Shown: piece by piece, positions 1 through 64,000 of the stretch
Position numbering within the stretch: the first letter of the stretch is position 1
Layout: each line of letters starts with the position of its first letter
IMG/VR virus record: IMGVR_UViG_3300029739_000183
From: a virus
Taxonomy: Duplodnaviria; Heunggongvirae; Uroviricota; Caudoviricetes
Length of the DNA stretch: 64,000 nucleotides
Direction: 5' to 3' (one strand)
Position numbers and translations under genes: made by a program
Notes under the pieces: generated by a model
Databases searched by the model: none
Told to the model about the DNA's origin: nothing
What the model saw: the letters and a program-made list of their open reading frames with translations, nothing else

Positions 1-549
1 TGCCCAGAGTGTGGTAGCAAACTTTATCTTGGTTATATAAAGGGTGAAAAATGTCCTTTGTGTAACACAGATCTTCGCCCAAAGAGTACCATTGAAAAAA
101 TCAAATGGTATGATAAAAAAACGAAAGAATGTAGAAATAAAAATAAAGAGAAATGCTGGTTAGCAAAGATTGAATGGCATAGTTAAAAGCATAGTTTTTG
201 TTTATAAAAAAGAGGTCTCTTACTGAGACTTCTTTTTTTATTAGAAAAATTAGATTTTTTCCATATGTTCATATTTACAATATCAAATTTTTTCAAAATA
301 GGGAGGAAGAAAAATGAATATGGAAAAGATTGTAGGAAATATTGCATGTGTTGCATCCGGGGTATTTGTATTATGGGTATTTTTAAGTTGGTTGTCTCTA
401 ATAACAATAAATGTTTACCCTCAGTATAACTTTTTTACAATGTTATGCTTGCTATATCAGTCTTATCTTTAAGAAAGAGCCCTTATATGGGCTTTTTTTT
501 ATATATTTTTATAAAAAAGCATATTAAAAAAAAAGAAAGTGGTGGTTTT

Positions 550-1227
550 ATGAAATACGAAATTCGGGGGGAAAACCTTCCGGTTGTTATCTGTTATCTG
601 GAAGAAAGAGAGAAAATGATAACAGAACAGGGTGCCATGGCATGGATGACACCAAATATGAAAATGGAGACAAATACGAACGGAATTGGAAAGGCGTTTG
701 CAAGAACATTTTCTGGGGAGTCTTTTTTTCAAAATATTTACTATCCAAACAGAGGAGACGGTATGATCGCATTTACTTCCTCATTTCCAGGTACAATCCT
801 TGCTTTTGAGATAGAAGAAGGAGTGGAGATTATCGCACAGAAAAAAGCATTTCTTTCTGCAACAGAAGGAGTACGGCTGTCAACTGTTTTTAACAAAAGA
901 CTGGGAACCGGACTGTTTGGTGGAGAAGGCTTTATCATGCAGAGACTAAGCGGAAATGGAACTGCTTTTGTAGAGATAGATGGAAGTGTGGTTGAATATG
1001 ACCTTGGTATTGGAGATTCTATGATTATTGACACAGGGTATCTTGCAGCAATGTCAGGATCGTGTCAGTTAAAAGTAGAGACTGTACCGGGGGTGAAAAA
1101 TAAATTTTTTGGAGGAGAAGGTTTTTTCAATACAGTGGTGACGGGTCCAGGACATATATGGATCCAGACGATGCCGGCGGTGAAAATGGCAGGAGCTTTG
1201 CGCCCATATATAACAACAGGTAATTAA
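550..1227 (+). CDS. AIM24/TIGR00266 (DUF124) family protein
   Basis: ORF 445..1227 trimmed to ATG at 550, which has an upstream purine-rich RBS. Gly-rich repeats (GTGLFGGEGF, FFGGEGFF) are typical of the AIM24 family. Confidence 0.65.
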   Translation: MKYEIRGENLPVVICYLEEREKMITEQGAMAWMTPNMKMETNTNGIGKAFARTFSGESFFQNIYYPNRGDGMIAFTSSFPGTILAFEIEEGVEIIAQKKAFLSATEGVRLSTVFNKRLGTGLFGGEGFIMQRLSGNGTAFVEIDGSVVEYDLGIGDSMIIDTGYLAAMSGSCQLKVETVPGVKNKFFGGEGFFNTVVTGPGHIWIQTMPAVKMAGALRPYITTGN

Positions 1228-1230
1228 CCG

Positions 1231-1276
1231 AAAAAGAATCGGATTCAATCGTGAAACAGAATCCGATTCTTTTTTA
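1231..1276 (+). terminator. Rho-independent terminator after AIM24 gene, built from two copies of the GAATCGGATTC palindrome
   Basis: AAAAAGAATCGGATTC - 12 nt loop - GAATCCGATTCTTTTTT: a 16-bp perfect stem followed by a T-run. Confidence 0.6.
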
Positions 1277-1355
1277 TAGATGTGAAAAAAAATATAAAGA
1301 TAAAAAAACATATTAAGAAAGTAAAAATTTATTCAATCATAGGAGGAAAAACACC

Positions 1356-2078
1356 ATGACAAAAGAAACATTACAGGAAAGAATGACAACACTCTCACGT
1401 TACTTTGCAAGGGATAAATGGAAAGCAGAATCTGGTTTTTTCCAGTATCCAAGGGGAAAAAAGAGAACAGAAGCTGTTGCAGAAGCATTAGAGATCGCTT
1501 TTGACCCATCAGAGTTTGCAATAAAAAAAGAATTAAATCTCCGAGGAGAAGATGTAGTTGGAAGCGTATTCCTTGTGGCTGTCCCAACGGAAGGAATCTT
1601 TGGTGGATATTCTTATCTCAGTCTGACGATCACAGACCATGTGTTTATCGTGACACAGCTTCCGGAAAAATCGGTTGCAGCTTTTGCCTTATTGGAAAAC
1701 AGCGGGGAAAAGCTTGCAGATTCTGTAGAAACATATGAACCGGAACACGAAGAGGATGTATCTATGGAAACTGATACCAAAGAAAAACTGGAAGAAGAAT
1801 CGGAGAAAGAAACATCTGTGGAACCAGAAACAGTAGTTAAAGAAGCAGAACCAGTAAAGGAACTTTTAAAAAAAGAGATGGAAGAAGCTTTAAGAAAAGA
1901 AGATCCAGTAAAAAAAACGGAAGGGGAAAAACAGACAATAGCTGAAAATGAAACAACGGAAGAAGCGGAGATCATGTTAGATGCTTCAAAAGATGAAAAA
2001 ACCTCAGATATTTCTGACGATGAGTTTGACCTTGATAGGGAAATAAGTGAATTAGAAGAGGAATTACCAATGCTGTAA
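1356..2078 (+). CDS. hypothetical protein with acidic E/K/T-rich C-terminal tail
   Basis: ORF with RBS AGGAGGAAAAACACC before the ATG. The C-terminal half is low-complexity acidic. No family recognised. Confidence 0.5.
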   Translation: MTKETLQERMTTLSRYFARDKWKAESGFFQYPRGKKRTEAVAEALEIAFDPSEFAIKKELNLRGEDVVGSVFLVAVPTEGIFGGYSYLSLTITDHVFIVTQLPEKSVAAFALLENSGEKLADSVETYEPEHEEDVSMETDTKEKLEEESEKETSVEPETVVKEAEPVKELLKKEMEEALRKEDPVKKTEGEKQTIAENETTEEAEIMLDASKDEKTSDISDDEFDLDREISELEEELPML

Positions 2079-2185
2079 TTTGTATCAAAAAAAGAGCCGG
2101 ATTCCCGGTTCTTTTTTTTAGGAGAATTATACATATTAAAAACGAAGAAAAAAAGCCTGCTATTCCTAGCAGGCAGTTGTGAATA

Positions 2186-3181
2186 TTATTTATTTTTAAA
2201 TTTTTTTAAAAGGTATTCGCCTTGCTCTTTTAATTTGCTTTCCAAATTTTGATGCAGGCGGATAGTGTTATCAGCAGTTCTTTTTCTTTCTTGTGATCTC
2301 TTTCCACCAAAGTCACGCAAAAAATCCGGATTTGTTGATAATCTACAGATTGCTGAATTAAAAAGACGCTTTACTTCTTTCAAAGGCATGTTTAAGGTTT
2401 CGGCAACTTTTTCGAAAGGCATATTTTTATTTCCATCCAGGTTTACACGTGTGTAATATACTAGCTTTTCTTTGTCAGATAAGATGCTGTTTATCATCTC
2501 TATTAAAATCTCTTCTCGTTCTTTGTTGAGGTAGGATTCTTCCGGACCAGCAATGCTGCTGCGCTGATTAGTCGCATCATCAATATCTGCATAATGAGAC
2601 TGTTCAACATATTTTAGAGTTGATGTAACAATTTTTACACTCATTCCTGTTTTTGTTGCAAGCATTTCAGGAGTATAAGCAATCCTACGCTGTTCGTAAA
2701 ATTCGATTGCTTTGCTGATCTCCCGGTAATTCTGCATATCATAGGAGTTAAGATGATGCCAGGTGAATAAAATAAATTCTCGTATGGCTGCGCGAAAATA
2801 ACGGACAAAGAATGTAGTAGGAGTACCCTTTGTTGCATCATATTCAGTGATTTTATTACAATATACCTCATATAGATCAATTTCCACATCATAAAAATGA
2901 TGACTGGTAGTTGGATAAGGAGCCATCATCTTATGGGCTGTCTTAAGCCCAAATAAACGGATATTTTGCCATCCCCATTCACGCATTTCATCTAACTGTT
3001 TTTTTCTTTCAGGAGGAAGGTTACCTTGGATATAATCCTCCTGATATAAGCATAAAGCTCTTGCTACGAAAGCGTATCTGTTCAAAAAATCTTTTCCGTC
3101 ACCATAATACGGTTCTCTTTGTACTTCTTTGTCTTTTTCAGATGCTGGCTCATTTTTGTAAAGACGTCTTTCTTCTTTCAT
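2186..3181 (-). CDS. sigma-70 family RNA polymerase sigma factor (divergent, long N-terminal region)
   Basis: The C-terminal region-4 HTH (MPFEKVAETLNMPLKEVKRLFNSAICRL) and a region-2-like FFVRYFRAAIREFI segment are present. The start was moved to the ATG at 3181 (MKEERR), which has an AAAAGGAGAT RBS at 7-nt spacing. The ORF-track start at 3253 is TTG with a poor RBS. Confidence 0.6.
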   Translation of the reverse strand: MKEERRLYKNEPASEKDKEVQREPYYGDGKDFLNRYAFVARALCLYQEDYIQGNLPPERKKQLDEMREWGWQNIRLFGLKTAHKMMAPYPTTSHHFYDVEIDLYEVYCNKITEYDATKGTPTTFFVRYFRAAIREFILFTWHHLNSYDMQNYREISKAIEFYEQRRIAYTPEMLATKTGMSVKIVTSTLKYVEQSHYADIDDATNQRSSIAGPEESYLNKEREEILIEMINSILSDKEKLVYYTRVNLDGNKNMPFEKVAETLNMPLKEVKRLFNSAICRLSTNPDFLRDFGGKRSQERKRTADNTIRLHQNLESKLKEQGEYLLKKFKNK

Positions 3182-3589
3182 TTTTAGTATCTCCTTTTCT
3201 TTTTTTTGATCTGCATACGATGCGTTTGCAATTTTTAAGATAGCATAAAACAAATTTCTTCCTTTTTTATAAGAAAACTCTCAAAAAAGGCATAAGAATG
3301 TGTATATAAATATGTATAAAAAGTTTTCTTTTTTTTGTTTTAAAGGATTTTTTAAATACTAAATTGATAGAAAAGTTTCGATCAGTTAATTTTTTCTTAC
3401 AAAAAATTACTTTCTTTTAAAAATGTTATAACTTAGATACCAACTGGAGGGTTAAAACAAGAAAGAAGCGAAGTTTTATAAAAACAGAACTGAGATGTCT
3501 GCAGACTAAAACAAATACATATTATATCAATCCTTCTACTTAGCCTAACGACTGGATTTTGATGAAAAATTAAAAAAGGAGATAGATTA

Positions 3590-4693
3590 ATGGCAATTAT
3601 TTACTTAAATGATAAAAATAAAGTGGAAACTGTATCTTATAAAAATATAATTATGGATATGAGGACAAAAATGGATGAGTCTTTTAAAATAGAAGAACAA
3701 GCCTATCGGATGGCCGCAGAATATGCAGAAGAATTGATTGAAGAATATAGCATAGAAACCGGTCCATTTTATTTAACCCCTTCTTCGTTTTATGAAAATA
3801 TTGAAGATGCGGAAGGCATCCGAAAATATGTATTTCTTAGTGAAGATGGGGCGTATACGCTTGCTATAGGGCTTGATGTCTCATCCTGTGATCAAAAAGC
3901 TAGTGTTTTGTATCTTCATAACACGGAACAAGGAATATATTTTTTTAATTTTGACAATGCTGTCTGGGAACTGTTGGATGAAGAAGAGGAAGATGAATAT
4001 GACAGAATAGGGAACACATTAGATAGGTGGGATTTAACACAGCAGACAAAGGAAGAAGTAAGGGAGCTGTTCATCAATATGATGCTTTCTCCTAATACAA
4101 CAATATCAAAAAAGATCACAGAACTTTTAGATGAGGAACTGAGAAAAAAAGTTATTCCTTTAGCCACTATCAGAGATAAAACAAAATCTGTCCTTACAAC
4201 ATTGCGAATGAATGAAGGAAGAGAAGTTCTTTCTTTGATTTCTCCAACTGGAATACAGGATGACACTTATTATGCAGATAATGATGACTGTGATTGTTTT
4301 TCTCAGTATTATACTGGTCCCGTTATAACATATGTTGATGGAATTTATCAACTGTGTCAGTGTCTCTGTACTAGAGCTAAAACAGGATATAAACCAGACT
4401 CTGATAAATGGGAAGAATGTTGGATGGATGATATCGACCTAGAATATCAGGCATATATACGTGTGATTGAAAAGACGGGAGATATAAAAAAAGCGATGAA
4501 AATGGTGAAGTATCATTTTTGTGAAATGCAGGAAAAGACACTGCCTTTATCAGAATCCGCCTATGTATCTTATGATGGACGTAACAGAGACTATCGGATG
4601 CATATAAGAGGACAACGAAAAAAAATGACAGAAATAGAGAAAAAAAAATATCAAGAAACCATATCTTTAATAGATAAGCTTGAACAATATTAA
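3590..4693 (+). CDS. hypothetical protein, Cys-rich central segment
   Basis: ORF with RBS AAAAAAGGAGATAG before the ATG. The segment DDCDCFSQYY..CQCLC suggests metal binding. The IS605-type element is inserted immediately after its stop codon. Confidence 0.5.
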   Translation: MAIIYLNDKNKVETVSYKNIIMDMRTKMDESFKIEEQAYRMAAEYAEELIEEYSIETGPFYLTPSSFYENIEDAEGIRKYVFLSEDGAYTLAIGLDVSSCDQKASVLYLHNTEQGIYFFNFDNAVWELLDEEEEDEYDRIGNTLDRWDLTQQTKEEVRELFINMMLSPNTTISKKITELLDEELRKKVIPLATIRDKTKSVLTTLRMNEGREVLSLISPTGIQDDTYYADNDDCDCFSQYYTGPVITYVDGIYQLCQCLCTRAKTGYKPDSDKWEECWMDDIDLEYQAYIRVIEKTGDIKKAMKMVKYHFCEMQEKTLPLSESAYVSYDGRNRDYRMHIRGQRKKMTEIEKKKYQETISLIDKLEQY

Positions 4694-4784
4694 GGTGCGC
4701 ATTCCCCTTCCTCAACGGAGTAGGTAGGGGTTAGCACTACTATAAGTATCCTTAAAAAGAATTATTGTCAAAGGAGGCAGAGTA

Positions 4785-5909
4785 ATGGCAAACAAAGCTT
4801 TGGTATATGCGATATATCCAAACGAAAAACAGAATATCCAATGCCAAAAGACATTTGGCTGTTGTCGCTTTGTGTATAACCAGATGCTAACCGTACAAAG
4901 GGAACGCCATGAGACTGGAGAGAAGCATTTGTCTAAAACAAATGCGAATACATACTGTAATCAGCATCTTAAAAAAGAGTATCCATTTCTGAAGGAAGTG
5001 GATAAATTCGCCTTAACGAATGCTATTTACCATCTGGCAGATGGATATGACCGATTTTTCAAACACCTTAGTAGATTTCCTAAGTATAAGAGTAAGCACA
5101 AAGCTAAAAAATCTTATACAACGAATATCACAAACGGAAATATTGAGATTGGTGATAGCTCCATTAAACTGCCAAAACTCGGCTGGGTAAAAGCAAAGAT
5201 ACATTGCAGACCGAAGGAAGATTGGAAACTCAAATCTGCAACGATAACACAGAACAGAGATGACAGCTATCAGGTGTCTATCCTATTTGCATATGAGGAA
5301 TCCATTTCCCCTGTAGCCGTTACAGAAGAAAAAACAATCGGACTGGATTACAAATCCGATGGGCTGTATGTCTCAAGTGAAGGAGATACCTGCGGTATGC
5401 CGCACTATTTCCGTCAGTCTGCAGAACGGCTTGCAAAAGCACAGCGGCAGCTAAAACACAAGACCATCGGCAGCAATAATTATAATAAACAACAAAAACG
5501 AGTTGCCCGGATTCACAGACACACCGCAAATCAAAGGAAGGATTTCCTGCAGAAGAAGTCTACCGAGATAGCCAATCAGTATTCTTTTGTCTGCGTGGAA
5601 GACCTTAATATGAAAGCAATGGCAAACCGGGGATTCGGTAATGGAAAAGCCACTTTGGATAACGGATATGGAATGTTCTTAAACATGCTTGATTATAAGT
5701 TAAGAGACAGAGGCGGACAGCTGGTAAAAGTCGGGCGATTCTTTCCATCGAGTCAGTTGTGTAGCCATTGCGGTTTTAAGAACACGCTGGTAAAAAATCT
5801 GTCTATCAGACATTGGGTCTGTCCAAACTGTGGAACAACTGGTATCGACAGGGATGTGAATGCTGCACGAAATATAAAAAAAGAAGGTCTTAGACTGCTC
5901 ACAGCCTAA
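4785..5909 (+). CDS. tnpB: TnpB (IS605 OrfB family RNA-guided endonuclease)
   Basis: The N-terminal OrfB_IS605 domain and the C-terminal RuvC-like and zinc-finger domains (CSHCGFKN..CPNCG) are present, with RBS AAAGGAGG upstream. An IS200-like left-end hairpin lies directly upstream. Confidence 0.85.
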   Translation: MANKALVYAIYPNEKQNIQCQKTFGCCRFVYNQMLTVQRERHETGEKHLSKTNANTYCNQHLKKEYPFLKEVDKFALTNAIYHLADGYDRFFKHLSRFPKYKSKHKAKKSYTTNITNGNIEIGDSSIKLPKLGWVKAKIHCRPKEDWKLKSATITQNRDDSYQVSILFAYEESISPVAVTEEKTIGLDYKSDGLYVSSEGDTCGMPHYFRQSAERLAKAQRQLKHKTIGSNNYNKQQKRVARIHRHTANQRKDFLQKKSTEIANQYSFVCVEDLNMKAMANRGFGNGKATLDNGYGMFLNMLDYKLRDRGGQLVKVGRFFPSSQLCSHCGFKNTLVKNLSIRHWVCPNCGTTGIDRDVNAARNIKKEGLRLLTA

Positions 5910-6286
5910 GATATAAAATACAGTAGGGGCGGAACGCTCCAAACTCAACGCTTGTGGAGATTTTGGGAAAACTGCCAAATGGGTGTGACAATAACCGGGG
6001 TTGATGAAGCAAGAAGCTCTGACTTCTACACGGAGTGTAAGTCGGAGTAGTTCACAATAGATAAGGGTGAGGTGTGAAACGTCAACTATCCAAGGACTAA
6101 AGGTCCTGGGCTTGTAACTGCCTAGTCGTACTAACGGATTACACCTCCGACCTTTAATCCCAGATAGATATTGCTATCTAAAGTGGCGTTACATCATAGG
6201 GTGGCTGACAGCACCCTTTACAGACAAGTATTGGGTAACAGTTAACAAGGCTCCTCCCACCACCTAAAGGTAGTGGGTTTCCGCCT
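5910..6286 (+). ncRNA. putative TnpB omega RNA / right-end region
   Basis: Non-coding stretch directly 3' of tnpB with several stem-loops (CCAAGGACTAAAGGTCCTGG, GATAGATATTGCTATC, CCCACCACCTAAAGGTAGTGGG). Position and structure are as expected for an omega RNA scaffold, but the exact 3' boundary is not determinable from sequence alone. Confidence 0.3.
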
Positions 6287-6310
6287 ATGACAAACGAAAG
6301 GATGTTATTT

Positions 6311-7405
6311 ATGAAGCGTAAGTGCGATTTTTGTGGAAAAACGAAAGAAGAGAACAATATTGATTTTTTTGTAAGCAGAGGTTCTGTCATCTGTTCCGAG
6401 TGCGTAGAAAAATGTTGGACACTGAAAAACAAAAAAATAAAAACAGTGAATCAGGAAACACAAACAGATAGGATGAGACTGACTCCTAAAAAGATTATGT
6501 CTTACCTTAATGAATACATTGTAGGGCAGGAAGAAGCAAAGAAGACATTATCAGTAGCTGTTTATAATCATTTAAAAACAATGAACAATCCGAATATTAA
6601 AAAATCAAACGTATTAGTACTTGGTCCTACTGGAAGTGGAAAAACTTATCTAGCAGAGACGTTATCGCATATTGTAAATCTGCCATTTGCTATTGCTGAT
6701 GCTACAACACTTACTGAAGCAGGATATGTAGGAGATGATGTACACAGCATTTTGTTAAAATTGATTCATGCAGCAAATAATGATATAAAGCAAGCAGAAA
6801 AAGGAATTGTTTATATTGACGAGATTGATAAGATTGCAAAAAAAGGAGAAGGAAGGGATATATCTGGGGAAGGAGTACAGCAGGCTCTTTTAAAAATGAT
6901 GGAAGGGTGTCTTGTAACGATTCCAGGGGATAAAGAGCGCAAGACAATCATGATCAATACAAATAATATATTATTCATCTGCGGTGGAGCATTCAGCGGG
7001 TTAAAGAAAAAAAATATAAAAAAAGGAATAGGCTTTTCTGCGGAATTGGTTAAAACACAGGAAGAAAAGATTACGGCATCTGATCTTATTGATTATGGAT
7101 TCAGTCCAGAATTTATCGGACGAATGCCAATCATTACGACAGTAAAAGCTGCAGATGTATCCATGCTCCGTCGAATTTTAACAGAACCTAAAAACAGCCT
7201 GACCTGGCAGTACATAGAACTGATGAAGATGGATAATGTTGAATTAAGTTTTTCTGAAAAAACCCTGAATATGATTGCAGCAGAGGCTTACAGGCATGGA
7301 AGTGGAGCTAGAGGATTAAGAAGTGTTATGGAAGAAAAAATGAAGGATATCATGTTTGAGATACCAGAGGAAATACCGAAGAAAAGCTATAAAAAACAGG
7401 TTTGA
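6311..7405 (+). CDS. clpX: ClpX-like AAA+ unfoldase (compact, ~365 aa), with N-terminal zinc-binding domain and IGF loop
   Basis: The N-terminal C4 zinc ribbon (CDFCGK..CSEC), Walker A (GPTGSGKT), Walker B (IVYIDEIDKI), the GIGF ClpP-docking loop and sensor-2 (GARGLR) are all present. The start was chosen at 6311 because GAAAGGA lies 8 nt upstream. The gene is not in a clpP-clpX context. Confidence 0.75.
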   Translation: MKRKCDFCGKTKEENNIDFFVSRGSVICSECVEKCWTLKNKKIKTVNQETQTDRMRLTPKKIMSYLNEYIVGQEEAKKTLSVAVYNHLKTMNNPNIKKSNVLVLGPTGSGKTYLAETLSHIVNLPFAIADATTLTEAGYVGDDVHSILLKLIHAANNDIKQAEKGIVYIDEIDKIAKKGEGRDISGEGVQQALLKMMEGCLVTIPGDKERKTIMINTNNILFICGGAFSGLKKKNIKKGIGFSAELVKTQEEKITASDLIDYGFSPEFIGRMPIITTVKAADVSMLRRILTEPKNSLTWQYIELMKMDNVELSFSEKTLNMIAAEAYRHGSGARGLRSVMEEKMKDIMFEIPEEIPKKSYKKQV

Positions 7406-7460
7406 GAAAATACATATTAAAAGGGAAAATATTTTATCATCAACAAAGGAGAAGTAAAAA

Positions 7461-7853
7461 ATGGATATAAAAACCATTTTAAAAAAGGAAGAGATTACAG
7501 ATTGTGTAAAAATCCCTATTATTGATATGATAAGCAAAGATGCAGAAGAATTCAATAAATATCTTTCTGTAAAATTATGTGGTACAGAAGATTTAACGAT
7601 TCTTAGTTATCATGCATTAAAAGCGGAAGGAAATGAGATTTGCCTTGAGGTAAGCGCAAATACAAAAATATTTCAGCAAAATTATTGGAAACGAAAAATG
7701 GATCCAGAAAAGAGGATTCAAGTACTTGAAGAAACCTTGATAAAAAGATTATCTTTTGAAAAAAACACAGATATTTACAATACATTAATTGAAGTGCTTG
7801 ATATCATAGGTATCACGCACACCGGGTTTTCCTTCCGAAAAAAAGAGGCTTAA
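7461..7853 (+). CDS. hypothetical protein
   Basis: ORF with RBS AAAGGAGAAG before the ATG and a terminator hairpin overlapping the stop codon. Confidence 0.45.
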   Translation: MDIKTILKKEEITDCVKIPIIDMISKDAEEFNKYLSVKLCGTEDLTILSYHALKAEGNEICLEVSANTKIFQQNYWKRKMDPEKRIQVLEETLIKRLSFEKNTDIYNTLIEVLDIIGITHTGFSFRKKEA

Positions 7854-7870
7854 CAGCCTCTTTTTTTTGT
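7838..7870 (+). terminator. Rho-independent terminator
   Basis: AAAAAAGAGGCTTAACAGCCTCTTTTTTTT hairpin followed by a T-run. Confidence 0.5.
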
Positions 7871-7968
7871 TATTTGATGTGGCTGTTCTTGTAGATATTT
7901 AAAAATTTTTTTTTACGATATAAATAAAGAAAATAACATATTAGAAGAAAAGAAAGGAGGGGATCCAT

Positions 7969-8286
7969 ATGGTGAGGGTATCGAAACATGCATCACAGAG
8001 ACTAAAAGAGCGATGCGGACTGAAAAAAAAGTCTGTCCGCAGGATGGCAGATATCGCTTTTATGAAAGGGATGAAAGAGGAAGATACCAGCGGACAGCTT
8101 AACCGATTTATGGTAAAGCTGTATTGCACCAACATGGATGCAAACAATATCAGGATTTATGGAAATTATATCTACATATTTTGCGGTGAAACATTAGTTA
8201 CGGTTCTACATGTTCCGCATAGGCTAAAAAACCATGTCAATGAACAGCAAAAAAGATTAAATAGAAAACAGGAGGAATTAGGATGA
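7969..8286 (+). CDS. hypothetical protein
   Basis: ORF with RBS GAAAGGAGGGG before the ATG. Confidence 0.4.
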   Translation: MVRVSKHASQRLKERCGLKKKSVRRMADIAFMKGMKEEDTSGQLNRFMVKLYCTNMDANNIRIYGNYIYIFCGETLVTVLHVPHRLKNHVNEQQKRLNRKQEELG

Positions 8287-8468
8287 AGTATCCATGTAAA
8301 GATTGTGAAAAAAGAAATGTTTGTACAAAAAAGGATTGCAAGAAAAGAAATGAATATAAGAAAGAGAGAAAAAAGAATATTAAATATAACAAAAAGTGGG
8401 CAAGGGATAGCATAAAAATCAATGCGGTAAAAAAGAATCCAATTCCTAGTGAAAAGTCTGTCGAATGA
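8283..8468 (+). CDS. small basic (Lys/Cys-rich) protein
   Basis: Its ATGA start overlaps the stop of the upstream gene. The protein is highly basic with a CxxC..C..C pattern. Confidence 0.35.
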   Translation: MKYPCKDCEKRNVCTKKDCKKRNEYKKERKKNIKYNKKWARDSIKINAVKKNPIPSEKSVE

Positions 8469-8506
8469 CAACCTAAAGAGCGTTTTTTAGAAAGGAAGAT
8501 ACAATT

Positions 8507-8653
8507 ATGATAAAAATATTATTAATCTTGATCATGGTATTTATTGTTTTCGTAGCTTGGGTACTTTGTTCTTTATCGGGACACAAGGACATACATAAAA
8601 CGGAAGAACAATTGCAATATATCAGTGAATGGAAAAGGAGAAGAAATGGTTAA
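8507..8653 (+). CDS. small membrane peptide (48 aa)
   Basis: AAAGGAAG RBS lies 8 nt before the ATG. There is a hydrophobic N-terminal helix. It is not in the ORF track because it is under 60 aa. Confidence 0.25.
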   Translation: MIKILLILIMVFIVFVAWVLCSLSGHKDIHKTEEQLQYISEWKRRRNG

Positions 8654-9098
8654 GATAATCTTTGGATTAATTGGGATTGTAATCATTTTAGCAGAAATCT
8701 TAAATATTATTTCTACGCAAAGATTATGGACGAAAAAGATTACATTATGGCTTGCTGTATATTGTTTTTCAGCCTATGTTTTATGGGGAGATGTTATTTT
8801 CCTGCTTATATTTATGGGATGCAGTACCATCCTTATAAAATATTATTATACGTTGCAAAAAGTTTCCGGAAGGATAATAGAACTTGAATATACGAAGCTA
8901 GAAGATGACTTGTTTTGTTTTTTTTCATTACAGGAATTTCCTAACATAAAATTTTGGACAATAAAAGAAGTCGCAGACCCACTGCAGTTAAGAGTATATG
9001 ATGAAGTGGCATTTTGGGCTGAAAAAATAGAAAATGGACATTTTAAAATACGAACTTTTACCAAAATTAAACAAATAAATATCATGAAAGCAGTTTAG
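8646..9098 (+). CDS. membrane protein (2-3 TM helices)
   Basis: Start chosen at 8646 (MVKIIFG) with an AAAGGAGAAG RBS. Hydrophobic N-terminal half. Confidence 0.45.
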   Translation: MVKIIFGLIGIVIILAEILNIISTQRLWTKKITLWLAVYCFSAYVLWGDVIFLLIFMGCSTILIKYYYTLQKVSGRIIELEYTKLEDDLFCFFSLQEFPNIKFWTIKEVADPLQLRVYDEVAFWAEKIENGHFKIRTFTKIKQINIMKAV

Positions 9099-9126
9099 AG
9101 GGTTTTTAAAACCCTCTTCGTTTTTA
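9097..9126 (+). terminator. Rho-independent terminator
   Basis: AGAGGGTTTTTAAAACCCTCTTCGTTTTT hairpin followed by a T-run. Confidence 0.5.
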
Positions 9127-9223
9127 TGTAAACAAAAATACATATTATGTAAGAAATTCGTGTTTTTATTATGAAAAAGGAAAATAGATAAGATATCTGT
9201 ACAATTAATAAGGAAGGAATAGT

Positions 9224-9388
9224 ATGACGATAAAGAAAAGAGAATTAGAAAAATTTTTACGGTTGCACCGATACAATGCAGTTTATATTCGCCATATATC
9301 TGATATATTGCGAAAAAAACATATCTATGAGGATCATGCCTTACGGATACAGGAAACGGGGAAATATTATAAAATCAAATGGCTTTAA
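9224..9388 (+). CDS. small hypothetical protein (54 aa)
   Basis: AAGGAAGG RBS lies 5 nt before the ATG. It ends exactly at the MITE boundary. Confidence 0.3.
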   Translation: MTIKKRELEKFLRLHRYNAVYIRHISDILRKKHIYEDHALRIQETGKYYKIKWL

Positions 9389-9567
9389 CAAGAAAAACAA
9401 GGATTCCCCTTCCTCAACATCAGTAGGTAGGGGAGGAATTATCTAAAATTCACTAAGCGGCAGTAGTGAGCGGAGATATCGGTATCTCCTACTGCCAAGA
9501 GGTAAGCACCGCTGGGAGGAAACACCGGCATTCAGCCTCCGTTAATACCGGCTGGGGATTAAAACAA
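9388..9567 (+). mobile_element. IS200/IS605-derived MITE (TnpB-less, carries left-end-like and right-end-like hairpins)
   Basis: The left part (GGATTCCCCTTCCTCAACATCAGTAGGTAGGGGA) matches the left end of the tnpB element at 4694. There is an internal long imperfect hairpin (GGCAGTAGTGAGCGGAGATATCGGTATCTCCTACTGCC). The right part (CATTCAGCCTCCGTTAATACCGGCTGGGGATTAAAACAA) recurs at 10297, 20146 and, reverse-complemented, at 63924. Confidence 0.5.
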
Positions 9568-9698
9568 GATACTACAGCTCATCATAAGAAATGTACGGAG
9601 TACAAAACGATATACGAGATTAGATTAATTACTGCAGATTCGTTCGTAATATTCATTTTTCCATATTAAATGCAGTAATCAGAAAGGAGTCTATATTT

Positions 9699-10298
9699 AT
9701 GGATAATTATGTATGGATAAGAGGAGAAGTTATTGAATCAGTAGAGTTTAGTCATGAAATCGCAGGTAAAAAATACTGGAGAACAAAAATTTCCTGTGAG
9801 CGTCGTTCTGGACGTAAGGATATCTTGCCAGTTATCCTACGAAAGAAAGCAGATATTTCTGTAGGTGATTTTGTTGAAGTGAAAGGAGTATTTCGATCTA
9901 CGTTTAACCGTAAAGCAGAACCAGGATGGAAGAGACATATTCTTGCATATTCCATTGTACTTGCAGATAAAGAAGATCCAGGAAACTTTGTGAAACTGGA
10001 GGGTACTGTAACAAAAGAGCCGGTATTTAGAACAACACCAAACGGACACGAAATTACAGATTTATCCATCACTACAGGAAAAAATATTAATTATTGTGTC
10101 TGTTGGGAAAAAGTTGCACACGCTGCGAAAAATCTGACAGCAGGAGAAAGAGTATGTATTAAAGGCTTTATCCAGAGCCGTAATTATCGTAAAAGAAAAG
10201 ATGACGGTTTTAACATTATCCCAACGATAGAAATCTCTGTTCTTTTGCTGGAAAACCCCGATGGAATAAAAATCGCACCAATCAGTGCCCCAGTTTAA
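9699..10298 (+). CDS. hypothetical protein, tandem OB-fold-like (SSB/PriB-like) repeats
   Basis: Two internally similar segments (VEVKGVFRSTFNRK and VCIKGFIQSRNYRK) with a beta-rich pattern. It is flanked on both sides by MITE-derived sequence. The assignment is weak. Confidence 0.35.
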   Translation: MDNYVWIRGEVIESVEFSHEIAGKKYWRTKISCERRSGRKDILPVILRKKADISVGDFVEVKGVFRSTFNRKAEPGWKRHILAYSIVLADKEDPGNFVKLEGTVTKEPVFRTTPNGHEITDLSITTGKNINYCVCWEKVAHAAKNLTAGERVCIKGFIQSRNYRKRKDDGFNIIPTIEISVLLLENPDGIKIAPISAPV

Positions 10299-10330
10299 CA
10301 AGAAAAAATACCGGCTGGGGATTAGAAAAT
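10297..10330 (+). repeat. short MITE remnant (AACAAGAAAAA + ATACCGGCTGGGGATTA)
   Basis: Shares the terminal motifs of the 9388 element; internally deleted. Confidence 0.4.
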
Positions 10331-10488
10331 AAAAAGCAAATCACCTGTGGGTATCTTTATCCATAGGTTTTTGTTTTGCTCTCATAAAAATTCTTTGCCT
10401 ATTTTATGCGATATGATAACGGAAATAACAAATATGTTGCTTTATCTAAAAAAAAGACATATTAAAAAAAATAATAGGAGGTTTTGTA

Positions 10489-13086
10489 ATGAAAAATAAT
10501 AACAAATTACACAGAAAAAGCCACAGAAAGATTAAAATGATTGAAAAAAAAGTACAGGCGATTGAAGCATTAGATGAAAAAATGCAGGCATTAAATGACA
10601 AAGAGCTTCGTGCAAAAACAGAAGAATTTAAAAAACGCTTAGCGGAAGGAGAATCTTTGGATGATATTTTAGTGGAAGCTTTTGCAGTTGTAAGAGAAGC
10701 TGCTGACAGAACTCTTCATTTAAAACATTATCCGGTACAATTAATGGGTGGAATTATCTTGCATCAGGGTTGTATCGCAGAGATGAAGACTGGTGAAGGT
10801 AAGACTTTGGTATCGACACTTCCAGCATATTTAAATGCGCTGGAGGGTAAAGGTGTCCATATAGTTACTGTTAATGACTATCTGGCTAAGCGTGATGCCG
10901 AATGGATGGGTCAAATTCATCGTTTTTTAGGCTTAAGCGTGGGAGTAATCTTAAGTGATGACGATAATGTAAAAAGAAAAGAGGCATATGATTGTGATAT
11001 CACTTATATCACAAATAATGAACTGGGTTTTGATTATCTCCGGGATAATATGGCGATTTATAAAAAGGATCTTGTGCAGCGCGAATTAAACTATGCGATC
11101 ATTGATGAAGTGGACTCTGTGCTGATAGATGAAGCCCGTACTCCGCTTATTATCTCTGGAGATGATGAGATATCTACGGATTTATATAAAACTTGTGAGA
11201 CATTAGCCTGCATGATGGTAAAAGGGACTGCAACAGGTGAACTTTCAAAAGTGGATGCAATCGTTGGAAATAATATTGAAGAAGATGGAGACTTCCTTGT
11301 TAATGAAAAAGATCAACAAATCATGTTAACACAGGATGGGATAAAAAAAGTAGAAGACTTCTTTCATTTAAATAATCTTGCTGATCCAGATAATCTGCAT
11401 ATCCGGCATAATGTTATCCTTGCTTTGCGTGCCCATAATCTTATGCACAAAGATAAAGATTACGTGGTCAAAGAAAATGAAATAATCATTGTTGATGAGT
11501 TTACAGGACGAATTATGCCGGGGCGCCGATATTCTGATGGTCTGCATCAAGCAATCGAAGCGAAAGAACATGTTCCAATCAATCGAGAATCAAAAACGCT
11601 GGCAACGATTACTTTCCAGAATTTTTTCAATAAATACAAAAAGAAAGCTGGCATGACGGGTACTGCTTTTACTGAAAAGAAGGAGTTTGCAGAAATATAT
11701 CACATGGATGTTATCGAAATTCCTACAAATAAACCTGTTGCGCGGGTTGATTATATTGATTCAGTGTATAAAACAAAGCAGGAGAAATATAATGCTGTAG
11801 TAAAAGATGTTTTGGAAACCCATAAAACAGGACAACCGGTGTTAGTAGGCACAGCAAGTATTGATGTTTCAGAAACAATCAGTAAAATCTTAACCGAGAA
11901 AGGAATCAAACATCAAGTACTTAATGCTAAGAAACATGAATCAGAAGCCGAAATCGTTTCTCATGCAGGAGAAAAGGGATCAGTTACTATCGCCACTAAC
12001 ATGGCTGGAAGAGGAACAGATATTAAACTGGGCGATGGAGTAAAAGAACTTGGTGGTTTAAAGATTATCGGTACGGAAAGGCATGAAAGTATCAGGATTG
12101 ATAACCAGCTGCGTGGACGTGCTGGTAGACAAGGTGACCCTGGTGAATCTAAGTTCTATTTATCTCTTGAAGATGACTTGATGCGGTTATTTGGATACGA
12201 TAAACTAAAAAAGATTTATGAAGTCTATAAAATACCAGAAGGAGAAGATCTTCAAGATAAATCCGTTGCAAAGCAGATAAGACGAGCCCAAAAAGATAAA
12301 GAAAATAATAATTTCGGTATTCGTAAAAATTTACTTGATTATGATGCGGTAAATAATCAGCAGAGAGAAATCATCTATGAAGAAAGACGGCGAGTATTAA
12401 ATGGCGAGAGTATGCGAGATCTTATCTATAAGATGATCCGAAAAGTTGTAGAAGATGATGTATTAGAGATTGTTCATAAAACAACTTCAAAATGCATGGA
12501 TATTGACTTACTGGATATGGTATTAGATAGGTTACGCATTGAAGTACCGATTAGACAAGTTACTGTATCTGAAAAAGAATTAAAAGATACAAAAAAACTT
12601 ATTGTCCTGTTGCAGGAAGAAGCTCTTGCTTATTATCATTTAAAAGAAAAAGAATTCAGTTCTGTTGCTGCGATATATGAACAGCAAACAAATGGTATTA
12701 TGACAGAAGAGGATAAAGCGTTATGTAATAATGGTATGAGAGAAGTAGAACGTATAGTTCTTTTAAACATTATTGATAGAAACTGGCCAGATCAAATCGA
12801 TAATATGGATAAACTCAGAGAGAGCATCGGTTTACAGTCTTATGCTCAAAGAGACCCTGTTGCACAGTATAAACTTTTTGGTAGTGAAATGTTTGAAGAA
12901 ATGGCAAAAAAAATTCGTCATGATACGGTTTCGTCTTTGATGCATTTTTCAATCAAACAAAAAATAGAGAGAGAATCTCCAGAAAATAAAACTTATCACA
13001 GAACCGAACAAAAAATTGGACGAAACGAAACATGCCCATGCGGAAGTGGTAAAAAATACAAAAATTGTTGTGGAAAAACAGCATAA
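10489..13086 (+). CDS. secA: preprotein translocase ATPase SecA
   Basis: Full-length SecA with the DEAD motor, preprotein cross-linking domain and a C-terminal zinc-binding tail ([14 protein letters not shown]). RBS AGGAGG upstream. Confidence 0.9.
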
Positions 13087-13181
13087 AAGAAAGAAAACAG
13101 AGGGTAATTTTACTCTCTGTTTTTCTACTTTTGTTCAGGTTCATCAGGTATAATTAACTACTTCTGCTGAGACGTTTATCG

Positions 13182-14198
13182 TTATTTTATTGACATATTA
13201 TTGACATTATGTATGATGATTTCATCTTCTCCATATAAATTATGCTTTATTTCTATATCGGATCGATTATAAACATCCATTGGGATAGAAATTTCGATAC
13301 CGCTATCTGTTACAATAACTTGTTTTTCAAGTTTTTTTACTGTTGATTCATTTTCAATCTTTATTTTGTCGTACTGCATATCATAATTTTCCATCTTTTC
13401 GTCAAAAGCAGCTTTTTTATCTGGACTACTTCCAAACAATTCTGATCCAATAGATTCGATATCTAATTCTTTTTCATCTATATATCTTTTTAGCAAAGAA
13501 GCTTTTGCATCCATCTGTGGTTTGATATCTGTTCCGTCATAGCTTTTACAAATATTTGTGATTGTGTGGTTTACAATATCTAACTTTTTTTTGGGAGATT
13601 TTGATGTGTTACAACAAAGAAATAATTCTGAAAAATAATTCTTCTTTTCTCCATTGATATTATATCGTTTTTCTGTCAGACGGATACTCTTGTCTGTTAA
13701 ATTAATGATTGCCGCTTCCGATGGTTTTGTTGTTGCAGAAGGAAGAAGAGACAGAATTTCTGTTAATCTGGTCACTGTGCCGGCATTCTCTTTGCTGATC
13801 TTTCGTATGTAACTAGAGCGATAATTTAATTTTACCAAAGCTAGGTATATTGTACCTGATTCCTGGAAAGAAGCGCATATAAGGTCTGCTGGTGGGATAT
13901 CCTCCCCTTTCGTCATGATCTGAAATAAAGTATGTGCGATTTCTTTGCTTGTTTCCATAAAACTCGTCATGTCACTTTCATTTAATTTGGAAAGTAGGTC
14001 GTAAACATGACTGTTATCCGGATAAAACTGCCCATACATGGAACTGTCATTTTTATGTACTTTCTTTAATATATTACATAGAAAATCAAATTGATCTCCA
14101 ATGAGATCCAATGGGGAGTTGGATAGTACCATACCTTTGTTGCAATTATCCAGTATATGTAGCACTGCTTTTCGTAAAATGATATCGTTATTTTCCAT
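13182..14198 (-). CDS. nucleoid-associated protein, NdpA/YejK (NA37)-like
   Basis: The ~338 aa length and the N-terminal ILRKAVLHILDN motif resemble the NA37 family. RBS AGGAGG upstream. Assigned by pattern only. Confidence 0.35.
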   Translation of the reverse strand: MENNDIILRKAVLHILDNCNKGMVLSNSPLDLIGDQFDFLCNILKKVHKNDSSMYGQFYPDNSHVYDLLSKLNESDMTSFMETSKEIAHTLFQIMTKGEDIPPADLICASFQESGTIYLALVKLNYRSSYIRKISKENAGTVTRLTEILSLLPSATTKPSEAAIINLTDKSIRLTEKRYNINGEKKNYFSELFLCCNTSKSPKKKLDIVNHTITNICKSYDGTDIKPQMDAKASLLKRYIDEKELDIESIGSELFGSSPDKKAAFDEKMENYDMQYDKIKIENESTVKKLEKQVIVTDSGIEISIPMDVYNRSDIEIKHNLYGEDEIIIHNVNNMSIK

Positions 14199-14615
14199 TA
14201 TAAAAACCTCCTGATTTTTTTTCGCTTATTTTTAATATGTTAATTTTTTGAGGTATAATTAAGAAAAAATACGAATCTTGGATTGTTTCTTTCTGGTCTG
14301 TACGGTATATTTTAAAAAGAAGCATTATATTAACTGCATTGTGTATTAACGATTCTTCTACAGATTGAATTTGTATAGTATTTAGCATTCCCTAGCACAT
14401 TCAATCAAATGTGATATCAATCGAATTTACATAAGGCAGTCCTACCTACATAAACCAAAGGCTGTATATGATAAGCTGGCTAATAAACAATTAATGAGAG
14501 CAAAAAATAATAATCAGACCGATATTCATGCAGCTTAAACATTGAGAAGGGAAATCTCTAACTACTTATTAAGTGGATTGATTCCTACAACTTATATATT
14601 AGGAGGAAAAAAGAA

Positions 14616-14957
14616 ATGAAAAAGATTGATTTAGAAAAGTATATCGTTTTGTCTGTTGAAAATGAAAAAATACAGATTGTATATAATGCAGAAAACACAG
14701 ATTTATATCTGTGGAAATATGGAAGTTTTTATGTAACAAGAGATCGCTCTCGTATCATTCCAAATTGTCCAGATGAAAATATCTTGTTTTTAAAAAAGGG
14801 AGAAAAAAATATCATTTGCAATAACGATTTTTTTGATAAAGATTATCCATACATGGTATTCCGACAAAAATATCCTGATATCTATATAATAAGTAAAGAT
14901 AAATCGGAAATAAATATGATACGAATGTTATTGAGTATTTTTAAGGAAGAAAAGTAA
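14616..14957 (+). CDS. hypothetical protein
   Basis: ORF with RBS TTAGGAGGAAAAAAG before the ATG. Confidence 0.4.
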   Translation: MKKIDLEKYIVLSVENEKIQIVYNAENTDLYLWKYGSFYVTRDRSRIIPNCPDENILFLKKGEKNIICNNDFFDKDYPYMVFRQKYPDIYIISKDKSEINMIRMLLSIFKEEK

Positions 14958-15002
14958 AAAGAATAGAATTCAAAAAAAGGATGGCAAGTACCATCCTTTT
15001 TT

Positions 15003-16943
15003 TTAAAGAGTTTTAAATATTTCTTCTGAGATAATAGGAATTCCAAGTTCTTTAGCTTTCTTGTTTTTACTAGATGTGGATAAAATATCATTGTTGATGA
15101 GATAAGTTGTCTTAGAAGAAATGCTTCCAGCCACTTTTCCTCCACGTCTTTCAATTTCTTCTTTTAAAGCTTTTCTGTTAGGATACCCTGTGAGAGTGCC
15201 AGTGATCACAAAAATCTTTCCAGAGAGATCTGTTTCATCTGATGCATTCTCTTTTTCAAGCTGAATATTTAATTCCGCACATAAATCTATATATTCTTTG
15301 ATATTTTTCTTAAACCAGTTAATGATGGAAGAAGCATTCACTTTTCCAATGCCGTTCATCGCCATTAATTTTTCTAAAGCGTTTTCGGAAAAAACAAGAT
15401 TTACAAGAGTTTCTGCAACGGGTTCTGCCAGTTCTTTCTGGAGGATTTTTGCAACATCATGTCCAACACCGGGAATACCAAGTGCATAAAACAGCTGACG
15501 GAAAGTAGTATTTCGGCTCTGTTCAATCGCCTTTATCATGTTGTTATATGACTTTTCTCCAAAACCATCCATTGCGACAATTTGCTCTTTGTAAGTGTCT
15601 AAATGATAGAGGTCTGCAAAGGTCATTAAAAATCCATTTTTTACAAATGTTTCGATTGCTGATTTTGCGATACCGGTTACATTTAATGCATCTCTTTCCA
15701 CAAGACGAGTATATTTTCCAATATGTTTTGCTGGACATTTCGGATTTTCGCAATATAAAAATTCCGAAGACTTATCTGCGTTGAAACGTCTAGTAACCGC
15801 CTGTTTACATGCTGGGCATTTCGCTGGGATTTTTATATAATTCCCGTTCATTGTGAGATTTTCGTCTACCTGCGGAATGATTTTATTCGCTTTGTAGATG
15901 GTGATAGTATCTCCATAACCAAGTTGTAATAGAGATAAGTAACTTAAATTGTGCAGACTTGCTTTTGTTACCATTGTGCCTTCAATCTCAACGGGTTTAA
16001 ATAGTGCAACTGGATTGATAAGTCCAGTTCGAGAAGGTGACCATATTACATCAGTTAATGTCGTTTCCACGCTATCATCCTGCCATTTAAAAGCAATAGA
16101 ATTTCTTGGAAACTTATTTGTAACTCCCAGACTAACACCATATGCAATATCATCCATACACAAGACTAACCCATCTGTAGGGAATGTATAAGATTCCACT
16201 TCTTTTTCAAAATAATCAGTTATCGTTTCTTTTATCGTAAAAGCAGTAACTTTTTTGTATTCAACTACTGTAAATCCCTGCTTTTCCATCCAGTGGAAAC
16301 TTTCTTCGACTGTTTTTGGCATTTTTGGACATTCGACTAAAGTAAAGGCTTTGAACTGTAGATGTCTAGTAGATGCTTTTTTTGAGTCATATAAACGTAG
16401 GCTTGCGTTTGCCAGATTTCTTGGATTTTTGTACTCTCCATTTTCACTTTCTTTGATTTTCTCGAAATCATTATATGATAGAATACACTCCCCTCGGACA
16501 ATAACCTTGCCTGTTTCTCTGATTTTCATAGGGAGTCCCTTAATACAGCGGGCATTATGCGTTACATTTTCCCCGATCTCTCCATTGCCACGAGTAGCAG
16601 CCATAATCAGCTGTCCATTCTCGTATGTAGCTACAACAGTCATTCCATCCATTTTCCATGATAAAACTCCGTCTTGAGTCCCAAGCCATGTCTCTAAAAA
16701 ATGTACATCTTTTGTTTTGTCCAGAGATAATGCTTTTTGTTCATGTTTAACTTTTGAAAGTTCTGATACAACAGTATATCCTACTTCCTGTGTCGGGCTG
16801 CCTGGCAGTATAATCCCTGTCTCAACTTCCATACTAACAAGCCTGTCATATAAGGCATCATATTCCCTGTCTGACAAAGGGGATTGTTCCCCAAAATAAT
16901 ACGCTTTTCTTGCTTCATTTAACTTGTTTACTAACTCTTTCAT
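15003..16943 (-). CDS. ligA: NAD-dependent DNA ligase LigA
   Basis: Adenylation motif KMDG (WKMDGM), OB domain, Cys4 zinc finger (CPACK..C..C), HhH domain and a C-terminal BRCT domain are present. RBS TAAGGAGG upstream. Confidence 0.9.
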   Translation of the reverse strand: MKELVNKLNEARKAYYFGEQSPLSDREYDALYDRLVSMEVETGIILPGSPTQEVGYTVVSELSKVKHEQKALSLDKTKDVHFLETWLGTQDGVLSWKMDGMTVVATYENGQLIMAATRGNGEIGENVTHNARCIKGLPMKIRETGKVIVRGECILSYNDFEKIKESENGEYKNPRNLANASLRLYDSKKASTRHLQFKAFTLVECPKMPKTVEESFHWMEKQGFTVVEYKKVTAFTIKETITDYFEKEVESYTFPTDGLVLCMDDIAYGVSLGVTNKFPRNSIAFKWQDDSVETTLTDVIWSPSRTGLINPVALFKPVEIEGTMVTKASLHNLSYLSLLQLGYGDTITIYKANKIIPQVDENLTMNGNYIKIPAKCPACKQAVTRRFNADKSSEFLYCENPKCPAKHIGKYTRLVERDALNVTGIAKSAIETFVKNGFLMTFADLYHLDTYKEQIVAMDGFGEKSYNNMIKAIEQSRNTTFRQLFYALGIPGVGHDVAKILQKELAEPVAETLVNLVFSENALEKLMAMNGIGKVNASSIINWFKKNIKEYIDLCAELNIQLEKENASDETDLSGKIFVITGTLTGYPNRKALKEEIERRGGKVAGSISSKTTYLINNDILSTSSKNKKAKELGIPIISEEIFKTL

Positions 16944-17050
16944 TTTAAATCCTCCTTATTTTGATTTTTTTTACATTATTAATCTGCAAAATGTATTTCT
17001 TTTTCTTTATCCAAATTAATAATGTATTTCTGTCAGAGAAGGAGGTATTT

Positions 17051-18010
17051 ATGAAAAAAGTGATTCATATTTTTATGCTTTTTTTACTGAGCTTATGTCT
17101 CTGTGGGCAAACCACACAAATTACTACTGTATATGCAGCAACAGGTAAAAAGACTGCTTCAACGACAATAAGCAAGAAAAAAAAGAATAAAAAAAAGAAA
17201 AATAAAGTATCAGTTGTTATATATTCCACATCAAAAGCAGGAGTAAGTACAACCAAAAAAGTAATAGTAAAGAAAAAAACAATGAAAAAGGCTGCTACAA
17301 AAACAGTATCCACAACAAAGAAAACGACATCGAAAAAAAAGTCTACTAAAAAGACAGGGGCTGTTACGATCATAACAGATACTACAGTTGTAACAACAGT
17401 TAAAACATCAACAAAAAAGAAATCTAAAATAAAAACGATAAAAACCACAATCGTAACAACGGTTAAGACAACCAGAAAAACCACTTCTTCGCCAGCGACT
17501 GGAACTACAGTTGGAAGTGATTTTTCTATTTCAAAATTTACAGATATTAAAGGTCATGTAAATACAAAGATTTATAATGCGTTCACAACTCTTGGTTTTC
17601 AATTTAAAATCAATCCATCACTATCATCAACCGGCATGTTTAGTGTGCGACAACACAATATTCAACTAAAAACCGGACGATCTTCCTATCTTTATCATGA
17701 ATTGGGACACTTTTTATCCCTTTTAAAAGGAAAAGGAGACTATATTGATAAATCTAATGACTTTATAAGTATATTTAATACAGAAAAATCTTTGTATCGA
17801 GGAAATAATAAAACGTATATAACACAGGATACCGGCGAGTATTTTGCAGAATCTTTTCGCGATTACACAGAAAACCCATCTGTATTAAAACAACAGCGTC
17901 CAAAGACATACAGCTACATTAACAATATGGTAAATTCTATTTCAGACAAAGATATTACAGCTTTTCGTAATGCTTATGAATGGATATGGAATTTAGAACA
18001 ATCTAAATAA
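17051..18010 (+). CDS. secreted ATLF-like (anthrax lethal factor-like) HExxH zinc metalloprotease-domain protein with K/T-rich linker
   Basis: Start at 17051 (MKKVIHIF..) gives a signal peptide, with a GAAGGAGG RBS upstream. The C-terminal domain carries YHELGHF (HExxH) and a downstream GEYFAESFRDY segment matching the lethal-factor HEFGHAV / EFFAEAF arrangement. Confidence 0.6.
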   Translation: MKKVIHIFMLFLLSLCLCGQTTQITTVYAATGKKTASTTISKKKKNKKKKNKVSVVIYSTSKAGVSTTKKVIVKKKTMKKAATKTVSTTKKTTSKKKSTKKTGAVTIITDTTVVTTVKTSTKKKSKIKTIKTTIVTTVKTTRKTTSSPATGTTVGSDFSISKFTDIKGHVNTKIYNAFTTLGFQFKINPSLSSTGMFSVRQHNIQLKTGRSSYLYHELGHFLSLLKGKGDYIDKSNDFISIFNTEKSLYRGNNKTYITQDTGEYFAESFRDYTENPSVLKQQRPKTYSYINNMVNSISDKDITAFRNAYEWIWNLEQSK

Positions 18011-18184
18011 GCGGGAACAAGACAAGAAACAGTAAAATAATAGTTGCAGAAATACAATAATTTAACAAAAGGCTGAGATAATCTCAGTCTTTTGTTGGAA
18101 TCGAACTCTTTCTTTCATAAATTTTAAAATTTCAATTTTCCTCATATTGATGATATAAATTTTTCAAAATCTAGGAGGAAAAAC

Positions 18185-19144
18185 ATGAAGAAAGAAGAAA
18201 TATTAGAAGTTGTTCGCTCAAATGAAGGAACGGTCCTTAGTTTCCCTGACAGGGGACCTTGGGGAAATAACCAATATCGTGGAAATTGCAGCGGTTATAT
18301 TCATGCATTCTTAATTGATCAATACAATGTTGATTTTATGGCAGAAATGTATGCTGGAGGTGGCACAGGGTATGATGTGTGTAAAGATATGGGTGTAAGA
18401 TATGTTGGATGTGACTTAAACCCACATCCTGTAAGACCAAATATCTTTGTCTGTAACGCTCTTACCGATGAAATCCCGGAAGAATTTTCGGAAGCAGATT
18501 TTATCTTTCAGCATATGCCATACCCGGAAATAGGAATCAAATATGCCGGTAGTGAGTATGCCGATCCAGAAGAAAAATTAAAAACACAGGATATTGGACA
18601 AATGGACTTTAAGCGGGGGATGATGGCAAACAATAAGGTGACCATGAAGCTTTACAATGTAATGGCTCCCGGAGCTAAGATGGGAATCTTATGCGGAAAT
18701 GTTCGTAAAAAAGGAAAATATCACGATATGATGCTCTCACTTGCATTACCAGGCGAAGTGATACAAAATATTGTGAAGATGCAGCATAACTGTGTTTCTA
18801 ACGGTCGAACTTATGCGCGAAAAAACTTTGTGCCAATTGTCCATGAAAATCTAGTTATCTTACAGAAACCATTTGAAAAGACTTTTTATATTGGCTATAT
18901 GTTGCCACGAGAATATCAAATCGATATCAGGAACAGTGTGTCCGCAACATGGCGGGATGTATTCCGATATGTCCTTTATAATATAGGTGGAAAAGCTCAC
19001 TACAAGGAAATTGCTGAAGCTGTAAAAGGATATAAAAAAAGCGAGAAAAATAACAATGTCGAAGCAAAAGCAAGGCAAACGCTGAGACAGTATACCAAGA
19101 CATTTACTCCTCTTGGAAATGGGTATTACAAACTGGTTGCATGA
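18185..19144 (+). CDS. putative gamma-class N6-adenine DNA methyltransferase-like protein with degenerate motif IV
   Basis: Motif I-like YAGGGTGYDV..VGCDLNP is followed ~60 aa later by FIFQHMPYPE. This parallels the M.TaqI FxGxG..NPPY arrangement, but here the motif reads HMPY. The C-terminus looks like a winged helix. Confidence 0.35.
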   Translation: MKKEEILEVVRSNEGTVLSFPDRGPWGNNQYRGNCSGYIHAFLIDQYNVDFMAEMYAGGGTGYDVCKDMGVRYVGCDLNPHPVRPNIFVCNALTDEIPEEFSEADFIFQHMPYPEIGIKYAGSEYADPEEKLKTQDIGQMDFKRGMMANNKVTMKLYNVMAPGAKMGILCGNVRKKGKYHDMMLSLALPGEVIQNIVKMQHNCVSNGRTYARKNFVPIVHENLVILQKPFEKTFYIGYMLPREYQIDIRNSVSATWRDVFRYVLYNIGGKAHYKEIAEAVKGYKKSEKNNNVEAKARQTLRQYTKTFTPLGNGYYKLVA

Positions 19145-19448
19145 TTATTTATAAAAAGTATGAATAACGATATTTTTGAAAAAGTATTAAAAGCTCCTAT
19201 TCAGGGGCTTTTTTTATGAAAAAATAAAATAAAGATATACCCCATGGATAAATCCGTGGGATTTTTTGGTTATAACTCTAAATCGTCAAGTCCTATTTCT
19301 TCTTTTGGCGAATAATCTATTATTTTTTCGGAAGGAATACTTGTGCCGTAAAATTTTTAAATCAATTCCAGTGTATTACTGAAAATTTTTATGTGCTAGA
19401 TTCTCCATATTGAAAATGTAATCGTTTCAAATAAGGAGGAAAAAGAAA

Positions 19449-20111
19449 ATGAAAAGTGTAACAAAAAAAGAAAAAATCGAATACCTCATTATTGCGGTAT
19501 TGCTGATGATACTGGTTGCTGAAGCTTTTGCGATCAGAGATGTCAGAGTCGAAAGCAGAGAACAACAGGCAGCAGCGGTTTCAGAAAGAATCTACTTAAA
19601 ACACAACACGAAACTATATGATGTTCCATTTTACATGTGGGTTGATGGAACAGGTGATGCTAATCGGATTCACAAATTAGAAACTATCGTTTCTGAGATA
19701 AAAAGTACAGATCCAGAGATGTATAAGATATTTGTAAATACTGGCTGGCATTTCGTGTTGACAGATAAACAGCTTGGTGAAAATAAAAAAGCTAATACAA
19801 AAATTGTAGGGCAGTGTAATCCATTGATGAAATGCCTATACATATTAAATGTAGATGATAGAGTAGTATGGCATGAATTTGCCCATTTTGTTGATAATAC
19901 AAAGGATACATCAAAAACAAAAATTTTTAAAAAAGCTCATAAAAATGAGTGGATGGAGACCACCGATGCATATGATCTTTTGACAGTAAATACGGCAACA
20001 GCTGGTGAATATTTTGCAGAAATGTATTCATTTTTCCGTGTAAATGGAATCCCAGCTGACGATGCTTGCCCGATGACAAAGGATGTTTTTCGAAAGCTTT
20101 TTAACAACTAA
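19449..20111 (+). CDS. ATLF-like HExxH metalloprotease-domain protein with N-terminal TM/signal anchor
   Basis: WHEFAHFVD (HExxH) plus downstream GEYFAEMYSFF. N-terminal hydrophobic helix. RBS AAGGAGG upstream. Confidence 0.55.
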   Translation: MKSVTKKEKIEYLIIAVLLMILVAEAFAIRDVRVESREQQAAAVSERIYLKHNTKLYDVPFYMWVDGTGDANRIHKLETIVSEIKSTDPEMYKIFVNTGWHFVLTDKQLGENKKANTKIVGQCNPLMKCLYILNVDDRVVWHEFAHFVDNTKDTSKTKIFKKAHKNEWMETTDAYDLLTVNTATAGEYFAEMYSFFRVNGIPADDACPMTKDVFRKLFNN

Positions 20112-20145
20112 TTTTTTCTTATTTAAGAAGGAGAGCAGTTTTATA

Positions 20146-20222
20146 AGAAAAACAAGAATTCTCCTAACTTCTGAAAGCTCCAGCATTCAGCTTCCGTTAA
20201 TACCGGCTGGGGATTAAAACAA
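20146..20222 (+). repeat. internally deleted copy of the IS605-derived MITE
   Basis: AAGAAAAACAAGAATTCTCCT...CAGCATTCAGCTTCCGTTAATACCGGCTGGGGATTAAAACAA has the same termini as 9388..9567. Confidence 0.45.
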
Positions 20223-20337
20223 AAATTAAACTTTTCTTATAAAAGCAGGACATTATGTCCTGCTTTTTTTTAAATGTTAAGTGCCGATAAAAACATATTA
20301 ATAATGCAAATATTTCAAAAAAAGGAGGAATATATAT

Positions 20338-21549
20338 ATGAATATTATGCACACAGGAGATTGGCATCTGGGAAAGACAATAGAAGGGCATTCGAGACTT
20401 CCAGAGCAGGAATTGTTCTTAAATGACCTTGTTTCTATTTGTGAAGAAAAACAACCCGATATGATTATTATTGCCGGGGATATCTATGATACTTTTAACC
20501 CACCAGCAGCCGCAGAACAGCTTTTTTACTCAACTGTGAAAAAGTTGTCCAGAAATGGAGATTGTATGGTTATTGTAATCGCAGGCAATCATGACAATCC
20601 GGAACGGCTTACTGCAGCAGCATCAGTGTTAGCAAGACACTCTGTAGTTATCGCAGGGCAGCCGAATACTACAATGCCAATCGGAAAATATGGAAATAAT
20701 TTTATATTCCGAAGTGGGTCAGGATATATACAGGGTAAAGTTCATGACGAGCGATTTGATATGATTTTGTTACCATTCCCTAGTGAAAGAAGAATGGGAC
20801 ACTCTATCCTGTCTCTAGCAGCTGATGAAATAACAAGAGCAAAGGAATTTGAAGTTTATATCAAAGATTGGTTTGCTAAGAGGGAAAAATGCTTTCGAAA
20901 AGATAGTGTTCATCTAGTAGCTTCACATATTTTTGTTATGGGTAGTGTAGAGGAAGGTTCTGAAAGAAGTGTACAGCTTGGAGGCAGTTATTTAGTAAGT
21001 GCAAAAGTCTTTCCAAATAACGCAGATTATATCGCACTTGGGCATGTCCACAAACCACAGGTTGTACCGGGACTTCATAAAGCAAGGTACAGTGGATCTC
21101 CAATTCAATATAATCAAAGAGAAGCTAATATCACAAAGCAGGTTCTCTTTGTTTCTGTATCTGCCGGAAAAGATGCATCTGTAGAACCTGTTTCATTGCC
21201 AGCATATAAACCAGTAGAAACATGGAAATGTGATAGCGTAGAAGAAGCAATCGCAAAATGTGCAGAAAATGCTGAAAAAGAATGTTGGGTATATCTTGAA
21301 ATTAGTACGGATGATTTTATAAGGGAAGATGATATCAAAACAATGAAATCATTAAAAAATGATATTTTGTCTATCATGCCCATCTATCGATCCATTGAAA
21401 ATGATGATGAGATAATAGAACCTAATAAGGATATTCCTTTCGAAACGATGGTAGAGAATTATTATAAAAAGAAAATAGGTACAGGAATGTCCGAAGAAAC
21501 AAAAAGTGTGCTTATGGAAATTCTTGGTGAAGATAAGGAGGATAAGTAA
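20338..21549 (+). CDS. sbcD: exonuclease SbcD (Mre11-type nuclease)
   Basis: Calcineurin-like phosphoesterase motifs (GDWHLG, GDIYD, GNHD) are present. RBS AAGGAGG upstream. Its stop overlaps the sbcC start. Confidence 0.85.
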   Translation: MNIMHTGDWHLGKTIEGHSRLPEQELFLNDLVSICEEKQPDMIIIAGDIYDTFNPPAAAEQLFYSTVKKLSRNGDCMVIVIAGNHDNPERLTAAASVLARHSVVIAGQPNTTMPIGKYGNNFIFRSGSGYIQGKVHDERFDMILLPFPSERRMGHSILSLAADEITRAKEFEVYIKDWFAKREKCFRKDSVHLVASHIFVMGSVEEGSERSVQLGGSYLVSAKVFPNNADYIALGHVHKPQVVPGLHKARYSGSPIQYNQREANITKQVLFVSVSAGKDASVEPVSLPAYKPVETWKCDSVEEAIAKCAENAEKECWVYLEISTDDFIREDDIKTMKSLKNDILSIMPIYRSIENDDEIIEPNKDIPFETMVENYYKKKIGTGMSEETKSVLMEILGEDKEDK

Positions 21550-24500
21550 TGAGACCTATTGAACTTAAAATAAAAGGAATTAATAGTTATAGGGAAGAAC
21601 AGGTAATCAATTTTAGCCAACTTACTTCTCAGGGATTTTTTGGTATCTTTGGTCCAACAGGAAGCGGTAAATCAACGATACTTGATGCTATAACATTAGC
21701 TTTATATGCAAAACTACCTCGTGGCAGCAAAAATTTTATTAATATTAATGAATCTTCTGCCAGTGTTTCGTTCCGCTTTTCTATTACAACTACAGAGACG
21801 AAGGAATATTTAGTGGAAAGAAGCTTCCGCTATCCTGGTAAAGATCGCACTTCTACAGCACGAAATACAACAGCAAGATTATCTTTATTATCTGAAACGG
21901 ATATAGATGTACTTGCAGATAAGCCAACGGATGTGACACGGTCTTGTACAGACTTACTTGGTCTGTCGAGTGATGATTTTCTTCGTACTGTTGTCCTACC
22001 GCAAGGACAGTTTAGCGATTTTTTAAAGTTAAAAAATCAGGAAAGAAGAGGCATGTTACAAAGAATATTTCATTTAGAGAGGTACGGTATTGAACTTACA
22101 AGAAAGGTAGCAGCAGCAAGACAAAGAATGGATATAGAGGTTTCTTCTTCCGAAGGAAAATTACAGGCTTATGATGATATATCTAAAGAAATTTTAGATA
22201 ATATATCAAGTGAACTTACAGAGTTGAAAGGAAAATTAGAAAAAGAAGAACTAACTGAAAAAGAATTATCCGCAAAATACCAGCTTTTGAGTGAATTGAA
22301 AGGATTGAAGTCGGAATATGATAACATTTGTCGTAAGGAGACGGAAGTGCTTTCTTCAAAAAAACAGATAGAGGATATTGAATCCTCCCTTGTATCTGTA
22401 AAACAAGCTGAAAGTATTTATCCTTTATATAAAGACTACAAGATAAGGTTAAAAGAAAGTGATCAGAGCCAAAAAGATATTGATTCTCTATTGTCTGATG
22501 AAAAAAAGCTGAAACAGCAGCAGAGTTGTTTAGAGCAAGAGATGGAGGATAACCAGTATCCTAAAGTAATTAAAGAGCTTGCAGAGAAAGAAGATACCTT
22601 AAAACAGTCAACTATCTTAAAAGAAAAGTTAGATGATATCCAAAAAGCAATTCTTGCTGCACAGGAGAGATTATCAAAAAAACAAAAGGAATCGGATTCT
22701 TTAAATGAAGATTCTTTATATTATGAAAAAGAACTCATAGCGAAAAATGAAGAGTTAGATTCTCTCTTGCTGCAACAGCAAAAATGTGTTGTTGATTCAA
22801 GATACCGTCAGTGCATTGAAGATGGTCGATTAGCAGAAAACACTTATCGTACCAAGAGGGGTTATTATACTGAGGCAAAAGGTAAACTTGAGACTTACAA
22901 ACAAAGTGTGTCCACCAAAGAACAACAGTTCGCACAGGAGAGCTTCCTTTTACAGCAGCAGATAAAAAAACTCTTAACTATCTGTGCAGAAGCAGAAAGT
23001 ATTGGAAAACAATTGGAATCAGAAATCAATCAATGTAATGAGAGAATCACTAAGCAAAAAAAAGAATATTTGCTAGAAGAACTTCGTCATTACATAAAAG
23101 ATGGAGAAAAATGCCCTTTATGTGGCAATATCCATCCATCCTATGTTTTCTTTAATAAAGAGGAAGCTCTTGGAGCATCTTTAAAAGATAAAACAAATGA
23201 ATTAAACGCTCTGAAAGAAAAGCAACAGTATGTATCACAGACTGTTCTGTTGCTGCAGGCTTCTTTAAGCGGCAAGGAAAAAGAATTGTCGTCTGATGAG
23301 ATAATAGAAACTAGCTTACCAGCAGATATAGGTACTTGGATAGAGGATAAAAAAACAAATTTGTCCGATATGTTAACTGCTTTTTCCGAGCAATGCTTAA
23401 AATGTACCTCTATGAACGCTTCAATGAAAGAAGTAAAAGATCAGTTAAAAAAAGCAGAAGATGAAGTGACTGAGTTTTATAAGGCTCTAAAGTCTTTGTT
23501 AGACAATATAAAAACGCTTAGAAAAGGGTATGATATTGCTGACTTTACTAAGGAGTTTGATTTGATTGTAGAGAAAGAAAAGAAGCGAGAAGAGTATGAA
23601 GAGCAGATTAAAGCACTGCGATTGAAGATTAGTGAGTTAGAAAAGAGCAAAGAAGATATTAATAAGCGGAAGAATTCACTTTTACAGGAGCTTACAAAGT
23701 GTCAAGCAGAGGAGAAGCAGAGAGTGGATGAAAAAAAATCCCTATGTGAGCAGTTTCCAGACAATTTTAATGAGTCGGAAGATTATCAATCCGCTCTTAA
23801 AACGACAGAATCTGAGAAAAACATATTGACGGAAAAATATGAAAATTGGAAGAAATCTGAACAGGAAGTTCAAGCATCCTTACAAAAAGTATCAGGTTCC
23901 TTGCAAACACAGGAAAACTGTTTAAAATCTTCACAGGAAAAACAGCGTGAAGCATATGCTGTATATTTAAAAGAACTGGAAAGATTAGGACTGTCCCCTG
24001 ATTTTGATGTAGAAAAGAATCTTATGGAAGAGGATAAAAAGCAATCCCTTTTAGAGAAAGTGAACAGCTATAAAGAAAGTTTGAAGGATATAGATACTCA
24101 AAAAACTTATCTTAAAGGAAAAATAAAAGACCAGACTTTTGATGAAAAAGAATGGAAAGATTTAATAGAAGCATTGAGTACTTCTAAAGAGTCTTTGTTA
24201 AATTACCGGAAAAAAATAGCAGTATATGAATCACAAAGTACAGACATCCAAAAGCGCTTAGCACAGAAAGATGAGATTAATGCAAAATATCAGCAGATCA
24301 TCCACAGACGTAGTATTATCCGTGAATTAGAGGAGCTTTTCAAAGGAAATGCTTTCATTGAGTATGTTGCAGAATCTCGTCTTCGATATATTGCAAAGGA
24401 AGCATCGTCTATCTTGTCTCATATTTCTAATGGAAATTATACACTGGATGTAAATGATGCAACAGAGTTTGTTATCAGAGATAACAAAAATGGAGGAGTC

Positions 24501-24818
24501 CTCCGAGCAGCAGATACTTTATCCGGCGGTGAAATCTTTATAACATCCTTGTCATTAGCATTGGCTTTATCATCGTCAATACAGTTAAATGGTTCCGCTC
24601 CGTTGGAGTTATTCTTCCTTGATGAAGGATTTGGAAGCCTTGATGACGAATTGCTTAATATTGTTATGGATAGTTTGGAAAGGATAAAGACAGACCGGAG
24701 AAGTATCGGTATTATTTCTCATGTTGAAAACCTAAAAGAGCGTGTTCCTGTAAAATTATTGATCGAACCATCACAAAATACAGGAAGCGGTAGCCATATC
24801 CGAGTACAATACTCATAA
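21549..24818 (+). CDS. sbcC: exonuclease SbcC (Rad50-type ATPase)
   Basis: N-terminal Walker A (GPTGSGKST), a long coiled coil with a CPLCG zinc hook, and a C-terminal signature/Walker B (LSGGE..FLDEGFG). Confidence 0.85.
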   Translation: MRPIELKIKGINSYREEQVINFSQLTSQGFFGIFGPTGSGKSTILDAITLALYAKLPRGSKNFININESSASVSFRFSITTTETKEYLVERSFRYPGKDRTSTARNTTARLSLLSETDIDVLADKPTDVTRSCTDLLGLSSDDFLRTVVLPQGQFSDFLKLKNQERRGMLQRIFHLERYGIELTRKVAAARQRMDIEVSSSEGKLQAYDDISKEILDNISSELTELKGKLEKEELTEKELSAKYQLLSELKGLKSEYDNICRKETEVLSSKKQIEDIESSLVSVKQAESIYPLYKDYKIRLKESDQSQKDIDSLLSDEKKLKQQQSCLEQEMEDNQYPKVIKELAEKEDTLKQSTILKEKLDDIQKAILAAQERLSKKQKESDSLNEDSLYYEKELIAKNEELDSLLLQQQKCVVDSRYRQCIEDGRLAENTYRTKRGYYTEAKGKLETYKQSVSTKEQQFAQESFLLQQQIKKLLTICAEAESIGKQLESEINQCNERITKQKKEYLLEELRHYIKDGEKCPLCGNIHPSYVFFNKEEALGASLKDKTNELNALKEKQQYVSQTVLLLQASLSGKEKELSSDEIIETSLPADIGTWIEDKKTNLSDMLTAFSEQCLKCTSMNASMKEVKDQLKKAEDEVTEFYKALKSLLDNIKTLRKGYDIADFTKEFDLIVEKEKKREEYEEQIKALRLKISELEKSKEDINKRKNSLLQELTKCQAEEKQRVDEKKSLCEQFPDNFNESEDYQSALKTTESEKNILTEKYENWKKSEQEVQASLQKVSGSLQTQENCLKSSQEKQREAYAVYLKELERLGLSPDFDVEKNLMEEDKKQSLLEKVNSYKESLKDIDTQKTYLKGKIKDQTFDEKEWKDLIEALSTSKESLLNYRKKIAVYESQSTDIQKRLAQKDEINAKYQQIIHRRSIIRELEELFKGNAFIEYVAESRLRYIAKEASSILSHISNGNYTLDVNDATEFVIRDNKNGGVLRAADTLSGGEIFITSLSLALALSSSIQLNGSAPLELFFLDEGFGSLDDELLNIVMDSLERIKTDRRSIGIISHVENLKERVPVKLLIEPSQNTGSGSHIRVQYS

Positions 24819-24836
24819 TAATTCATAACAAAGCAA

Positions 24837-24866
24837 CAAAAACCGCCTCATATGAGGCGGTTTTTG
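24837..24866 (+). terminator. Rho-independent terminator after sbcC
   Basis: AAAAACCGCCTCATATGAGGCGGTTTTTG hairpin. Confidence 0.6.
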
Positions 24867-24884
24867 TTATTTGGTTTGTGGTGC

Positions 24885-25922
24885 TTAAAGATGATATTCT
24901 TTTAATAAATTATCTCGGTAAGCAGGATCAGTAACAGCGCGTACAAGATCCTCCATACGTCCATCATTTAAAAGAAATTGATTGAGTTGTGTAAGCTTTT
25001 CTATGCCTTCGTCTACTCCTTCAGCACGACCTTCAGCACGACCTTCAGCACGACCCTCAGCACGACCCTCAGCATGTCCTTTTGCTCTTCCTTCACGCCA
25101 TCCGTCTTCTAAAATAGCTTCGCTAAGATTGCACATAAGATCACTCCTTTCCATCATGATCCGTGTCATAGGGATATGATATTCCTGTTCTAACACTTTC
25201 TTCCGTTGTGCTGCCGGCATTGTTGGCGACAAGAGAGTGCCTAACATCCGGTGCAGGTTCCCTGGATCTTTTTCCTTAGATAGTTTTTTTGAAAGACAGA
25301 CCATGATAACTTCCATCAGATCATATCGTACTTTTTCTGTCGGGAACTGTCCAACAATATGTTCTGGAGTAATATGATACCGGGTGATTGTGTTTTCTGC
25401 GTACTTTGGAGAGTCCATACAGATCCATATGCTAATCACTTTTTTTAAACTGTTGAAATCTGGATCTTCAAACTCTTTTCCAAGCTGTGCGGATGTCATG
25501 CGGGAAGTATAAAAGAACCCCCTTGTCACAAAATCGTGTCCTGTGTGGTATTTTTTCTGTGCTTCGACATCTAAGATGATTTTGACTTTTCCCTTCTCAT
25601 CTGGAGTGTAAGCATAAAAATGAATATCATACACCACTTTTTTCTCATTTGGGACACTGTCCTCGGTATTCATACCAGTAATCTCTGGGTTTTGTGTTCG
25701 TTTGTTTGTCTCGCCGGGATATAAGTGTACGGTAGAAATCTCTGGTTGTCCTTCAATTAGAGGAACGATATCTTCCGGTTTCATCCCTTTGTATTCTGAT
25801 ACACACCTTGCAAGGATATGTGCCAGAATGATTTTTTCTGATAAAAGGCTTTTTGCGTATTCATCATATTTTGCTTTCGCTTCAGATAAATCCAGTTTTC
25901 TTGAAATACTTGTTTCATCCAT
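24885..25922 (-). CDS. Rpn-family recombination-promoting nuclease / PD-(D/E)xK putative transposase (YhgA-like)
   Basis: Family-typical C-terminal tail with tandem (A/H)EGR repeats followed by ..LNQFLLNDGRMEDLVRAVTDPAYRDNLLKEY. The start was set at the ATG at 25922 (MDETS..), 8-10 nt after GGAAGGAGG. The track start is GTG with no spacer. Confidence 0.65.
   Translation of the reverse strand: MDETSISRKLDLSEAKAKYDEYAKSLLSEKIILAHILARCVSEYKGMKPEDIVPLIEGQPEISTVHLYPGETNKRTQNPEITGMNTEDSVPNEKKVVYDIHFYAYTPDEKGKVKIILDVEAQKKYHTGHDFVTRGFFYTSRMTSAQLGKEFEDPDFNSLKKVISIWICMDSPKYAENTITRYHITPEHIVGQFPTEKVRYDLMEVIMVCLSKKLSKEKDPGNLHRMLGTLLSPTMPAAQRKKVLEQEYHIPMTRIMMERSDLMCNLSEAILEDGWREGRAKGHAEGRAEGRAEGRAEGRAEGVDEGIEKLTQLNQFLLNDGRMEDLVRAVTDPAYRDNLLKEYHL
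25014..25080 (-). repeat. 12-bp tandem repeat (x5, TCAGCACGACCT-like) inside the rpn coding sequence encoding (AEGR)n
   Basis: Near-perfect direct repeats are visible at 25021-25075. Confidence 0.7.
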
Positions 25923-26071
25923 CTGTTCCACCTCCTTCCGTTACGGCAGGTAGGAACAATCCCATATCCTGCCAATAATATATCCAAGCTGGATATGGTA
26001 AGCATCCAATTAATGTCTCCTTATTTTGAATTCTTACTCATATGATAACATGTTTTATTACATGAAACAAG

Positions 26072-26094
26072 TTTTTAGAATCCGATTCTTTTTC
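26072..26094 (+). repeat. palindromic element AGAATCCGATTCT with T-rich flanks
   Basis: Copy 2 of the recurrent AAAAGAATCGGATTCTTTT family; 75 nt upstream of the ATG at 26169. Confidence 0.6.
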
Positions 26095-26168
26095 CATAAA
26101 TTCAGAAATCATACTTTTCTTCATATTAAAAACGTAAAAATTTTTCAAATATAAAGGAGGAACAAATT

Positions 26169-26621
26169 ATGAGTTATTATGCAGGATATCATGGTGTCGC
26201 TTGTTATTTATCAATCGAGGATTTCGAGGATTTTATGAAATCTTATTTTAAACTGCACCCAGACTTAACAGAAGAGGAAAGAGAGGATTTAGACCTGGAG
26301 GAATATGCTTTTAAAAAAAGTGATGGAAGTGGTGATTTTAGCTTTTTTGAAGTCACTGCGGATAGTGCGGATGGAATGAGAATATTCCCATTTCAATACG
26401 AAAACATTCCAGGAAAAGAATGTATCGATTTGCCAATAGTAGACCAATATGTCGTCTTTGCGGATTATCAGCCAGATACTTTAGAATTTATATGTAATCC
26501 TCAATATCATAGCTATGAGGATATACTGAAAGAATTTAAAGGAAAATTAGAAAAATATCTTCCTGAAAATTTTCCGTGGGATGAAAGAATCGGTAGATAT
26601 AGTTATGTTGTTTATGCGTAA
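26169..26621 (+). CDS. hypothetical protein (150 aa, acidic)
   Basis: ORF with RBS AAGGAGGAAC before the ATG. Preceded by the palindrome module. Confidence 0.45.
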   Translation: MSYYAGYHGVACYLSIEDFEDFMKSYFKLHPDLTEEEREDLDLEEYAFKKSDGSGDFSFFEVTADSADGMRIFPFQYENIPGKECIDLPIVDQYVVFADYQPDTLEFICNPQYHSYEDILKEFKGKLEKYLPENFPWDERIGRYSYVVYA

Positions 26622-26639
26622 TGAAAAAAGGAGAATACA

Positions 26640-27332
26640 ATGGATATTTATACAATTCTGTCATTAAAAGAACAGCTAGATGATTTAGATAAGAAAAGAA
26701 TCCATTTATACAATAATATAAAAAAATATTGTGAATCCTTAGATCCAGAGTATTTAAAAACGCTAGATTACACTGAACTTAAAGAGTTCTTTCATGCTCT
26801 TGAATTTTATCTGCCAGAGAGTGTTCAGATGGTTTACCGTAGAATACGGGAAGAAAAATATCCAGAATTAAAAAAAGCTGTATATTATCCAGAATTAAAT
26901 CAGATTGATTTTCTATCTTTAAAGAAAATCAAGACGATAGATACACTATTGGGCACAAAATGGAAAAAAGGTGATTTTATATATAAACCTTTTTACTCTG
27001 CAGCTGATTTAAACCGTGAAGAACAGGAGAAATTTAATGATTATGCTGTAGCAAAAAGGATATTTATAAAAAAATATAGATTTCGATGTAAATGTGGAAA
27101 ATGTTTTAGTAGACTTTTTTCCAAAGACACATTTAATAACATGAAACGTTTTTATGAATCTGGAATAGATACTACAGGTTCAGACGAAGTGGATTCTTAC
27201 TTTTATATTGAATGCGAATATGATTCTGATTGCGACCTCGAAATTTGTGATAAAAAAAGTTTCGAAAGAGCAAAGTACGATGTTTGTTACATAAAGGCTA
27301 AAGAGCCTAATACCGAACATGAGCAATACTAA
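26640..27332 (+). CDS. hypothetical protein with C-terminal Cys cluster
   Basis: ORF with RBS AAAAGGAGAATAC before the ATG. Contains FRCKCGKCF and CEYDSDCDLEICD. Confidence 0.45.
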   Translation: MDIYTILSLKEQLDDLDKKRIHLYNNIKKYCESLDPEYLKTLDYTELKEFFHALEFYLPESVQMVYRRIREEKYPELKKAVYYPELNQIDFLSLKKIKTIDTLLGTKWKKGDFIYKPFYSAADLNREEQEKFNDYAVAKRIFIKKYRFRCKCGKCFSRLFSKDTFNNMKRFYESGIDTTGSDEVDSYFYIECEYDSDCDLEICDKKSFERAKYDVCYIKAKEPNTEHEQY

Positions 27333-27351
27333 TACTAAAAAGGAGAACTTT

Positions 27352-27477
27352 TATGAAGTACGGAAAAGTAATTGATTTACATGAAAAGAGAAGAGAGATT
27401 TTCCGCAAAAAGATTGTTAAAAGCCTAAAACATAGCGTTAAAACTGCGAAGAAGAATCTTAGTGATCTGGAAAAATA
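27352..27477 (+). CDS. small basic protein (41 aa)
   Basis: AAAAGGAGAAC RBS lies 5 nt before the ATG. A terminator-like hairpin (AAAAGGAATCAG..CTGGTTCCTTTTTTTT) follows at 27501-27535. Confidence 0.3.
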
Positions 27478-27535
27478 AATCCTATCATAATATTTACTCG
27501 AAAAGGAATCAGAAAATTTCTGGTTCCTTTTTTTT

Positions 27536-27556
27536 GAAAAGAATCGAATTCTTTTT
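27536..27556 (+). repeat. palindromic element GAAAAGAATCGAATTCTTTTT
   Basis: Copy 3 of the palindrome family; 86 nt upstream of the ATG at 27642. Confidence 0.6.
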
Positions 27557-27641
27557 GTAGCCAGTTGGCGAAAATCGAAAAAGAAAAATATTAAAATATA
27601 CAAATTAGTTATATAAAAATTTCAAACAAGGAGGAAGTTCT

Positions 27642-27914
27642 ATGAATTTCAAATTAACTTTCACAAGCAATGAGGATATTATGGAAAAATATGGTTCAAC
27701 ACAGGGAAGATCGATAAGTACGAACAAAATTGTTGAATTTATAAAACCGCTAATATCCATTGATTTGCCTAATATGGCAGCACAGATGAGGTTTTGTTTA
27801 GAATCTGGCGAGGGGTTTAAGATATTCCCTCAAAAGATCAGTGTTCAAGGAAACAGCCCCAAAGTTTACACAATAAAAACAGCAAGAAGTCTTTATGTGT
27901 TTGAAGAACTTTAA
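27642..27914 (+). CDS. hypothetical protein (90 aa)
   Basis: ORF with RBS CAAGGAGGAAG before the ATG. Confidence 0.4.
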   Translation: MNFKLTFTSNEDIMEKYGSTQGRSISTNKIVEFIKPLISIDLPNMAAQMRFCLESGEGFKIFPQKISVQGNSPKVYTIKTARSLYVFEEL

Positions 27915-28075
27915 AATTCATAGTTGATAAGAAAGAAAGTCTAAACAGGGCTTTCTTTTTTTGATTAAAAAGAAAAATTATAAAAATATTCAGATTAATA
28001 AGGTAAAAGAAATTTTTCAAAATAAGGAGGATAAAAATATGCAGACAAGAAAAGGTAGACATGAAATATCTTGGT

Positions 28076-28092
28076 GGAATCGAATTCTTTTT
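28076..28092 (+). repeat. palindromic element GGAATCGAATTCTTTTT
   Basis: Copy 4 of the palindrome family. It lies inside a possible 23-aa mini-ORF (28039..28110, RBS AAGGAGG) and 39 nt upstream of the ATG at 28131. Confidence 0.5.
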
Positions 28093-28130
28093 CATAGAAT
28101 AGATCAGTAAAATAAGAAGGAGAAAAAGAT

Positions 28131-29024
28131 ATGAGCAAGATATTAAATAACCCAAAACAGATTGCCGGGTTAACTCACAGCCGGGGAAAAGGAAAAGCGA
28201 TTGTTTTTGCCATCCAAAATGAGTTAGATATTGCCAAATGTGAAAATAAAAATGAACCGTTAAATTTACATAGTAAATTCAGCCGTTTCCCTGTCGTAAT
28301 TATTAATGAAAATAACCGCCCTGCAACAGCTAATATTCCTGTTAATGAAATGTTGAATATCATTATGAAATCAAAAACATTACATGATCTGGAAATAAAA
28401 CAGGCATGCACGCCACATAATGAGGAATTTTCTTCTCCTGCTTACACCGTTCGATTTACCTCCGGTGATATGCGAGGAATGACACCAGCAGAAGTTCTTT
28501 TAAAAGATCCGGAAAATTCGAAAAAATTAAATGAACAATATACGTTTTTGAAAGAAAATCTGCCGAAATATCCTAAAAATAAAAAGCAGTTAGATGCAAT
28601 CACCGATGCTGCTCGGCTTTACAAAGAAGGTAAACTGCAGAAATCAGAAAGGACTGTTATTCCATCTTATCTTTTGTATGAATCTGGATTCCGCCCTCTT
28701 ACAAGAAGAGAAAAAAAAGATGGATTGACATTTGTTTACCAGATAAAACTGACTTGGAATTTCGGAGAGAGTAATCCAGTACGGTTAGAAATTGAAAATT
28801 TTTATGCACCTGTTATACAGACAGAACAAGGTCTTTTAAACGTACAAGCAAAAGAGAAAAAAAATAGTACGGCGAATGAATTCCATTTTTCTTTAGATGA
28901 ATGGAATTGGCTGATACATCTGATTGAATCGAATATCCGTATTTTTGAAGCAATTGCTGGACCAAAAGCGCTTAAAATTGCAACAAATATGGCGGAAGAA
29001 AAAAAAGAAAAGTTTGCACTATAA
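28131..29024 (+). CDS. hypothetical protein (297 aa)
   Basis: ORF with RBS AAGAAGGAGAAAAAG before the ATG. No recognisable family. Confidence 0.45.
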   Translation: MSKILNNPKQIAGLTHSRGKGKAIVFAIQNELDIAKCENKNEPLNLHSKFSRFPVVIINENNRPATANIPVNEMLNIIMKSKTLHDLEIKQACTPHNEEFSSPAYTVRFTSGDMRGMTPAEVLLKDPENSKKLNEQYTFLKENLPKYPKNKKQLDAITDAARLYKEGKLQKSERTVIPSYLLYESGFRPLTRREKKDGLTFVYQIKLTWNFGESNPVRLEIENFYAPVIQTEQGLLNVQAKEKKNSTANEFHFSLDEWNWLIHLIESNIRIFEAIAGPKALKIATNMAEEKKEKFAL

Positions 29025-29033
29025 AAAAGACCC

Positions 29034-29061
29034 TTCGGGGTCTTTTTTTTTGAAAAATGAG
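29034..29061 (+). terminator. Rho-independent terminator
   Basis: AAAAAGACCCTTCGGGGTCTTTTTTTTT hairpin. Confidence 0.6.
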
Positions 29062-29164
29062 TATTTTTGGACTAAAACTAGAAATTAGAACAAAATTAAA
29101 AATTATAATCTTCCACATATTATAATCGTACATAAAATACTTTCAATATAAAGGAGGAAAAATA

Positions 29165-29602
29165 ATGTTGAACAAAGTAATTTTAATGGGCCGTTTAACA
29201 AGGAACCCGGAAGTCAGATATTCTCAGGGTGAGAAAGCAACATGTGTAGCAAAATATACTTTGGCTGTAAACAGAAGATTTCACAGAGAAGGTGAACAGG
29301 ATGTAGATTTTATCAACTGTGTTGCTTTTGGTAAACAGGGAGAATTTGCTGAGAAATACTTGAAACAGGGTACAAAGATTGTCATTTCCGGAAGAATTCA
29401 GACAGGTAGTTATACCAATCGTGACGGAGTTAAAGTTTATACAACAGACGTTGTTATTGAAGAACAGGAATTTGCAGAAAGCAAAAAAGCTGCAGAAACA
29501 TCTTCAACTCCACAGAATACACAGGGTGTAAAATCAAACCCTGAAGATGATGGATTTATGACTATTCCAGAAGGTGTGGAAGAAGAACTGCCGTTTATTT
29601 AA
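29165..29602 (+). CDS. ssb: single-stranded DNA-binding protein
   Basis: N-terminal OB fold (MLNKVILMGRLTRNPEVRY), an acidic C-terminal tail ending DDGFMTIPEG..EELPFI (DDIPF-type), and RBS AAGGAGG upstream. Confidence 0.85.
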   Translation: MLNKVILMGRLTRNPEVRYSQGEKATCVAKYTLAVNRRFHREGEQDVDFINCVAFGKQGEFAEKYLKQGTKIVISGRIQTGSYTNRDGVKVYTTDVVIEEQEFAESKKAAETSSTPQNTQGVKSNPEDDGFMTIPEGVEEELPFI

Positions 29603-29618
29603 AATTCAAAACAACACA

Positions 29619-29650
29619 AAAAAGACCTATCACATCATAGGTCTTTTTTT
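29619..29650. terminator. bidirectional terminator hairpin between ssb and the convergent gene
   Basis: AAAAAGACCTATCACATCATAGGTCTTTTTTT hairpin. Confidence 0.5.
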
Positions 29651-30342
29651 AATTCTTTCGTTTGAAAAATGCGTGAAATATTTAATTGCTCTATAAGGAT
29701 TTTTTGTAGAAATTTTGGTTCTTCTCGGGCATATTCTACAGATTTAAACATCTGGTCTGTGATATCTGTGTCGAAAACAGGAGTTACAAAATAACCTTTT
29801 TTCTTTAGATACAGGAGAAGATGACGATATATTGTCATGAGATCCTTATCTGGGAAAAAGACCAATGCTGCATAAAAAAAAGCATCTGACAATTCTGGTA
29901 TAGTGATGATTGGCTCTAATTTAATTACTTTTCCCCGCTTATGCTGACGGTTTGCTTCTTTTATAATTTCTGTAGTATCCGGGGTTCCACCATGAAATAT
30001 CAGCAGAATGTCAGCACTAGCTATCATATGTTTCATTCGAGAAAAATAAGGAGACTTTTCATCTGCAACTAAAGGAAAACTACGAATCTTTAATTCATTT
30101 TTATCTGCGTATTCTCCTAAGATTCTTTCCTTGTCTTCTTCACGGGATAAGATTTCATCTACGGGAATCCTTTTTAAAAAAGAATCGAGTTCGGAATATA
30201 TCACATCTTGTCGAGAGTAGCCATCAGGAATAACAACCATCAATTTTTTCTTTTTTTTCTTTCGGCAATATTCTTTTTTTTCACATTCAAGACAATCTAT
30301 ATATAAAACCGGTTCTCCGGTAAGATAACATATCTTTGCCAT
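29635..30342 (-). CDS. hypothetical protein with N-terminal zinc ribbon and SLOG/DprA-LOG-like Rossmann core
   Basis: N-terminal CYLTGEP..CLEC..C motif. The central ADILLIFHGGTPDTTEIIKEA segment resembles the DprA/LOG (SLOG) nucleotide-binding fold. It is divergent from hsdM. Assigned by pattern only. Confidence 0.3.
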   Translation of the reverse strand: MAKICYLTGEPVLYIDCLECEKKEYCRKKKKKKLMVVIPDGYSRQDVIYSELDSFLKRIPVDEILSREEDKERILGEYADKNELKIRSFPLVADEKSPYFSRMKHMIASADILLIFHGGTPDTTEIIKEANRQHKRGKVIKLEPIITIPELSDAFFYAALVFFPDKDLMTIYRHLLLYLKKKGYFVTPVFDTDITDQMFKSVEYAREEPKFLQKILIEQLNISRIFQTKELKKDL

Positions 30343-30545
30343 AACGCTCTCCTTTATTTTGGTTTATAAGTTTATCATATATTAATCTGTATGATAAAGA
30401 TTTTTTGTAAGAAAAACCACGATCTTACTATGTTTCTTACAAAATTTCTTTTTCTTTTTTTTGCGGTATTATCCCTGTGTTGGCATATCAGAGTATTTGG
30501 AAAAAAAATAAACATATTAAACCTTGGAAGGAGGTTCTTTTAGAT

Positions 30546-32084
30546 ATGATAGAAAGACCAGTTATTGAAAATCAGATCATTGATATTATCGACCGCTTAA
30601 AAGGGTTGTGCCATACCTGTGGACTCAGTAATCAGGCAGCGGAAGAGGAGATTGTTACTTCTGTATTCTTATATAAATACCTAAGTGACAATTATAAGAT
30701 GCAGGCTTATAAGGAAGCTGTACGTACAGGAAAAAGTATAACAGATATTTTTGCTTCTGGTGTCGATACAGAAATAGAACTTAAGGCGGAAGACTTGATC
30801 GACTGTATGGTGCGTATAATGGATCGCCCACATATTGCAGATATCTTTGACAATACACTTATCCGAATTGCATCTTATCCTAAAAATAAAAAACTGAGTA
30901 AATTTTTAGATGAGCCGTTATTTAAACCAATCACAAAAAATATAGAAAAAAGGGATGAATTTGTACGGGAAATTCTTACTGTAATGAACGGACATAATAT
31001 CTTTTCAAATGGAGCGGACCATTTTGCTCCTATTTTTGAATATTTGATCAAAGATTATAATGTAGCAAGTGGACGTTATGCAGAATATTATACACCGGGT
31101 GAGATCAGCCGCATCATTGCCAAAATACTTACACAGGATGATAAACAGAAAAATCGGACCATTTATGATCCATCAGCGGGTTCCGGCTCTCTGCTCCTAC
31201 ATTTAGCTAACGAACTTGAAGATTGTAGTATTTTTTCACAGGATATTTCTGTAAAATCAACAAGGCTGTTAAGGATCAATATGATCTTAAATGGCTACAC
31301 TGACAGCATACCAAATATCAAACAAGGTGATACACTTTTGAATCCATATTTTACAGACCAAAAATATGATTACATTGTATCGAATCCTCCATTTAAAACT
31401 GATTTTTCGTTTACGAGGGAGGATATCGCACAGAAATGGGAAAATCGTTTTCCTGATGGACTGCCAGAGATACCTAAGAAAAAGAAAGAGAGTATGTCCA
31501 TTTATCTATGTTTTATACAACATGTGTTATGGGCTTTAAATGAAAAAGGAAAAGCAGCAGTTGTTGTTCCAGCTGGTTTCTTAAATATAAAAGATGGAAT
31601 AGAAGAAAATATCCGCAAACGTCTTGTTATGAATGGATGGCTTTCTGGAGTTATCATTATGCCAAGAAATAGTTTTGCAAATACAGCAACTAAAGTGGCT
31701 GTCCTTTTTATTGATAAATCGTCTTATCATACGCAGCCAGTATTGATGGATGCTTCTGAACTAGGAACATTAACAAAGATTGGAAAAAACAAGAAAGTAC
31801 TCCTGTCAAAGGAAGACATCGATATGATTGTACATGGATATTTTAAAAGAGACACATCTATGACAGTATCCCCTCTCTTATCAGATATTGCCCTTAATGG
31901 ATATAGTTTTATCCCCGGACATTACATGACAATAAAAAATTATCAAAATCTTTTATCAGAATCAGAGTTTAAACAAAAGACAATACAATTTGAAGATAAT
32001 TACAGAATGTTATGTCAGCAGGAAAAAGAGTCTGATTCCGATATTTTTTCTGTCTTATCGGAAATAAGGAGGGAATTATGTTAA
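30546..32084 (+). CDS. hsdM: type I restriction-modification system methyltransferase subunit HsdM
   Basis: Contains YYTPGEISRIIAKIL, AdoMet motif I (DPSAGSGSLLL) and motif IV (NPPF). The start at 30546 has a GGAAGGAGG RBS. Confidence 0.85.
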   Translation: MIERPVIENQIIDIIDRLKGLCHTCGLSNQAAEEEIVTSVFLYKYLSDNYKMQAYKEAVRTGKSITDIFASGVDTEIELKAEDLIDCMVRIMDRPHIADIFDNTLIRIASYPKNKKLSKFLDEPLFKPITKNIEKRDEFVREILTVMNGHNIFSNGADHFAPIFEYLIKDYNVASGRYAEYYTPGEISRIIAKILTQDDKQKNRTIYDPSAGSGSLLLHLANELEDCSIFSQDISVKSTRLLRINMILNGYTDSIPNIKQGDTLLNPYFTDQKYDYIVSNPPFKTDFSFTREDIAQKWENRFPDGLPEIPKKKKESMSIYLCFIQHVLWALNEKGKAAVVVPAGFLNIKDGIEENIRKRLVMNGWLSGVIIMPRNSFANTATKVAVLFIDKSSYHTQPVLMDASELGTLTKIGKNKKVLLSKEDIDMIVHGYFKRDTSMTVSPLLSDIALNGYSFIPGHYMTIKNYQNLLSESEFKQKTIQFEDNYRMLCQQEKESDSDIFSVLSEIRRELC

Positions 32085-33115
32085 AAGATTTATGTACTGG
32101 ACATATAGATTATGGGCATACAGCTTCTGGTAAAGAGATAGGAAGATACCGATATGCTCGCATCACAGACATAGACCCATTGGGACGTATGAAGAAAAAA
32201 GATATGCGCTATGTTGATACTGGACAAGAGAAAATATTAAGAAAAAATGATTTGGTGATTGCCCGTACTGGGACACAGGCAGGTAAAGCTTATCTGTATG
32301 ATCCAAAAGACGGAGAACTTGTTTTTGCTAGTTTTTTGATCCGTTTTCATTTGGATCCTGAAAAAGTAATCCCGTCTTTTATAAAATATTATATGCTATC
32401 CGATGCTTATAAAAAATGGGCAGAAAAAACTGCTTCCGGAAGTACTAGAAATGGGCTTAATATTGAAACGCTGTCCAAAATGCCGATACCAGATATGCCC
32501 ATGGCTGCACAAAAAAATATTGTTAGAAAAATGGATGCATTATATAGGGCACTGGAAATACAGGAGAATACAACTCAATTGTTGGAAGAGTATGCACAGA
32601 ATGTTTTTGATTATATGTCGAACAGACTGCAGACAAAAGGGAAATTGAAAGATCTGGTTATATTAAAAACGGAAAACAAAAAAAAGGAAGAGTACGGTAC
32701 GATTCCTATATACAACTCAGGAGGGGTGTCAGGATACGCCAAGTCTTCAAATGGAATAAAGGAAAGTGTGATCATCCCATCTTCTGGAACACTTGACCAT
32801 CTTTTCTATGTTAACACACCTTTTTGTGCAGGGACAACGGTATTCTATACTGAGATGAAAAAAGAAAAGATTGGGATTTTTGTATATTATACAATGAAAA
32901 AATATGATATGAAAAAACTGGATTCTGGTTCTGTAATACCAGGTGTCAATTCAGATACAATATATCATCTACCTTGCATGATACCAGATGATAAATGGCT
33001 TGAACAATTCAATCAAATCGCTTACCCAATATATGAAAAGATAGCAGAAGTGAAAAAGAAAGCAGAAAAGATAAAAAAATATTTATCTTTTCTGTCAGCA
33101 TATTATTTTGGCTGA
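32078..33115 (+). CDS. hsdS: type I restriction-modification specificity subunit HsdS (two TRDs)
   Basis: Its start overlaps the hsdM stop. It has two target-recognition halves separated by a central conserved helix region. An A8 homopolymer lies in the central region (32680-32690). Confidence 0.65.
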   Translation: MLKDLCTGHIDYGHTASGKEIGRYRYARITDIDPLGRMKKKDMRYVDTGQEKILRKNDLVIARTGTQAGKAYLYDPKDGELVFASFLIRFHLDPEKVIPSFIKYYMLSDAYKKWAEKTASGSTRNGLNIETLSKMPIPDMPMAAQKNIVRKMDALYRALEIQENTTQLLEEYAQNVFDYMSNRLQTKGKLKDLVILKTENKKKEEYGTIPIYNSGGVSGYAKSSNGIKESVIIPSSGTLDHLFYVNTPFCAGTTVFYTEMKKEKIGIFVYYTMKKYDMKKLDSGSVIPGVNSDTIYHLPCMIPDDKWLEQFNQIAYPIYEKIAEVKKKAEKIKKYLSFLSAYYFG

Positions 33116-33156
33116 CAAAAAATAAACATATTAAAAATAAAAGGAGAAATTTTTAC

Positions 33157-34416
33157 ATGAATGAACAAAAAAAAGTCAAAAAGAAAATACTGTTCACGGC
33201 TATAGTCCTGTTTGTAATACAGGCTTTTGCTGGTATCCCTACACCAGGAGTAAACATCGATTATTTTAAAGCGTTGCTGGAACAGAATACAACTGCGGGG
33301 TTATTTAATGTGTTATCAGGCAACGGATTGAGTAACTTATCAGTTACGATGCTATCCATAACACCATATATCACTGCATCTATTATCTTACAGTTGCTCA
33401 CAATCGTTATCCGGCCACTGGAAAAATTACAGCGGAATGGTGAGGTTGGACAGCAGACTTTTAAAAAATACACGATCATATTAGGAGTTATCCTTGCATT
33501 TATGGAGTCATTTGGTTTTGCTTACGGTTTTGGACAAAAAGGATTGTTGCTATCTTTTAAATGGTACTGGGTAGCCCTTGTGACCATCATCTGGGCAGGA
33601 GCAGCATTGCTCTTAATGTTAGCAGGAGAATTTATTGAAAAAAAAGGCTTTGGAAATGGTATTTCTTTGATTCTTTTATTCAATATCCTGTCTTCTTATC
33701 CATCAGATGCGATAACGGTTTATAATCGATTTTTACAAGGATATGGCATAGATAAAAAAGTATTCCATGGTATCGCTATTTGTATTATTCTGGTTGTATT
33801 ATTTGCCTTTACAGTATATATCCAATTCATTGAAAAAAGAATTCCTGTAGAATACGCTTTCAAAACGATGGGAACAGTAAAGAGTGAACAAAGTTTTTTC
33901 CCAGTAAAACTTTGTCCGGGTACGGTAGTACCGGTAATCTTTTCCAGTTCTTTAATGGCAATCCCTTCACTTGTTGCTTCTTTTATGGGAAAGAATTTTT
34001 GGATTGCCGATATGCTAAACTCTTCCAAGTGGTTTGATCCGGAGCATCTTTCGTATTCCGTTGGGGCAGTCATCTATATTGCCTTGATTTTTATATTTAC
34101 TTATTATTATACAGAGATGATTATCAATCCAATAGAAATTGCTAATAATTTTAAAAAGACTGGAGGTACGATCCCTAATGTCCGCCCAGGAGAAGATACT
34201 GTAAAATATCTTACATCAGAGATTCGGAAGGTAATCACTATCGGAGCCGGGGCATTATCCTTGATCGCATTAGTACCTTGTGTTTTGGCAGGATTATTTG
34301 ATATATCAAAATTGTCCTTTGCCGGCACCTCTGTTATCATCATTGTTGGTGTTATCGTAGAAACATTAGACCGTTTTTATGCAGAAGTCAAAGCGAAAAA
34401 TATGAAACTGACCTAA
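33157..34416 (+). CDS. SecY paralog (SecY2-like, 419 aa) outside the ribosomal-protein operon
   Basis: Contains the SecY signature ITPYITASIILQLLT and 10 predicted TM segments. RBS AAAAGGAGAAA upstream. It is not in the rplO-secY-adk context. Confidence 0.7.
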   Translation: MNEQKKVKKKILFTAIVLFVIQAFAGIPTPGVNIDYFKALLEQNTTAGLFNVLSGNGLSNLSVTMLSITPYITASIILQLLTIVIRPLEKLQRNGEVGQQTFKKYTIILGVILAFMESFGFAYGFGQKGLLLSFKWYWVALVTIIWAGAALLLMLAGEFIEKKGFGNGISLILLFNILSSYPSDAITVYNRFLQGYGIDKKVFHGIAICIILVVLFAFTVYIQFIEKRIPVEYAFKTMGTVKSEQSFFPVKLCPGTVVPVIFSSSLMAIPSLVASFMGKNFWIADMLNSSKWFDPEHLSYSVGAVIYIALIFIFTYYYTEMIINPIEIANNFKKTGGTIPNVRPGEDTVKYLTSEIRKVITIGAGALSLIALVPCVLAGLFDISKLSFAGTSVIIIVGVIVETLDRFYAEVKAKNMKLT

Positions 34417-34432
34417 AAGAAAGGGAGAAAAA

Positions 34433-34591
34433 ATGAAAGGTATAAAAAAGAATTTGAAAGAATTGCATTATCCGAAAATGAATACGGTTGCAAAGGTAAC
34501 AGTAATCGTTTTGTCAGTATCTATTATTCTGGCAAGTCTTATCGCAGCTGAAACAGCAACAATCCAAAAGATATGTAGTCTTATCCTGTAA
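34433..34591 (+). CDS. SecE-like small membrane protein (52 aa)
   Basis: AAGGGAGAAAAA RBS upstream. It has a basic N-terminus followed by a single TM helix (VAKVTVIVLSVSIILASLIAA), matching the Firmicutes SecE layout. It lies immediately downstream of the secY paralog. Confidence 0.35.
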   Translation: MKGIKKNLKELHYPKMNTVAKVTVIVLSVSIILASLIAAETATIQKICSLIL

Positions 34592-34593
34592 CA

Positions 34594-34629
34594 GAAAAAA
34601 AAGAGCCCATTGTAGGCTCTTTTTTTATT
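34594..34629. terminator. bidirectional terminator hairpin
   Basis: AAAAAAAAGAGCCCATTGTAGGCTCTTTTTTTT hairpin. Confidence 0.55.
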
Positions 34630-36214
34630 CTTTCGCTGGTTGGAAACATAGCATTTCTATCTGTGAGGTACTTTTTCCATTTACCCACCTTTCAGAAAGA
34701 TAACCGATCACTTCTATTTTTTCTGGCGCTCCAACTGTTAGGTAAGCATCATACATGTGAAAACCAATGAGTTCTAAAGAAGTCGTATTGTTCGTCAGTT
34801 TTATATGTGTGCCATCACCTAGTTGCTCTACTCGATCTACTTTAAAGTAAAAATGAAATCTTATTTTAGGGTTTTTAGGACCATATGGCCGGTAATTTTC
34901 CAGTTCTTTTAAAGTATCAGCTATATCAAATGGCAGGTCAAGATCATAGGTGATTTCTGGTTTCGGTGGTAAGTTACCACAAGCTTTTTGAAATTCACTT
35001 TTAAAAAGCTTAAGATCCGCTTCCTTTATGGAAAGCCCAGCGGCTCCTTCGTGCCCACCATATCCAATCATTAATGTTTTTGGAATATGATCCAATACAT
35101 CTTTTAAATGAATACCAGGTATAGAACGTCCAGAACCTTTTAAATTCCCATCTTTTGAACGAGTAAAGACGATCACAGGAAGATAGTATTTTTCACAGAG
35201 TTTTCCAGCAATAAGACCAACAATGCCTTCACCCCAGTCGGGGTTAAACAAAACAAGACTGTTTTGGGATGTTTTCTGGAAATTAAGGGAATCTAAAGCT
35301 TCCCGCACCTGTTTCTTTCGTTCTTCGTTTGCTTCCAATAACTTATCACATTTCCATGGCAGACAATAATCCTTCCAGTCAGCGGCTAGTACATCTAAAA
35401 CAGAAGACGCACCATCGTCATAAAGCCGCCCAGGTGCATTTATGACTGGACCGATAGAAAATCCAAAATCATCTTCTGTGATATGGTCCTGCAGTTTCAA
35501 TTTTCTTAACAGCTGCCGCATACCTGGGACAGTCCTTCCTTTATTGATAAGACGAAGACCATCTCTAACGAGCGGACGGTTTGCTCCTTCAAGTGGCATA
35601 ATATCTGTGATGGTAGCTATTGCAGCTAAAACTTTTAAGTCATCTATGTTTGTTTTTGGAAGAAGTTCTTTGGCAAAGCGGTATGCAAGTCCTGCTCCGC
35701 AATACCCTGTATAATATCCATTTCCATAGATCCAGGGATCGATGATAATATCGGCATCAGGCAATACGATTTGTCCATTTTCTTTTACTGGTAGATGATG
35801 GTCAATGATGATCACATGCAGACCTTTTTCTTTCGCTTTTTTGATCGCATCAATCGCAGCAATCCCGTTATCCACTGTGATGACCAACCCAGAAGGAATT
35901 TCATCAATAATCTTTTCGGATAAGCCATACCCTTCTGAAATACGGTGAGGTATTCTTACGGATGGGACAAGACCATATGCGTAGAGCATCTTCACCATAA
36001 TTGTTACTGCATGGATGCCATCTACATCGTAATCGCCAACGATAGTAACAAGACATTCAGGATCTTCCGTGGTCAGTTTTTTCAAATAATCTGCCGCTTC
36101 TCTTAAGTTTTTTATCTCCGGTTCTTTCTCAGGAAATAAAAAATCGTTTATGTCCGGATGGTTTCTTTTTATGACATCTTTTATTGTACTACAGTTTCCT
36201 TTTTTCTTAAACAT
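34625..36214 (-). CDS. recJ: RecJ-like DHH/DHHA1 single-stranded-DNA exonuclease
   Basis: DHH motifs DYDVDGI and IIDHH are present, and the length is RecJ-like. The start was set at 36214 (MFKKKG), 5 nt after AAGGAGGA. Confidence 0.65.
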   Translation of the reverse strand: MFKKKGNCSTIKDVIKRNHPDINDFLFPEKEPEIKNLREAADYLKKLTTEDPECLVTIVGDYDVDGIHAVTIMVKMLYAYGLVPSVRIPHRISEGYGLSEKIIDEIPSGLVITVDNGIAAIDAIKKAKEKGLHVIIIDHHLPVKENGQIVLPDADIIIDPWIYGNGYYTGYCGAGLAYRFAKELLPKTNIDDLKVLAAIATITDIMPLEGANRPLVRDGLRLINKGRTVPGMRQLLRKLKLQDHITEDDFGFSIGPVINAPGRLYDDGASSVLDVLAADWKDYCLPWKCDKLLEANEERKKQVREALDSLNFQKTSQNSLVLFNPDWGEGIVGLIAGKLCEKYYLPVIVFTRSKDGNLKGSGRSIPGIHLKDVLDHIPKTLMIGYGGHEGAAGLSIKEADLKLFKSEFQKACGNLPPKPEITYDLDLPFDIADTLKELENYRPYGPKNPKIRFHFYFKVDRVEQLGDGTHIKLTNNTTSLELIGFHMYDAYLTVGAPEKIEVIGYLSERWVNGKSTSQIEMLCFQPAKE

Positions 36215-36285
36215 ATGCATCCTCCTTGTTTGAAATAAATATTGCGTATTCAATATGGTTGTTCTGACCATAAAATTTTTTCTTC

Positions 36286-36307
36286 AAAAAAGAATCGGAT
36301 TCTTTTT
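36286..36307 (+). repeat. palindromic element AAAAAGAATCGGATTCTTTTT (perfect)
   Basis: Copy 5 of the palindrome family; 80 nt upstream of the ATG at 36387. Confidence 0.6.
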
Positions 36308-36386
36308 ATACATCACATATAAAATCAGATTGAATGAAATTGTTCATGTTAATAGCATCAAAAGTTCAAACAAGGAGGGAAATGAA

Positions 36387-36650
36387 ATGAAAAAACAGAA
36401 TGTCAAGCTGACTCCGGAAGCCTTATTATTGACAGCAATCTTAGGAGTTCCTACCGGACAGAAAAAAAATGATGGAAGCATGGAACGATTTTATCCTTCT
36501 AGCGGACCAATTGGTTCCAGTGTAGACCTTGTCGATCAATGTGTCCATATATTAAAAACAGGATCAGTTCCTGTAAAAAAAACGAAACTGAAAATGAAAG
36601 ATTTTGAGGAAAAAGAAGACTCATCCGGCATACAAATGAAGATGTTTTAA
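36387..36650 (+). CDS. hypothetical protein (87 aa)
   Basis: CAAGGAGGGAAATGAAATG context. Followed by a strong terminator. Confidence 0.35.
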   Translation: MKKQNVKLTPEALLLTAILGVPTGQKKNDGSMERFYPSSGPIGSSVDLVDQCVHILKTGSVPVKKTKLKMKDFEEKEDSSGIQMKMF

Positions 36651-36688
36651 AAAAAGATGTCCCCAGAAATTTGGGGACATTTTTTTGC
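36649..36688 (+). terminator. Rho-independent terminator
   Basis: AAAAAAGATGTCCCCAGAAATTTGGGGACATTTTTTTG hairpin. Confidence 0.6.
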
Positions 36689-36767
36689 ACATTCTTGTTA
36701 AAAAGATAAAAAAGAAGTTTCCTTCATATTATCTTTGTAATATTTTTCAAATAAAGGAGGATAAAAA

Positions 36768-37841
36768 ATGATAATCGTTAAAACAGAGGATATCTCTTCT
36801 GCTATCAAACAGGCAAAAGTTATGATTAGACCAGGGTCATTGATTTTGGAAAACAGTCTACGTTTTTCTGCAAAAAAAGATAAACTCTATATCCGAACTA
36901 ACTCTGGCGGAATCAAATTTATTACGAGAATTCCTTGTACATGTGACAGAGAAGTTGATTTTATGGTGAATATCCATCTTATTTCATCTACACTTCCGTT
37001 TTTCCTTTCAAAGTCTCTGGAAATCCTGCCTGATGCTAAGAAGGAAACAGTCTTATTTAAAAGCAAAGAATTACAAGTAGAAATCAAAACAATCCCACTA
37101 GCTGTATGGGCATCTTATAAAATCAGGTCTGTATGGAATATTGATATCTCTGTAGGAGCTGAAACGCTTGTTTCGCTTGTGAACAGAACAGCATATGCGT
37201 CTGATACAAAAGACAGTACAGACAATCGAGCAATGTTGAACTTTTCAGTCACATCCGATGAAAAAGGATTGAAAGTTACTGGTCTTGATTTTTATCGTTC
37301 TGCTACCTGTGCAACAGGAAAGATCAACGACCTTGTAGAAAATTCTTTTACAATTCCTACAAAGACGCTAAAAGTGATTCTGCCTTACTTAAAAGGTACA
37401 GTGCATTTAAAAAAATATGGTAATGAATACGCAATAAGTACAGAAACTATGGCACTTTATGGTCATACTCCGGCTATTGACTACTATGATATCTCGACGC
37501 TTTTGGAAAAATGTCCAGAAGATTCTGTGATGATTGATAAAGATTATTTTTTACGTTACTGCGAAGTTGCAGCAATTGTAAATAAAATGAAAATTTTCAT
37601 CAACATACAAGAAGAGTACCTGGAGGTTTCAGCTTCTGGGAATGGTGGAAAAGTAGAAAACAAAATTGAAACAAAAAGCAGAGTAAAAGCTACGTATTGC
37701 GTAAATCCGGTATTTATCATGGATGTGTTAAAAAAATGTCCTGAGAAAAAAATTAAGATGTATTATAGCAGATATAGTACAAAGCCGTTGTTTTTCAAGG
37801 GAGATGATCATATTGACATGGTGATGCCAATACAAAATTGA
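36768..37841 (+). CDS. DNA polymerase III beta sliding clamp (DnaN)-like protein, divergent
   Basis: The ~357 aa length, the N-terminal MxIxxxxxxLxxAxxxV pattern, the three-domain beta-rich periodicity and the C-terminal ..MVMPIQN tail resemble DnaN. RBS AAAGGAGGAT upstream. It lies next to a Gp157-like gene. Confidence 0.45.
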   Translation: MIIVKTEDISSAIKQAKVMIRPGSLILENSLRFSAKKDKLYIRTNSGGIKFITRIPCTCDREVDFMVNIHLISSTLPFFLSKSLEILPDAKKETVLFKSKELQVEIKTIPLAVWASYKIRSVWNIDISVGAETLVSLVNRTAYASDTKDSTDNRAMLNFSVTSDEKGLKVTGLDFYRSATCATGKINDLVENSFTIPTKTLKVILPYLKGTVHLKKYGNEYAISTETMALYGHTPAIDYYDISTLLEKCPEDSVMIDKDYFLRYCEVAAIVNKMKIFINIQEEYLEVSASGNGGKVENKIETKSRVKATYCVNPVFIMDVLKKCPEKKIKMYYSRYSTKPLFFKGDDHIDMVMPIQN

Positions 37842-37853
37842 GGAGGATATCAT

Positions 37854-38342
37854 ATGACTTTATATGAACTGACAGGAGATTTTATAAAACTTATAGATAC
37901 AAAAAAAGAGATTGATGATGCAGAAGTGCAAAAAGATATCGAAGAATCTATAAAAAACAAAATCATTAAAAAACTGGAAGGGTATGCCAAAGCAAGACAG
38001 TCGATTAATGCAGAAATCAATGCACTAAAAGAAGAGGAAAAACGCCTACAGGAACGTAGGAAAAAACTTGAAAAAAGATCCAGCATGATCGATGACCGCA
38101 TAAAAGCTTCTATGTTGGCTACGGAGATTCGCGAAATAACAACGCCATTGTTTACACTTTCCATACGTCCATCTAAAGATCTTCTGGTAATTGATGATGA
38201 AACATCTGTACCGGTACAATTTTTTGTGCCACAGGCTCCAAAAATCGACAAAAACAAACTCAATGAATGGGCAAAAAACAATCCAGGAAGAGTAAATAAT
38301 TTTGGACATTATGAGCCGGTAAATTCTTTGATTATCAAATAA
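37854..38342 (+). CDS. Siphovirus Gp157-like phage protein
   Basis: The ~160 aa length, the MTLYELTGDF..L start and the central coiled coil match Gp157. RBS GAGGAGGAT upstream. Confidence 0.5.
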   Translation: MTLYELTGDFIKLIDTKKEIDDAEVQKDIEESIKNKIIKKLEGYAKARQSINAEINALKEEEKRLQERRKKLEKRSSMIDDRIKASMLATEIREITTPLFTLSIRPSKDLLVIDDETSVPVQFFVPQAPKIDKNKLNEWAKNNPGRVNNFGHYEPVNSLIIK

Positions 38343-38345
38343 TTT

Positions 38346-38376
38346 TTAAGGGATCCATGTGGTCCCTTAAAAAAAC
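38346..38376 (+). terminator. Rho-independent terminator
   Basis: TTAAGGGATCCATGTGGTCCCTTAAAAAAA hairpin. Confidence 0.5.
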
Positions 38377-38512
38377 ATATTATCAATATAATCAGAGAAA
38401 CACACTCTGGGTTTAAAGTTGCCTGTTGGTGCATCACGAAAGGGTTTCTTACAAAAATTCTACATGAAAAACCTGCATTACAATCATAAATATCAGTTAG
38501 GAGTTGAAAACA

Positions 38513-38758
38513 ATGCTTGAAAAAATCGTTTTTAGCACAAAGGCTGCTGTGGCGAAAAAGACCTCCCGTTTCCGGGTTGGCGATGTGATTCTTATACCGT
38601 CAAATCTTACAGACATAAGAAAGGCAAAAAAGGCACAAATCATACAAATTACGGACAATCTAATTGTAGTTGAACACATGGGGAGTAAACATAAACTCAA
38701 AGAATCGTTTTTAAGAGTACAGATGACAGATGTAAAAATACTGATATCTGCGAAGTAA
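38513..38758 (+). CDS. hypothetical protein (81 aa)
   Basis: ORF with RBS TTAGGAGTTG before the ATG. Confidence 0.35.
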   Translation: MLEKIVFSTKAAVAKKTSRFRVGDVILIPSNLTDIRKAKKAQIIQITDNLIVVEHMGSKHKLKESFLRVQMTDVKILISAK

Positions 38759-38805
38759 CGGTAATCTATACTCCTCGCTTACATGATAGAAAGGACTTAT
38801 AAAAT

Positions 38806-39498
38806 ATGAGTGAAACAGGAAAATGCTTTATCTGTGGCAGGAGTACAAGAAGCGGAATGGACATTTGCCCAGACTGTTTCTCAAGATTACCACAATGTTG
38901 TCAAGGTAAAACAAAATATGAAAAATTGACAAAAGAAGAAAAGAAGACCATCATTACGTCTCCTCTCTGGCAGATGAGAATATATAAAAGCGAGGCATAT
39001 CAAGCTTTTGGGGAAAGACTGGGTCTCTATCCAGAAAGAGGTGTTTTCTTTTTTTCAGGAAATAACCTTAGCATGGAAAATATTGATAATGTACAGTTTG
39101 AGCAGAAAATTATAAAAATAACGGAGGGTGATAATGCACAGCAAATGCGTATAAAATTAAAAGTTTATGTAAAAATAAAAACACATACACCTAAATTATC
39201 TTTAACTGATTATCTTGGAACAATAGAATTTCCATTGGAAGAAGGAAAGCAGTTTCCGAATATATATTGGAAGACTGAACAGATGCTTAACAATTGGGAA
39301 AGACCAGTGAAAATCCCAAACATGACGTATCATGAAGCTTCCACTTTATATATGTTTCAAGGAGGTTATACAAAAGAAGATCTGTCAAAAAGAAGAAAAA
39401 ATTTATTAAAAGTCTTCCATCCGGATCAGAAAGGAGAAGAGGAGTGCGCCAAAAGAATCAATATGGCTTATAATATCCTCAGACCATATGCAAAATAG
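38806..39498 (+). CDS. J-domain (DnaJ-like) protein with N-terminal zinc ribbon
   Basis: N-terminal CFICG..CPDC motif. The C-terminal J domain carries the HPD motif (LLKVFHPDQKGEEECAKRINMAYNIL). Confidence 0.6.
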   Translation: MSETGKCFICGRSTRSGMDICPDCFSRLPQCCQGKTKYEKLTKEEKKTIITSPLWQMRIYKSEAYQAFGERLGLYPERGVFFFSGNNLSMENIDNVQFEQKIIKITEGDNAQQMRIKLKVYVKIKTHTPKLSLTDYLGTIEFPLEEGKQFPNIYWKTEQMLNNWERPVKIPNMTYHEASTLYMFQGGYTKEDLSKRRKNLLKVFHPDQKGEEECAKRINMAYNILRPYAK

Positions 39499-40006
39499 AA
39501 ATCCGTTTATTTCGATTATCTTGTACACTTTAAAATACGCAATAATCATGTTATCTTTTATTATTCTGATGCAGTTTGTAGTAACACATATTATTATGAA
39601 TGGATACATCCCGTCTGCTTCTATGGAACCGGGATTAAAAGAAGGAGATTTTATTATCGGAAACAGACTGGTAAAAAAGTACCATCGAGGCAATGTTGCT
39701 ATTTTCTGGTCGGAAGAAAATAAGTATTATATTAAGCGTATCATAGGAGTCGGTGGTGACCATATCGTGATAAAAGACCATGCAGTTTATTGTAATGGTA
39801 AAAAATTAAAGGAACCTTATATAAAAGAAGAAATGCTGACAGATGAGGAGTTAGAATATACAGTGCCTAAAAATTGTTATTTCTTCTTAGGGGACAATCG
39901 AAACTATTCAAAAGATAGCAGGTATTGGAAATACCCGTTTATCAATAAAAAAGATATGATCGCAAAAGTAATGTTTCGTTACTGGCCCTCTATAAAAAAA
40001 ATATAA
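39488..40006 (+). CDS. lepB: signal peptidase I (S26 family)
   Basis: N-terminal TM helix, catalytic Ser box (SASMEPGL), Lys box (YIKRIIGVGGD) and GDNRNYSKDSRYW. Its start overlaps the upstream J-domain gene by 11 nt. Confidence 0.75.
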   Translation: MQNRNPFISIILYTLKYAIIMLSFIILMQFVVTHIIMNGYIPSASMEPGLKEGDFIIGNRLVKKYHRGNVAIFWSEENKYYIKRIIGVGGDHIVIKDHAVYCNGKKLKEPYIKEEMLTDEELEYTVPKNCYFFLGDNRNYSKDSRYWKYPFINKKDMIAKVMFRYWPSIKKI

Positions 40007-40038
40007 AAGGCAACCTTCAATGAAGGCTGCCTTTTTTA
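40006..40038. terminator. bidirectional terminator hairpin
   Basis: AAAAGGCAACCTTCAATGAAGGCTGCCTTTTTT hairpin. Confidence 0.5.
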
Positions 40039-40551
40039 ACTTACTAAAGATGTCCATATAACTGGGTCATTTCTTTGATAGTTTTTATCGCCTTGCTTTT
40101 TCCAACCGTCATGGTAATATGTTCCATCTGGTCCTTTCCACACAATAGAGCCATTATCAGAAACAGGATGTACATGTTGTAGAAAATAAGATAGGTTCAA
40201 TTTTTGTGCGGCACCTAAAACAGATGCACAAAATGCATCGACACCATCTGCTATTAAAATGGCGATAAATGTGGATTTATCTCTGTCAAAAACCTGTGCC
40301 CAACAGTTTGTATATTCTTCTTTTTCTTCTGCTGAAACATCCCGTAAGTCACATAGATTCAATCCAATCTTTAAAGCCTCCAATATCAGATCATTTAGAA
40401 CTTTATTTAATGCTTTTTTGTAGCGTTCCTCAACAGTTGTTGATATAAGAATAAATCCTTTATCATCCTCAGATATCTTTACATCAAATTTCAACACTTC
40501 CTGATTTTTCTTTAAAAGATCATATTTTTTCTTTAAATCCATTGTGTTCAT
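40036..40551 (-). CDS. hypothetical protein (171 aa), second gene of the nucleotidase-kinase operon
   Basis: Its start overlaps the stop of the upstream gene (ATGA). No recognisable family. Confidence 0.45.
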   Translation of the reverse strand: MNTMDLKKKYDLLKKNQEVLKFDVKISEDDKGFILISTTVEERYKKALNKVLNDLILEALKIGLNLCDLRDVSAEEKEEYTNCWAQVFDRDKSTFIAILIADGVDAFCASVLGAAQKLNLSYFLQHVHPVSDNGSIVWKGPDGTYYHDGWKKQGDKNYQRNDPVIWTSLVS

Positions 40552-41621
40552 TCTTTTTCCTCCATGATCTGTAATATCGTATTCACCGTTTTATCAAGTT
40601 CTCCATCATTTGGGATAATATAATCACAAAAGTTTTTATTCTTTTGCTCTTCTTCCAGCCCTGCAATACGGCTGACAGTTATATCCAATGGTAGCTTTCT
40701 TTGTAATATGCTGCGGATGCAGTCTTCTTTTGGTCGGTCTATATATAATAAGGAAGTGTCATCTGGATAACGTTTTTTAATGCGTAATGCACCATTGATA
40801 TCCAGTATGGACAGTAGTTGTTTGCCGGTACGAAACACTTCCAGCTCATCCCAGGCTGTTCCATAATAAGCCCCTTTGTATCTTGTTACCTCTGCAAAAA
40901 ATCCCTCTTTCTCTTTCTTAAAGAATTCTTCTTCGGTGATAAAGTGATAGGACTCTCCTTTATGTCGTGGGAGACGGGTTGTATAACTTATCGTTTGACA
41001 TACAGTAGATTCTTTTTTCAGTAATTCCGATACCAGACTACTTTTTCCCGATGCTGATGGTCCAACCAGTATAAAGATATTTTTCCGTAAAGGTCTGTTG
41101 TGCTGGTCTAACAAAGAAATTATTTTTAAAAATTCATCATAAGATGATATTTTAGGGATACCTGTTACCTTTTCATTCCATGGGCGTTTAAATAAAAATG
41201 GATATCGCACAGGGGAAGAAAGAACATTATGCAGAGCATCATCTAATAATACATCTGCTGTCAGAAGATCTTTTCTTTGTCCAATCAGTATATTCGCTGG
41301 GTCAATGGAGGGGAACTTTTGAATGATCTCATTTACCCTTACTCCGGCACAATCAGGGTGTATACTTGTTGCAATAAACACTTCGTGGTTTTTTGTAAGT
41401 TGTTTTACAAAATTCTGCGCCCCTTTTTTTAATGGTATCTTTTCCATAAAAGCAGGATCTTTAAAATATTTTATCCTTTCATCGAGCAATGTTCCGGTTT
41501 TCCCCCAGTCATGGATGTCAGATAAAAAGAATCGAGTTCTTTTTTCTTTGTTTAATCTGTCTACAGCTGCTTGATTACAGTCATTTAATACATCATCATA
41601 ATCAATGATTATCTTTAGCAT
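40548..41621 (-). CDS. fusion protein: N-terminal 5'(3')-deoxyribonucleotidase (NT5C/HAD) domain + C-terminal guanylate kinase domain
   Basis: The N-terminus has the HAD DxDx(V/T) motif (IIDYDDVLND) and a later LLDDALHN motif. The C-terminus has a P-loop (LVGPSASGKSSL), SYTTRLPRHKGESYHFITEEEF, YKGAYYGT and ILDINGALRIKK, which are typical of Gmk. RBS AAGGAGGA lies 6 nt before the ATG. Confidence 0.6.
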   Translation of the reverse strand: MLKIIIDYDDVLNDCNQAAVDRLNKEKRTRFFLSDIHDWGKTGTLLDERIKYFKDPAFMEKIPLKKGAQNFVKQLTKNHEVFIATSIHPDCAGVRVNEIIQKFPSIDPANILIGQRKDLLTADVLLDDALHNVLSSPVRYPFLFKRPWNEKVTGIPKISSYDEFLKIISLLDQHNRPLRKNIFILVGPSASGKSSLVSELLKKESTVCQTISYTTRLPRHKGESYHFITEEEFFKKEKEGFFAEVTRYKGAYYGTAWDELEVFRTGKQLLSILDINGALRIKKRYPDDTSLLYIDRPKEDCIRSILQRKLPLDITVSRIAGLEEEQKNKNFCDYIIPNDGELDKTVNTILQIMEEKE

Positions 41622-41730
41622 GATTCATCCTCCTTGTTTTGAATAGTTTTTACACATTTAATCTGTAAAAAAGAGAATCTATAGATTTCTTCACATTAGG
41701 GTAAAGAAATGAAACAAGGAGGAATAAAAA

Positions 41731-42447
41731 ATGCCATATATTGAACAGGAAAAATTGCAGAGATTGATACAAGATGTGAATATCTTAGATGTTGTAAATT
41801 ATCTAGGGATTGCATGTCATAAAAAAGGGAGTAATTATTTTTTACTGTGTCCATCTCCAGAACATAATGATACTCATGCTACAAATTGTTACTGTAAAGA
41901 TGGTGGAACTCGTGTGGTATGTAAAGCGTGTGGATACTTTGCATCACCGATTGAGCTTGTGAAAGATGTTACAGGGATGTCTTTTTTTGATGCTGTAAAT
42001 GTAGTATGGGAAATTGCGGGGTGCCCTTCTTATTTATACGAAATGGAACCAGAGAAAAAATGTTCTTTTTATCTAACATATAAAGAAGCCCAGCTTATCG
42101 GTATTAAATTACCAAATCATATCTATCTGCCGATAGGAGAAGATGATTGTAAAGAAGTAAAAAAAATCACGAAGGATAGAGCGTATGACCCAAAGCGGTT
42201 AGAGTATGTTTATTGTAAAAAAGAAAGGATAAGCTGGAAGTCATTTTTTTCCGAGCGTGAATTTGCTGCCCTTGTTTATGATAAAGCACTGGAAAAGAAA
42301 CAACGATTTTCTGATATGGAAAAACAGCTTCAGTCCTTTGCTGGAAAGCAGGAAGTTTTTGATGTTGATATATTGAAACAGTCTATAAAAGAATATATTA
42401 GTGAGTTAAATAAGATATTATTCCGAGCAAGAAATGCTTATGCGTGA
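41731..42447 (+). CDS. DnaG-type primase CHC2 zinc-finger domain protein (no TOPRIM/catalytic core)
   Basis: N-terminal IDVVNYLGI..LLCPSPEHNDTHATNCYC..VCKACGYFASPIELV matches the CHC2 zinc-binding domain of DnaG. The remaining ~140 aa are unrelated to the primase core. RBS ACAAGGAGGAAT upstream. Confidence 0.55.
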   Translation: MPYIEQEKLQRLIQDVNILDVVNYLGIACHKKGSNYFLLCPSPEHNDTHATNCYCKDGGTRVVCKACGYFASPIELVKDVTGMSFFDAVNVVWEIAGCPSYLYEMEPEKKCSFYLTYKEAQLIGIKLPNHIYLPIGEDDCKEVKKITKDRAYDPKRLEYVYCKKERISWKSFFSEREFAALVYDKALEKKQRFSDMEKQLQSFAGKQEVFDVDILKQSIKEYISELNKILFRARNAYA

Positions 42448-42456
42448 ATGGCATAA

Positions 42457-42488
42457 CAAAAGAGAGGGTTTAGTCCCTCTTTTTTTGT
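42457..42488 (+). terminator. Rho-independent terminator
   Basis: AAAAGAGAGGGTTTAGTCCCTCTTTTTTTG hairpin. Confidence 0.5.
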
Positions 42489-42584
42489 ATCTTTCCATTT
42501 TTTTCAGCTATCATGCGACAACTGCGGATAAAAAAAACATATTAAGGATTAAACAAATTGTTGCAACAAGAAAGGAGAAACTAT

Positions 42585-44945
42585 ATGAATCGTCTTGCAA
42601 AGGAAAAGGTATATCGATCTGTATACCAGATGGCAAAAGAACTTCCGGAAGTAACAAATCTCCGGTATCCAGAAGAAAGGAAACATTATGATTTTAGTTG
42701 CAATGTAGGTATTGCAGCGGTATCGTTCCGTCTGAACAATGACAGCGATATGTATATGCTTCGAGGGTTAGTCCCGTGTGGGGATGCAAGTAAGAAACGG
42801 TTTGGTGAAGAAGTTAAGCCGTTTTTTGACAGCCTGGAGGGAAAAGAAGACTGTATTACAATTTTTGCGGCAAACAATGCGGTTGTCATCAAAGTTGCTT
42901 CTACAGCAACAGGCATGGATGATGAAAAAGCAGTAGAAAAAATTGAAAAAGAAGCGAAGGACTTCTTCTCTTATTTAACAAAAAACAAAGATGTGATTGA
43001 AGCTTATCAGGCAGAAAAAGGTGAAAAAACAGAGGAAAAAGAAGAGGCTGCGGAAGAAGAAACTGTAAAAAAAGAAAATTTAAAAAATAGTGAAGCTGCA
43101 AAAGCTCCCGTGCCTCCTACAGTTCTTGCCAGCGTGATGACAAGTTTAAAAAATGCAAAAGAAGAAAAAAAGATGCCGGAGAAAATGGAAGAAAAAACAA
43201 CTCCGATTAAAAAAGAACAGCCAGAAAAAGCAGAATCTGCACAAAAAATGTATATGAATTTGCAAAAACTTGAAGAAGAAAAAGCTTCTTTCAAACAGTA
43301 CCAGAAAGATCAGGAGCATCTGCTGAAAACAGAAAAGGATAAGCTGACAAAACGGCAGAATAAACTTAATAAAGAGAAAAGCGTTCTTGAAAATGAAAAA
43401 AAATCTCTCCTTGAAGAAAGAGAACAGTTATTGGAAAATCGAAAAAATTTATTATCACAGCAACAGGCATTTGATGAGAAAAAAAGCAAGCTAGAAGAAC
43501 AGGTACTTGGGTTTAAAAAGGAACAGAAAGCGTTCCAAAAAGAAAAAGATACATGGGATGCAACCACTTTAGATGAACGGCTGATACAGCGCCGTAAAGA
43601 ATTAGAGAAATCGGAAAATAATCTTTATAAGAAAGAAGAGGAATTCCAGACATTTCAAGAGACTACATTGGCTGATATCGGAAAGCGACTGGATGATGTA
43701 GCAGACAAAGAGAAAGAATTGATAAAGCAGGAAGAAAGTCTCCATGCCCGGGATGCAAAGATGAAAGAATGCGAGATGGATATCGAGCTTCGATACAAAA
43801 AATTGGAGGATAAAGAAAGAACTGCCGCTAAAAAAGAAGTGGAATTATCTGACAAAGAAGCTGCCGTCCGCCGAACGGAGATCGTAAAAAAAGATGCCGA
43901 GAACAAATTAAAGCAGTTAGAGATTACGGAAAAGAATCTGACAAATCGAAAAGAACAGTTAGATATGAAAGAATCAGAACTACAGAAAAGACAGGAAGCT
44001 TTTGAAAAGAAATATCATCAAGCTCTGGAAGAACTTGCTTCCCTTGATCGAAAAAAAGAAGAATTGCAAGAGAAAGAGGAAGAACTTCGCAGCATGATTG
44101 GTGCTAATGAAAAATTAGAGCAGCAGCTTAAAGAGCTTAAAGAGGATACCTCTGAGACAAGAAAAGTACTTGATAAAAAAGATGGGCTGATCAAAGCAAA
44201 AGAGGGTACGATCAAAGAACAGAAAAAGACAATACGCTCGCTTAATGATGAGTTATCACAGATGCAGCAGAAAAATAACTCCCTTTCAGCAGAAAAAAAA
44301 GACTTACAGGATAAATTATCCTATTCAGAAGAAAAAACAGCATCTCTTGAAGACGAGATTGCAAAAGTTCGGTCTAATCTGTACGATGTAAAAGAAAAAA
44401 TAAAATCTGCTAAACCAACAGATGAAAAAGAAAAAAATACTGTACTCGCTGAAAAAAAACAACTCAAGGAAGAAAATGAGAAACTGAAGGCAGAGATGGA
44501 TAAAAACTCTCATTCATATCAAGAATCTATGAAAGAGATGAACTATGAACTTGATAGCTCACGGAATAAAATTACAGAGCTGGAGAGCCTCTTAAAAGAA
44601 GCTAATATGGAAGTAGAAGAGCTGAAAAAGGATTCGATTCTTCCATTTGATTTCGATCCAAATACAATCGGTGCAAAAGAGATTGTAAGTGAACGTCAGG
44701 GCTTGTATGCGGCAACAATAGATAATTGCACCGTCTATGTTGATACAGAAAATTATGTCCTGCAGTTCAAGAAAACAGTACGCCGCCCATCCAAATATGC
44801 CAAAAAGCTTATGACATGGAATGAAGAAAGTATTAATGAAACATATTACATCACTGCATCTGCGTTATGTTGCAGAAAAACATGCCGATCAAATATCAAT
44901 GATGAAATGCAAAGTGTCTTAGAGCGTTTTGCATCTGTCAAATGA
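42585..44945 (+). CDS. large coiled-coil protein (786 aa) with globular N- and C-terminal domains
   Basis: Start at 42585 with an AAAGGAGAAACT RBS. About 570 aa of heptad-like E/K/L-rich sequence lies between a ~140 aa N-terminal domain and an ~80 aa Cys-containing C-terminal domain. Confidence 0.5.
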   Translation: MNRLAKEKVYRSVYQMAKELPEVTNLRYPEERKHYDFSCNVGIAAVSFRLNNDSDMYMLRGLVPCGDASKKRFGEEVKPFFDSLEGKEDCITIFAANNAVVIKVASTATGMDDEKAVEKIEKEAKDFFSYLTKNKDVIEAYQAEKGEKTEEKEEAAEEETVKKENLKNSEAAKAPVPPTVLASVMTSLKNAKEEKKMPEKMEEKTTPIKKEQPEKAESAQKMYMNLQKLEEEKASFKQYQKDQEHLLKTEKDKLTKRQNKLNKEKSVLENEKKSLLEEREQLLENRKNLLSQQQAFDEKKSKLEEQVLGFKKEQKAFQKEKDTWDATTLDERLIQRRKELEKSENNLYKKEEEFQTFQETTLADIGKRLDDVADKEKELIKQEESLHARDAKMKECEMDIELRYKKLEDKERTAAKKEVELSDKEAAVRRTEIVKKDAENKLKQLEITEKNLTNRKEQLDMKESELQKRQEAFEKKYHQALEELASLDRKKEELQEKEEELRSMIGANEKLEQQLKELKEDTSETRKVLDKKDGLIKAKEGTIKEQKKTIRSLNDELSQMQQKNNSLSAEKKDLQDKLSYSEEKTASLEDEIAKVRSNLYDVKEKIKSAKPTDEKEKNTVLAEKKQLKEENEKLKAEMDKNSHSYQESMKEMNYELDSSRNKITELESLLKEANMEVEELKKDSILPFDFDPNTIGAKEIVSERQGLYAATIDNCTVYVDTENYVLQFKKTVRRPSKYAKKLMTWNEESINETYYITASALCCRKTCRSNINDEMQSVLERFASVK

Positions 44946-44962
44946 TAAGGAAGGTGATATAT

Positions 44963-45373
44963 ATGCAAAATTTAATCATATGTTTTGGACTGGGCATTAT
45001 GGTGGCAGCTATTATCGTAGGAATCATTGTTTTTATGATATGTCGCAAAAAAGAAAAAAGAGTGCAATACTACATTCATTCTTTTAAAGATTGTTTTCGT
45101 GAAAAACAAGATATACGGTTAACAATGCTTACACTGTTAGAAAAATACAAAAAGAATAGTAAAGAAGCAGAGGCATTAAAAGCTGGACTGTATTATCTTG
45201 ATAAGTCTATTCTACAAGATTATGATAGTGCGTTGGAATATATTGCTCGTTTGTTTGATGATGACAGAGTAGATAAGATACATTCCCAAAGTATTCATTT
45301 TGTATGGAAAAACAGACAAGGCATTATCGCATTGCCTAAAAAAGGAGAAAGTGATATGAGGGGAGGAGAATAA
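44963..45373 (+). CDS. small membrane protein (single N-terminal TM)
   Basis: Start at 44963 with an AAGGAAGG RBS. The N-terminal hydrophobic helix is followed by a basic stretch. Confidence 0.4.
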   Translation: MQNLIICFGLGIMVAAIIVGIIVFMICRKKEKRVQYYIHSFKDCFREKQDIRLTMLTLLEKYKKNSKEAEALKAGLYYLDKSILQDYDSALEYIARLFDDDRVDKIHSQSIHFVWKNRQGIIALPKKGESDMRGGE

Positions 45374-45375
45374 TC

Positions 45376-46647
45376 ATGAAAGACCAGATAAAAAATATAC
45401 TCTGGACTCTTCGGTGGGTGATCTTACTTCTTATACTTTTTTTGGGATTTACGCTTATTACAAAAGTGATTCTGCCGGGATATAATGAAAAAATGACAAA
45501 TAGATCCCCTATTGTATCAATCTATGTTAAAAATAACAAAGAATATAAAAGAACGGATAAAATAAATCCAGAAGATTTCTCTGTTACCGCAAAACATAAG
45601 AATGGTAAAACATCTGTGGTAGATGTATCAGATTTTACGATATCAAAAAATCATGTAAATCGAGTTGGAAAAACAACGCCAATTGATGTTCAGTTAAAAA
45701 ATGAAAAAGAAATCAGTTGCACTACAAAGGTGAAAAATCATCGAGATGCCATTCTTCGTTTTAATTGTGGAAATCCAAATTTAAAATCTGTAAAAGCAAC
45801 ACTGTATGATAACGGAGAGCTATGTTTTGAAGGTAAAGGTGATGTATTACAGTTTGAAAACTTCCCATGGCTTGACAGTTATGATCAGCAGGATGATTAT
45901 CCTATTGAGTCCGTTACATTTGAAGATGGCGTAACCCCTGTAGTTATGGATAACTGGTTTAATGGACTGGAAACTTTGGAATATGTTGGGAAATTACCTA
46001 GTTCGATTGAGAGTTTAAATGCTACATTTTCTGGCTGCATCGCCTTAAAAGAAGGAGCGGACTGGAGTGCCTGCACTAATTTAAAAAATATCAATGAAGC
46101 GTATAGTGGATGTACTTCTATCACCAAGATACCAACAGTTCCGGTATCTGTCGTGGTTGCTGATAAGTTATGTCAGGGCGCATCAGAATTACTAGAAGCA
46201 CCGGATCTGTCTAAGGCGGAATATTTAGAAACCGCTGTATCCAGTTTTGAAGGATGTATAAAACTTACAAAAGCCTCTATGCCGCCAAAACTGAAAATCA
46301 TGTCAAATATGTACAGCAAATGCATTAACATGAAAGAAATGCCACAGATACCAGAAACGGTATATGCAATGGATGGGGCATTTTCCGGTGATATTTCTTT
46401 ATCAAAATTATCTACAATTCCGGCAGGAGTAATCACATTGGACAGTTGTTTTTCTGACTGTAAAAAAGCGGAAGGAGAGATAACGATCAATGCCACCCCA
46501 AGTAGTTTTAACTCATGCTTTAATAATGCAGCGATTGCTACAAAAGTGAATATCACAGGACAGTCTAAAAACGCTACAGAAATTGCTGCAACAGCAGACA
46601 ATCATAATGTATTAGTGAACGGAAAAGAAGTAATTATAAACAATTAG
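45376..46647 (+). CDS. BspA-type leucine-rich-repeat surface protein with N-terminal membrane anchor
   Basis: Repeated ~22-aa units containing F.GC..L...P (SFEGCIKLTKASMP, FSGCIALKEG, YSGCTSITKIP, FSDCKKAEGEI) match the LRR_5/BspA pattern. N-terminal TM helix. Its start is coupled to the upstream gene. Confidence 0.5.
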   Translation: MKDQIKNILWTLRWVILLLILFLGFTLITKVILPGYNEKMTNRSPIVSIYVKNNKEYKRTDKINPEDFSVTAKHKNGKTSVVDVSDFTISKNHVNRVGKTTPIDVQLKNEKEISCTTKVKNHRDAILRFNCGNPNLKSVKATLYDNGELCFEGKGDVLQFENFPWLDSYDQQDDYPIESVTFEDGVTPVVMDNWFNGLETLEYVGKLPSSIESLNATFSGCIALKEGADWSACTNLKNINEAYSGCTSITKIPTVPVSVVVADKLCQGASELLEAPDLSKAEYLETAVSSFEGCIKLTKASMPPKLKIMSNMYSKCINMKEMPQIPETVYAMDGAFSGDISLSKLSTIPAGVITLDSCFSDCKKAEGEITINATPSSFNSCFNNAAIATKVNITGQSKNATEIAATADNHNVLVNGKEVIINN

Positions 46648-46699
46648 CAAAAAGGCATCATTTATGGAAAAAGTCCATAATGATGTCTTTTTTTATATA

Positions 46700-46721
46700 A
46701 AAAAAGAATTCGATTCTTTTT
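46700..46721 (+). repeat. palindromic element AAAAAGAATTCGATTCTTTTT
   Basis: Copy 6 of the palindrome family; 64 nt upstream of the dnaE ATG. It is preceded by a separate terminator hairpin (GCATCATTTATGG..CCATAATGATGTC). Confidence 0.6.
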
Positions 46722-46784
46722 CTTACAAAAATAAAAAGAAAAAATCATGTTATATATTGACAAGAGGAAGGAGAGGATTAAATT

Positions 46785-49700
46785 ATGGTAAAAAATGGTT
46801 TTTTGCATTGCCACACAATGTATTCTTTGTTTGATTCGGCTATTACTCCGAACGATTTGGTAAAACGAGCAAAGGAACTGGGAGCGAAAAATATTACATT
46901 AACAGATCATGGGACATTACTTGGCATAGAACCGTTTATGGATGCGGGAAAAGAATATGGGATTAACACAATCCCTGGAGTAGAATTATATCTTGCAAAT
47001 AGAGAACATTTTATCCTGTTTGCCAAAAACTATACAGGATACCAAGCCATCTCGAAAACAATGCGGAATGCTAATTATGAGACATCTAAAAGAAACAAAA
47101 AAGGAGAAGAAGGGAGCCAGAAGAGTTACGCATGTGTACCAGATGATGTATTATCACAATTAAAAGGTAATAAAGATATCATAGCTACAACTGCCTGTAT
47201 GCAAGGACCTATCGCAAAAATTTTACTTTATAATTTCCGTATCTTGAGAAAGATAAAAAAATTGAAAATCTCTAAAGAAAAGATAGAAAAAGCGTATCTT
47301 AATTATAAAAAAGCAACTGAAGATATAGAAATCTTTTTAGAAAAGAAAAAAGAATTAAAAAAGGAAGAGACGAATCATAAAAAAAACACATCTTCCCAAC
47401 AGCTAAAAACTATTCAGAAATTGAAAAAAGAAATTGAATCAGGACAGGTCTCTCTTTTTTATGAACAACAAATACGGACATATACTGATAAAAAAAATTT
47501 TTACGATTATTGTTTAAAACGCTTGAAAGATATAAAGAAAGAAACAGATGCCATCAATGTAAAAATAAAGGCTCTCCGTAAAATCAAAAAAAATCTGAAA
47601 ACCAAACATGACCGGTACGTCGAGCTTGCTTCCAGAATAAAAGAAATGGAGCAGCACTTGATAAAAGAAGAGGAACTTTATCAAAAAGCAAAGGAACTGA
47701 CAATGCATTATGCTGAAATCTTTCCTTGTTTTTATGTAGAGCTACAATATCATGGAATAGAAGAAGAAGCTTATATTATGCCGCAGCTTGCATCCATTGC
47801 AAAAGAGCTTGGTATACCCGTGATCGCCGGGAATGATGCACATATGGTAGATAGCACAGAAGACAGTTTACTTGCAAGGCAAACCATGCGGTTTAATTAT
47901 TTCGAACGGCATCAGAAGTTAGGAGAGGCTGATAAGGAACTATATCTAAAAACTGATGAAGAACTGATAAACACCTTGGAAAAAATTTTATCCCCAGAAA
48001 CAGTACGACAAGCAATGGCAAATCTATCCGTACTATCTGAATGCCATGTGACCATGCAGACAAAAGAGCATTACCCGAAGGTAAAAGATGGACCGTCTTT
48101 TAGTGAGCTTTTAGAAGAAGCAAGAGTTGAGAAGATAAAACAGGGTAAATGGAATGAAATATATGAAGCAAGATTGAGACATGAGATGAAAGTGATCAAA
48201 GAGATGGGATATGTGGATTATCATCTTGTTGTGCGAGATTTCTGTAATGCTGCTAGACAGCTTGGGACGATACCGAAAAATGAGATTCCGTACTGTCCAG
48301 ATGATTTTAATGAAGCTGTTCAGTGGGTAAAAGAAAAAGGATTTAAGACTGGGGTTGGAGTTGGACCTGGAAGAGGAAGTGCCAGTGGATCTTTAGTATG
48401 CTATCTTTTGGGAATCACAAATATAGATCCTGTTAGATACAATTTATTATTTGAGCGGTTTTTAAATCCAGAGAGAGTCTCTATGCCGGATATTGATACA
48501 GATGTAAAAACATCCCTGCGTCCTTTGATCATCCGCTATTTGAAATGGCGTTATGGAACAAGAGCAGTTTGTTCCATTGCAACGGAAAATACATATAAGG
48601 CGAAAGGAGCATTAAAAGCTGCCGGCAGAGACCGAGCCAGTGAACTATGCATACATCTGCCAAAAAAAGAATATAGTGCCGCTGTTTCTGATTACATGAA
48701 CAAATATGTATATCCTATCACAGATGCAATGGATGACAATGAGACTTTAAATGACCGAAATGTTGTTGACGGAACAGAAGAAGCAGTTATATGGCGAAGG
48801 GCTAAATTGATAGAAAATAAGCTTTTCGCTACAGGGTTACATGCCGGAGGTGTCGTTATATCCGATAATGATGATATCAATGAATATATCCCTCTTGCAT
48901 GGAATACAGAAAATCAAGTATGGGCTGCACAGTGTGACATGGTAAAGTTGGAAAAAAGAGGAATGCTTAAAATGGATCTGCTAGGATTAAGTACCCTAGA
49001 CATCATATCTGACTGCCTACAGCTGATTGAAAAACGAACAGGAAAAGTGATTAATCCAGACAATATCCCGTTTGAGCCAGTAGTTTTTCGCGAGATATAT
49101 GCCAAAGGAAGAACAAACAGTGTATTTCAGTTTGAAAGTCCAGGTATGAAAAAGATGCTTAAAGACTTCCAGCCGGAATCGATTGAAGATGTTATCTTAT
49201 TGGTAGCCGCATATCGTCCGGGTCCTATGCAATTTATCCCAGATATCATCGAAGTGAAAAAGGGAAGAAAAAAAGCATCTTATGTTGTCCCAGAATTAAA
49301 AGATATCTTGGATTCTACTTACGGCTATCCTGTTTACCAAGAACAGTTGATGAGCATCTTTCATGTTTGTGCTGGATTCAGCCTCGGAAAAGCGGATATT
49401 GTTCGAAGATATATGAGTAAAAAAAAGGTAGAAAAATTTTTAGAGTTTAAGCCAGAATTTGTTACGGGGTTAATGAATACAGGCGCGACAGAAGAAGGGG
49501 CGATAGAGTTGTGGGATTCTCTGACAGATTTTGCAAAGTATGCTTTTAATCGTTCTCATGCAGCTTCCTATGCGCTTGTCTCCTATCAGACAGCATGGTT
49601 GAAATACCACTATCCTGCTGAATTTTGCTGTGCAATGTTTAATAACAAAGAACAGAAAAAATTTACTCCGATCATAGATGACTGCAAAGAGTTTCATGTT

Positions 49701-50621
49701 AATATTCTTCCGGTTGATATTAATCATTCCTGGTTTGATTTTTCGGTTGAAGATGGAGCGATCCGATTCGGATATAAAGGGATTAAGGGAATAGGAGACC
49801 AAAATCTGTTGAAAGATAGCACGAAAGGATATCAGTCTTTTAAAGATTTTATATTTCAAGATATGATAAAGGAAACAGATGGACGGATAACCCAAATGAA
49901 AAGTTCTATAATGGAAAATCTTATCAATGCAGGTGCATTCGATAAGCTTTATAAGAACAGGGAACGTCTTTTAGAACATTATGCTATCCTTTCCGATATG
50001 ATAAAAAATGCAGTTTCTTTGTCATCACTGACCTGCGCTATAAAAAATTATGAAATGCCGGATATCCTTCCTGCGGATAAACAATACAATATGCAGGAAG
50101 AAAGTAAGCTGCTCAACTCTATCGTAAGCATCCGTCCACTAGATGGGTATATGGATGAAAAGGCTTATGGGTGTATCCCTTTTTCTGAATTGGCAGAAGG
50201 GAATGTGAAAGTAATGGGATTTATTGTAGAACAGAAAAAAAAATACAGCAAAAAGGGTAATCTTATGCAGGTGTATTCAATCGAAGGTTTTTCAGGCAAA
50301 CTATCGGCTGTCCAAATGGGGGACGCACTTAGTTATGTAGGGAAAGTCGTGATAATAGCTGGATCATACCAAAAGGATACATTGTTTGTGCGCTCGATAA
50401 GTTGTTTATCAAAAGGGTTGACAACAGGAACCTATATCATAAAAACGCTAGAGGATAATTATAGGATAAAAGAAATATATAAAAATGATACTGGCGATAA
50501 AAATCATCTTTTGCACATCATAAATTATGCAACAAAAGATGGAGGTCTAGCAGAGATACCATCTACAGGAAATTTACGCGTAAGCGAACAAACATTCAAA
50601 AAAATAAAAGGGTGGGAATAA
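46785..50621 (+). CDS. dnaE: DNA polymerase III alpha subunit, DnaE-type (PHP + pol core), with K-rich insertion
   Basis: N-terminal PHP domain (HCHTMYSLFDS..TDHG), core palm motifs (GVGPGRGSASGSLVCY, MPDIDTD), fingers and an OB region. RBS GAAGGAGAGG upstream. A terminator hairpin overlaps the stop codon. Confidence 0.85.
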   Translation: MVKNGFLHCHTMYSLFDSAITPNDLVKRAKELGAKNITLTDHGTLLGIEPFMDAGKEYGINTIPGVELYLANREHFILFAKNYTGYQAISKTMRNANYETSKRNKKGEEGSQKSYACVPDDVLSQLKGNKDIIATTACMQGPIAKILLYNFRILRKIKKLKISKEKIEKAYLNYKKATEDIEIFLEKKKELKKEETNHKKNTSSQQLKTIQKLKKEIESGQVSLFYEQQIRTYTDKKNFYDYCLKRLKDIKKETDAINVKIKALRKIKKNLKTKHDRYVELASRIKEMEQHLIKEEELYQKAKELTMHYAEIFPCFYVELQYHGIEEEAYIMPQLASIAKELGIPVIAGNDAHMVDSTEDSLLARQTMRFNYFERHQKLGEADKELYLKTDEELINTLEKILSPETVRQAMANLSVLSECHVTMQTKEHYPKVKDGPSFSELLEEARVEKIKQGKWNEIYEARLRHEMKVIKEMGYVDYHLVVRDFCNAARQLGTIPKNEIPYCPDDFNEAVQWVKEKGFKTGVGVGPGRGSASGSLVCYLLGITNIDPVRYNLLFERFLNPERVSMPDIDTDVKTSLRPLIIRYLKWRYGTRAVCSIATENTYKAKGALKAAGRDRASELCIHLPKKEYSAAVSDYMNKYVYPITDAMDDNETLNDRNVVDGTEEAVIWRRAKLIENKLFATGLHAGGVVISDNDDINEYIPLAWNTENQVWAAQCDMVKLEKRGMLKMDLLGLSTLDIISDCLQLIEKRTGKVINPDNIPFEPVVFREIYAKGRTNSVFQFESPGMKKMLKDFQPESIEDVILLVAAYRPGPMQFIPDIIEVKKGRKKASYVVPELKDILDSTYGYPVYQEQLMSIFHVCAGFSLGKADIVRRYMSKKKVEKFLEFKPEFVTGLMNTGATEEGAIELWDSLTDFAKYAFNRSHAASYALVSYQTAWLKYHYPAEFCCAMFNNKEQKKFTPIIDDCKEFHVNILPVDINHSWFDFSVEDGAIRFGYKGIKGIGDQNLLKDSTKGYQSFKDFIFQDMIKETDGRITQMKSSIMENLINAGAFDKLYKNRERLLEHYAILSDMIKNAVSLSSLTCAIKNYEMPDILPADKQYNMQEESKLLNSIVSIRPLDGYMDEKAYGCIPFSELAEGNVKVMGFIVEQKKKYSKKGNLMQVYSIEGFSGKLSAVQMGDALSYVGKVVIIAGSYQKDTLFVRSISCLSKGLTTGTYIIKTLEDNYRIKEIYKNDTGDKNHLLHIINYATKDGGLAEIPSTGNLRVSEQTFKKIKGWE

Positions 50622-50635
50622 TCCCACCTTTTTTA
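50606..50635. terminator. bidirectional terminator hairpin
   Basis: AAAAGGGTGGGAATAATCCCACCTTTTTT hairpin. Confidence 0.55.
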
Positions 50636-50641
50636 GTTCCC

Positions 50642-51301
50642 TCATTTCTTGGAAAAAGAATCGGATTCTTTTTCCATAAAACTATAATAACAATAATATA
50701 ATTGGCTGTGTTCATTATCTTTGCTTATCTCGTAAAGAGCATCCAATATATTGATGCCCAGTTGCTCAGCAGGCACTTTTAAACGATATAAAGCTAAAAA
50801 ATTTTTCCCTTCAATAGTTGTAAAAAATCGGTAGGCTTCTTCTATGGTATAAAAAACTTTATAATGCTCAATCAGATAGCGGAAACAATGACAGAATCGC
50901 TGAAATCCAGATGTTCCACTAAAATATTCCCTTGGAAACTGTTCTTCATCTTCCAGCACAGACCGATAGATGCGCTCCGCCAAAATCCTTTGGCTTAGGT
51001 GCATTTTCGCCGGATAGAGCAGAGAAAGAATATATTCTATGGATCCTTTTTTTACCTCTGTCGGATAATCAATATATAAAATAATCCGCTCTAATTTTAA
51101 TTGTCTGATCATGTATTCATCGAAACGTTTTACTGTAGTATCTACAGTCCAGTTCAATAATTTTTCAATCGCATATCTGATCAATTGAATGGCTACCTTT
51201 TCGTTTGCCCCTCCTGGCTCAGAACCATAAAAATAATAGCTGCTTAGAGCAGGAGTACGCCCAATAAGATAGTCTTCATAAGCAATGTATAAACTATTCA
51301 T
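50642..51301 (-). CDS. hypothetical protein (219 aa), divergent from helicase gene
   Basis: AAAGGAAGG RBS lies 8 nt before the ATG. The last ~8 codons are formed by palindrome copy 7 (50654-50674). Confidence 0.45.
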   Translation of the reverse strand: MNSLYIAYEDYLIGRTPALSSYYFYGSEPGGANEKVAIQLIRYAIEKLLNWTVDTTVKRFDEYMIRQLKLERIILYIDYPTEVKKGSIEYILSLLYPAKMHLSQRILAERIYRSVLEDEEQFPREYFSGTSGFQRFCHCFRYLIEHYKVFYTIEEAYRFFTTIEGKNFLALYRLKVPAEQLGINILDALYEISKDNEHSQLYYCYYSFMEKESDSFSKK

Positions 51302-51408
51302 TTTAAAAACCTTCCTTTTTTATATTTTTTATACATTAAATATGTGTGATTTTTTAAAAAATTTCATTTTTTTTACCATATTAATTCTGAAACAAAAGGA
51401 GGATTGTA

Positions 51409-53481
51409 ATGCTTGGTATTTATAAAAAAAAGATATCAGATAACGAATTTCTTTTTCTGCCAAAAGAACCATGTCCTTATGTAGATAGACAGGGGCTAAT
51501 ACGGTGCAGGTCTAGTGATTTTTACCCAGATATGACACCGGTGGTAATAGAAGGGTATATGAAAGAAAAGTTCTATTATGTAGAAAAAATATCTTATCCA
51601 TCCTCAGATAGAAGAGAAGCCTCTTTTTTCTTAAACTGTCTGGAAAAAAAACTGCCAGATAAAACTAAAGAAAATATGCTCCTTGTAATGGGAAACGATG
51701 TGATACGTTTTGCAGAAAGAAAAGATGCAGAGAAAATATTATCTGAAAAACTGCCCAAGATATCAGCTACTGTTATCTCCGAACTGCTTATGAAGGTAAG
51801 GAGAATATCAGGACAAAAAAAACTGTTAGACCTTTTAAAAACAAAGGGGATAGAAGAAGAAGTAATCGAAAAGATTGTAAATTCTAATCTTTCTTATGAA
51901 CAACTTCGTATAAATCCTTTCCGGACATGGTATGGGATTGATCCTTTTTCAGCTGAAAAGATTGCAGAGAAGGTAAGACCTTACACGAAAGCTAGATTAC
52001 AAGGCTTTATCACTTACGCAATTGATAGTTTTATAAGTACAGGAGATACCTGTGTTACCTTTAAGGGTCTTTACAAACGGCTTTCGTATCTTTTAAAAAG
52101 ATCGGCGTTTCCGGAAGAGGTTATCCCTGTATCGGTCATATACAGTGTGATAAAAGACATGAGCCGCTATCTTACAATCGATACTATAAACGGAGAAGCT
52201 TACATTTACAAAACGAAGATATTACAGCAGGAACAAAAAGTAGCTCAACATGTTGTTCGGTTATGTGAAAATAAAACAACGGTTGTTCATGATATTGATA
52301 TAGAAAAGATTGAAGAAATAAACGGGTTTTTATACAACGAAGGACAGAAAGCTGTATTCCCAGCAATAAAGACCAGCGGCATCAAGATCATCACAGGACC
52401 CCCTGGCAGTGGAAAGACAGCTATCATCAAAGGACTTCTTTTAGCTTATAAAGCAGAAAATCATAATAGTGTCATTGAATTATCCGCTACTACGGGTGCA
52501 GCGGCTCAAGTAATAAAAAAAGCATGTGGGGAAAATGGACAAACCGTACACAAATTATTAAATCTACGCCCATGCGGTGATACTGTACTTTGCAAAAGTG
52601 AAGGAGATCCGATAAATGCCGGCTTGATTATTGTAGATGAAGTATCTATGTTAGACCTGGAAACGGCATCGTATCTTTTTGCTGCGGTAAAAAATGGAAC
52701 GATACTGATATTATGCGGAGATGATAATCAGTTAGAAAGTGTAGGATATGGGAAAGTGTTAGCAGATCTTATTGACTGTGGTAAAGTAGAAGTCTACAGA
52801 TTGTATCAAATTATGAGACAATCTGGTACCATATGTGAGAATGCATCAGCGATTTTAAAAGGGATAACAAACATAAAAACCGATAAGACTTTTTCCTTAA
52901 GTCATTACTCTTCTGATAAGGAGGCTGTGGAAGCAATGATGCAAAATCTGATATACAGGCAGTCTTTTGTTTTAAGCCCTATTAAAAATAAAGATGTATC
53001 CGGCGTGTACGCCCTAAATAAAAAGATACAAGGGTCTGTTTCTGATCTCAGCTACTGTTTTTCTCATAATAAAGAAAGATATCACATAGGCGACAGGATT
53101 ATTATGACACAGACTAATTATGAGCAGGGGTATTTTAATGGGGATATTGGAACAATATCTTCTTATTGTGATGGAATTGCTACAGTCATTTTTTTTGATA
53201 AGATCTTAACTTTATCTCGTGATGATTTTTCCAATATGCAATTAGCTTACAGTATCACTGTCCATAAATCGCAAGGTTCAGAAATAGAAGATGTGCATAT
53301 CGTGCTACCGGATTCTTGTAAAAATATGCTCACAAGAAGGATAGTATATACTGCAATAACAAGAGCTAAGTCTCATGTTTATATTTATTCTGTTGGGAAT
53401 GCATTTGAGTATGCTGTAAAAAACAAAGCAGAACATCAAAGACAATCAAATCTTGTATACCGTATCACTGGAAACAGGTAA
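51409..53481 (+). CDS. RecD-like SF1 DNA helicase (RecD2/TraA/Dda family) with ~300 aa N-terminal extension
   Basis: Walker A (ITGPPGSGKTA), motif II (IIVDEVSML), CGDDNQLESVG and motif VI (LAYSITVHKSQGSE) are present. RBS AAAAGGAGGAT upstream. Confidence 0.75.
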   Translation: MLGIYKKKISDNEFLFLPKEPCPYVDRQGLIRCRSSDFYPDMTPVVIEGYMKEKFYYVEKISYPSSDRREASFFLNCLEKKLPDKTKENMLLVMGNDVIRFAERKDAEKILSEKLPKISATVISELLMKVRRISGQKKLLDLLKTKGIEEEVIEKIVNSNLSYEQLRINPFRTWYGIDPFSAEKIAEKVRPYTKARLQGFITYAIDSFISTGDTCVTFKGLYKRLSYLLKRSAFPEEVIPVSVIYSVIKDMSRYLTIDTINGEAYIYKTKILQQEQKVAQHVVRLCENKTTVVHDIDIEKIEEINGFLYNEGQKAVFPAIKTSGIKIITGPPGSGKTAIIKGLLLAYKAENHNSVIELSATTGAAAQVIKKACGENGQTVHKLLNLRPCGDTVLCKSEGDPINAGLIIVDEVSMLDLETASYLFAAVKNGTILILCGDDNQLESVGYGKVLADLIDCGKVEVYRLYQIMRQSGTICENASAILKGITNIKTDKTFSLSHYSSDKEAVEAMMQNLIYRQSFVLSPIKNKDVSGVYALNKKIQGSVSDLSYCFSHNKERYHIGDRIIMTQTNYEQGYFNGDIGTISSYCDGIATVIFFDKILTLSRDDFSNMQLAYSITVHKSQGSEIEDVHIVLPDSCKNMLTRRIVYTAITRAKSHVYIYSVGNAFEYAVKNKAEHQRQSNLVYRITGNR

Positions 53482-53513
53482 ATTTGTAATAACCAATCAT
53501 AAGGAGGAAACAA

Positions 53514-54602
53514 ATGAGTGAATTAGAAAGAACAGCAATGAACCGTACAGAAGAAGCAATGGAACCGTTATTTACCAAAACAGAGATCAAGGGCGTAGAC
53601 ATCAATCTGTTATATGAAACACCTTTGCAGTCTTTTGAAATGGATGAGATTCCAGAGTTAAAGCAATCAATCCGCCTATACGGTCTTTTAACTCCACTTA
53701 CCGTTTGTATGGATGATGGTGGAAAATGCGAAGTTTTATCGGGAAACCGCAGATATCGTGCAATAAAAGAATTACGGCAGGAAAAAGTGATCAAAGGATA
53801 CGATGAAATCCCATGTATGGTTCTTAGTGGACTAAGCGAGGCAAAAAAAGGATTGATTGTAGAAACAACGAACATTGATGTTCGCAAAGGGTATGATGAG
53901 ACACCACATCGTTTTAAGATCATTGAATATTTAAAGCAGCTTGTAACAAACGGGGAAGAAAAAGATGCAAACATTGTTAAGATCGCCGCAAGATACTTTA
54001 AAGTTTCAGAACGCTATGCGGCCATGTATAAAGCAATATTTGATAGTGATAATAAAGCAATCAGAGAAGTAACGGAAAAAGGACAGATGTCTATCAGTGA
54101 TGCTGCACGTATGACAAAGCTGCCTCAGCAGACACAGGAAAAGATCATCGAAGCTGTACATAAAGCAGATAACAAAAAGATAGCAAAAGCAATCGTAAAA
54201 GAGTGTGTGGAGGCTGAAAAAAAGGAAAGTAATCGGGAAAAAGAAGGTACTGCCGATTTTAAAAAAGAAGGAACGCACCAAAAACAAACAAAAAGTGAAG
54301 CCAGAAATAACATCGCACAAATGAGCAAAGAAAATGTAGACAAAATGATGGAAAATGGCTATTTCGGTTTTGGTGCAGATAGTAGTTTGAATGAAGAAAT
54401 GGACAATGCTCTTGACAATATCGCTTCTCATCATGAAGAAATTTTAAATAACGAAATGGATACTGATTTTGACTACGATGAATTTTCTGAATTTATTGAG
54501 ATTTTATTGTCTTTGAGTCCAGAAAACATTGAATCTGATTCTAAAATTGCAGATGCAATCTCTTTATGCCAGCAGGTAGTTGATAGATTTGCAGATATGT
54601 AG
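53514..54602 (+). CDS. ParB/Srx-fold nuclease-domain protein with acidic C-terminal region
   Basis: ParB N-terminal domain signature LSGNRRYRA (the GxRRxxA box). RBS TAAGGAGGAAAC upstream. Confidence 0.6.
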   Translation: MSELERTAMNRTEEAMEPLFTKTEIKGVDINLLYETPLQSFEMDEIPELKQSIRLYGLLTPLTVCMDDGGKCEVLSGNRRYRAIKELRQEKVIKGYDEIPCMVLSGLSEAKKGLIVETTNIDVRKGYDETPHRFKIIEYLKQLVTNGEEKDANIVKIAARYFKVSERYAAMYKAIFDSDNKAIREVTEKGQMSISDAARMTKLPQQTQEKIIEAVHKADNKKIAKAIVKECVEAEKKESNREKEGTADFKKEGTHQKQTKSEARNNIAQMSKENVDKMMENGYFGFGADSSLNEEMDNALDNIASHHEEILNNEMDTDFDYDEFSEFIEILLSLSPENIESDSKIADAISLCQQVVDRFADM

Positions 54603-54779
54603 TAATATTACCAAAAAAAATCAATTACAGTGACGAGAGCAAAAAATACATTATATATGATGGTTCCTAAGATTGTATTAAAATATGGAAAGGCAATTCC
54701 AGGAGACTTGTCTCGTTATATTGAGGGTAGAGATGATCTGTATGACGCTTATGACATTAAATGAACAGGAGATATATGT

Positions 54780-55220
54780 ATGATGAGAAATAAGCAGCGA
54801 TTGTTGATCATGTTCCTTTTAATAGTCACGTTGTTCCTGTATATAGTCAATAACAGCCATGGTTTGCTGTATAACCATGTGATAGTCTTGGAAGATGAGA
54901 TTAGTTTTGTAGCTGCATTAGTTGTATTAATATTAAGTATACCAATGGCTATCGATACTTTCGCAAAACAGAATAAAATTGTAAAGAGTATTTCATTTTT
55001 TTTAAAAGCTTTGGCATTACTAATAATTGTCATGACTCCAAATCTGAGAGAATTTGTTTTCCTAGAGAAATTAATGAGTGTATTGGATACTAATATTTTA
55101 TTGATATTAATTTTGTTCTTTGCTTATGCCGGACAGTGGGCTGCCGAAATAAAAAGGAAGGATATCAAGAACAGAAAGGAGAACAAAGAAAAAGGCAATT
55201 CTAATGAGGAATTGCCTTAG
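54780..55220 (+). CDS. small integral membrane protein (4 TM)
   Basis: Hydrophobic ORF. RBS AGGAG lies 8 nt before the ATG. Confidence 0.4.
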   Translation: MMRNKQRLLIMFLLIVTLFLYIVNNSHGLLYNHVIVLEDEISFVAALVVLILSIPMAIDTFAKQNKIVKSISFFLKALALLIIVMTPNLREFVFLEKLMSVLDTNILLILILFFAYAGQWAAEIKRKDIKNRKENKEKGNSNEELP

Positions 55221-55464
55221 ACGAAATTAAGATAAAAAGATAATTTCAAGGAAGGAAGAATCCAAATACGAAAGCAGTCCGTAATAAGAAAAATACAACA
55301 CAGATGAATGGATTTAAATTATGGGATAGTGTACTTGCTAATGGAAAGAAGCTGTTCATCTGTAGCTTTACTGGAACAAGTGCCTACTTAATTGATAAAA
55401 ATGGCTGTTATATATCCACAGCCCGGAAAAGCATATAAACAATGGCCATTATCAAAACTGAAGC

Positions 55465-55540
55465 GGTTACATCCCAATGGTAACTGGCTAATGGCATAAA
55501 TGGCGATTCATCTCTCCGCCTGCAGAGGCGGGAGACTTCT
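55465..55540 (+). other. candidate oriT-like region: two adjacent GC-containing inverted repeats in an AT-rich intergenic region upstream of the transfer genes
   Basis: Inverted repeats GGTTACATCCCAATGGTAACT and TCTCCGCCTGCAGAGGCGGGAGA, followed by a TTGACA -35-like hexamer at 55622. It lies immediately 5' of the PcfB-like/T4CP genes. Confidence 0.2.
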
Positions 55541-55701
55541 CGCTAGTTGAGTTAAAAATTATTCTCCCAAAATAATATTCTTGTTCTGAAATATTGTATT
55601 TAAAAAAATTTAGACTCGTGTTTGACATGGGTCTTTTTTTGTTCTTTGACCGAAATATACATATTTATATCTGAGAAAAAATAATCCAAGGGGGAACGAT
55701 T

Positions 55702-57147
55702 ATGGCAAATGAAGAATCCACCCTGCAATTTATGATGCAGGCTTTAGACCAATATAGTTCTATGGCAAAAAATATGACAGAAACAGCAAGAAATACATTA
55801 GGTTCTTTTTTAGATGCTTTCCATGATAATACTGGAGCCAGAGCATTAAAAAAATATCTTAATGCAAATGAAAAAAACAGTGTTGCTGTTTATTTTTCTA
55901 AAAAAGAACATCAAAATAAATTAGAAAAAACACTAAAAGAAAATGGTGTTTGTTTTGTATCGTGTAAGCGAGCAGACATGAATGGAAACGCAATGTTTCT
56001 TGTCGCTGATAAAGATGTGCCGGCAGTTGATATCTTGTTTAACAAGACTAGAGCAGAGATAAATAAAGGCGGTGTAGTTTCAAAAGATGTGTTATGGGAC
56101 CAGGCAGATGGAGATGTTTTGAAACTCACTGATGTTAATGCAGAAGAATTGTTGTTATTTGATCAAAAAGCAAAAAAATCCGGAGTAAACATAGCAATCC
56201 AAAATAAGTATGATGTCTTGTTTGATAAAAAAGATGCTGTAAAAATGCAGCATATTGCTGCATCTGTTACGTATGACACCTGTGGCAAGGCAGGAAAACT
56301 ACTTATGCAACAGGCAGAATATGAAAATAAAAACGCTTGCCGTATTGGGGACAGAGTATTGCAGCAGGAAAAACACCCTTTTTATATCGTAGACAGGGAT
56401 GGGGGCATTGGTATGTGTACAGATAAATCTTTTGAGTATATCAAACAAGATAAAAGAGTGCTGTTTAAAAAAGCTCCGATGGTTTCCCAAAAAGGACAGG
56501 ATATTTTCACTAAAGATGCTGAAAAAGAATACCGAAGATTGAATCAGTTTGTTATGACATTGAATCATCCAATTGATCTTACAGAATCCGAATATAGAAA
56601 ATATAAAAGTCTTGATGAATTTCGGAAAGCTGCTTTTTTAAAAGAAATAGATAAAAAGCATGGTGCAATCGATTTAACACAGGGCGAACAGCGGCTATTG
56701 CAGGCGCATGAGCAAAGCCGGGATATTATGGAGGAAAAAATCTATCGGCAGACATCAAATGAATACGAAGAAGAACAAAAAGAACCTCGTGCAGGTTTGT
56801 TTGCGGCAGAAGAAAGATTGCTTGATGCAGAACGATTAAAAGAAACAAAGATAGAACAAATCGATGAAGATTTATTAGAGGATGCAGTAAAAAAGAATAA
56901 TAAATACATTTTCGTAAAAGAGTTGATGAATCCAAAGAAAGAAAAATATTTTCATGAAGCAATGGATGGAAAGATCCATTCCCGAACTTATGAAGAGATC
57001 AGGACGGTTGTGGAAGACTGGGGAGAGAAAGAACAGGAATATGATATATCCTGGGATGAAGACTCACGTGAAAATGATAATCTGGAATATTTTGATGCTT
57101 GCGATAAAGACGATAACGGAATACCAGACCATGAAGAAGACAGATAG
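55702..57147 (+). CDS. hypothetical protein; N-terminal ~130 aa PcfB/DUF3801-like, long acidic C-terminal extension
   Basis: Its position directly upstream of the coupling-protein genes and its N-terminal VAVYFSKKEH..GVCFVSCKR..FLVADKDVPAVDILF pattern resemble PcfB-family proteins of Gram-positive conjugation loci. RBS AAGGGGGAAC upstream. Weak assignment. Confidence 0.3.
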   Translation: MANEESTLQFMMQALDQYSSMAKNMTETARNTLGSFLDAFHDNTGARALKKYLNANEKNSVAVYFSKKEHQNKLEKTLKENGVCFVSCKRADMNGNAMFLVADKDVPAVDILFNKTRAEINKGGVVSKDVLWDQADGDVLKLTDVNAEELLLFDQKAKKSGVNIAIQNKYDVLFDKKDAVKMQHIAASVTYDTCGKAGKLLMQQAEYENKNACRIGDRVLQQEKHPFYIVDRDGGIGMCTDKSFEYIKQDKRVLFKKAPMVSQKGQDIFTKDAEKEYRRLNQFVMTLNHPIDLTESEYRKYKSLDEFRKAAFLKEIDKKHGAIDLTQGEQRLLQAHEQSRDIMEEKIYRQTSNEYEEEQKEPRAGLFAAEERLLDAERLKETKIEQIDEDLLEDAVKKNNKYIFVKELMNPKKEKYFHEAMDGKIHSRTYEEIRTVVEDWGEKEQEYDISWDEDSRENDNLEYFDACDKDDNGIPDHEEDR

Positions 57148-57167
57148 AAAAGGAGTTTTGATATATA

Positions 57168-58706
57168 ATGCGTTTAAAAGAAAGAGAAATGGCGGAAACC
57201 GTCAATAGAAAAGAAACTAGAAATACACTGATTGTAAGTCTTAACGAAAGAAAAGATTATCAAGATATAGTACAGAAAAACCTATCTTTTACTCAGGGCA
57301 GTCTGATCATTGACGATAAGGATTTTATCTTATGTGGACAAATAGAAGATTCTTTAAAGAAAAGAGGATATCATATTAAAAAATTAGATCTTTGTCATCC
57401 AGAAAGGTCATGTCTATACAACCCACTTGCTTATATAAAAAGTGAAAAAGATGCATTGATGGTTGCAGAGTTTATCTTAGATGCATCAGGAAATAAACAA
57501 ATAGAAGGTACAGCAGAGTTTGAAAAGGCGAAAAAATTACTTCTTCTTACCTGTATTTATTATGTAATGGAAAATGAAAAAGAACAGACATTAGCAAAAG
57601 TAAAGGAAATAGTACAGAATTTCCTAGACCCAGACAAAATGTGCGAAAGTCCTGCATTTTTAGAAGGAGCTACCGCAGCATATTATAAACATTTTCTTGC
57701 GATTGATACAGATATAAGATATGGCGCTATTATTTCTGTATACTTCCATATGCTTTCCTTCCTGTCTGTAAATACAAAAGCTGTTACAGATACTTCTATT
57801 CATTCTATATCCTGCATGAAAAATGGAAAGGATGTATCTTTATTTATTGATAGACTTACCCAAAATACAATGGAAGAATATAAGATAGATGATTGCTTTT
57901 TTTCAATATGGGTAAAAACCTTGTATGCTGCCTGTGTTTTTTATTTGATGGAACACGAAGAAAAAGGAAGTTGGAAGGATATTCCAGCTATAGTAGATAT
58001 GCTTAATATGGGGCTGACAGAGGAAAAAGACGGAAAAACAAAACTCGATATTCTATTTGAACAGGTTGAACAGGCTTCTTTTTCCGTAGGATATTATGAA
58101 TCTTTTAAAAAAGCAACAGGATGCACATTAAGAACAATCCTTACTTTATGCCAGGCTCACCTGCAATCCTTTATAGATCGACAAAAAGAAGAGATTCTTT
58201 TAGATTCTTTCATGGATGAAAAAACCGTTTTATTTATTAATAGAGGACATAGGGAAACACAAGCTGTCGATTTATCAGCGCTTTTATATGCCCAGTTGTG
58301 CGCTATTGCAGAAAACAGGGCAGAAAATGACATTTCTTCCGCTTATTCGGTATCTATATTTATAGATGATCTTGCAACACATGAAACTATCCCACATTTT
58401 GCATACTGGACTGGGTGTGGGGAAGCATATGGGATCATATTTACTGTCGTTTTGCAGAGTCTTGGACAGTTAAATTGTTTTTACGAAGGGTCTTGTCTTT
58501 CTATTTTAGAAAATACAAACCGAATCGTATTCTTTAATAATGATGTTTTACTTTATTTGGACAGACAATTAAAAGAATATATGGAGAACCGGTTTGGAAA
58601 AGAGTTTTTTTTAGCCCTCAATGATATGGACAAAGAAAATATCATGGAGTGTCAGAAAGGAACACATCCAATAATCCTGTCCGGAAAGGAGCAGTTATGG
58701 CAGTAA
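57168..58706 (+). CDS. type IV coupling protein paralog lacking Walker A and TM anchor (pseudo-ATPase domain)
   Basis: Clear collinear similarity to the downstream T4CP (..DILFEQVEQASFSVGYYESFKKATGCTLRTILTLCQAHLQSF.. vs ..DLMFEQIDQTSLAAKYYKAFKQAAGKTLKSIIISCVVRLQSF..). It has NTLIVSLNERKD where the downstream protein has NNFLVLGGAGTGKSRF. A Walker-B-like FIDDLAT is retained. There are no N-terminal TM helices. RBS AAAAGGAG upstream. Its stop lies 7 nt into the next gene. Confidence 0.55.
   Translation: MRLKEREMAETVNRKETRNTLIVSLNERKDYQDIVQKNLSFTQGSLIIDDKDFILCGQIEDSLKKRGYHIKKLDLCHPERSCLYNPLAYIKSEKDALMVAEFILDASGNKQIEGTAEFEKAKKLLLLTCIYYVMENEKEQTLAKVKEIVQNFLDPDKMCESPAFLEGATAAYYKHFLAIDTDIRYGAIISVYFHMLSFLSVNTKAVTDTSIHSISCMKNGKDVSLFIDRLTQNTMEEYKIDDCFFSIWVKTLYAACVFYLMEHEEKGSWKDIPAIVDMLNMGLTEEKDGKTKLDILFEQVEQASFSVGYYESFKKATGCTLRTILTLCQAHLQSFIDRQKEEILLDSFMDEKTVLFINRGHRETQAVDLSALLYAQLCAIAENRAENDISSAYSVSIFIDDLATHETIPHFAYWTGCGEAYGIIFTVVLQSLGQLNCFYEGSCLSILENTNRIVFFNNDVLLYLDRQLKEYMENRFGKEFFLALNDMDKENIMECQKGTHPIILSGKEQLWQ

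Positions 58707-64000: not shown

Follow-up and report, generated by a model that had tools for sequence, protein, structure and literature searches.

What is the role of a 21-bp palindrome that recurs across a 64,000-nt stretch of DNA recorded as viral, repeatedly a short distance ahead of start codons, that of the polymerase gene dnaE among them? We analyzed this whole stretch, hereafter the window. A phage origin was rejected, as the phage collection gave no megablast match and the sequence carries an integrase beside chromosomal genes together with T4SS coupling proteins, and these last two features show that the window belongs to a large integrative conjugative element (ICE), whose host is a human-gut Firmicute, probably Anaerostipes. 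Hundreds of human-gut assemblies carry the element. The plasmid collection returned no DNA match and only remote ParB hits, and no Rfam family matched anywhere in the window. The ICE encodes replisome parts (a primase-like protein, DnaE, a DnaN-like protein and SSB), an accessory Sec translocon and a giant adhesin, and it contains IS605-type TnpB elements with end-repeats. Element-wide counts were made on an 83.4-kb composite of the element, which itself reaches beyond the sequence examined.

The palindrome, AAAAAGAATC-S-GATTCTTTTT, is real, as a pattern search found nine copies in the window and placed those listed in the earlier note within 1 nt of where it had them. Seven match the 21-mer with at most 3 mismatches (22684, 27536, 36287, 41524, 46701, 50653 and 1254; chance expectation 0.02), and the core AGAATCNGATTCT matches additionally at 1235 and 26077. 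For the 83.4-kb composite, an order-2 Markov model predicts 0.14 sites with at most 2 mismatches to AAAGAATCSGATTCTTT, and 13 are present. Six of the nine window sites are intergenic, though 90% of the window is coding (p = 7e-5). The half-sites by themselves are not enriched, and neither another recurrent palindrome nor a canonical parS or NBS was found in the 83 kb. Both half-sites are of the HinfI/CcrM type, but the idea of a role as GANTC sites was dropped because GANTC words are neither depleted nor enriched. An exact-pattern scan of IMG/VR gave no match to the 21-mer and 24 matches to the 17-mer, each of them single, while the same kind of scan in species-representative genomes gave at least 120; those listed were scattered singles, the exception being an Anaerostipes MAG contig of 1.4 kb with the same sequence as the window. 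Neither scan is informative about the host chromosome. A literature search for the sequence returned unrelated primers only.

The copies occupy several kinds of position. The first is a double copy (1231-1274), whose two cores have their centers at 1241 and 1264, a distance of 23 bp. It immediately follows the stop codon of an AIM24-like gene and has a CATATTA 45 nt downstream, at 1309. The next copy, at 22684-22704, lies in the SbcC ORF, where AAAAGGAATCGGATTCTTTAA encodes KESDS, and a further one, with 2 mismatches (41524-41544), lies in a minus-strand NT5C/guanylate-kinase ORF, where it contributes to the residues KEKRTRFFL; the list of copies that we set out from had missed both. The copy at 26073-26093 separates divergent genes (24885-25922, minus; 26169-26621, plus), the minus strand has a CATGTTA 31 nt to its left, the plus strand a CATATTA 39 nt to its right, and its left flank is a T-tract where an A-tract had been assumed. 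The copy at 27536-27556 (GAAAAGAATCGAATTCTTTTT) begins 4 nt past a strong terminator, upstream of a 90-aa gene at 27642. At 28072-28092 only a degenerate copy was found, with the core GAATCGAATTC and a T-run and with no A-tract, in a 20-codon mini-ORF and 34 nt ahead of an ATG at 28131; its membership is uncertain because it has 4 mismatches to the 17-mer. The remaining copies of the earlier list were confirmed. An exact copy at 36287-36307 lies between divergent promoters, where the minus strand carries CATATTG 40 nt leftward, in the direction of RecJ (true start ~36214), and CATGTTA follows 48 nt to the right, toward an 87-aa gene at 36387. At dnaE (ATG at 46785), the copy at 46701-46721 sits between a strong terminator and the promoter, abuts TTCTTACA and is 35 nt from CATGTTA. 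The last, again exact (50653-50673), lies between the convergent dnaE and DUF4046-like genes and, as had been noticed, supplies the last codons of a minus-strand gene: it encodes KESDSFSKK, the non-conserved C-terminal tail of the DUF4046-like protein, ahead of the stop.

The conserved unit is a double-stranded core, GAAT-YSR-ATTC, flanked by A/T-tracts. In 21 distinct copies from four lineages, G6, A8, T9, T14, T15 and C16 never vary, whereas 7-11 copies have broken outer pairs; pairing does not exceed that of column shuffles, and no compensatory changes were found. It is the sequence that is conserved, and not a structure. Conservation is highest in the middle and puts the half-sites 6 bp apart, an arrangement atypical of many HTH dimers, and the center itself comprises 1 bp or, at the most, 3 variable bp in each of the 24 copies.

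Folding bears on the possibility that the copies are weak bidirectional intrinsic terminators or insulators that reinforce termination between transcription units. Their A5-stem-T5 architecture would fit, copies usually follow gene ends, and known bidirectional terminators share the layout of A-tract, inverted repeat and T-tract between genes. Two sites could terminate transcription: the double copy forms a 17-bp hairpin followed by T6 (-21.4 kcal/mol, z = -5.4), that is, a stable G+C-rich hairpin with a free U-tract, which bears out the stem claimed for it earlier, and the 50653 copy folds at -12.7 kcal/mol because GG/CC lengthen its stem. Single copies, however, give -1 to -4.9 kcal/mol, values that shuffled sequence matches (only -1 kcal/mol at 26073), and their U-tract is paired to the A-tract and consumed by the stem, so that no stable G+C-rich hairpin with a free U-tract results. 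This supports the judgment of the earlier note that the palindrome on its own makes a poor terminator. Moreover, ordinary terminators of about -17 to -20 kcal/mol already stand 4-20 nt upstream of three copies. A terminator scan of 25800-28300 found none. Unlike terminators, the palindromes have a weak stem that is broken by flank swaps without compensatory change, three copies lie between divergent promoters, and the palindrome sequence is conserved where real terminators have been replaced. We consider a terminator role very unlikely.

The intergenic copies are better described by their relation to a conserved promoter-like motif, CATRTTR, exemplified by the CATGTTA at 46746-46752 on the plus strand, 39 nt ahead of the dnaE ATG; further instances adjoin palindromes at 1309, 26122 and 36345 and, on the minus strand, at 26052 and 36257. 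Four of the six intergenic sites are 28-60 nt from a CATRTTR, which holds for 9.6% of intergenic positions (p = 1e-3). Palindrome and CATATTA are a variable 30 to 59 nt apart (30-48 bp for most intergenic copies), with no helical phasing found in this distance, and a few copies overlap the core promoter; near int, one copy is only 8-9 nt upstream of CATATTA. Divergent CATRTTR promoters flank three copies (26083 and 36297 in the window, 3495 in lineage L039), and the CATATTA in the promoter of the parB-like gene of L039 has a copy on either side. A sigma-70 promoter scan around the sites gave fewer matches than in shuffles. The spacing to start codons that had first drawn attention to the palindrome was recovered at five copies (63-85 nt from its end to a plus-strand ATG, at 1254, 26072, 27536, 36287 and 46701), but it is fixed only indirectly, because the palindrome lies upstream of CATATTA, which is itself 30-50 nt before the ATG.

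Judging from this sequence evidence, some protein probably binds the palindrome, and an operator for a dimeric regulator, one of the two readings first offered, appears the best supported. Which protein would bind is less clear-cut. A classical operator for a small dimeric repressor or activator of no recognizable family, encoded by the ICE or the host and leaving the ParB-like protein described below unrelated, is possible but rather doubtful. The cis evidence (enrichment, promoter placement and core conservation) fits such an operator equally well, and the palindrome accompanies only about 6 of some 24 CATRTTR promoters, a pattern that resembles a regulon. Most ICE ORFs near the sites have no match in Pfam, NCBIfam or PHROGs, so regulators may be hidden among them. 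Scans of the small ORFs beside the sites against these three databases found no regulator, and apart from the ParB-like protein, neither the ORFs scanned nor the recorded Pfam hits gave a sequence-specific DNA-binding domain beyond a sigma-like protein (2186-3253) and the TnpB HTH. An unrecognized repressor could still be the binder because many small ICE proteins are without a detectable family, but this explanation comes with no candidate protein, the copies in ORFs and between convergent genes (22684, 41524 and 50653) are unexpected for a simple promoter operator, and so is a promoter distance that is variable and unphased.

Comparison of lineages shows where the palindrome persists. Copies are present in L040/L169, L039 and L177, and the DnaE of L040 and L039 is 80% and 65% identical, respectively, to that of the window. 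Upstream of dnaE, L040/L169 retains the palindrome but has another terminator sequence and an insertion of 23 nt, and the palindrome-to-promoter distance at dnaE differs by 23 nt between the two lineages; downstream of dnaE, it is kept within the variable protein tail across lineages. L177 has a copy in its SbcC-like gene identical to that at 22684, a degenerate orthologue of the 26073 copy at 15594 and an orthologue of the 27536 copy at 17052. The NT5C/guanylate-kinase orthologue of L039 has no copy at the position equivalent to 41524. In about 20 kb each of the distant relatives L161, L162 and L179, all with a ParB-like gene, no equivalent recurrent palindrome was found, and the CATRTTR motif also occurs in L161 and L162. 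L161 has a single AAAAAGGAACCCGGTTCCTTTTT ahead of its recD2-parB operon.

These comparisons also weigh on the suggestion that the palindrome is a REP-like or recombination site, which found no support. A selfish REP/MITE-like repeat that spread through the intergenic DNA of this ICE lineage with no regulatory role would be lineage-restricted, dispersed and mostly extragenic, as observed; one copy is translated as part of a variable protein tail, a single strain-level indel has its boundary precisely at a palindrome, and IS605-type TnpB elements with their end-repeats occur in the ICE. Yet the unit is only 21 bp and has no terminal repeats or target duplications, it does not form part of the TnpB element ends, and no RAYT, IS200 TnpA or Y1 transposase was found among the Pfam hits. 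Orthologous positions are held across the lineages with 65-80% DnaE identity, copies in ORFs arise without indels, the palindrome is enriched beside promoters, divergent ones included, and no multi-copy matches appeared elsewhere among the matches listed in the collection scans. Conserved pairing of hairpin-forming repeats, an associated transposase of the RAYT/IS200 type and orthologous loci with variable occupancy, by which REP/BIME or MITE families are recognized, were thus not what we found, and we regard this origin as unlikely.

Even less probable, to the point of being extremely unlikely, is a function as a single-stranded DNA hairpin in conjugative transfer (for priming, or ssi-like, with the primase and DnaE of the ICE) or as a site at which recombinases exchange cassettes. 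The element does have its own primase-like protein, DnaE, DnaN-like protein and SSB, and the one indel boundary at a copy fits the cassette idea. However, pairing is not conserved, a 9-bp A/T stem was judged too weak, the palindrome carries no strand information, and the remaining indels examined do not end at copies. Recombinase core sites have inverted binding arms on either side of a central region of 6-8 bp for tyrosine recombinases and of 2 bp for serine recombinases, with which arms only 1-3 bp apart were judged incompatible.

The candidate binder is encoded by the ICE itself, at 53514-54602 on the plus strand, as a 362-aa ParB/Noc/KorB-fold protein with a GNRRYRA (GxxRxxA) motif and an HTH region KGQMSISDAARMTKLPQ. 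Its N-terminal part matches the ParB CTPase domain (Pfam ParB_N, E 1.8e-9), and phmmer and hmmsearch found Noc and ParB structures at 1e-10 to 1e-13, with SGNRRYRA aligned to GERRWRA. The HTH aligns weakly with Noc in sequence (i-E ~0.3); in structure, a ParB-type HTH is recovered, with 209-231 columns aligned to Noc 7nfu, ParB 6t1f and KorB 8qa9 and TM-scores, normalized to the target, of 0.58-0.67. The underlying AF2 model has 10-residue block-mean pLDDT values of 67-94 over residues 21-240, and Foldseek matched it to Noc 7nfu with E 3e-8. A core-only match, GAATCTGATTC, lies within the parB-like gene at 54531-54541. The promoter of this gene has no palindrome in the window, and the double site there is found only in L039 and is absent in L177.

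The link between palindrome and ParB-like protein is circumstantial. The palindrome is the only recurrent one in the 83 kb, and in palindrome-bearing lineages the recognition helix of the ParB-like protein reads S-D-A-A-R. Not a single core match occurs in L179, where the helix reads ENAGK, or in L161, where it reads SRAGR, but this co-occurrence is confounded by phylogeny, as all palindrome-bearing lineages are also the closest relatives. No ParA/CbiA-type or KorA-like partner family appeared among the Pfam hits over ~83 kb, an absence that is not proven because the ICE is longer than the sequence examined. We propose only tentatively, with the odds somewhat against it, that the ParB-like protein is the binder. 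For the reading as a whole, in which the palindrome would be the operator or loading site of this ICE-encoded global regulator, we estimate a probability of roughly 0.38.

Known systems offer close parallels. KorB, the global regulator of the IncP-1 plasmid RK2, is a ParB-family sliding clamp that depends on CTP; the core of its operator is TTTAGCSGCTAAA, with about a dozen copies on the plasmid. KorB and our candidate are both ParB-fold proteins with an HTH that are encoded by conjugative elements. Both palindromes are short, of odd length and centered on an S base, and each recurs at some dozen dispersed places; in both elements, sites are close to or variably distant from promoters, with replication and transfer genes nearby. 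KorB operators lie upstream of their promoters, some by 4-10 bp and others by 45 to more than 1000 bp (PMC11790492). Unlike RK2, the element studied here is integrative and resides in a Gram-positive host, the sequence of its site bears no relation to that of KorB, a search for partners resembling KorA or ParA (IncC) found none in it, and the 362-aa candidate is only 16-17% identical to KorB in structural alignment. BisD of ICEclc in Pseudomonas is likewise an ICE-encoded orphan ParB-like protein with an odd-length palindromic site, a CTP clamp that activates transfer-competence promoters at a distance and controls many ICE promoters. Its site, bisS, is an 11-n-11 palindrome, copies of which can lie inside genes (PMC12409273). 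BisD, however, has two bisS sites, an extra activator domain and the partner BisC, whereas our element has about 13 sites, mostly intergenic, and its protein gives no sign of an activator domain. Chromosomal ParB-parS and Noc-NBS share the protein fold and multiple dispersed palindromic sites, some within genes, but here there is no match to the parS or NBS consensus and no ParA, and the sites are promoter-proximal on a mobile element.

If the ParB-like protein is the binder, a dimeric regulator would recognize the double-stranded core GAAT-YSR-ATTC with its A/T tracts, at about 13 copies over at least 83 kb that would lie mostly in short stretches without transcription, which separate a terminator from the following CATATTA-type promoter. 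Loaded at the palindromes, it would silence or otherwise control the adjoining ICE promoters, which would include those of replication and repair genes, the promoter facing int and those of adhesin genes. Repression is weakly suggested as the effect of binding, because some copies overlap core promoters. The fullest version of this proposal, possible though we hold it with considerable doubt, is that in a very prevalent gut Firmicute ICE a KorB/BisD-like orphan ParB-fold CTP clamp globally gates replication, integration and adhesin genes from these palindromes beside ICE-specific CATATTA promoters, which may be read by the sigma-like factor of the ICE.

In an element otherwise almost wholly unannotated, the palindrome and the CATATTA motif provide a ready map of transcription-unit boundaries. 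If the proposal is true, the palindrome and its binder would be a handle for switching the ICE on and off, CTP-clamp gene control of the KorB and BisD kind would extend from Proteobacteria to Firmicutes, and this would be the first KorB/BisD-like circuit in Gram-positive conjugative elements.

The window has a G+C content of about 35%, with nearly all genes on the plus strand behind strong Shine-Dalgarno sequences. It encodes divergent forms of a replication/repair set (DnaE, a DnaN-like protein, two SSBs, RecJ, SbcCD, RecD2, a DnaG-zinc-ribbon protein, and an NAD-ligase), an export set (SecA, SecY, and a SecE-like protein), a type I methylase with its S subunit, an NA37 nucleoid protein, a sigma-like protein, a ParB_N protein, DUF3801, and two VirD4/TraG coupling proteins. 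Identical proteins are encoded on contigs from human-gut metagenomes, the longest of 602 kb. Leftward of the window, at a distance of ~6 kb, these contigs carry a tyrosine integrase gene followed by ordinary chromosomal genes, and rightward of it genes for a flotillin and a 2,546-aa adhesin. Given the integrase, its chromosomal neighbors, and the gene content, the window is part of a large integrative conjugative element (ICE) and not of a phage. A phage origin was rejected on the integrase beside chromosomal genes, the coupling proteins, and the absence of a match to the window in the phage collection; the plasmid collection gave none either. A species-representative MAG contig labelled Anaerostipes is identical to window 36286-37662, and from its binning we infer Anaerostipes as the host.

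The Sec genes (SecA 10489-13086, SecY 33157-34416, SecE-like 34433-34591), together with the adhesin, which has CLIPPER repeats and starts at 15778 of the contig L005, a few kb past the window, look like an accessory Sec system that would export a giant surface protein and is carried by a mobile element. GATC is strongly depleted across the window (189 observed versus ~320 expected from sub-words), suggesting counter-selection by GATC-specific restriction within the host range; GANTC words, unlike GATC, are not under-represented.

The 21-bp palindrome reported in the earlier note is real: pattern searches of the window recovered its copies, where 0.02 matches to the 21-mer at ≤3 mismatches are expected by chance. 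Most of the listed copies were confirmed, that at 28076 proved only degenerate, and two had been missed, both inside ORFs (22684 and 41524). In an 83.4-kb composite (the window plus 9.6 kb on the left and 9.8 kb on the right from near-identical contigs), 13 sites lie within 2 mismatches of AAAGAATCSGATTCTTT versus 0.14 expected. Those outside the window are close to the integrase gene, within a Big_2 gene, and upstream of both a 602-aa gene and the adhesin gene. Six of the nine window sites are intergenic, though the window is 90% coding (p = 7e-5); convergent genes flank the copy at 50653, which has no promoter nearby. Three of the four ORF-internal copies encode Glu-Ser-Asp/Asn-Ser. The degenerate copy lies within a basic mini-ORF of 20 codons (28040-28102, MQTRKGRHEISWWNRILFHRI) with its own strong ribosome-binding site, which stops 28 nt before the next gene and therefore may be a leader peptide.

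Alignment of 24 copies (21 distinct) from four lineages showed invariant G6, A8, T9, T14, T15, and C16 around three variable central bases (CGG, CCG, CGA, or TCG), with A-/T-tract flanks frequently swapped or missing on one side. Over nine possible stem pairs, none had changed on both sides, the four outer pairs were unpaired in 7-11 of the 21 copies, and overall pairing (80.3%, versus 83.0% with columns shuffled) showed no excess. Single copies fold as RNA at -1 to -4.9 kcal/mol, not better than shuffles, and ordinary terminators just upstream of 27536, 46701, and 50653 give about -17 to -20 kcal/mol. Terminator-strength hairpins are formed only by the double copy at 1231-1274 (-21.4, then T6) and, to a lesser degree, by that at 50653 (-12.7). 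The palindrome is a sequence motif rather than a hairpin, and both the folding energies and the lack of covariation argue against a terminator or insulator, as do copies placed between divergent promoters.

A promoter-like heptamer, CAT(A/G)TT(A/G) (CATRTTR), is strikingly conserved in the ICE, mostly follows an A-rich run, and lacks a clear -35. In the window it precedes ~22-24 genes or operons, at 30-50 nt from the start codon (1309, 7413, 10458, 14239 on the minus strand, 20294, 26122, 29116, 30513, 33127, 36725, 42538, 51377, 61028, and others). It also occurs in the distantly related contigs L161, L162, and L179, with DnaE only 47-49% identical in the first two, and the sigma-like protein of the ICE itself (2186-3253, minus strand) may recognize it. 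The majority of intergenic palindromes sit upstream of CATRTTR, at 30-59 nt from the palindrome center (mainly 35-48) and with no helical phasing; four of the six intergenic window sites fall within 28-60 nt of it, versus 9.6% of intergenic positions (p = 1e-3). Three copies are flanked by two diverging CATRTTR motifs and genes, a setting that leaves no role for a terminator: 26083, 36297 (between recJ, whose true start is ~36214, and an 87-aa gene), and 3495 of the related contig L039. At the integrase-facing promoter the palindrome ends 8-9 nt ahead of CATATTA, and in L039 the CATATTA before the parB-like gene is bracketed by two copies; this core-promoter overlap suggests repression. Translation initiation is likewise unusually uniform in sequence across many ICE genes, as an extended motif, TTTCAAA(N1-4)AAGGAGG, is common to the ribosome-binding regions at 26150-26165, 27620-27634, 28020-28033, 36364-36378, and 36748-36762.

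Among related lineages, L040/L169 (DnaE 80% identical to that of the window) has the palindrome both upstream of dnaE, where the terminator sequence differs and 23 nt are inserted between palindrome and promoter blocks, and downstream, within a protein tail otherwise unconserved. L039 (DnaE 65%) has five copies, partly at other intergenic positions, and L177 has copies at the orthologue of 27536 and at SbcC, and a degenerate one at the orthologue of 26072. L161 (DnaE 49%), L162 (47%), and L179 have gene order and CATATTA in common with the window element, and neither a copy nor any other recurrent palindrome was found in them. The motif is therefore confined to a single ICE lineage, where selection acts on its sequence. 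In L161 a single AAAAAGGAACCCGGTTCCTTTTT (14878-14900) follows the promoter-like motif of the recD2-parB operon and precedes the ribosome-binding site; it has the same layout and a different core, and could be the equivalent site of that lineage or merely an attenuator hairpin.

A selfish REP-like repeat would fit one strain-level indel that terminates exactly at a palindrome copy, but positional conservation, promoter association, and the failure to find a matching transposase argue against it. Nor was the earlier proposal of a recombination site used to build cassettes supported, as tyrosine and serine recombinase core sites are judged incompatible with a center of 1-3 bp. The indel, of 1.2 kb between L005 and L006, has its boundary at the left edge of the copy, and the short Anaerostipes contig (CAAEIR010000225.1) starts exactly at palindrome 36287; such sites may be favored breakpoints of variation between strains. 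IS605-family TnpB genes (window 4785-5909, L008 16168-17799, and L009 14343-14747) are full-length, truncated, or inserted elsewhere among otherwise near-identical ICE copies, which shows recent activity. Another repeat (TTTTAATCCCCAGCCGGTATTAACGGAGGCTGAATGCCGG...), at least 77 nt long, includes a long hairpin and is 95-99% identical between copies; it lies at 9491-9567(-), about 10283-10330(-), 20180-20222(-), and 63924-64000(+), the last running on in L005 11560-11720. One of its flanks is similar to the stretch at 4701-4730, just upstream of the TnpB gene. The repeat has no Rfam match and probably derives from an IS605/TnpB element, as its ends or as omega-RNA-like remnants.

The best reading of the palindrome is the operator first suggested for it. 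Among the ORFs scanned and Pfam hits on record, a recognizable sequence-specific DNA-binding domain was found in three proteins: the sigma-like protein, the TnpB (HTH), and the ParB_N protein (53514-54602). The latter aligns to Noc/ParB structures through its GxxRxxA motif (SGNRRYRA) and, weakly, through its HTH. AlphaFold2 modelled residues 21-240 with good confidence, and both domains of the model match Noc, ParB, and KorB. No canonical parS or Noc site was found in 83 kb, where other perfect palindromes are single terminator-like stems. The recognition helix S-D-A-A-R is common to all four palindrome-bearing lineages, and ENAGK or SRAGR occurs in two palindrome-free lineages with a readable ParB, a match confounded by relatedness. 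Sequence and model are consistent with the ParB-like protein as a candidate binder of the palindrome; an unrecognized small repressor or activator is nearly as likely. Binding by a ParB clamp is plausible because precedents are published: the ParB-family CTP clamp KorB of RK2 has operators that adjoin promoters or sit far off (PMC11790492), and the ParB-like clamp BisD of ICEclc recognizes an 11-n-11 palindrome and has 11 ICE promoters under its control (PMC12409273). The palindromes would belong to a known kind, in which a global regulator of a conjugative element acts through dispersed operators or loading sites.

Follow-up and report, generated by a model that had tools for sequence, protein, structure and literature searches.

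Predicted operons, a candidate single-stranded-DNA-binding protein and a recurring palindrome in a conjugative plasmid-like element of gut Lachnospiraceae

The segment from 26.1 to 29.0 kb of the window (the whole stretch of 64,000 nucleotides that was analysed) appears to be part of the replication, recombination and repair (DNA-handling) region of a conjugative plasmid-like element of ~200-285 kb from gut Lachnospiraceae (Anaerobutyricum). The reading which we favour, and to which as a whole we would give an even chance, is that this DNA-handling region contains three operons followed by ssb, that O6 is a single-stranded DNA (ssDNA) binder, that O1 and O4 are exchanged accessory genes and that a recurring palindrome is an operator.

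Predicted transcription units and the host element

The original prediction described an array of six co-oriented ORFs with no recognisable homologs. Searches of Pfam, PHROGs, NCBIfam and PADLOC gave no meaningful match for any of the six, and an Rfam search of 25800-29800 found no family. Five of the six, all on the + strand, were under purifying selection when pN/pS was calculated against related elements: O1 (26169-26621; 150 aa, acidic with a pI of 4.3 and a net charge of -19; pN/pS 0.15-0.29), O2 (26640-27332; 230 aa, of which the four cysteines C150, C152, C155 and C192 are invariant; 0.26-0.28), O3 (27353-27478; 41 aa, basic with a pI of 10.3; 0.29-0.68, with 0.29 against L008), O4 (27642-27914; 90 aa; 0.12-0.19) and O6 (28131-29024; 297 aa; 0.10). 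O3, which starts at 27353 and not at 27352 as first given, was also called and conserved in the related elements L008, L014, L140 and L143. The sixth, a mini-ORF of 23 aa (28039-28110, +), showed no purifying selection, with 1 synonymous vs 3-7 non-synonymous differences among related elements; the description of the array therefore stands for five ORFs, whereas the mini-ORF does not seem to be real as a gene.

From sequence, three transcription units are predicted, namely O1-O2-O3, O4 as a single-gene unit and the leader/mini-ORF with O6, followed by ssb. O1, O2 and O3 were assigned to one operon, with O1 as its first and O3 as its last gene, because the gaps between O1 and O2 and between O2 and O3 are only 18-20 nt long and contain an RBS but no palindrome or terminator. 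A terminator hairpin had been claimed after every ORF; RNA folding found none downstream of O1 and O2, and strong ones were restricted to O3 (27500-27536, +; -17.3 kcal/mol, z -4.6, conserved in four elements), O4 (27929-27961, +; -13.9 kcal/mol, z -4.4), O6 (29023-29048, +; -14.1 kcal/mol) and ssb (29618-29649, bidirectional; -13.8 kcal/mol). These four, with folding energies of -13.8 to -17.3 kcal/mol and z-scores of -3.7 to -8.6, all have the GC-containing hairpin and U-tract of an intrinsic terminator.

Every operon would start with what looks like the element's standard module, consisting of an A-tract, a CATATT -10-like box, TTCAAA and AGGAGG, and would end with a strong intrinsic terminator. 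The promoter-like/5'UTR module of O1 (26122-26160, +), which is a sequence-only prediction, has the -10-like CATATT, 16 nt, TTCAAA and AAGGAGG, and modules of this type precede at least 12 operons in the window. A scan for sigma-70-type promoters found 12 vs 16 expected in shuffled sequence and thus showed no excess, so that only the recurring module and the terminators point to promoters. A comparison of the CATATTA -10-like box with sporulation sigma-factor consensus sequences, made by eye, gave no convincing match. A sigma-factor candidate at 2186-3253 (-) was likewise rejected: its Pfam match was sub-threshold and a search of PDB sequences gave no support.

Judging by the genes it carries, the host element is conjugative-type and mobile. 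It encodes SecA, LigA, SbcCD, SSB (two copies), SecY, RecJ and DnaE, and genes for a RecD-like helicase, ParB_N, DUF3801 and two T4SS coupling proteins (T4CPs) lie at 51-61 kb of the window. The element is present in hundreds of human gut metagenome assemblies, and a 210-kb contig of an Anaerobutyricum soehngenii NCBI MAG carries one copy of it; a megablast of 16.5 kb against catalogued plasmids and phages found no near-identical DNA match. The ssb gene (29165-29602, +; Pfam SSB, E 5e-30) has its own promoter-like module (29116-29157), which resembles that of O1 and lacks the palindrome. The array had been said to run into ssb and then a type I RM locus, next to a ParB-like gene. It is indeed followed by ssb, with HsdM and HsdS beyond (30477-33115), but there is no HsdR in the vicinity and a 235-aa gene of opposite orientation separates HsdM and HsdS from ssb, and the ParB_N gene (53514-54602) is actually 24 kb from the array.

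The predicted fold of O6 and its leader

O6 is predicted by structural modelling to have a Whirly/PUR (PC4-like type I) fold with a conserved helical insert, and a fold-membership test placed the model within this fold, which is also that of the Whirly, MRP1-2 and PUR-alpha proteins (PMC7549692). In searches with the sequence, O6 had no match to Pfam Whirly/PurA at E ≤ 0.1, and its profile found nothing relevant among PDB sequences. The predicted fold and the gene neighbourhood together lead us to infer that O6 binds single-stranded nucleic acid. In the window, SbcCD lies 3.3 kb upstream of O6, ssb 140 nt downstream and RecJ 5.6 kb downstream. Homologues of O6 are found in comparable company: after a DHH/RecJ-like gene and before a DSB-repair AAA ATPase in R. 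albus pRUMAL01, after DnaE, SSB and RecJ in L146, after RecJ and with RNase_T and SSB nearby in L148, and between DnaE with RNase H and UvrD in L147. In the small mobilisable elements L002-5 and L141, the order is a MobA/MobL relaxase, a 163-aa gene and the O6 homologue. A search of species-representative genomes with O6 found only four loci, all in Lachnospiraceae or Clostridia.

O6 may therefore bind ssDNA and cooperate with SSB and RecJ or, in the smaller elements, with the relaxase. Its likely substrate is ssDNA that arises as an intermediate during transfer, replication or end-processing, and O6 would coat, protect or anneal it. Proteins with the Whirly fold are known best from plant organelles and trypanosome mitochondria, and a bacterial family carried on plasmids, with its conserved helical insert, would extend the Whirly superfamily. 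The predicted fold and the likely substrate (ssDNA, with RecJ, SSB or relaxase) provide a testable starting point for understanding the replication, repair and transfer of large Lachnospiraceae plasmids.

Could the region instead belong to a phage or phage-plasmid, as its early or replication module, with O6 as a phage-type recombination or replication accessory protein? A Sipho_Gp157 gene is present on the window (37854-38342), and in L147 the O6 relative is accompanied by Phage_rep_org_N, DnaE, RNase H, dUTPase and a sigma70_r4 protein, which make up a phage-like replication module; a Whirly-like protein in jumbo phages is also said to have been described in a bioRxiv report of 2023. However, no capsid, terminase or tail genes were found in the ~84 kb examined, there was no match among 50,697 phage records and O1-O6 had no PHROG match. 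T4SS coupling proteins and a large Gram-positive surface protein beyond the window point to a conjugative plasmid, and in L148, an unrelated contig, sortase and pilin genes adjoin the O6 homologue. We thus consider a phage origin highly improbable.

The leader of O6 (27962-28130, +) contains a promoter-like module (CAGATT at 27991, TTCAAA at 28016 and an RBS at 28024-28030), the mini-ORF, a degenerate palindrome and an anti-Shine-Dalgarno sequence at 28084-28092. It is 97-100% identical in L008, L140 and L143 and, compared with L140, is more conserved than the synonymous sites of O6; nearly all substitutions in the mini-ORF change the amino acid. RNA folding (-17.6 kcal/mol, z -2.05) predicts that UUCUUUUUC pairs with the Shine-Dalgarno of O6. 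Translation of O6 may be coupled to that of the mini-ORF, which would melt the anti-Shine-Dalgarno hairpin.

The intergenic palindrome

A palindrome, AGAATCnGATTCT, had been placed ~75-85 nt before each ATG of the array. We found it at only 3/6 gene starts, exact at one ORF and degenerate at two more. The exact copy, AGAATCCGATTCT (26077-26089), lies in the divergent region between a PDDEXK_2 gene (-) and O1 (+) and forms a weak RNA hairpin (-0.6 kcal/mol). A copy with 1 mismatch, AGAATCGAATTCT (27540-27552), directly follows the O1-O2-O3 terminator, and a copy with 2 mismatches, GGAATCGAATTCT (28076-28088), falls within the mini-ORF, just 42 nt upstream of the O6 ATG. When ≤ 2 mismatches were allowed, no palindrome was found before O2, O3, the mini-ORF or ssb.

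Across the whole window, there were 20 matches to the palindrome with ≤ 2 mismatches vs 5.8 expected, and 14 matches to GAAT-N3-ATTC vs 2.0 expected (500 shuffles gave 6 at most). Of these 14 sites, nine are intergenic, intergenic DNA making up 12% of the window; further palindrome sites occur at 1235/1258, 8435, 14961, 36291, 46705 and 50657. The palindrome is an element-wide intergenic motif, found far above chance, and is not specific to the array. A recurring palindrome and RBS module that seemed to be a cassette architecture is the element's general intergenic style, and this should be noted as a caution on method.

At orthologous sites in related elements the palindrome is kept with a drift of 1-2 bases. 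The site at 26077 has drifted to GGAATCCGGTTCT in L014 and AGAATTCGATTCT in L008 and is absent in L140 and L143; the copy at 27540 is conserved in L014, L140 and L143, and L008 has AAAATCGAATTCT in its place. The commonest variant of the element lacks the palindrome upstream of O1. In unrelated elements with a comparable GC content the palindrome did not occur, and a scan of IMG/VR gave single chance matches per contig only, so collection-wide motif scans cannot settle its specificity.

The palindrome is not a cassette boundary; it most probably serves as the operator of a dimeric regulator which the element encodes. In this, the weakest step of the proposed mechanism, AAAAGAAT-N3-ATTCTTTT would be bound by a DNA-binding protein in the manner of the KorA/KorB operators of RK2, a plasmid over which OB sites are dispersed. 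As expected of a global operator, the palindrome is repeated between genes across the replicon. The copy at 36291 sits between two divergent promoter-like modules. The OB operator of RK2, TTTAGCGGCTAAA, is a palindrome of 13 bp, and KorB acting there silences promoters over long distances; the motif described here resembles that network in having 6-bp arms, one central base and multiple intergenic copies (PMC11790492). Both also have variable distances from promoters, and the element encodes a ParB_N protein. However, the sequence is unrelated to that of RK2, the host is Gram-positive, some copies on the element also serve as terminator hairpins and close relatives differ through loss or drift of sites. 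No link to the palindrome was found for ParB_N, for the weak sigma-like protein or for an NA37 protein which the element also encodes. The palindrome was additionally compared, by eye, with cre, CodY and Spo0A boxes, with no convincing match. Against the operator reading are the variable distance from palindrome to -10-like box (28-40 nt, counted by hand), the drift at orthologous sites and the dispensability of the palindrome upstream of O1.

Because two copies form real terminator hairpins (1235-1270, -21.4 kcal/mol; 50657, -12.3 kcal/mol, at a convergent gene pair), the motif could instead have a structural or spreading-repeat origin. It would then be a REP-like intergenic repeat, or a weak bidirectional terminator or insulator, and would recur through duplication of terminator-promoter spacers and not through regulation. 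The A- and T-tract flanks resemble those of bidirectional terminators, likeness extends beyond the palindrome itself (77% between 26060-26094 and 28059-28093), the right flank TTTTCCATAAA is common to 26077, 50657 and about 18100, and the drift and loss of sites described above would also fit. Most single copies, however, form very weak RNA hairpins (-0.6 to -4.9 kcal/mol) and directly follow strong terminators, where a second terminator is unneeded; the copies at 26077 and 36291 lie in divergent promoter regions with nothing to terminate, and the GAAT/ATTC arms are conserved as sequence, without compensating changes. We therefore judge this origin to be unlikely.

Exchange of O1 and O4 and the leading-region comparison

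Identity between the window and L143 is 65-80% across O1, 100% over 26640-27700, 76-86% over 27700-27950 and 98-100% over 27950-29700, with a synonymous divergence (pS) of 0.37 in O4 vs 0.005 in O6. The 3' two-thirds of O4 has been allelically replaced between near-identical backbones, and O1 and O4 are swapped for diverged alleles in backbones which are otherwise 99-100% identical. This identity mosaic shows that O1 and O4 have been exchanged by homologous recombination. The breakpoints are at ~26630, ~27700 (inside O4) and ~27950 (the terminator), and none is at the palindrome. Integron-like, site-specific exchange of cassettes was rejected because the breakpoints do not fall there; no integrase is present, and with the palindrome at 3/6 gene starts there is no recombination site at every boundary. 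The array resembles integron arrays superficially, in its co-oriented small genes, recurring imperfect palindrome and presence/absence variation, but its palindrome lies upstream of promoters and not at the 3' end of a cassette. The PDDEXK_2 gene is absent from the common variant.

O1 and O4 would be accessory genes, traded between element lineages by ordinary homologous recombination. Conflict-related accessory genes often swap as diverged alleles in this way.

According to the original prediction, the array resembles leading-region anti-defence or establishment islands. On this reading, its small genes would be switched on soon after entry into the recipient, where they would block restriction, CRISPR or SOS, and the cassettes would be exchangeable and share the palindrome modules for their regulation. 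Several findings are consistent with this. The element is conjugative-type (T4CPs, DUF3801, ParB_N), and the array is flanked by ssb and an orphan HsdM+HsdS methyltransferase, both typical of leading regions (PMC11541004). O1 is strongly acidic, O1 and O4 stand out as hotspots for replacement by other alleles, deletion or truncation, a MobA relaxase precedes the O6 relatives in small elements, and in L014-16 the O1-O3 operon is only ~4 kb from ParB_N and DUF3801. Like the islands of Samuel et al. 2024 (PMC11541004), the array has small, co-oriented, mostly uncharacterised genes with ssb and an orphan methyltransferase, and its content varies between relatives.

Unlike those islands, it has no known anti-defence gene or Frpo-like promoter, and it is surrounded by replication and repair genes on both strands (SbcCD; PDDEXK_2, the 235-aa gene and RecJ, all -). 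Neither the window nor the ~10 kb past its right end yielded a relaxase or oriT, and the nearest transfer genes (T4CPs) are 27 kb away. Folded as ssDNA, the four promoter-bearing intergenic segments behaved like shuffled sequence (z -0.16 to -0.71), without Frpo-like hairpins; a gene-distal segment (25932-26080) reached z -2.5 through several short hairpins and not one long one. No ORF matched an anti-defence or defence profile in Pfam, PHROGs, NCBIfam or PADLOC, including ArdA/Ocr-like, Acr and PsiB proteins. Structure prediction, which had been proposed as a way to find anti-defence folds, gave no DNA-mimic or other known fold for O1 and a Whirly/PUR fold for O6. O6, a predicted nucleic-acid binder, also occurs beside RecJ, DnaE or SSB in neighbourhoods that show no conjugation genes, and the palindrome is not a recombination boundary. 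The leading-region reading is unproven because no relaxase, oriT, Frpo-like hairpin or anti-defence domain was found, and we see it as doubtful, though possible for O1 and O4.

A combined scheme goes further and seems to us distinctly improbable. Here O6 would represent a new mobile-element Whirly-fold family that protects or processes the incoming single strand while the plasmid establishes itself. Anti-defence or exclusion would be the task of O1 and O4, which would be exchanged rapidly, and the palindromes would be the operators of a KorB-like system that silences genes across a Gram-positive megaplasmid, possibly together with a promoter type specific to the element and a sigma-like protein that it encodes.

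O4 has a very narrow distribution, with only about 10 relatives among 1.8 billion representatives; a likeness to giant surface-protein repeats (26% identity over 38 residues) was judged spurious because it was inflated by repeat copies. PDB sequence-profile searches with O1 and O2 gave noise only. O2 has 9 homologue clusters, and in L010-13, a different element family, it is again paired with an O1 homologue.

Predicted operon structure of the array

ORF calls recovered all six of the co-oriented ORFs which had been predicted just upstream of ssb: O1 (26169-26621), O2 (26640-27332), O3 (27353-27478), O4 (27642-27914), a mini-ORF of 23 codons (28039-28110) and O6 (28131-29024), all on the + strand and followed next by ssb itself (29165-29602, +). 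None, the mini-ORF included, gave a meaningful match in searches of Pfam, PHROGs, NCBIfam or PADLOC. However, they do not form six separate cassettes, each with its own palindrome, promoter-RBS module and terminator. Because the O1/O2 and O2/O3 gaps (18-20 nt) contain only an RBS, and strong intrinsic terminators in the array are confined to the ends of O3 (-17.3 kcal/mol), O4 (-13.9 kcal/mol), O6 (-14.1 kcal/mol) and ssb (-13.8 kcal/mol; all by RNA folding), the predicted transcription units are O1-O2-O3, O4, leader/mini-ORF-O6 and ssb. The palindrome AGAATCnGATTCT, said to precede every ORF, is present in the array at three sites only, being exact at 26077, with one mismatch at 27540 and with two mismatches at 28076, where it falls within the mini-ORF; a motif search found no copy ahead of O2, O3, the mini-ORF or ssb. 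On the best-supported reading, these genes are ordinary operons within the region for DNA handling of a giant element that is conjugative and plasmid-like. The original prediction is confirmed in part as an observation and supported in part as an interpretation.

Five of the ORFs are under purifying selection, with pN/pS values against related elements of 0.15-0.29 for O1, 0.26-0.28 for O2, 0.29-0.68 for O3, 0.12-0.19 for O4 and 0.10 for O6. The same comparison found no purifying selection on the mini-ORF, whose few substitutions are almost all non-synonymous.

As a sequence that recurs, the promoter-RBS module does exist: it is made up of an A-tract (-24 to -21), a -10-like CATATT, a gap of 12-20 nt, TTCAAA and AGGAGG. 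At least 12 operons in the window have it ahead of their starts, O1, the mini-ORF and ssb among them, and at O4 the box is an AATATT variant lying farther from TTCAAA. Its function as a promoter is one that we infer, since a generic sigma-70 scan of the window gave no excess over shuffled sequence. A 355-aa protein encoded at 2186-3253 on the - strand has a Sigma70_r3 match that narrowly misses the threshold (E 5e-5; 23.7 bits vs a cut-off of 25.3). It is a possible sigma factor of the element and might have to do with the unusual module of A-tract, CATATT and TTCAAA; searching PDB sequences did not support this assignment.

Variation between elements and the palindrome

Most relatives keep the block running from SbcCD through O1-O2-O3, O4, O6 and ssb to RecJ in synteny, apart from local changes. 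In locus L008, O1 is deleted, its promoter is fused to O2, and O2 is followed by an inserted new gene of 181 aa; in L143, the commonest variant, O1 is internally truncated; and in L140, O1 is an allele at 63% identity and O4 is partly deleted. Locus L014 has a 73-aa gene in place of O4, and O6 and ssb are missing from this position. The protein P0079 (48% identity to O4) is of the same length and might be the product of this gene. Only about 10 relatives of O4 were found among 1.8 billion representative proteins.

Between 26640 and approximately 27700 the window and L143 are 100% identical; identity is 76-86% over the remainder of O4, 98-100% from the O4 terminator onward and 65-80% across O1. 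The swapped parts (O1 and O4) show high synonymous divergence too, and these differences are read as diverged alleles imported by homologous recombination, not as fast protein evolution. The breakpoints against L143 lie elsewhere than at the palindrome. The palindrome copy upstream of O1 is missing in both L143 and L140. Of the four relatives in the comparison, L008 and L014 retain the 26077 copy in drifted form, along with window-like upstream sequence.

The palindrome is an element-wide motif and is not confined to the array. With up to two mismatches there are 20 matches vs 5.8 expected, and the core GAAT-N3-ATTC occurs 14 times vs 2.0 expected (maximum of 6 in 500 local shuffles), with 9 of the 14 sites intergenic in a window where intergenic DNA makes up 12%. 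Further copies lie at 1235/1258, 8435, 14961, approximately 18100 (degenerate), 36291, 46705 and 50657, and they continue past the right end of the window. Among the copies, 26077 and 36291 lie between divergent genes, and 36291 has divergent promoter-like modules on both sides; 50657 is at a convergent gene pair, and 27540 and 46705 come straight after strong terminators. Most simply, the palindrome is a candidate element-wide operator, analogous to the KorA/KorB operators of plasmid RK2 (PMC11790492). A spreading intergenic repeat or weak terminator is a serious rival to this. The double copy at 1235-1270 is a true terminator hairpin (-21.4 kcal/mol), and single copies fold only weakly as RNA (-0.6 to -4.9 kcal/mol). 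The sequence of the arms is itself conserved, without compensating changes; orthologous sites are retained in related elements with one or two bases drifted; and no palindrome with A/T-tract flanks was found in unrelated elements of similar GC content.

O6 and its leader

The AlphaFold model of O6, built from a 37-sequence alignment, is confident (pLDDT 88, pTM 0.74) and has two beta4-alpha repeats with a conserved helical insert between them. The best-supported assignment from this model is that O6, which has 44 homologue clusters, would be a new member of the Whirly/PUR fold class and an orphan by sequence. Together with SSB, RecJ or a relaxase it may act on single-stranded DNA, a role with which the gene neighbourhoods of its relatives agree. 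An O6 homologue lies between a DHH/RecJ-like gene and a DSB-repair ATPase in R. albus pRUMAL01, after DnaE, SSB and RecJ in L146, after RecJ with RNase_T and SSB close by in L148, between DnaE-RNase H and UvrD in L147, and after a MobA relaxase and a 163-aa gene in small Blautia-type mobilisable elements. In L146, which is a different element, YidC and a signal peptidase are linked to this run as well.

In the comparison with L140, the 170-nt O6 leader, between the O4 terminator and O6, is better conserved than the synonymous sites of O6 itself. The mini-ORF within it has a strong RBS, and 28039-28130 is nearly invariant across relatives. Since UUCUUUUUC in the 3' part of the mini-ORF (28084-28092) pairs with the O6 Shine-Dalgarno (28115-28123) in the predicted RNA fold (-17.6 kcal/mol, z -2.05), O6 may be translationally coupled through the mini-ORF. 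O6 would add to a fold class already known, and the palindrome sites follow a pattern typical of regulation on plasmids; most of the interest comes from the O6 family and from how abundant the uncharacterised host element is.

The host element and possible anti-defence functions

The window is a piece of a large element found on contigs of 143-285 kb and recurrent in many human gut metagenome assemblies, several of its proteins being indexed in hundreds of sequence blocks. One copy lies on a 210-kb contig in an NCBI MAG of Anaerobutyricum soehngenii. The element is very widespread and plasmid-like, belonging to gut Lachnospiraceae; megablast of PLSDB and INPHARED found no near-identical DNA match. 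It brings its own Sec translocon parts and replication and repair genes. Upstream of the array are SecA (10489-13086), an NA37 gene (13182-14198), the NAD-dependent ligase LigA (15003-16943) and SbcD/SbcC, then a PDDEXK_2 gene (24885-25931, -). After ssb come a 235-aa gene (29635-30342, -), HsdM and HsdS (30477-33115), SecY (33157-34416), RecJ (-), a weak DnaN-like gene, Sipho_Gp157, a signal peptidase (39488-40006), DnaE (46785-50621), a RecD-like helicase, ParB_N (53514-54602), DUF3801 and two T4SS coupling proteins (57168-60970). No relaxase was found in the window or approximately 10 kb past its right end.

The PDDEXK_2 gene is transposase/Rpn-like and carries an (AEGR)n repeat at its C-terminal end. 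Relative to L143, which lacks it, the gene is an insertion, and L008 has only a remnant. The 235-aa gene is conserved in all relatives; its matches are all faint, involving a SLOG/YAcAr domain and a PHROG family whose annotation is a GTP-binding domain. The DnaN-like gene (36768-37841), beside Sipho_Gp157, encodes a 357-aa protein, possibly a sliding clamp of the element: it weakly matches both terminal domains of the DNA polymerase III beta clamp, below threshold (N-terminal, E 4e-5; C-terminal, E 5e-3).

The array had been said to run into ssb and then a type I restriction-modification locus. The gene next to it is indeed ssb, but the 235-aa gene intervenes before HsdM and HsdS, and no HsdR lies near these, since SecY adjoins directly; the pair looks like an orphan self-protecting methyltransferase and not a full restriction-modification system. 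This methyltransferase and ssb adjoining the array, the variability of O1 and O4 between elements and the acidity of O1 are what the array shares with a leading-region anti-defence island of a conjugative element, the resemblance which had been proposed. However, leading regions are recognised by position relative to oriT, known anti-defence folds and ssDNA promoters (PMC11541004). No oriT by which to place the array was found in the window or approximately 10 kb past its right end, no known anti-defence fold was recognised, and the promoter-bearing intergenic segments gave no Frpo-like hairpins when folded as ssDNA. Such an island is the less likely reading here, although O1 and O4 may be anti-defence genes.

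O2 has four invariant cysteines and 9 homologue clusters, and it has an O1 partner in a second element family, one with no copy of the palindrome. Loci L010-L013 of this family carry the O1 and O2 homologues and resemble a classic early or leading-region array more closely than the window. In them the homologues sit within a long series of over 25 small genes in one orientation, most of them unannotated, which includes DUF4314, DUF3841, YAcAr, an acetyltransferase and an SMC-like ATPase.
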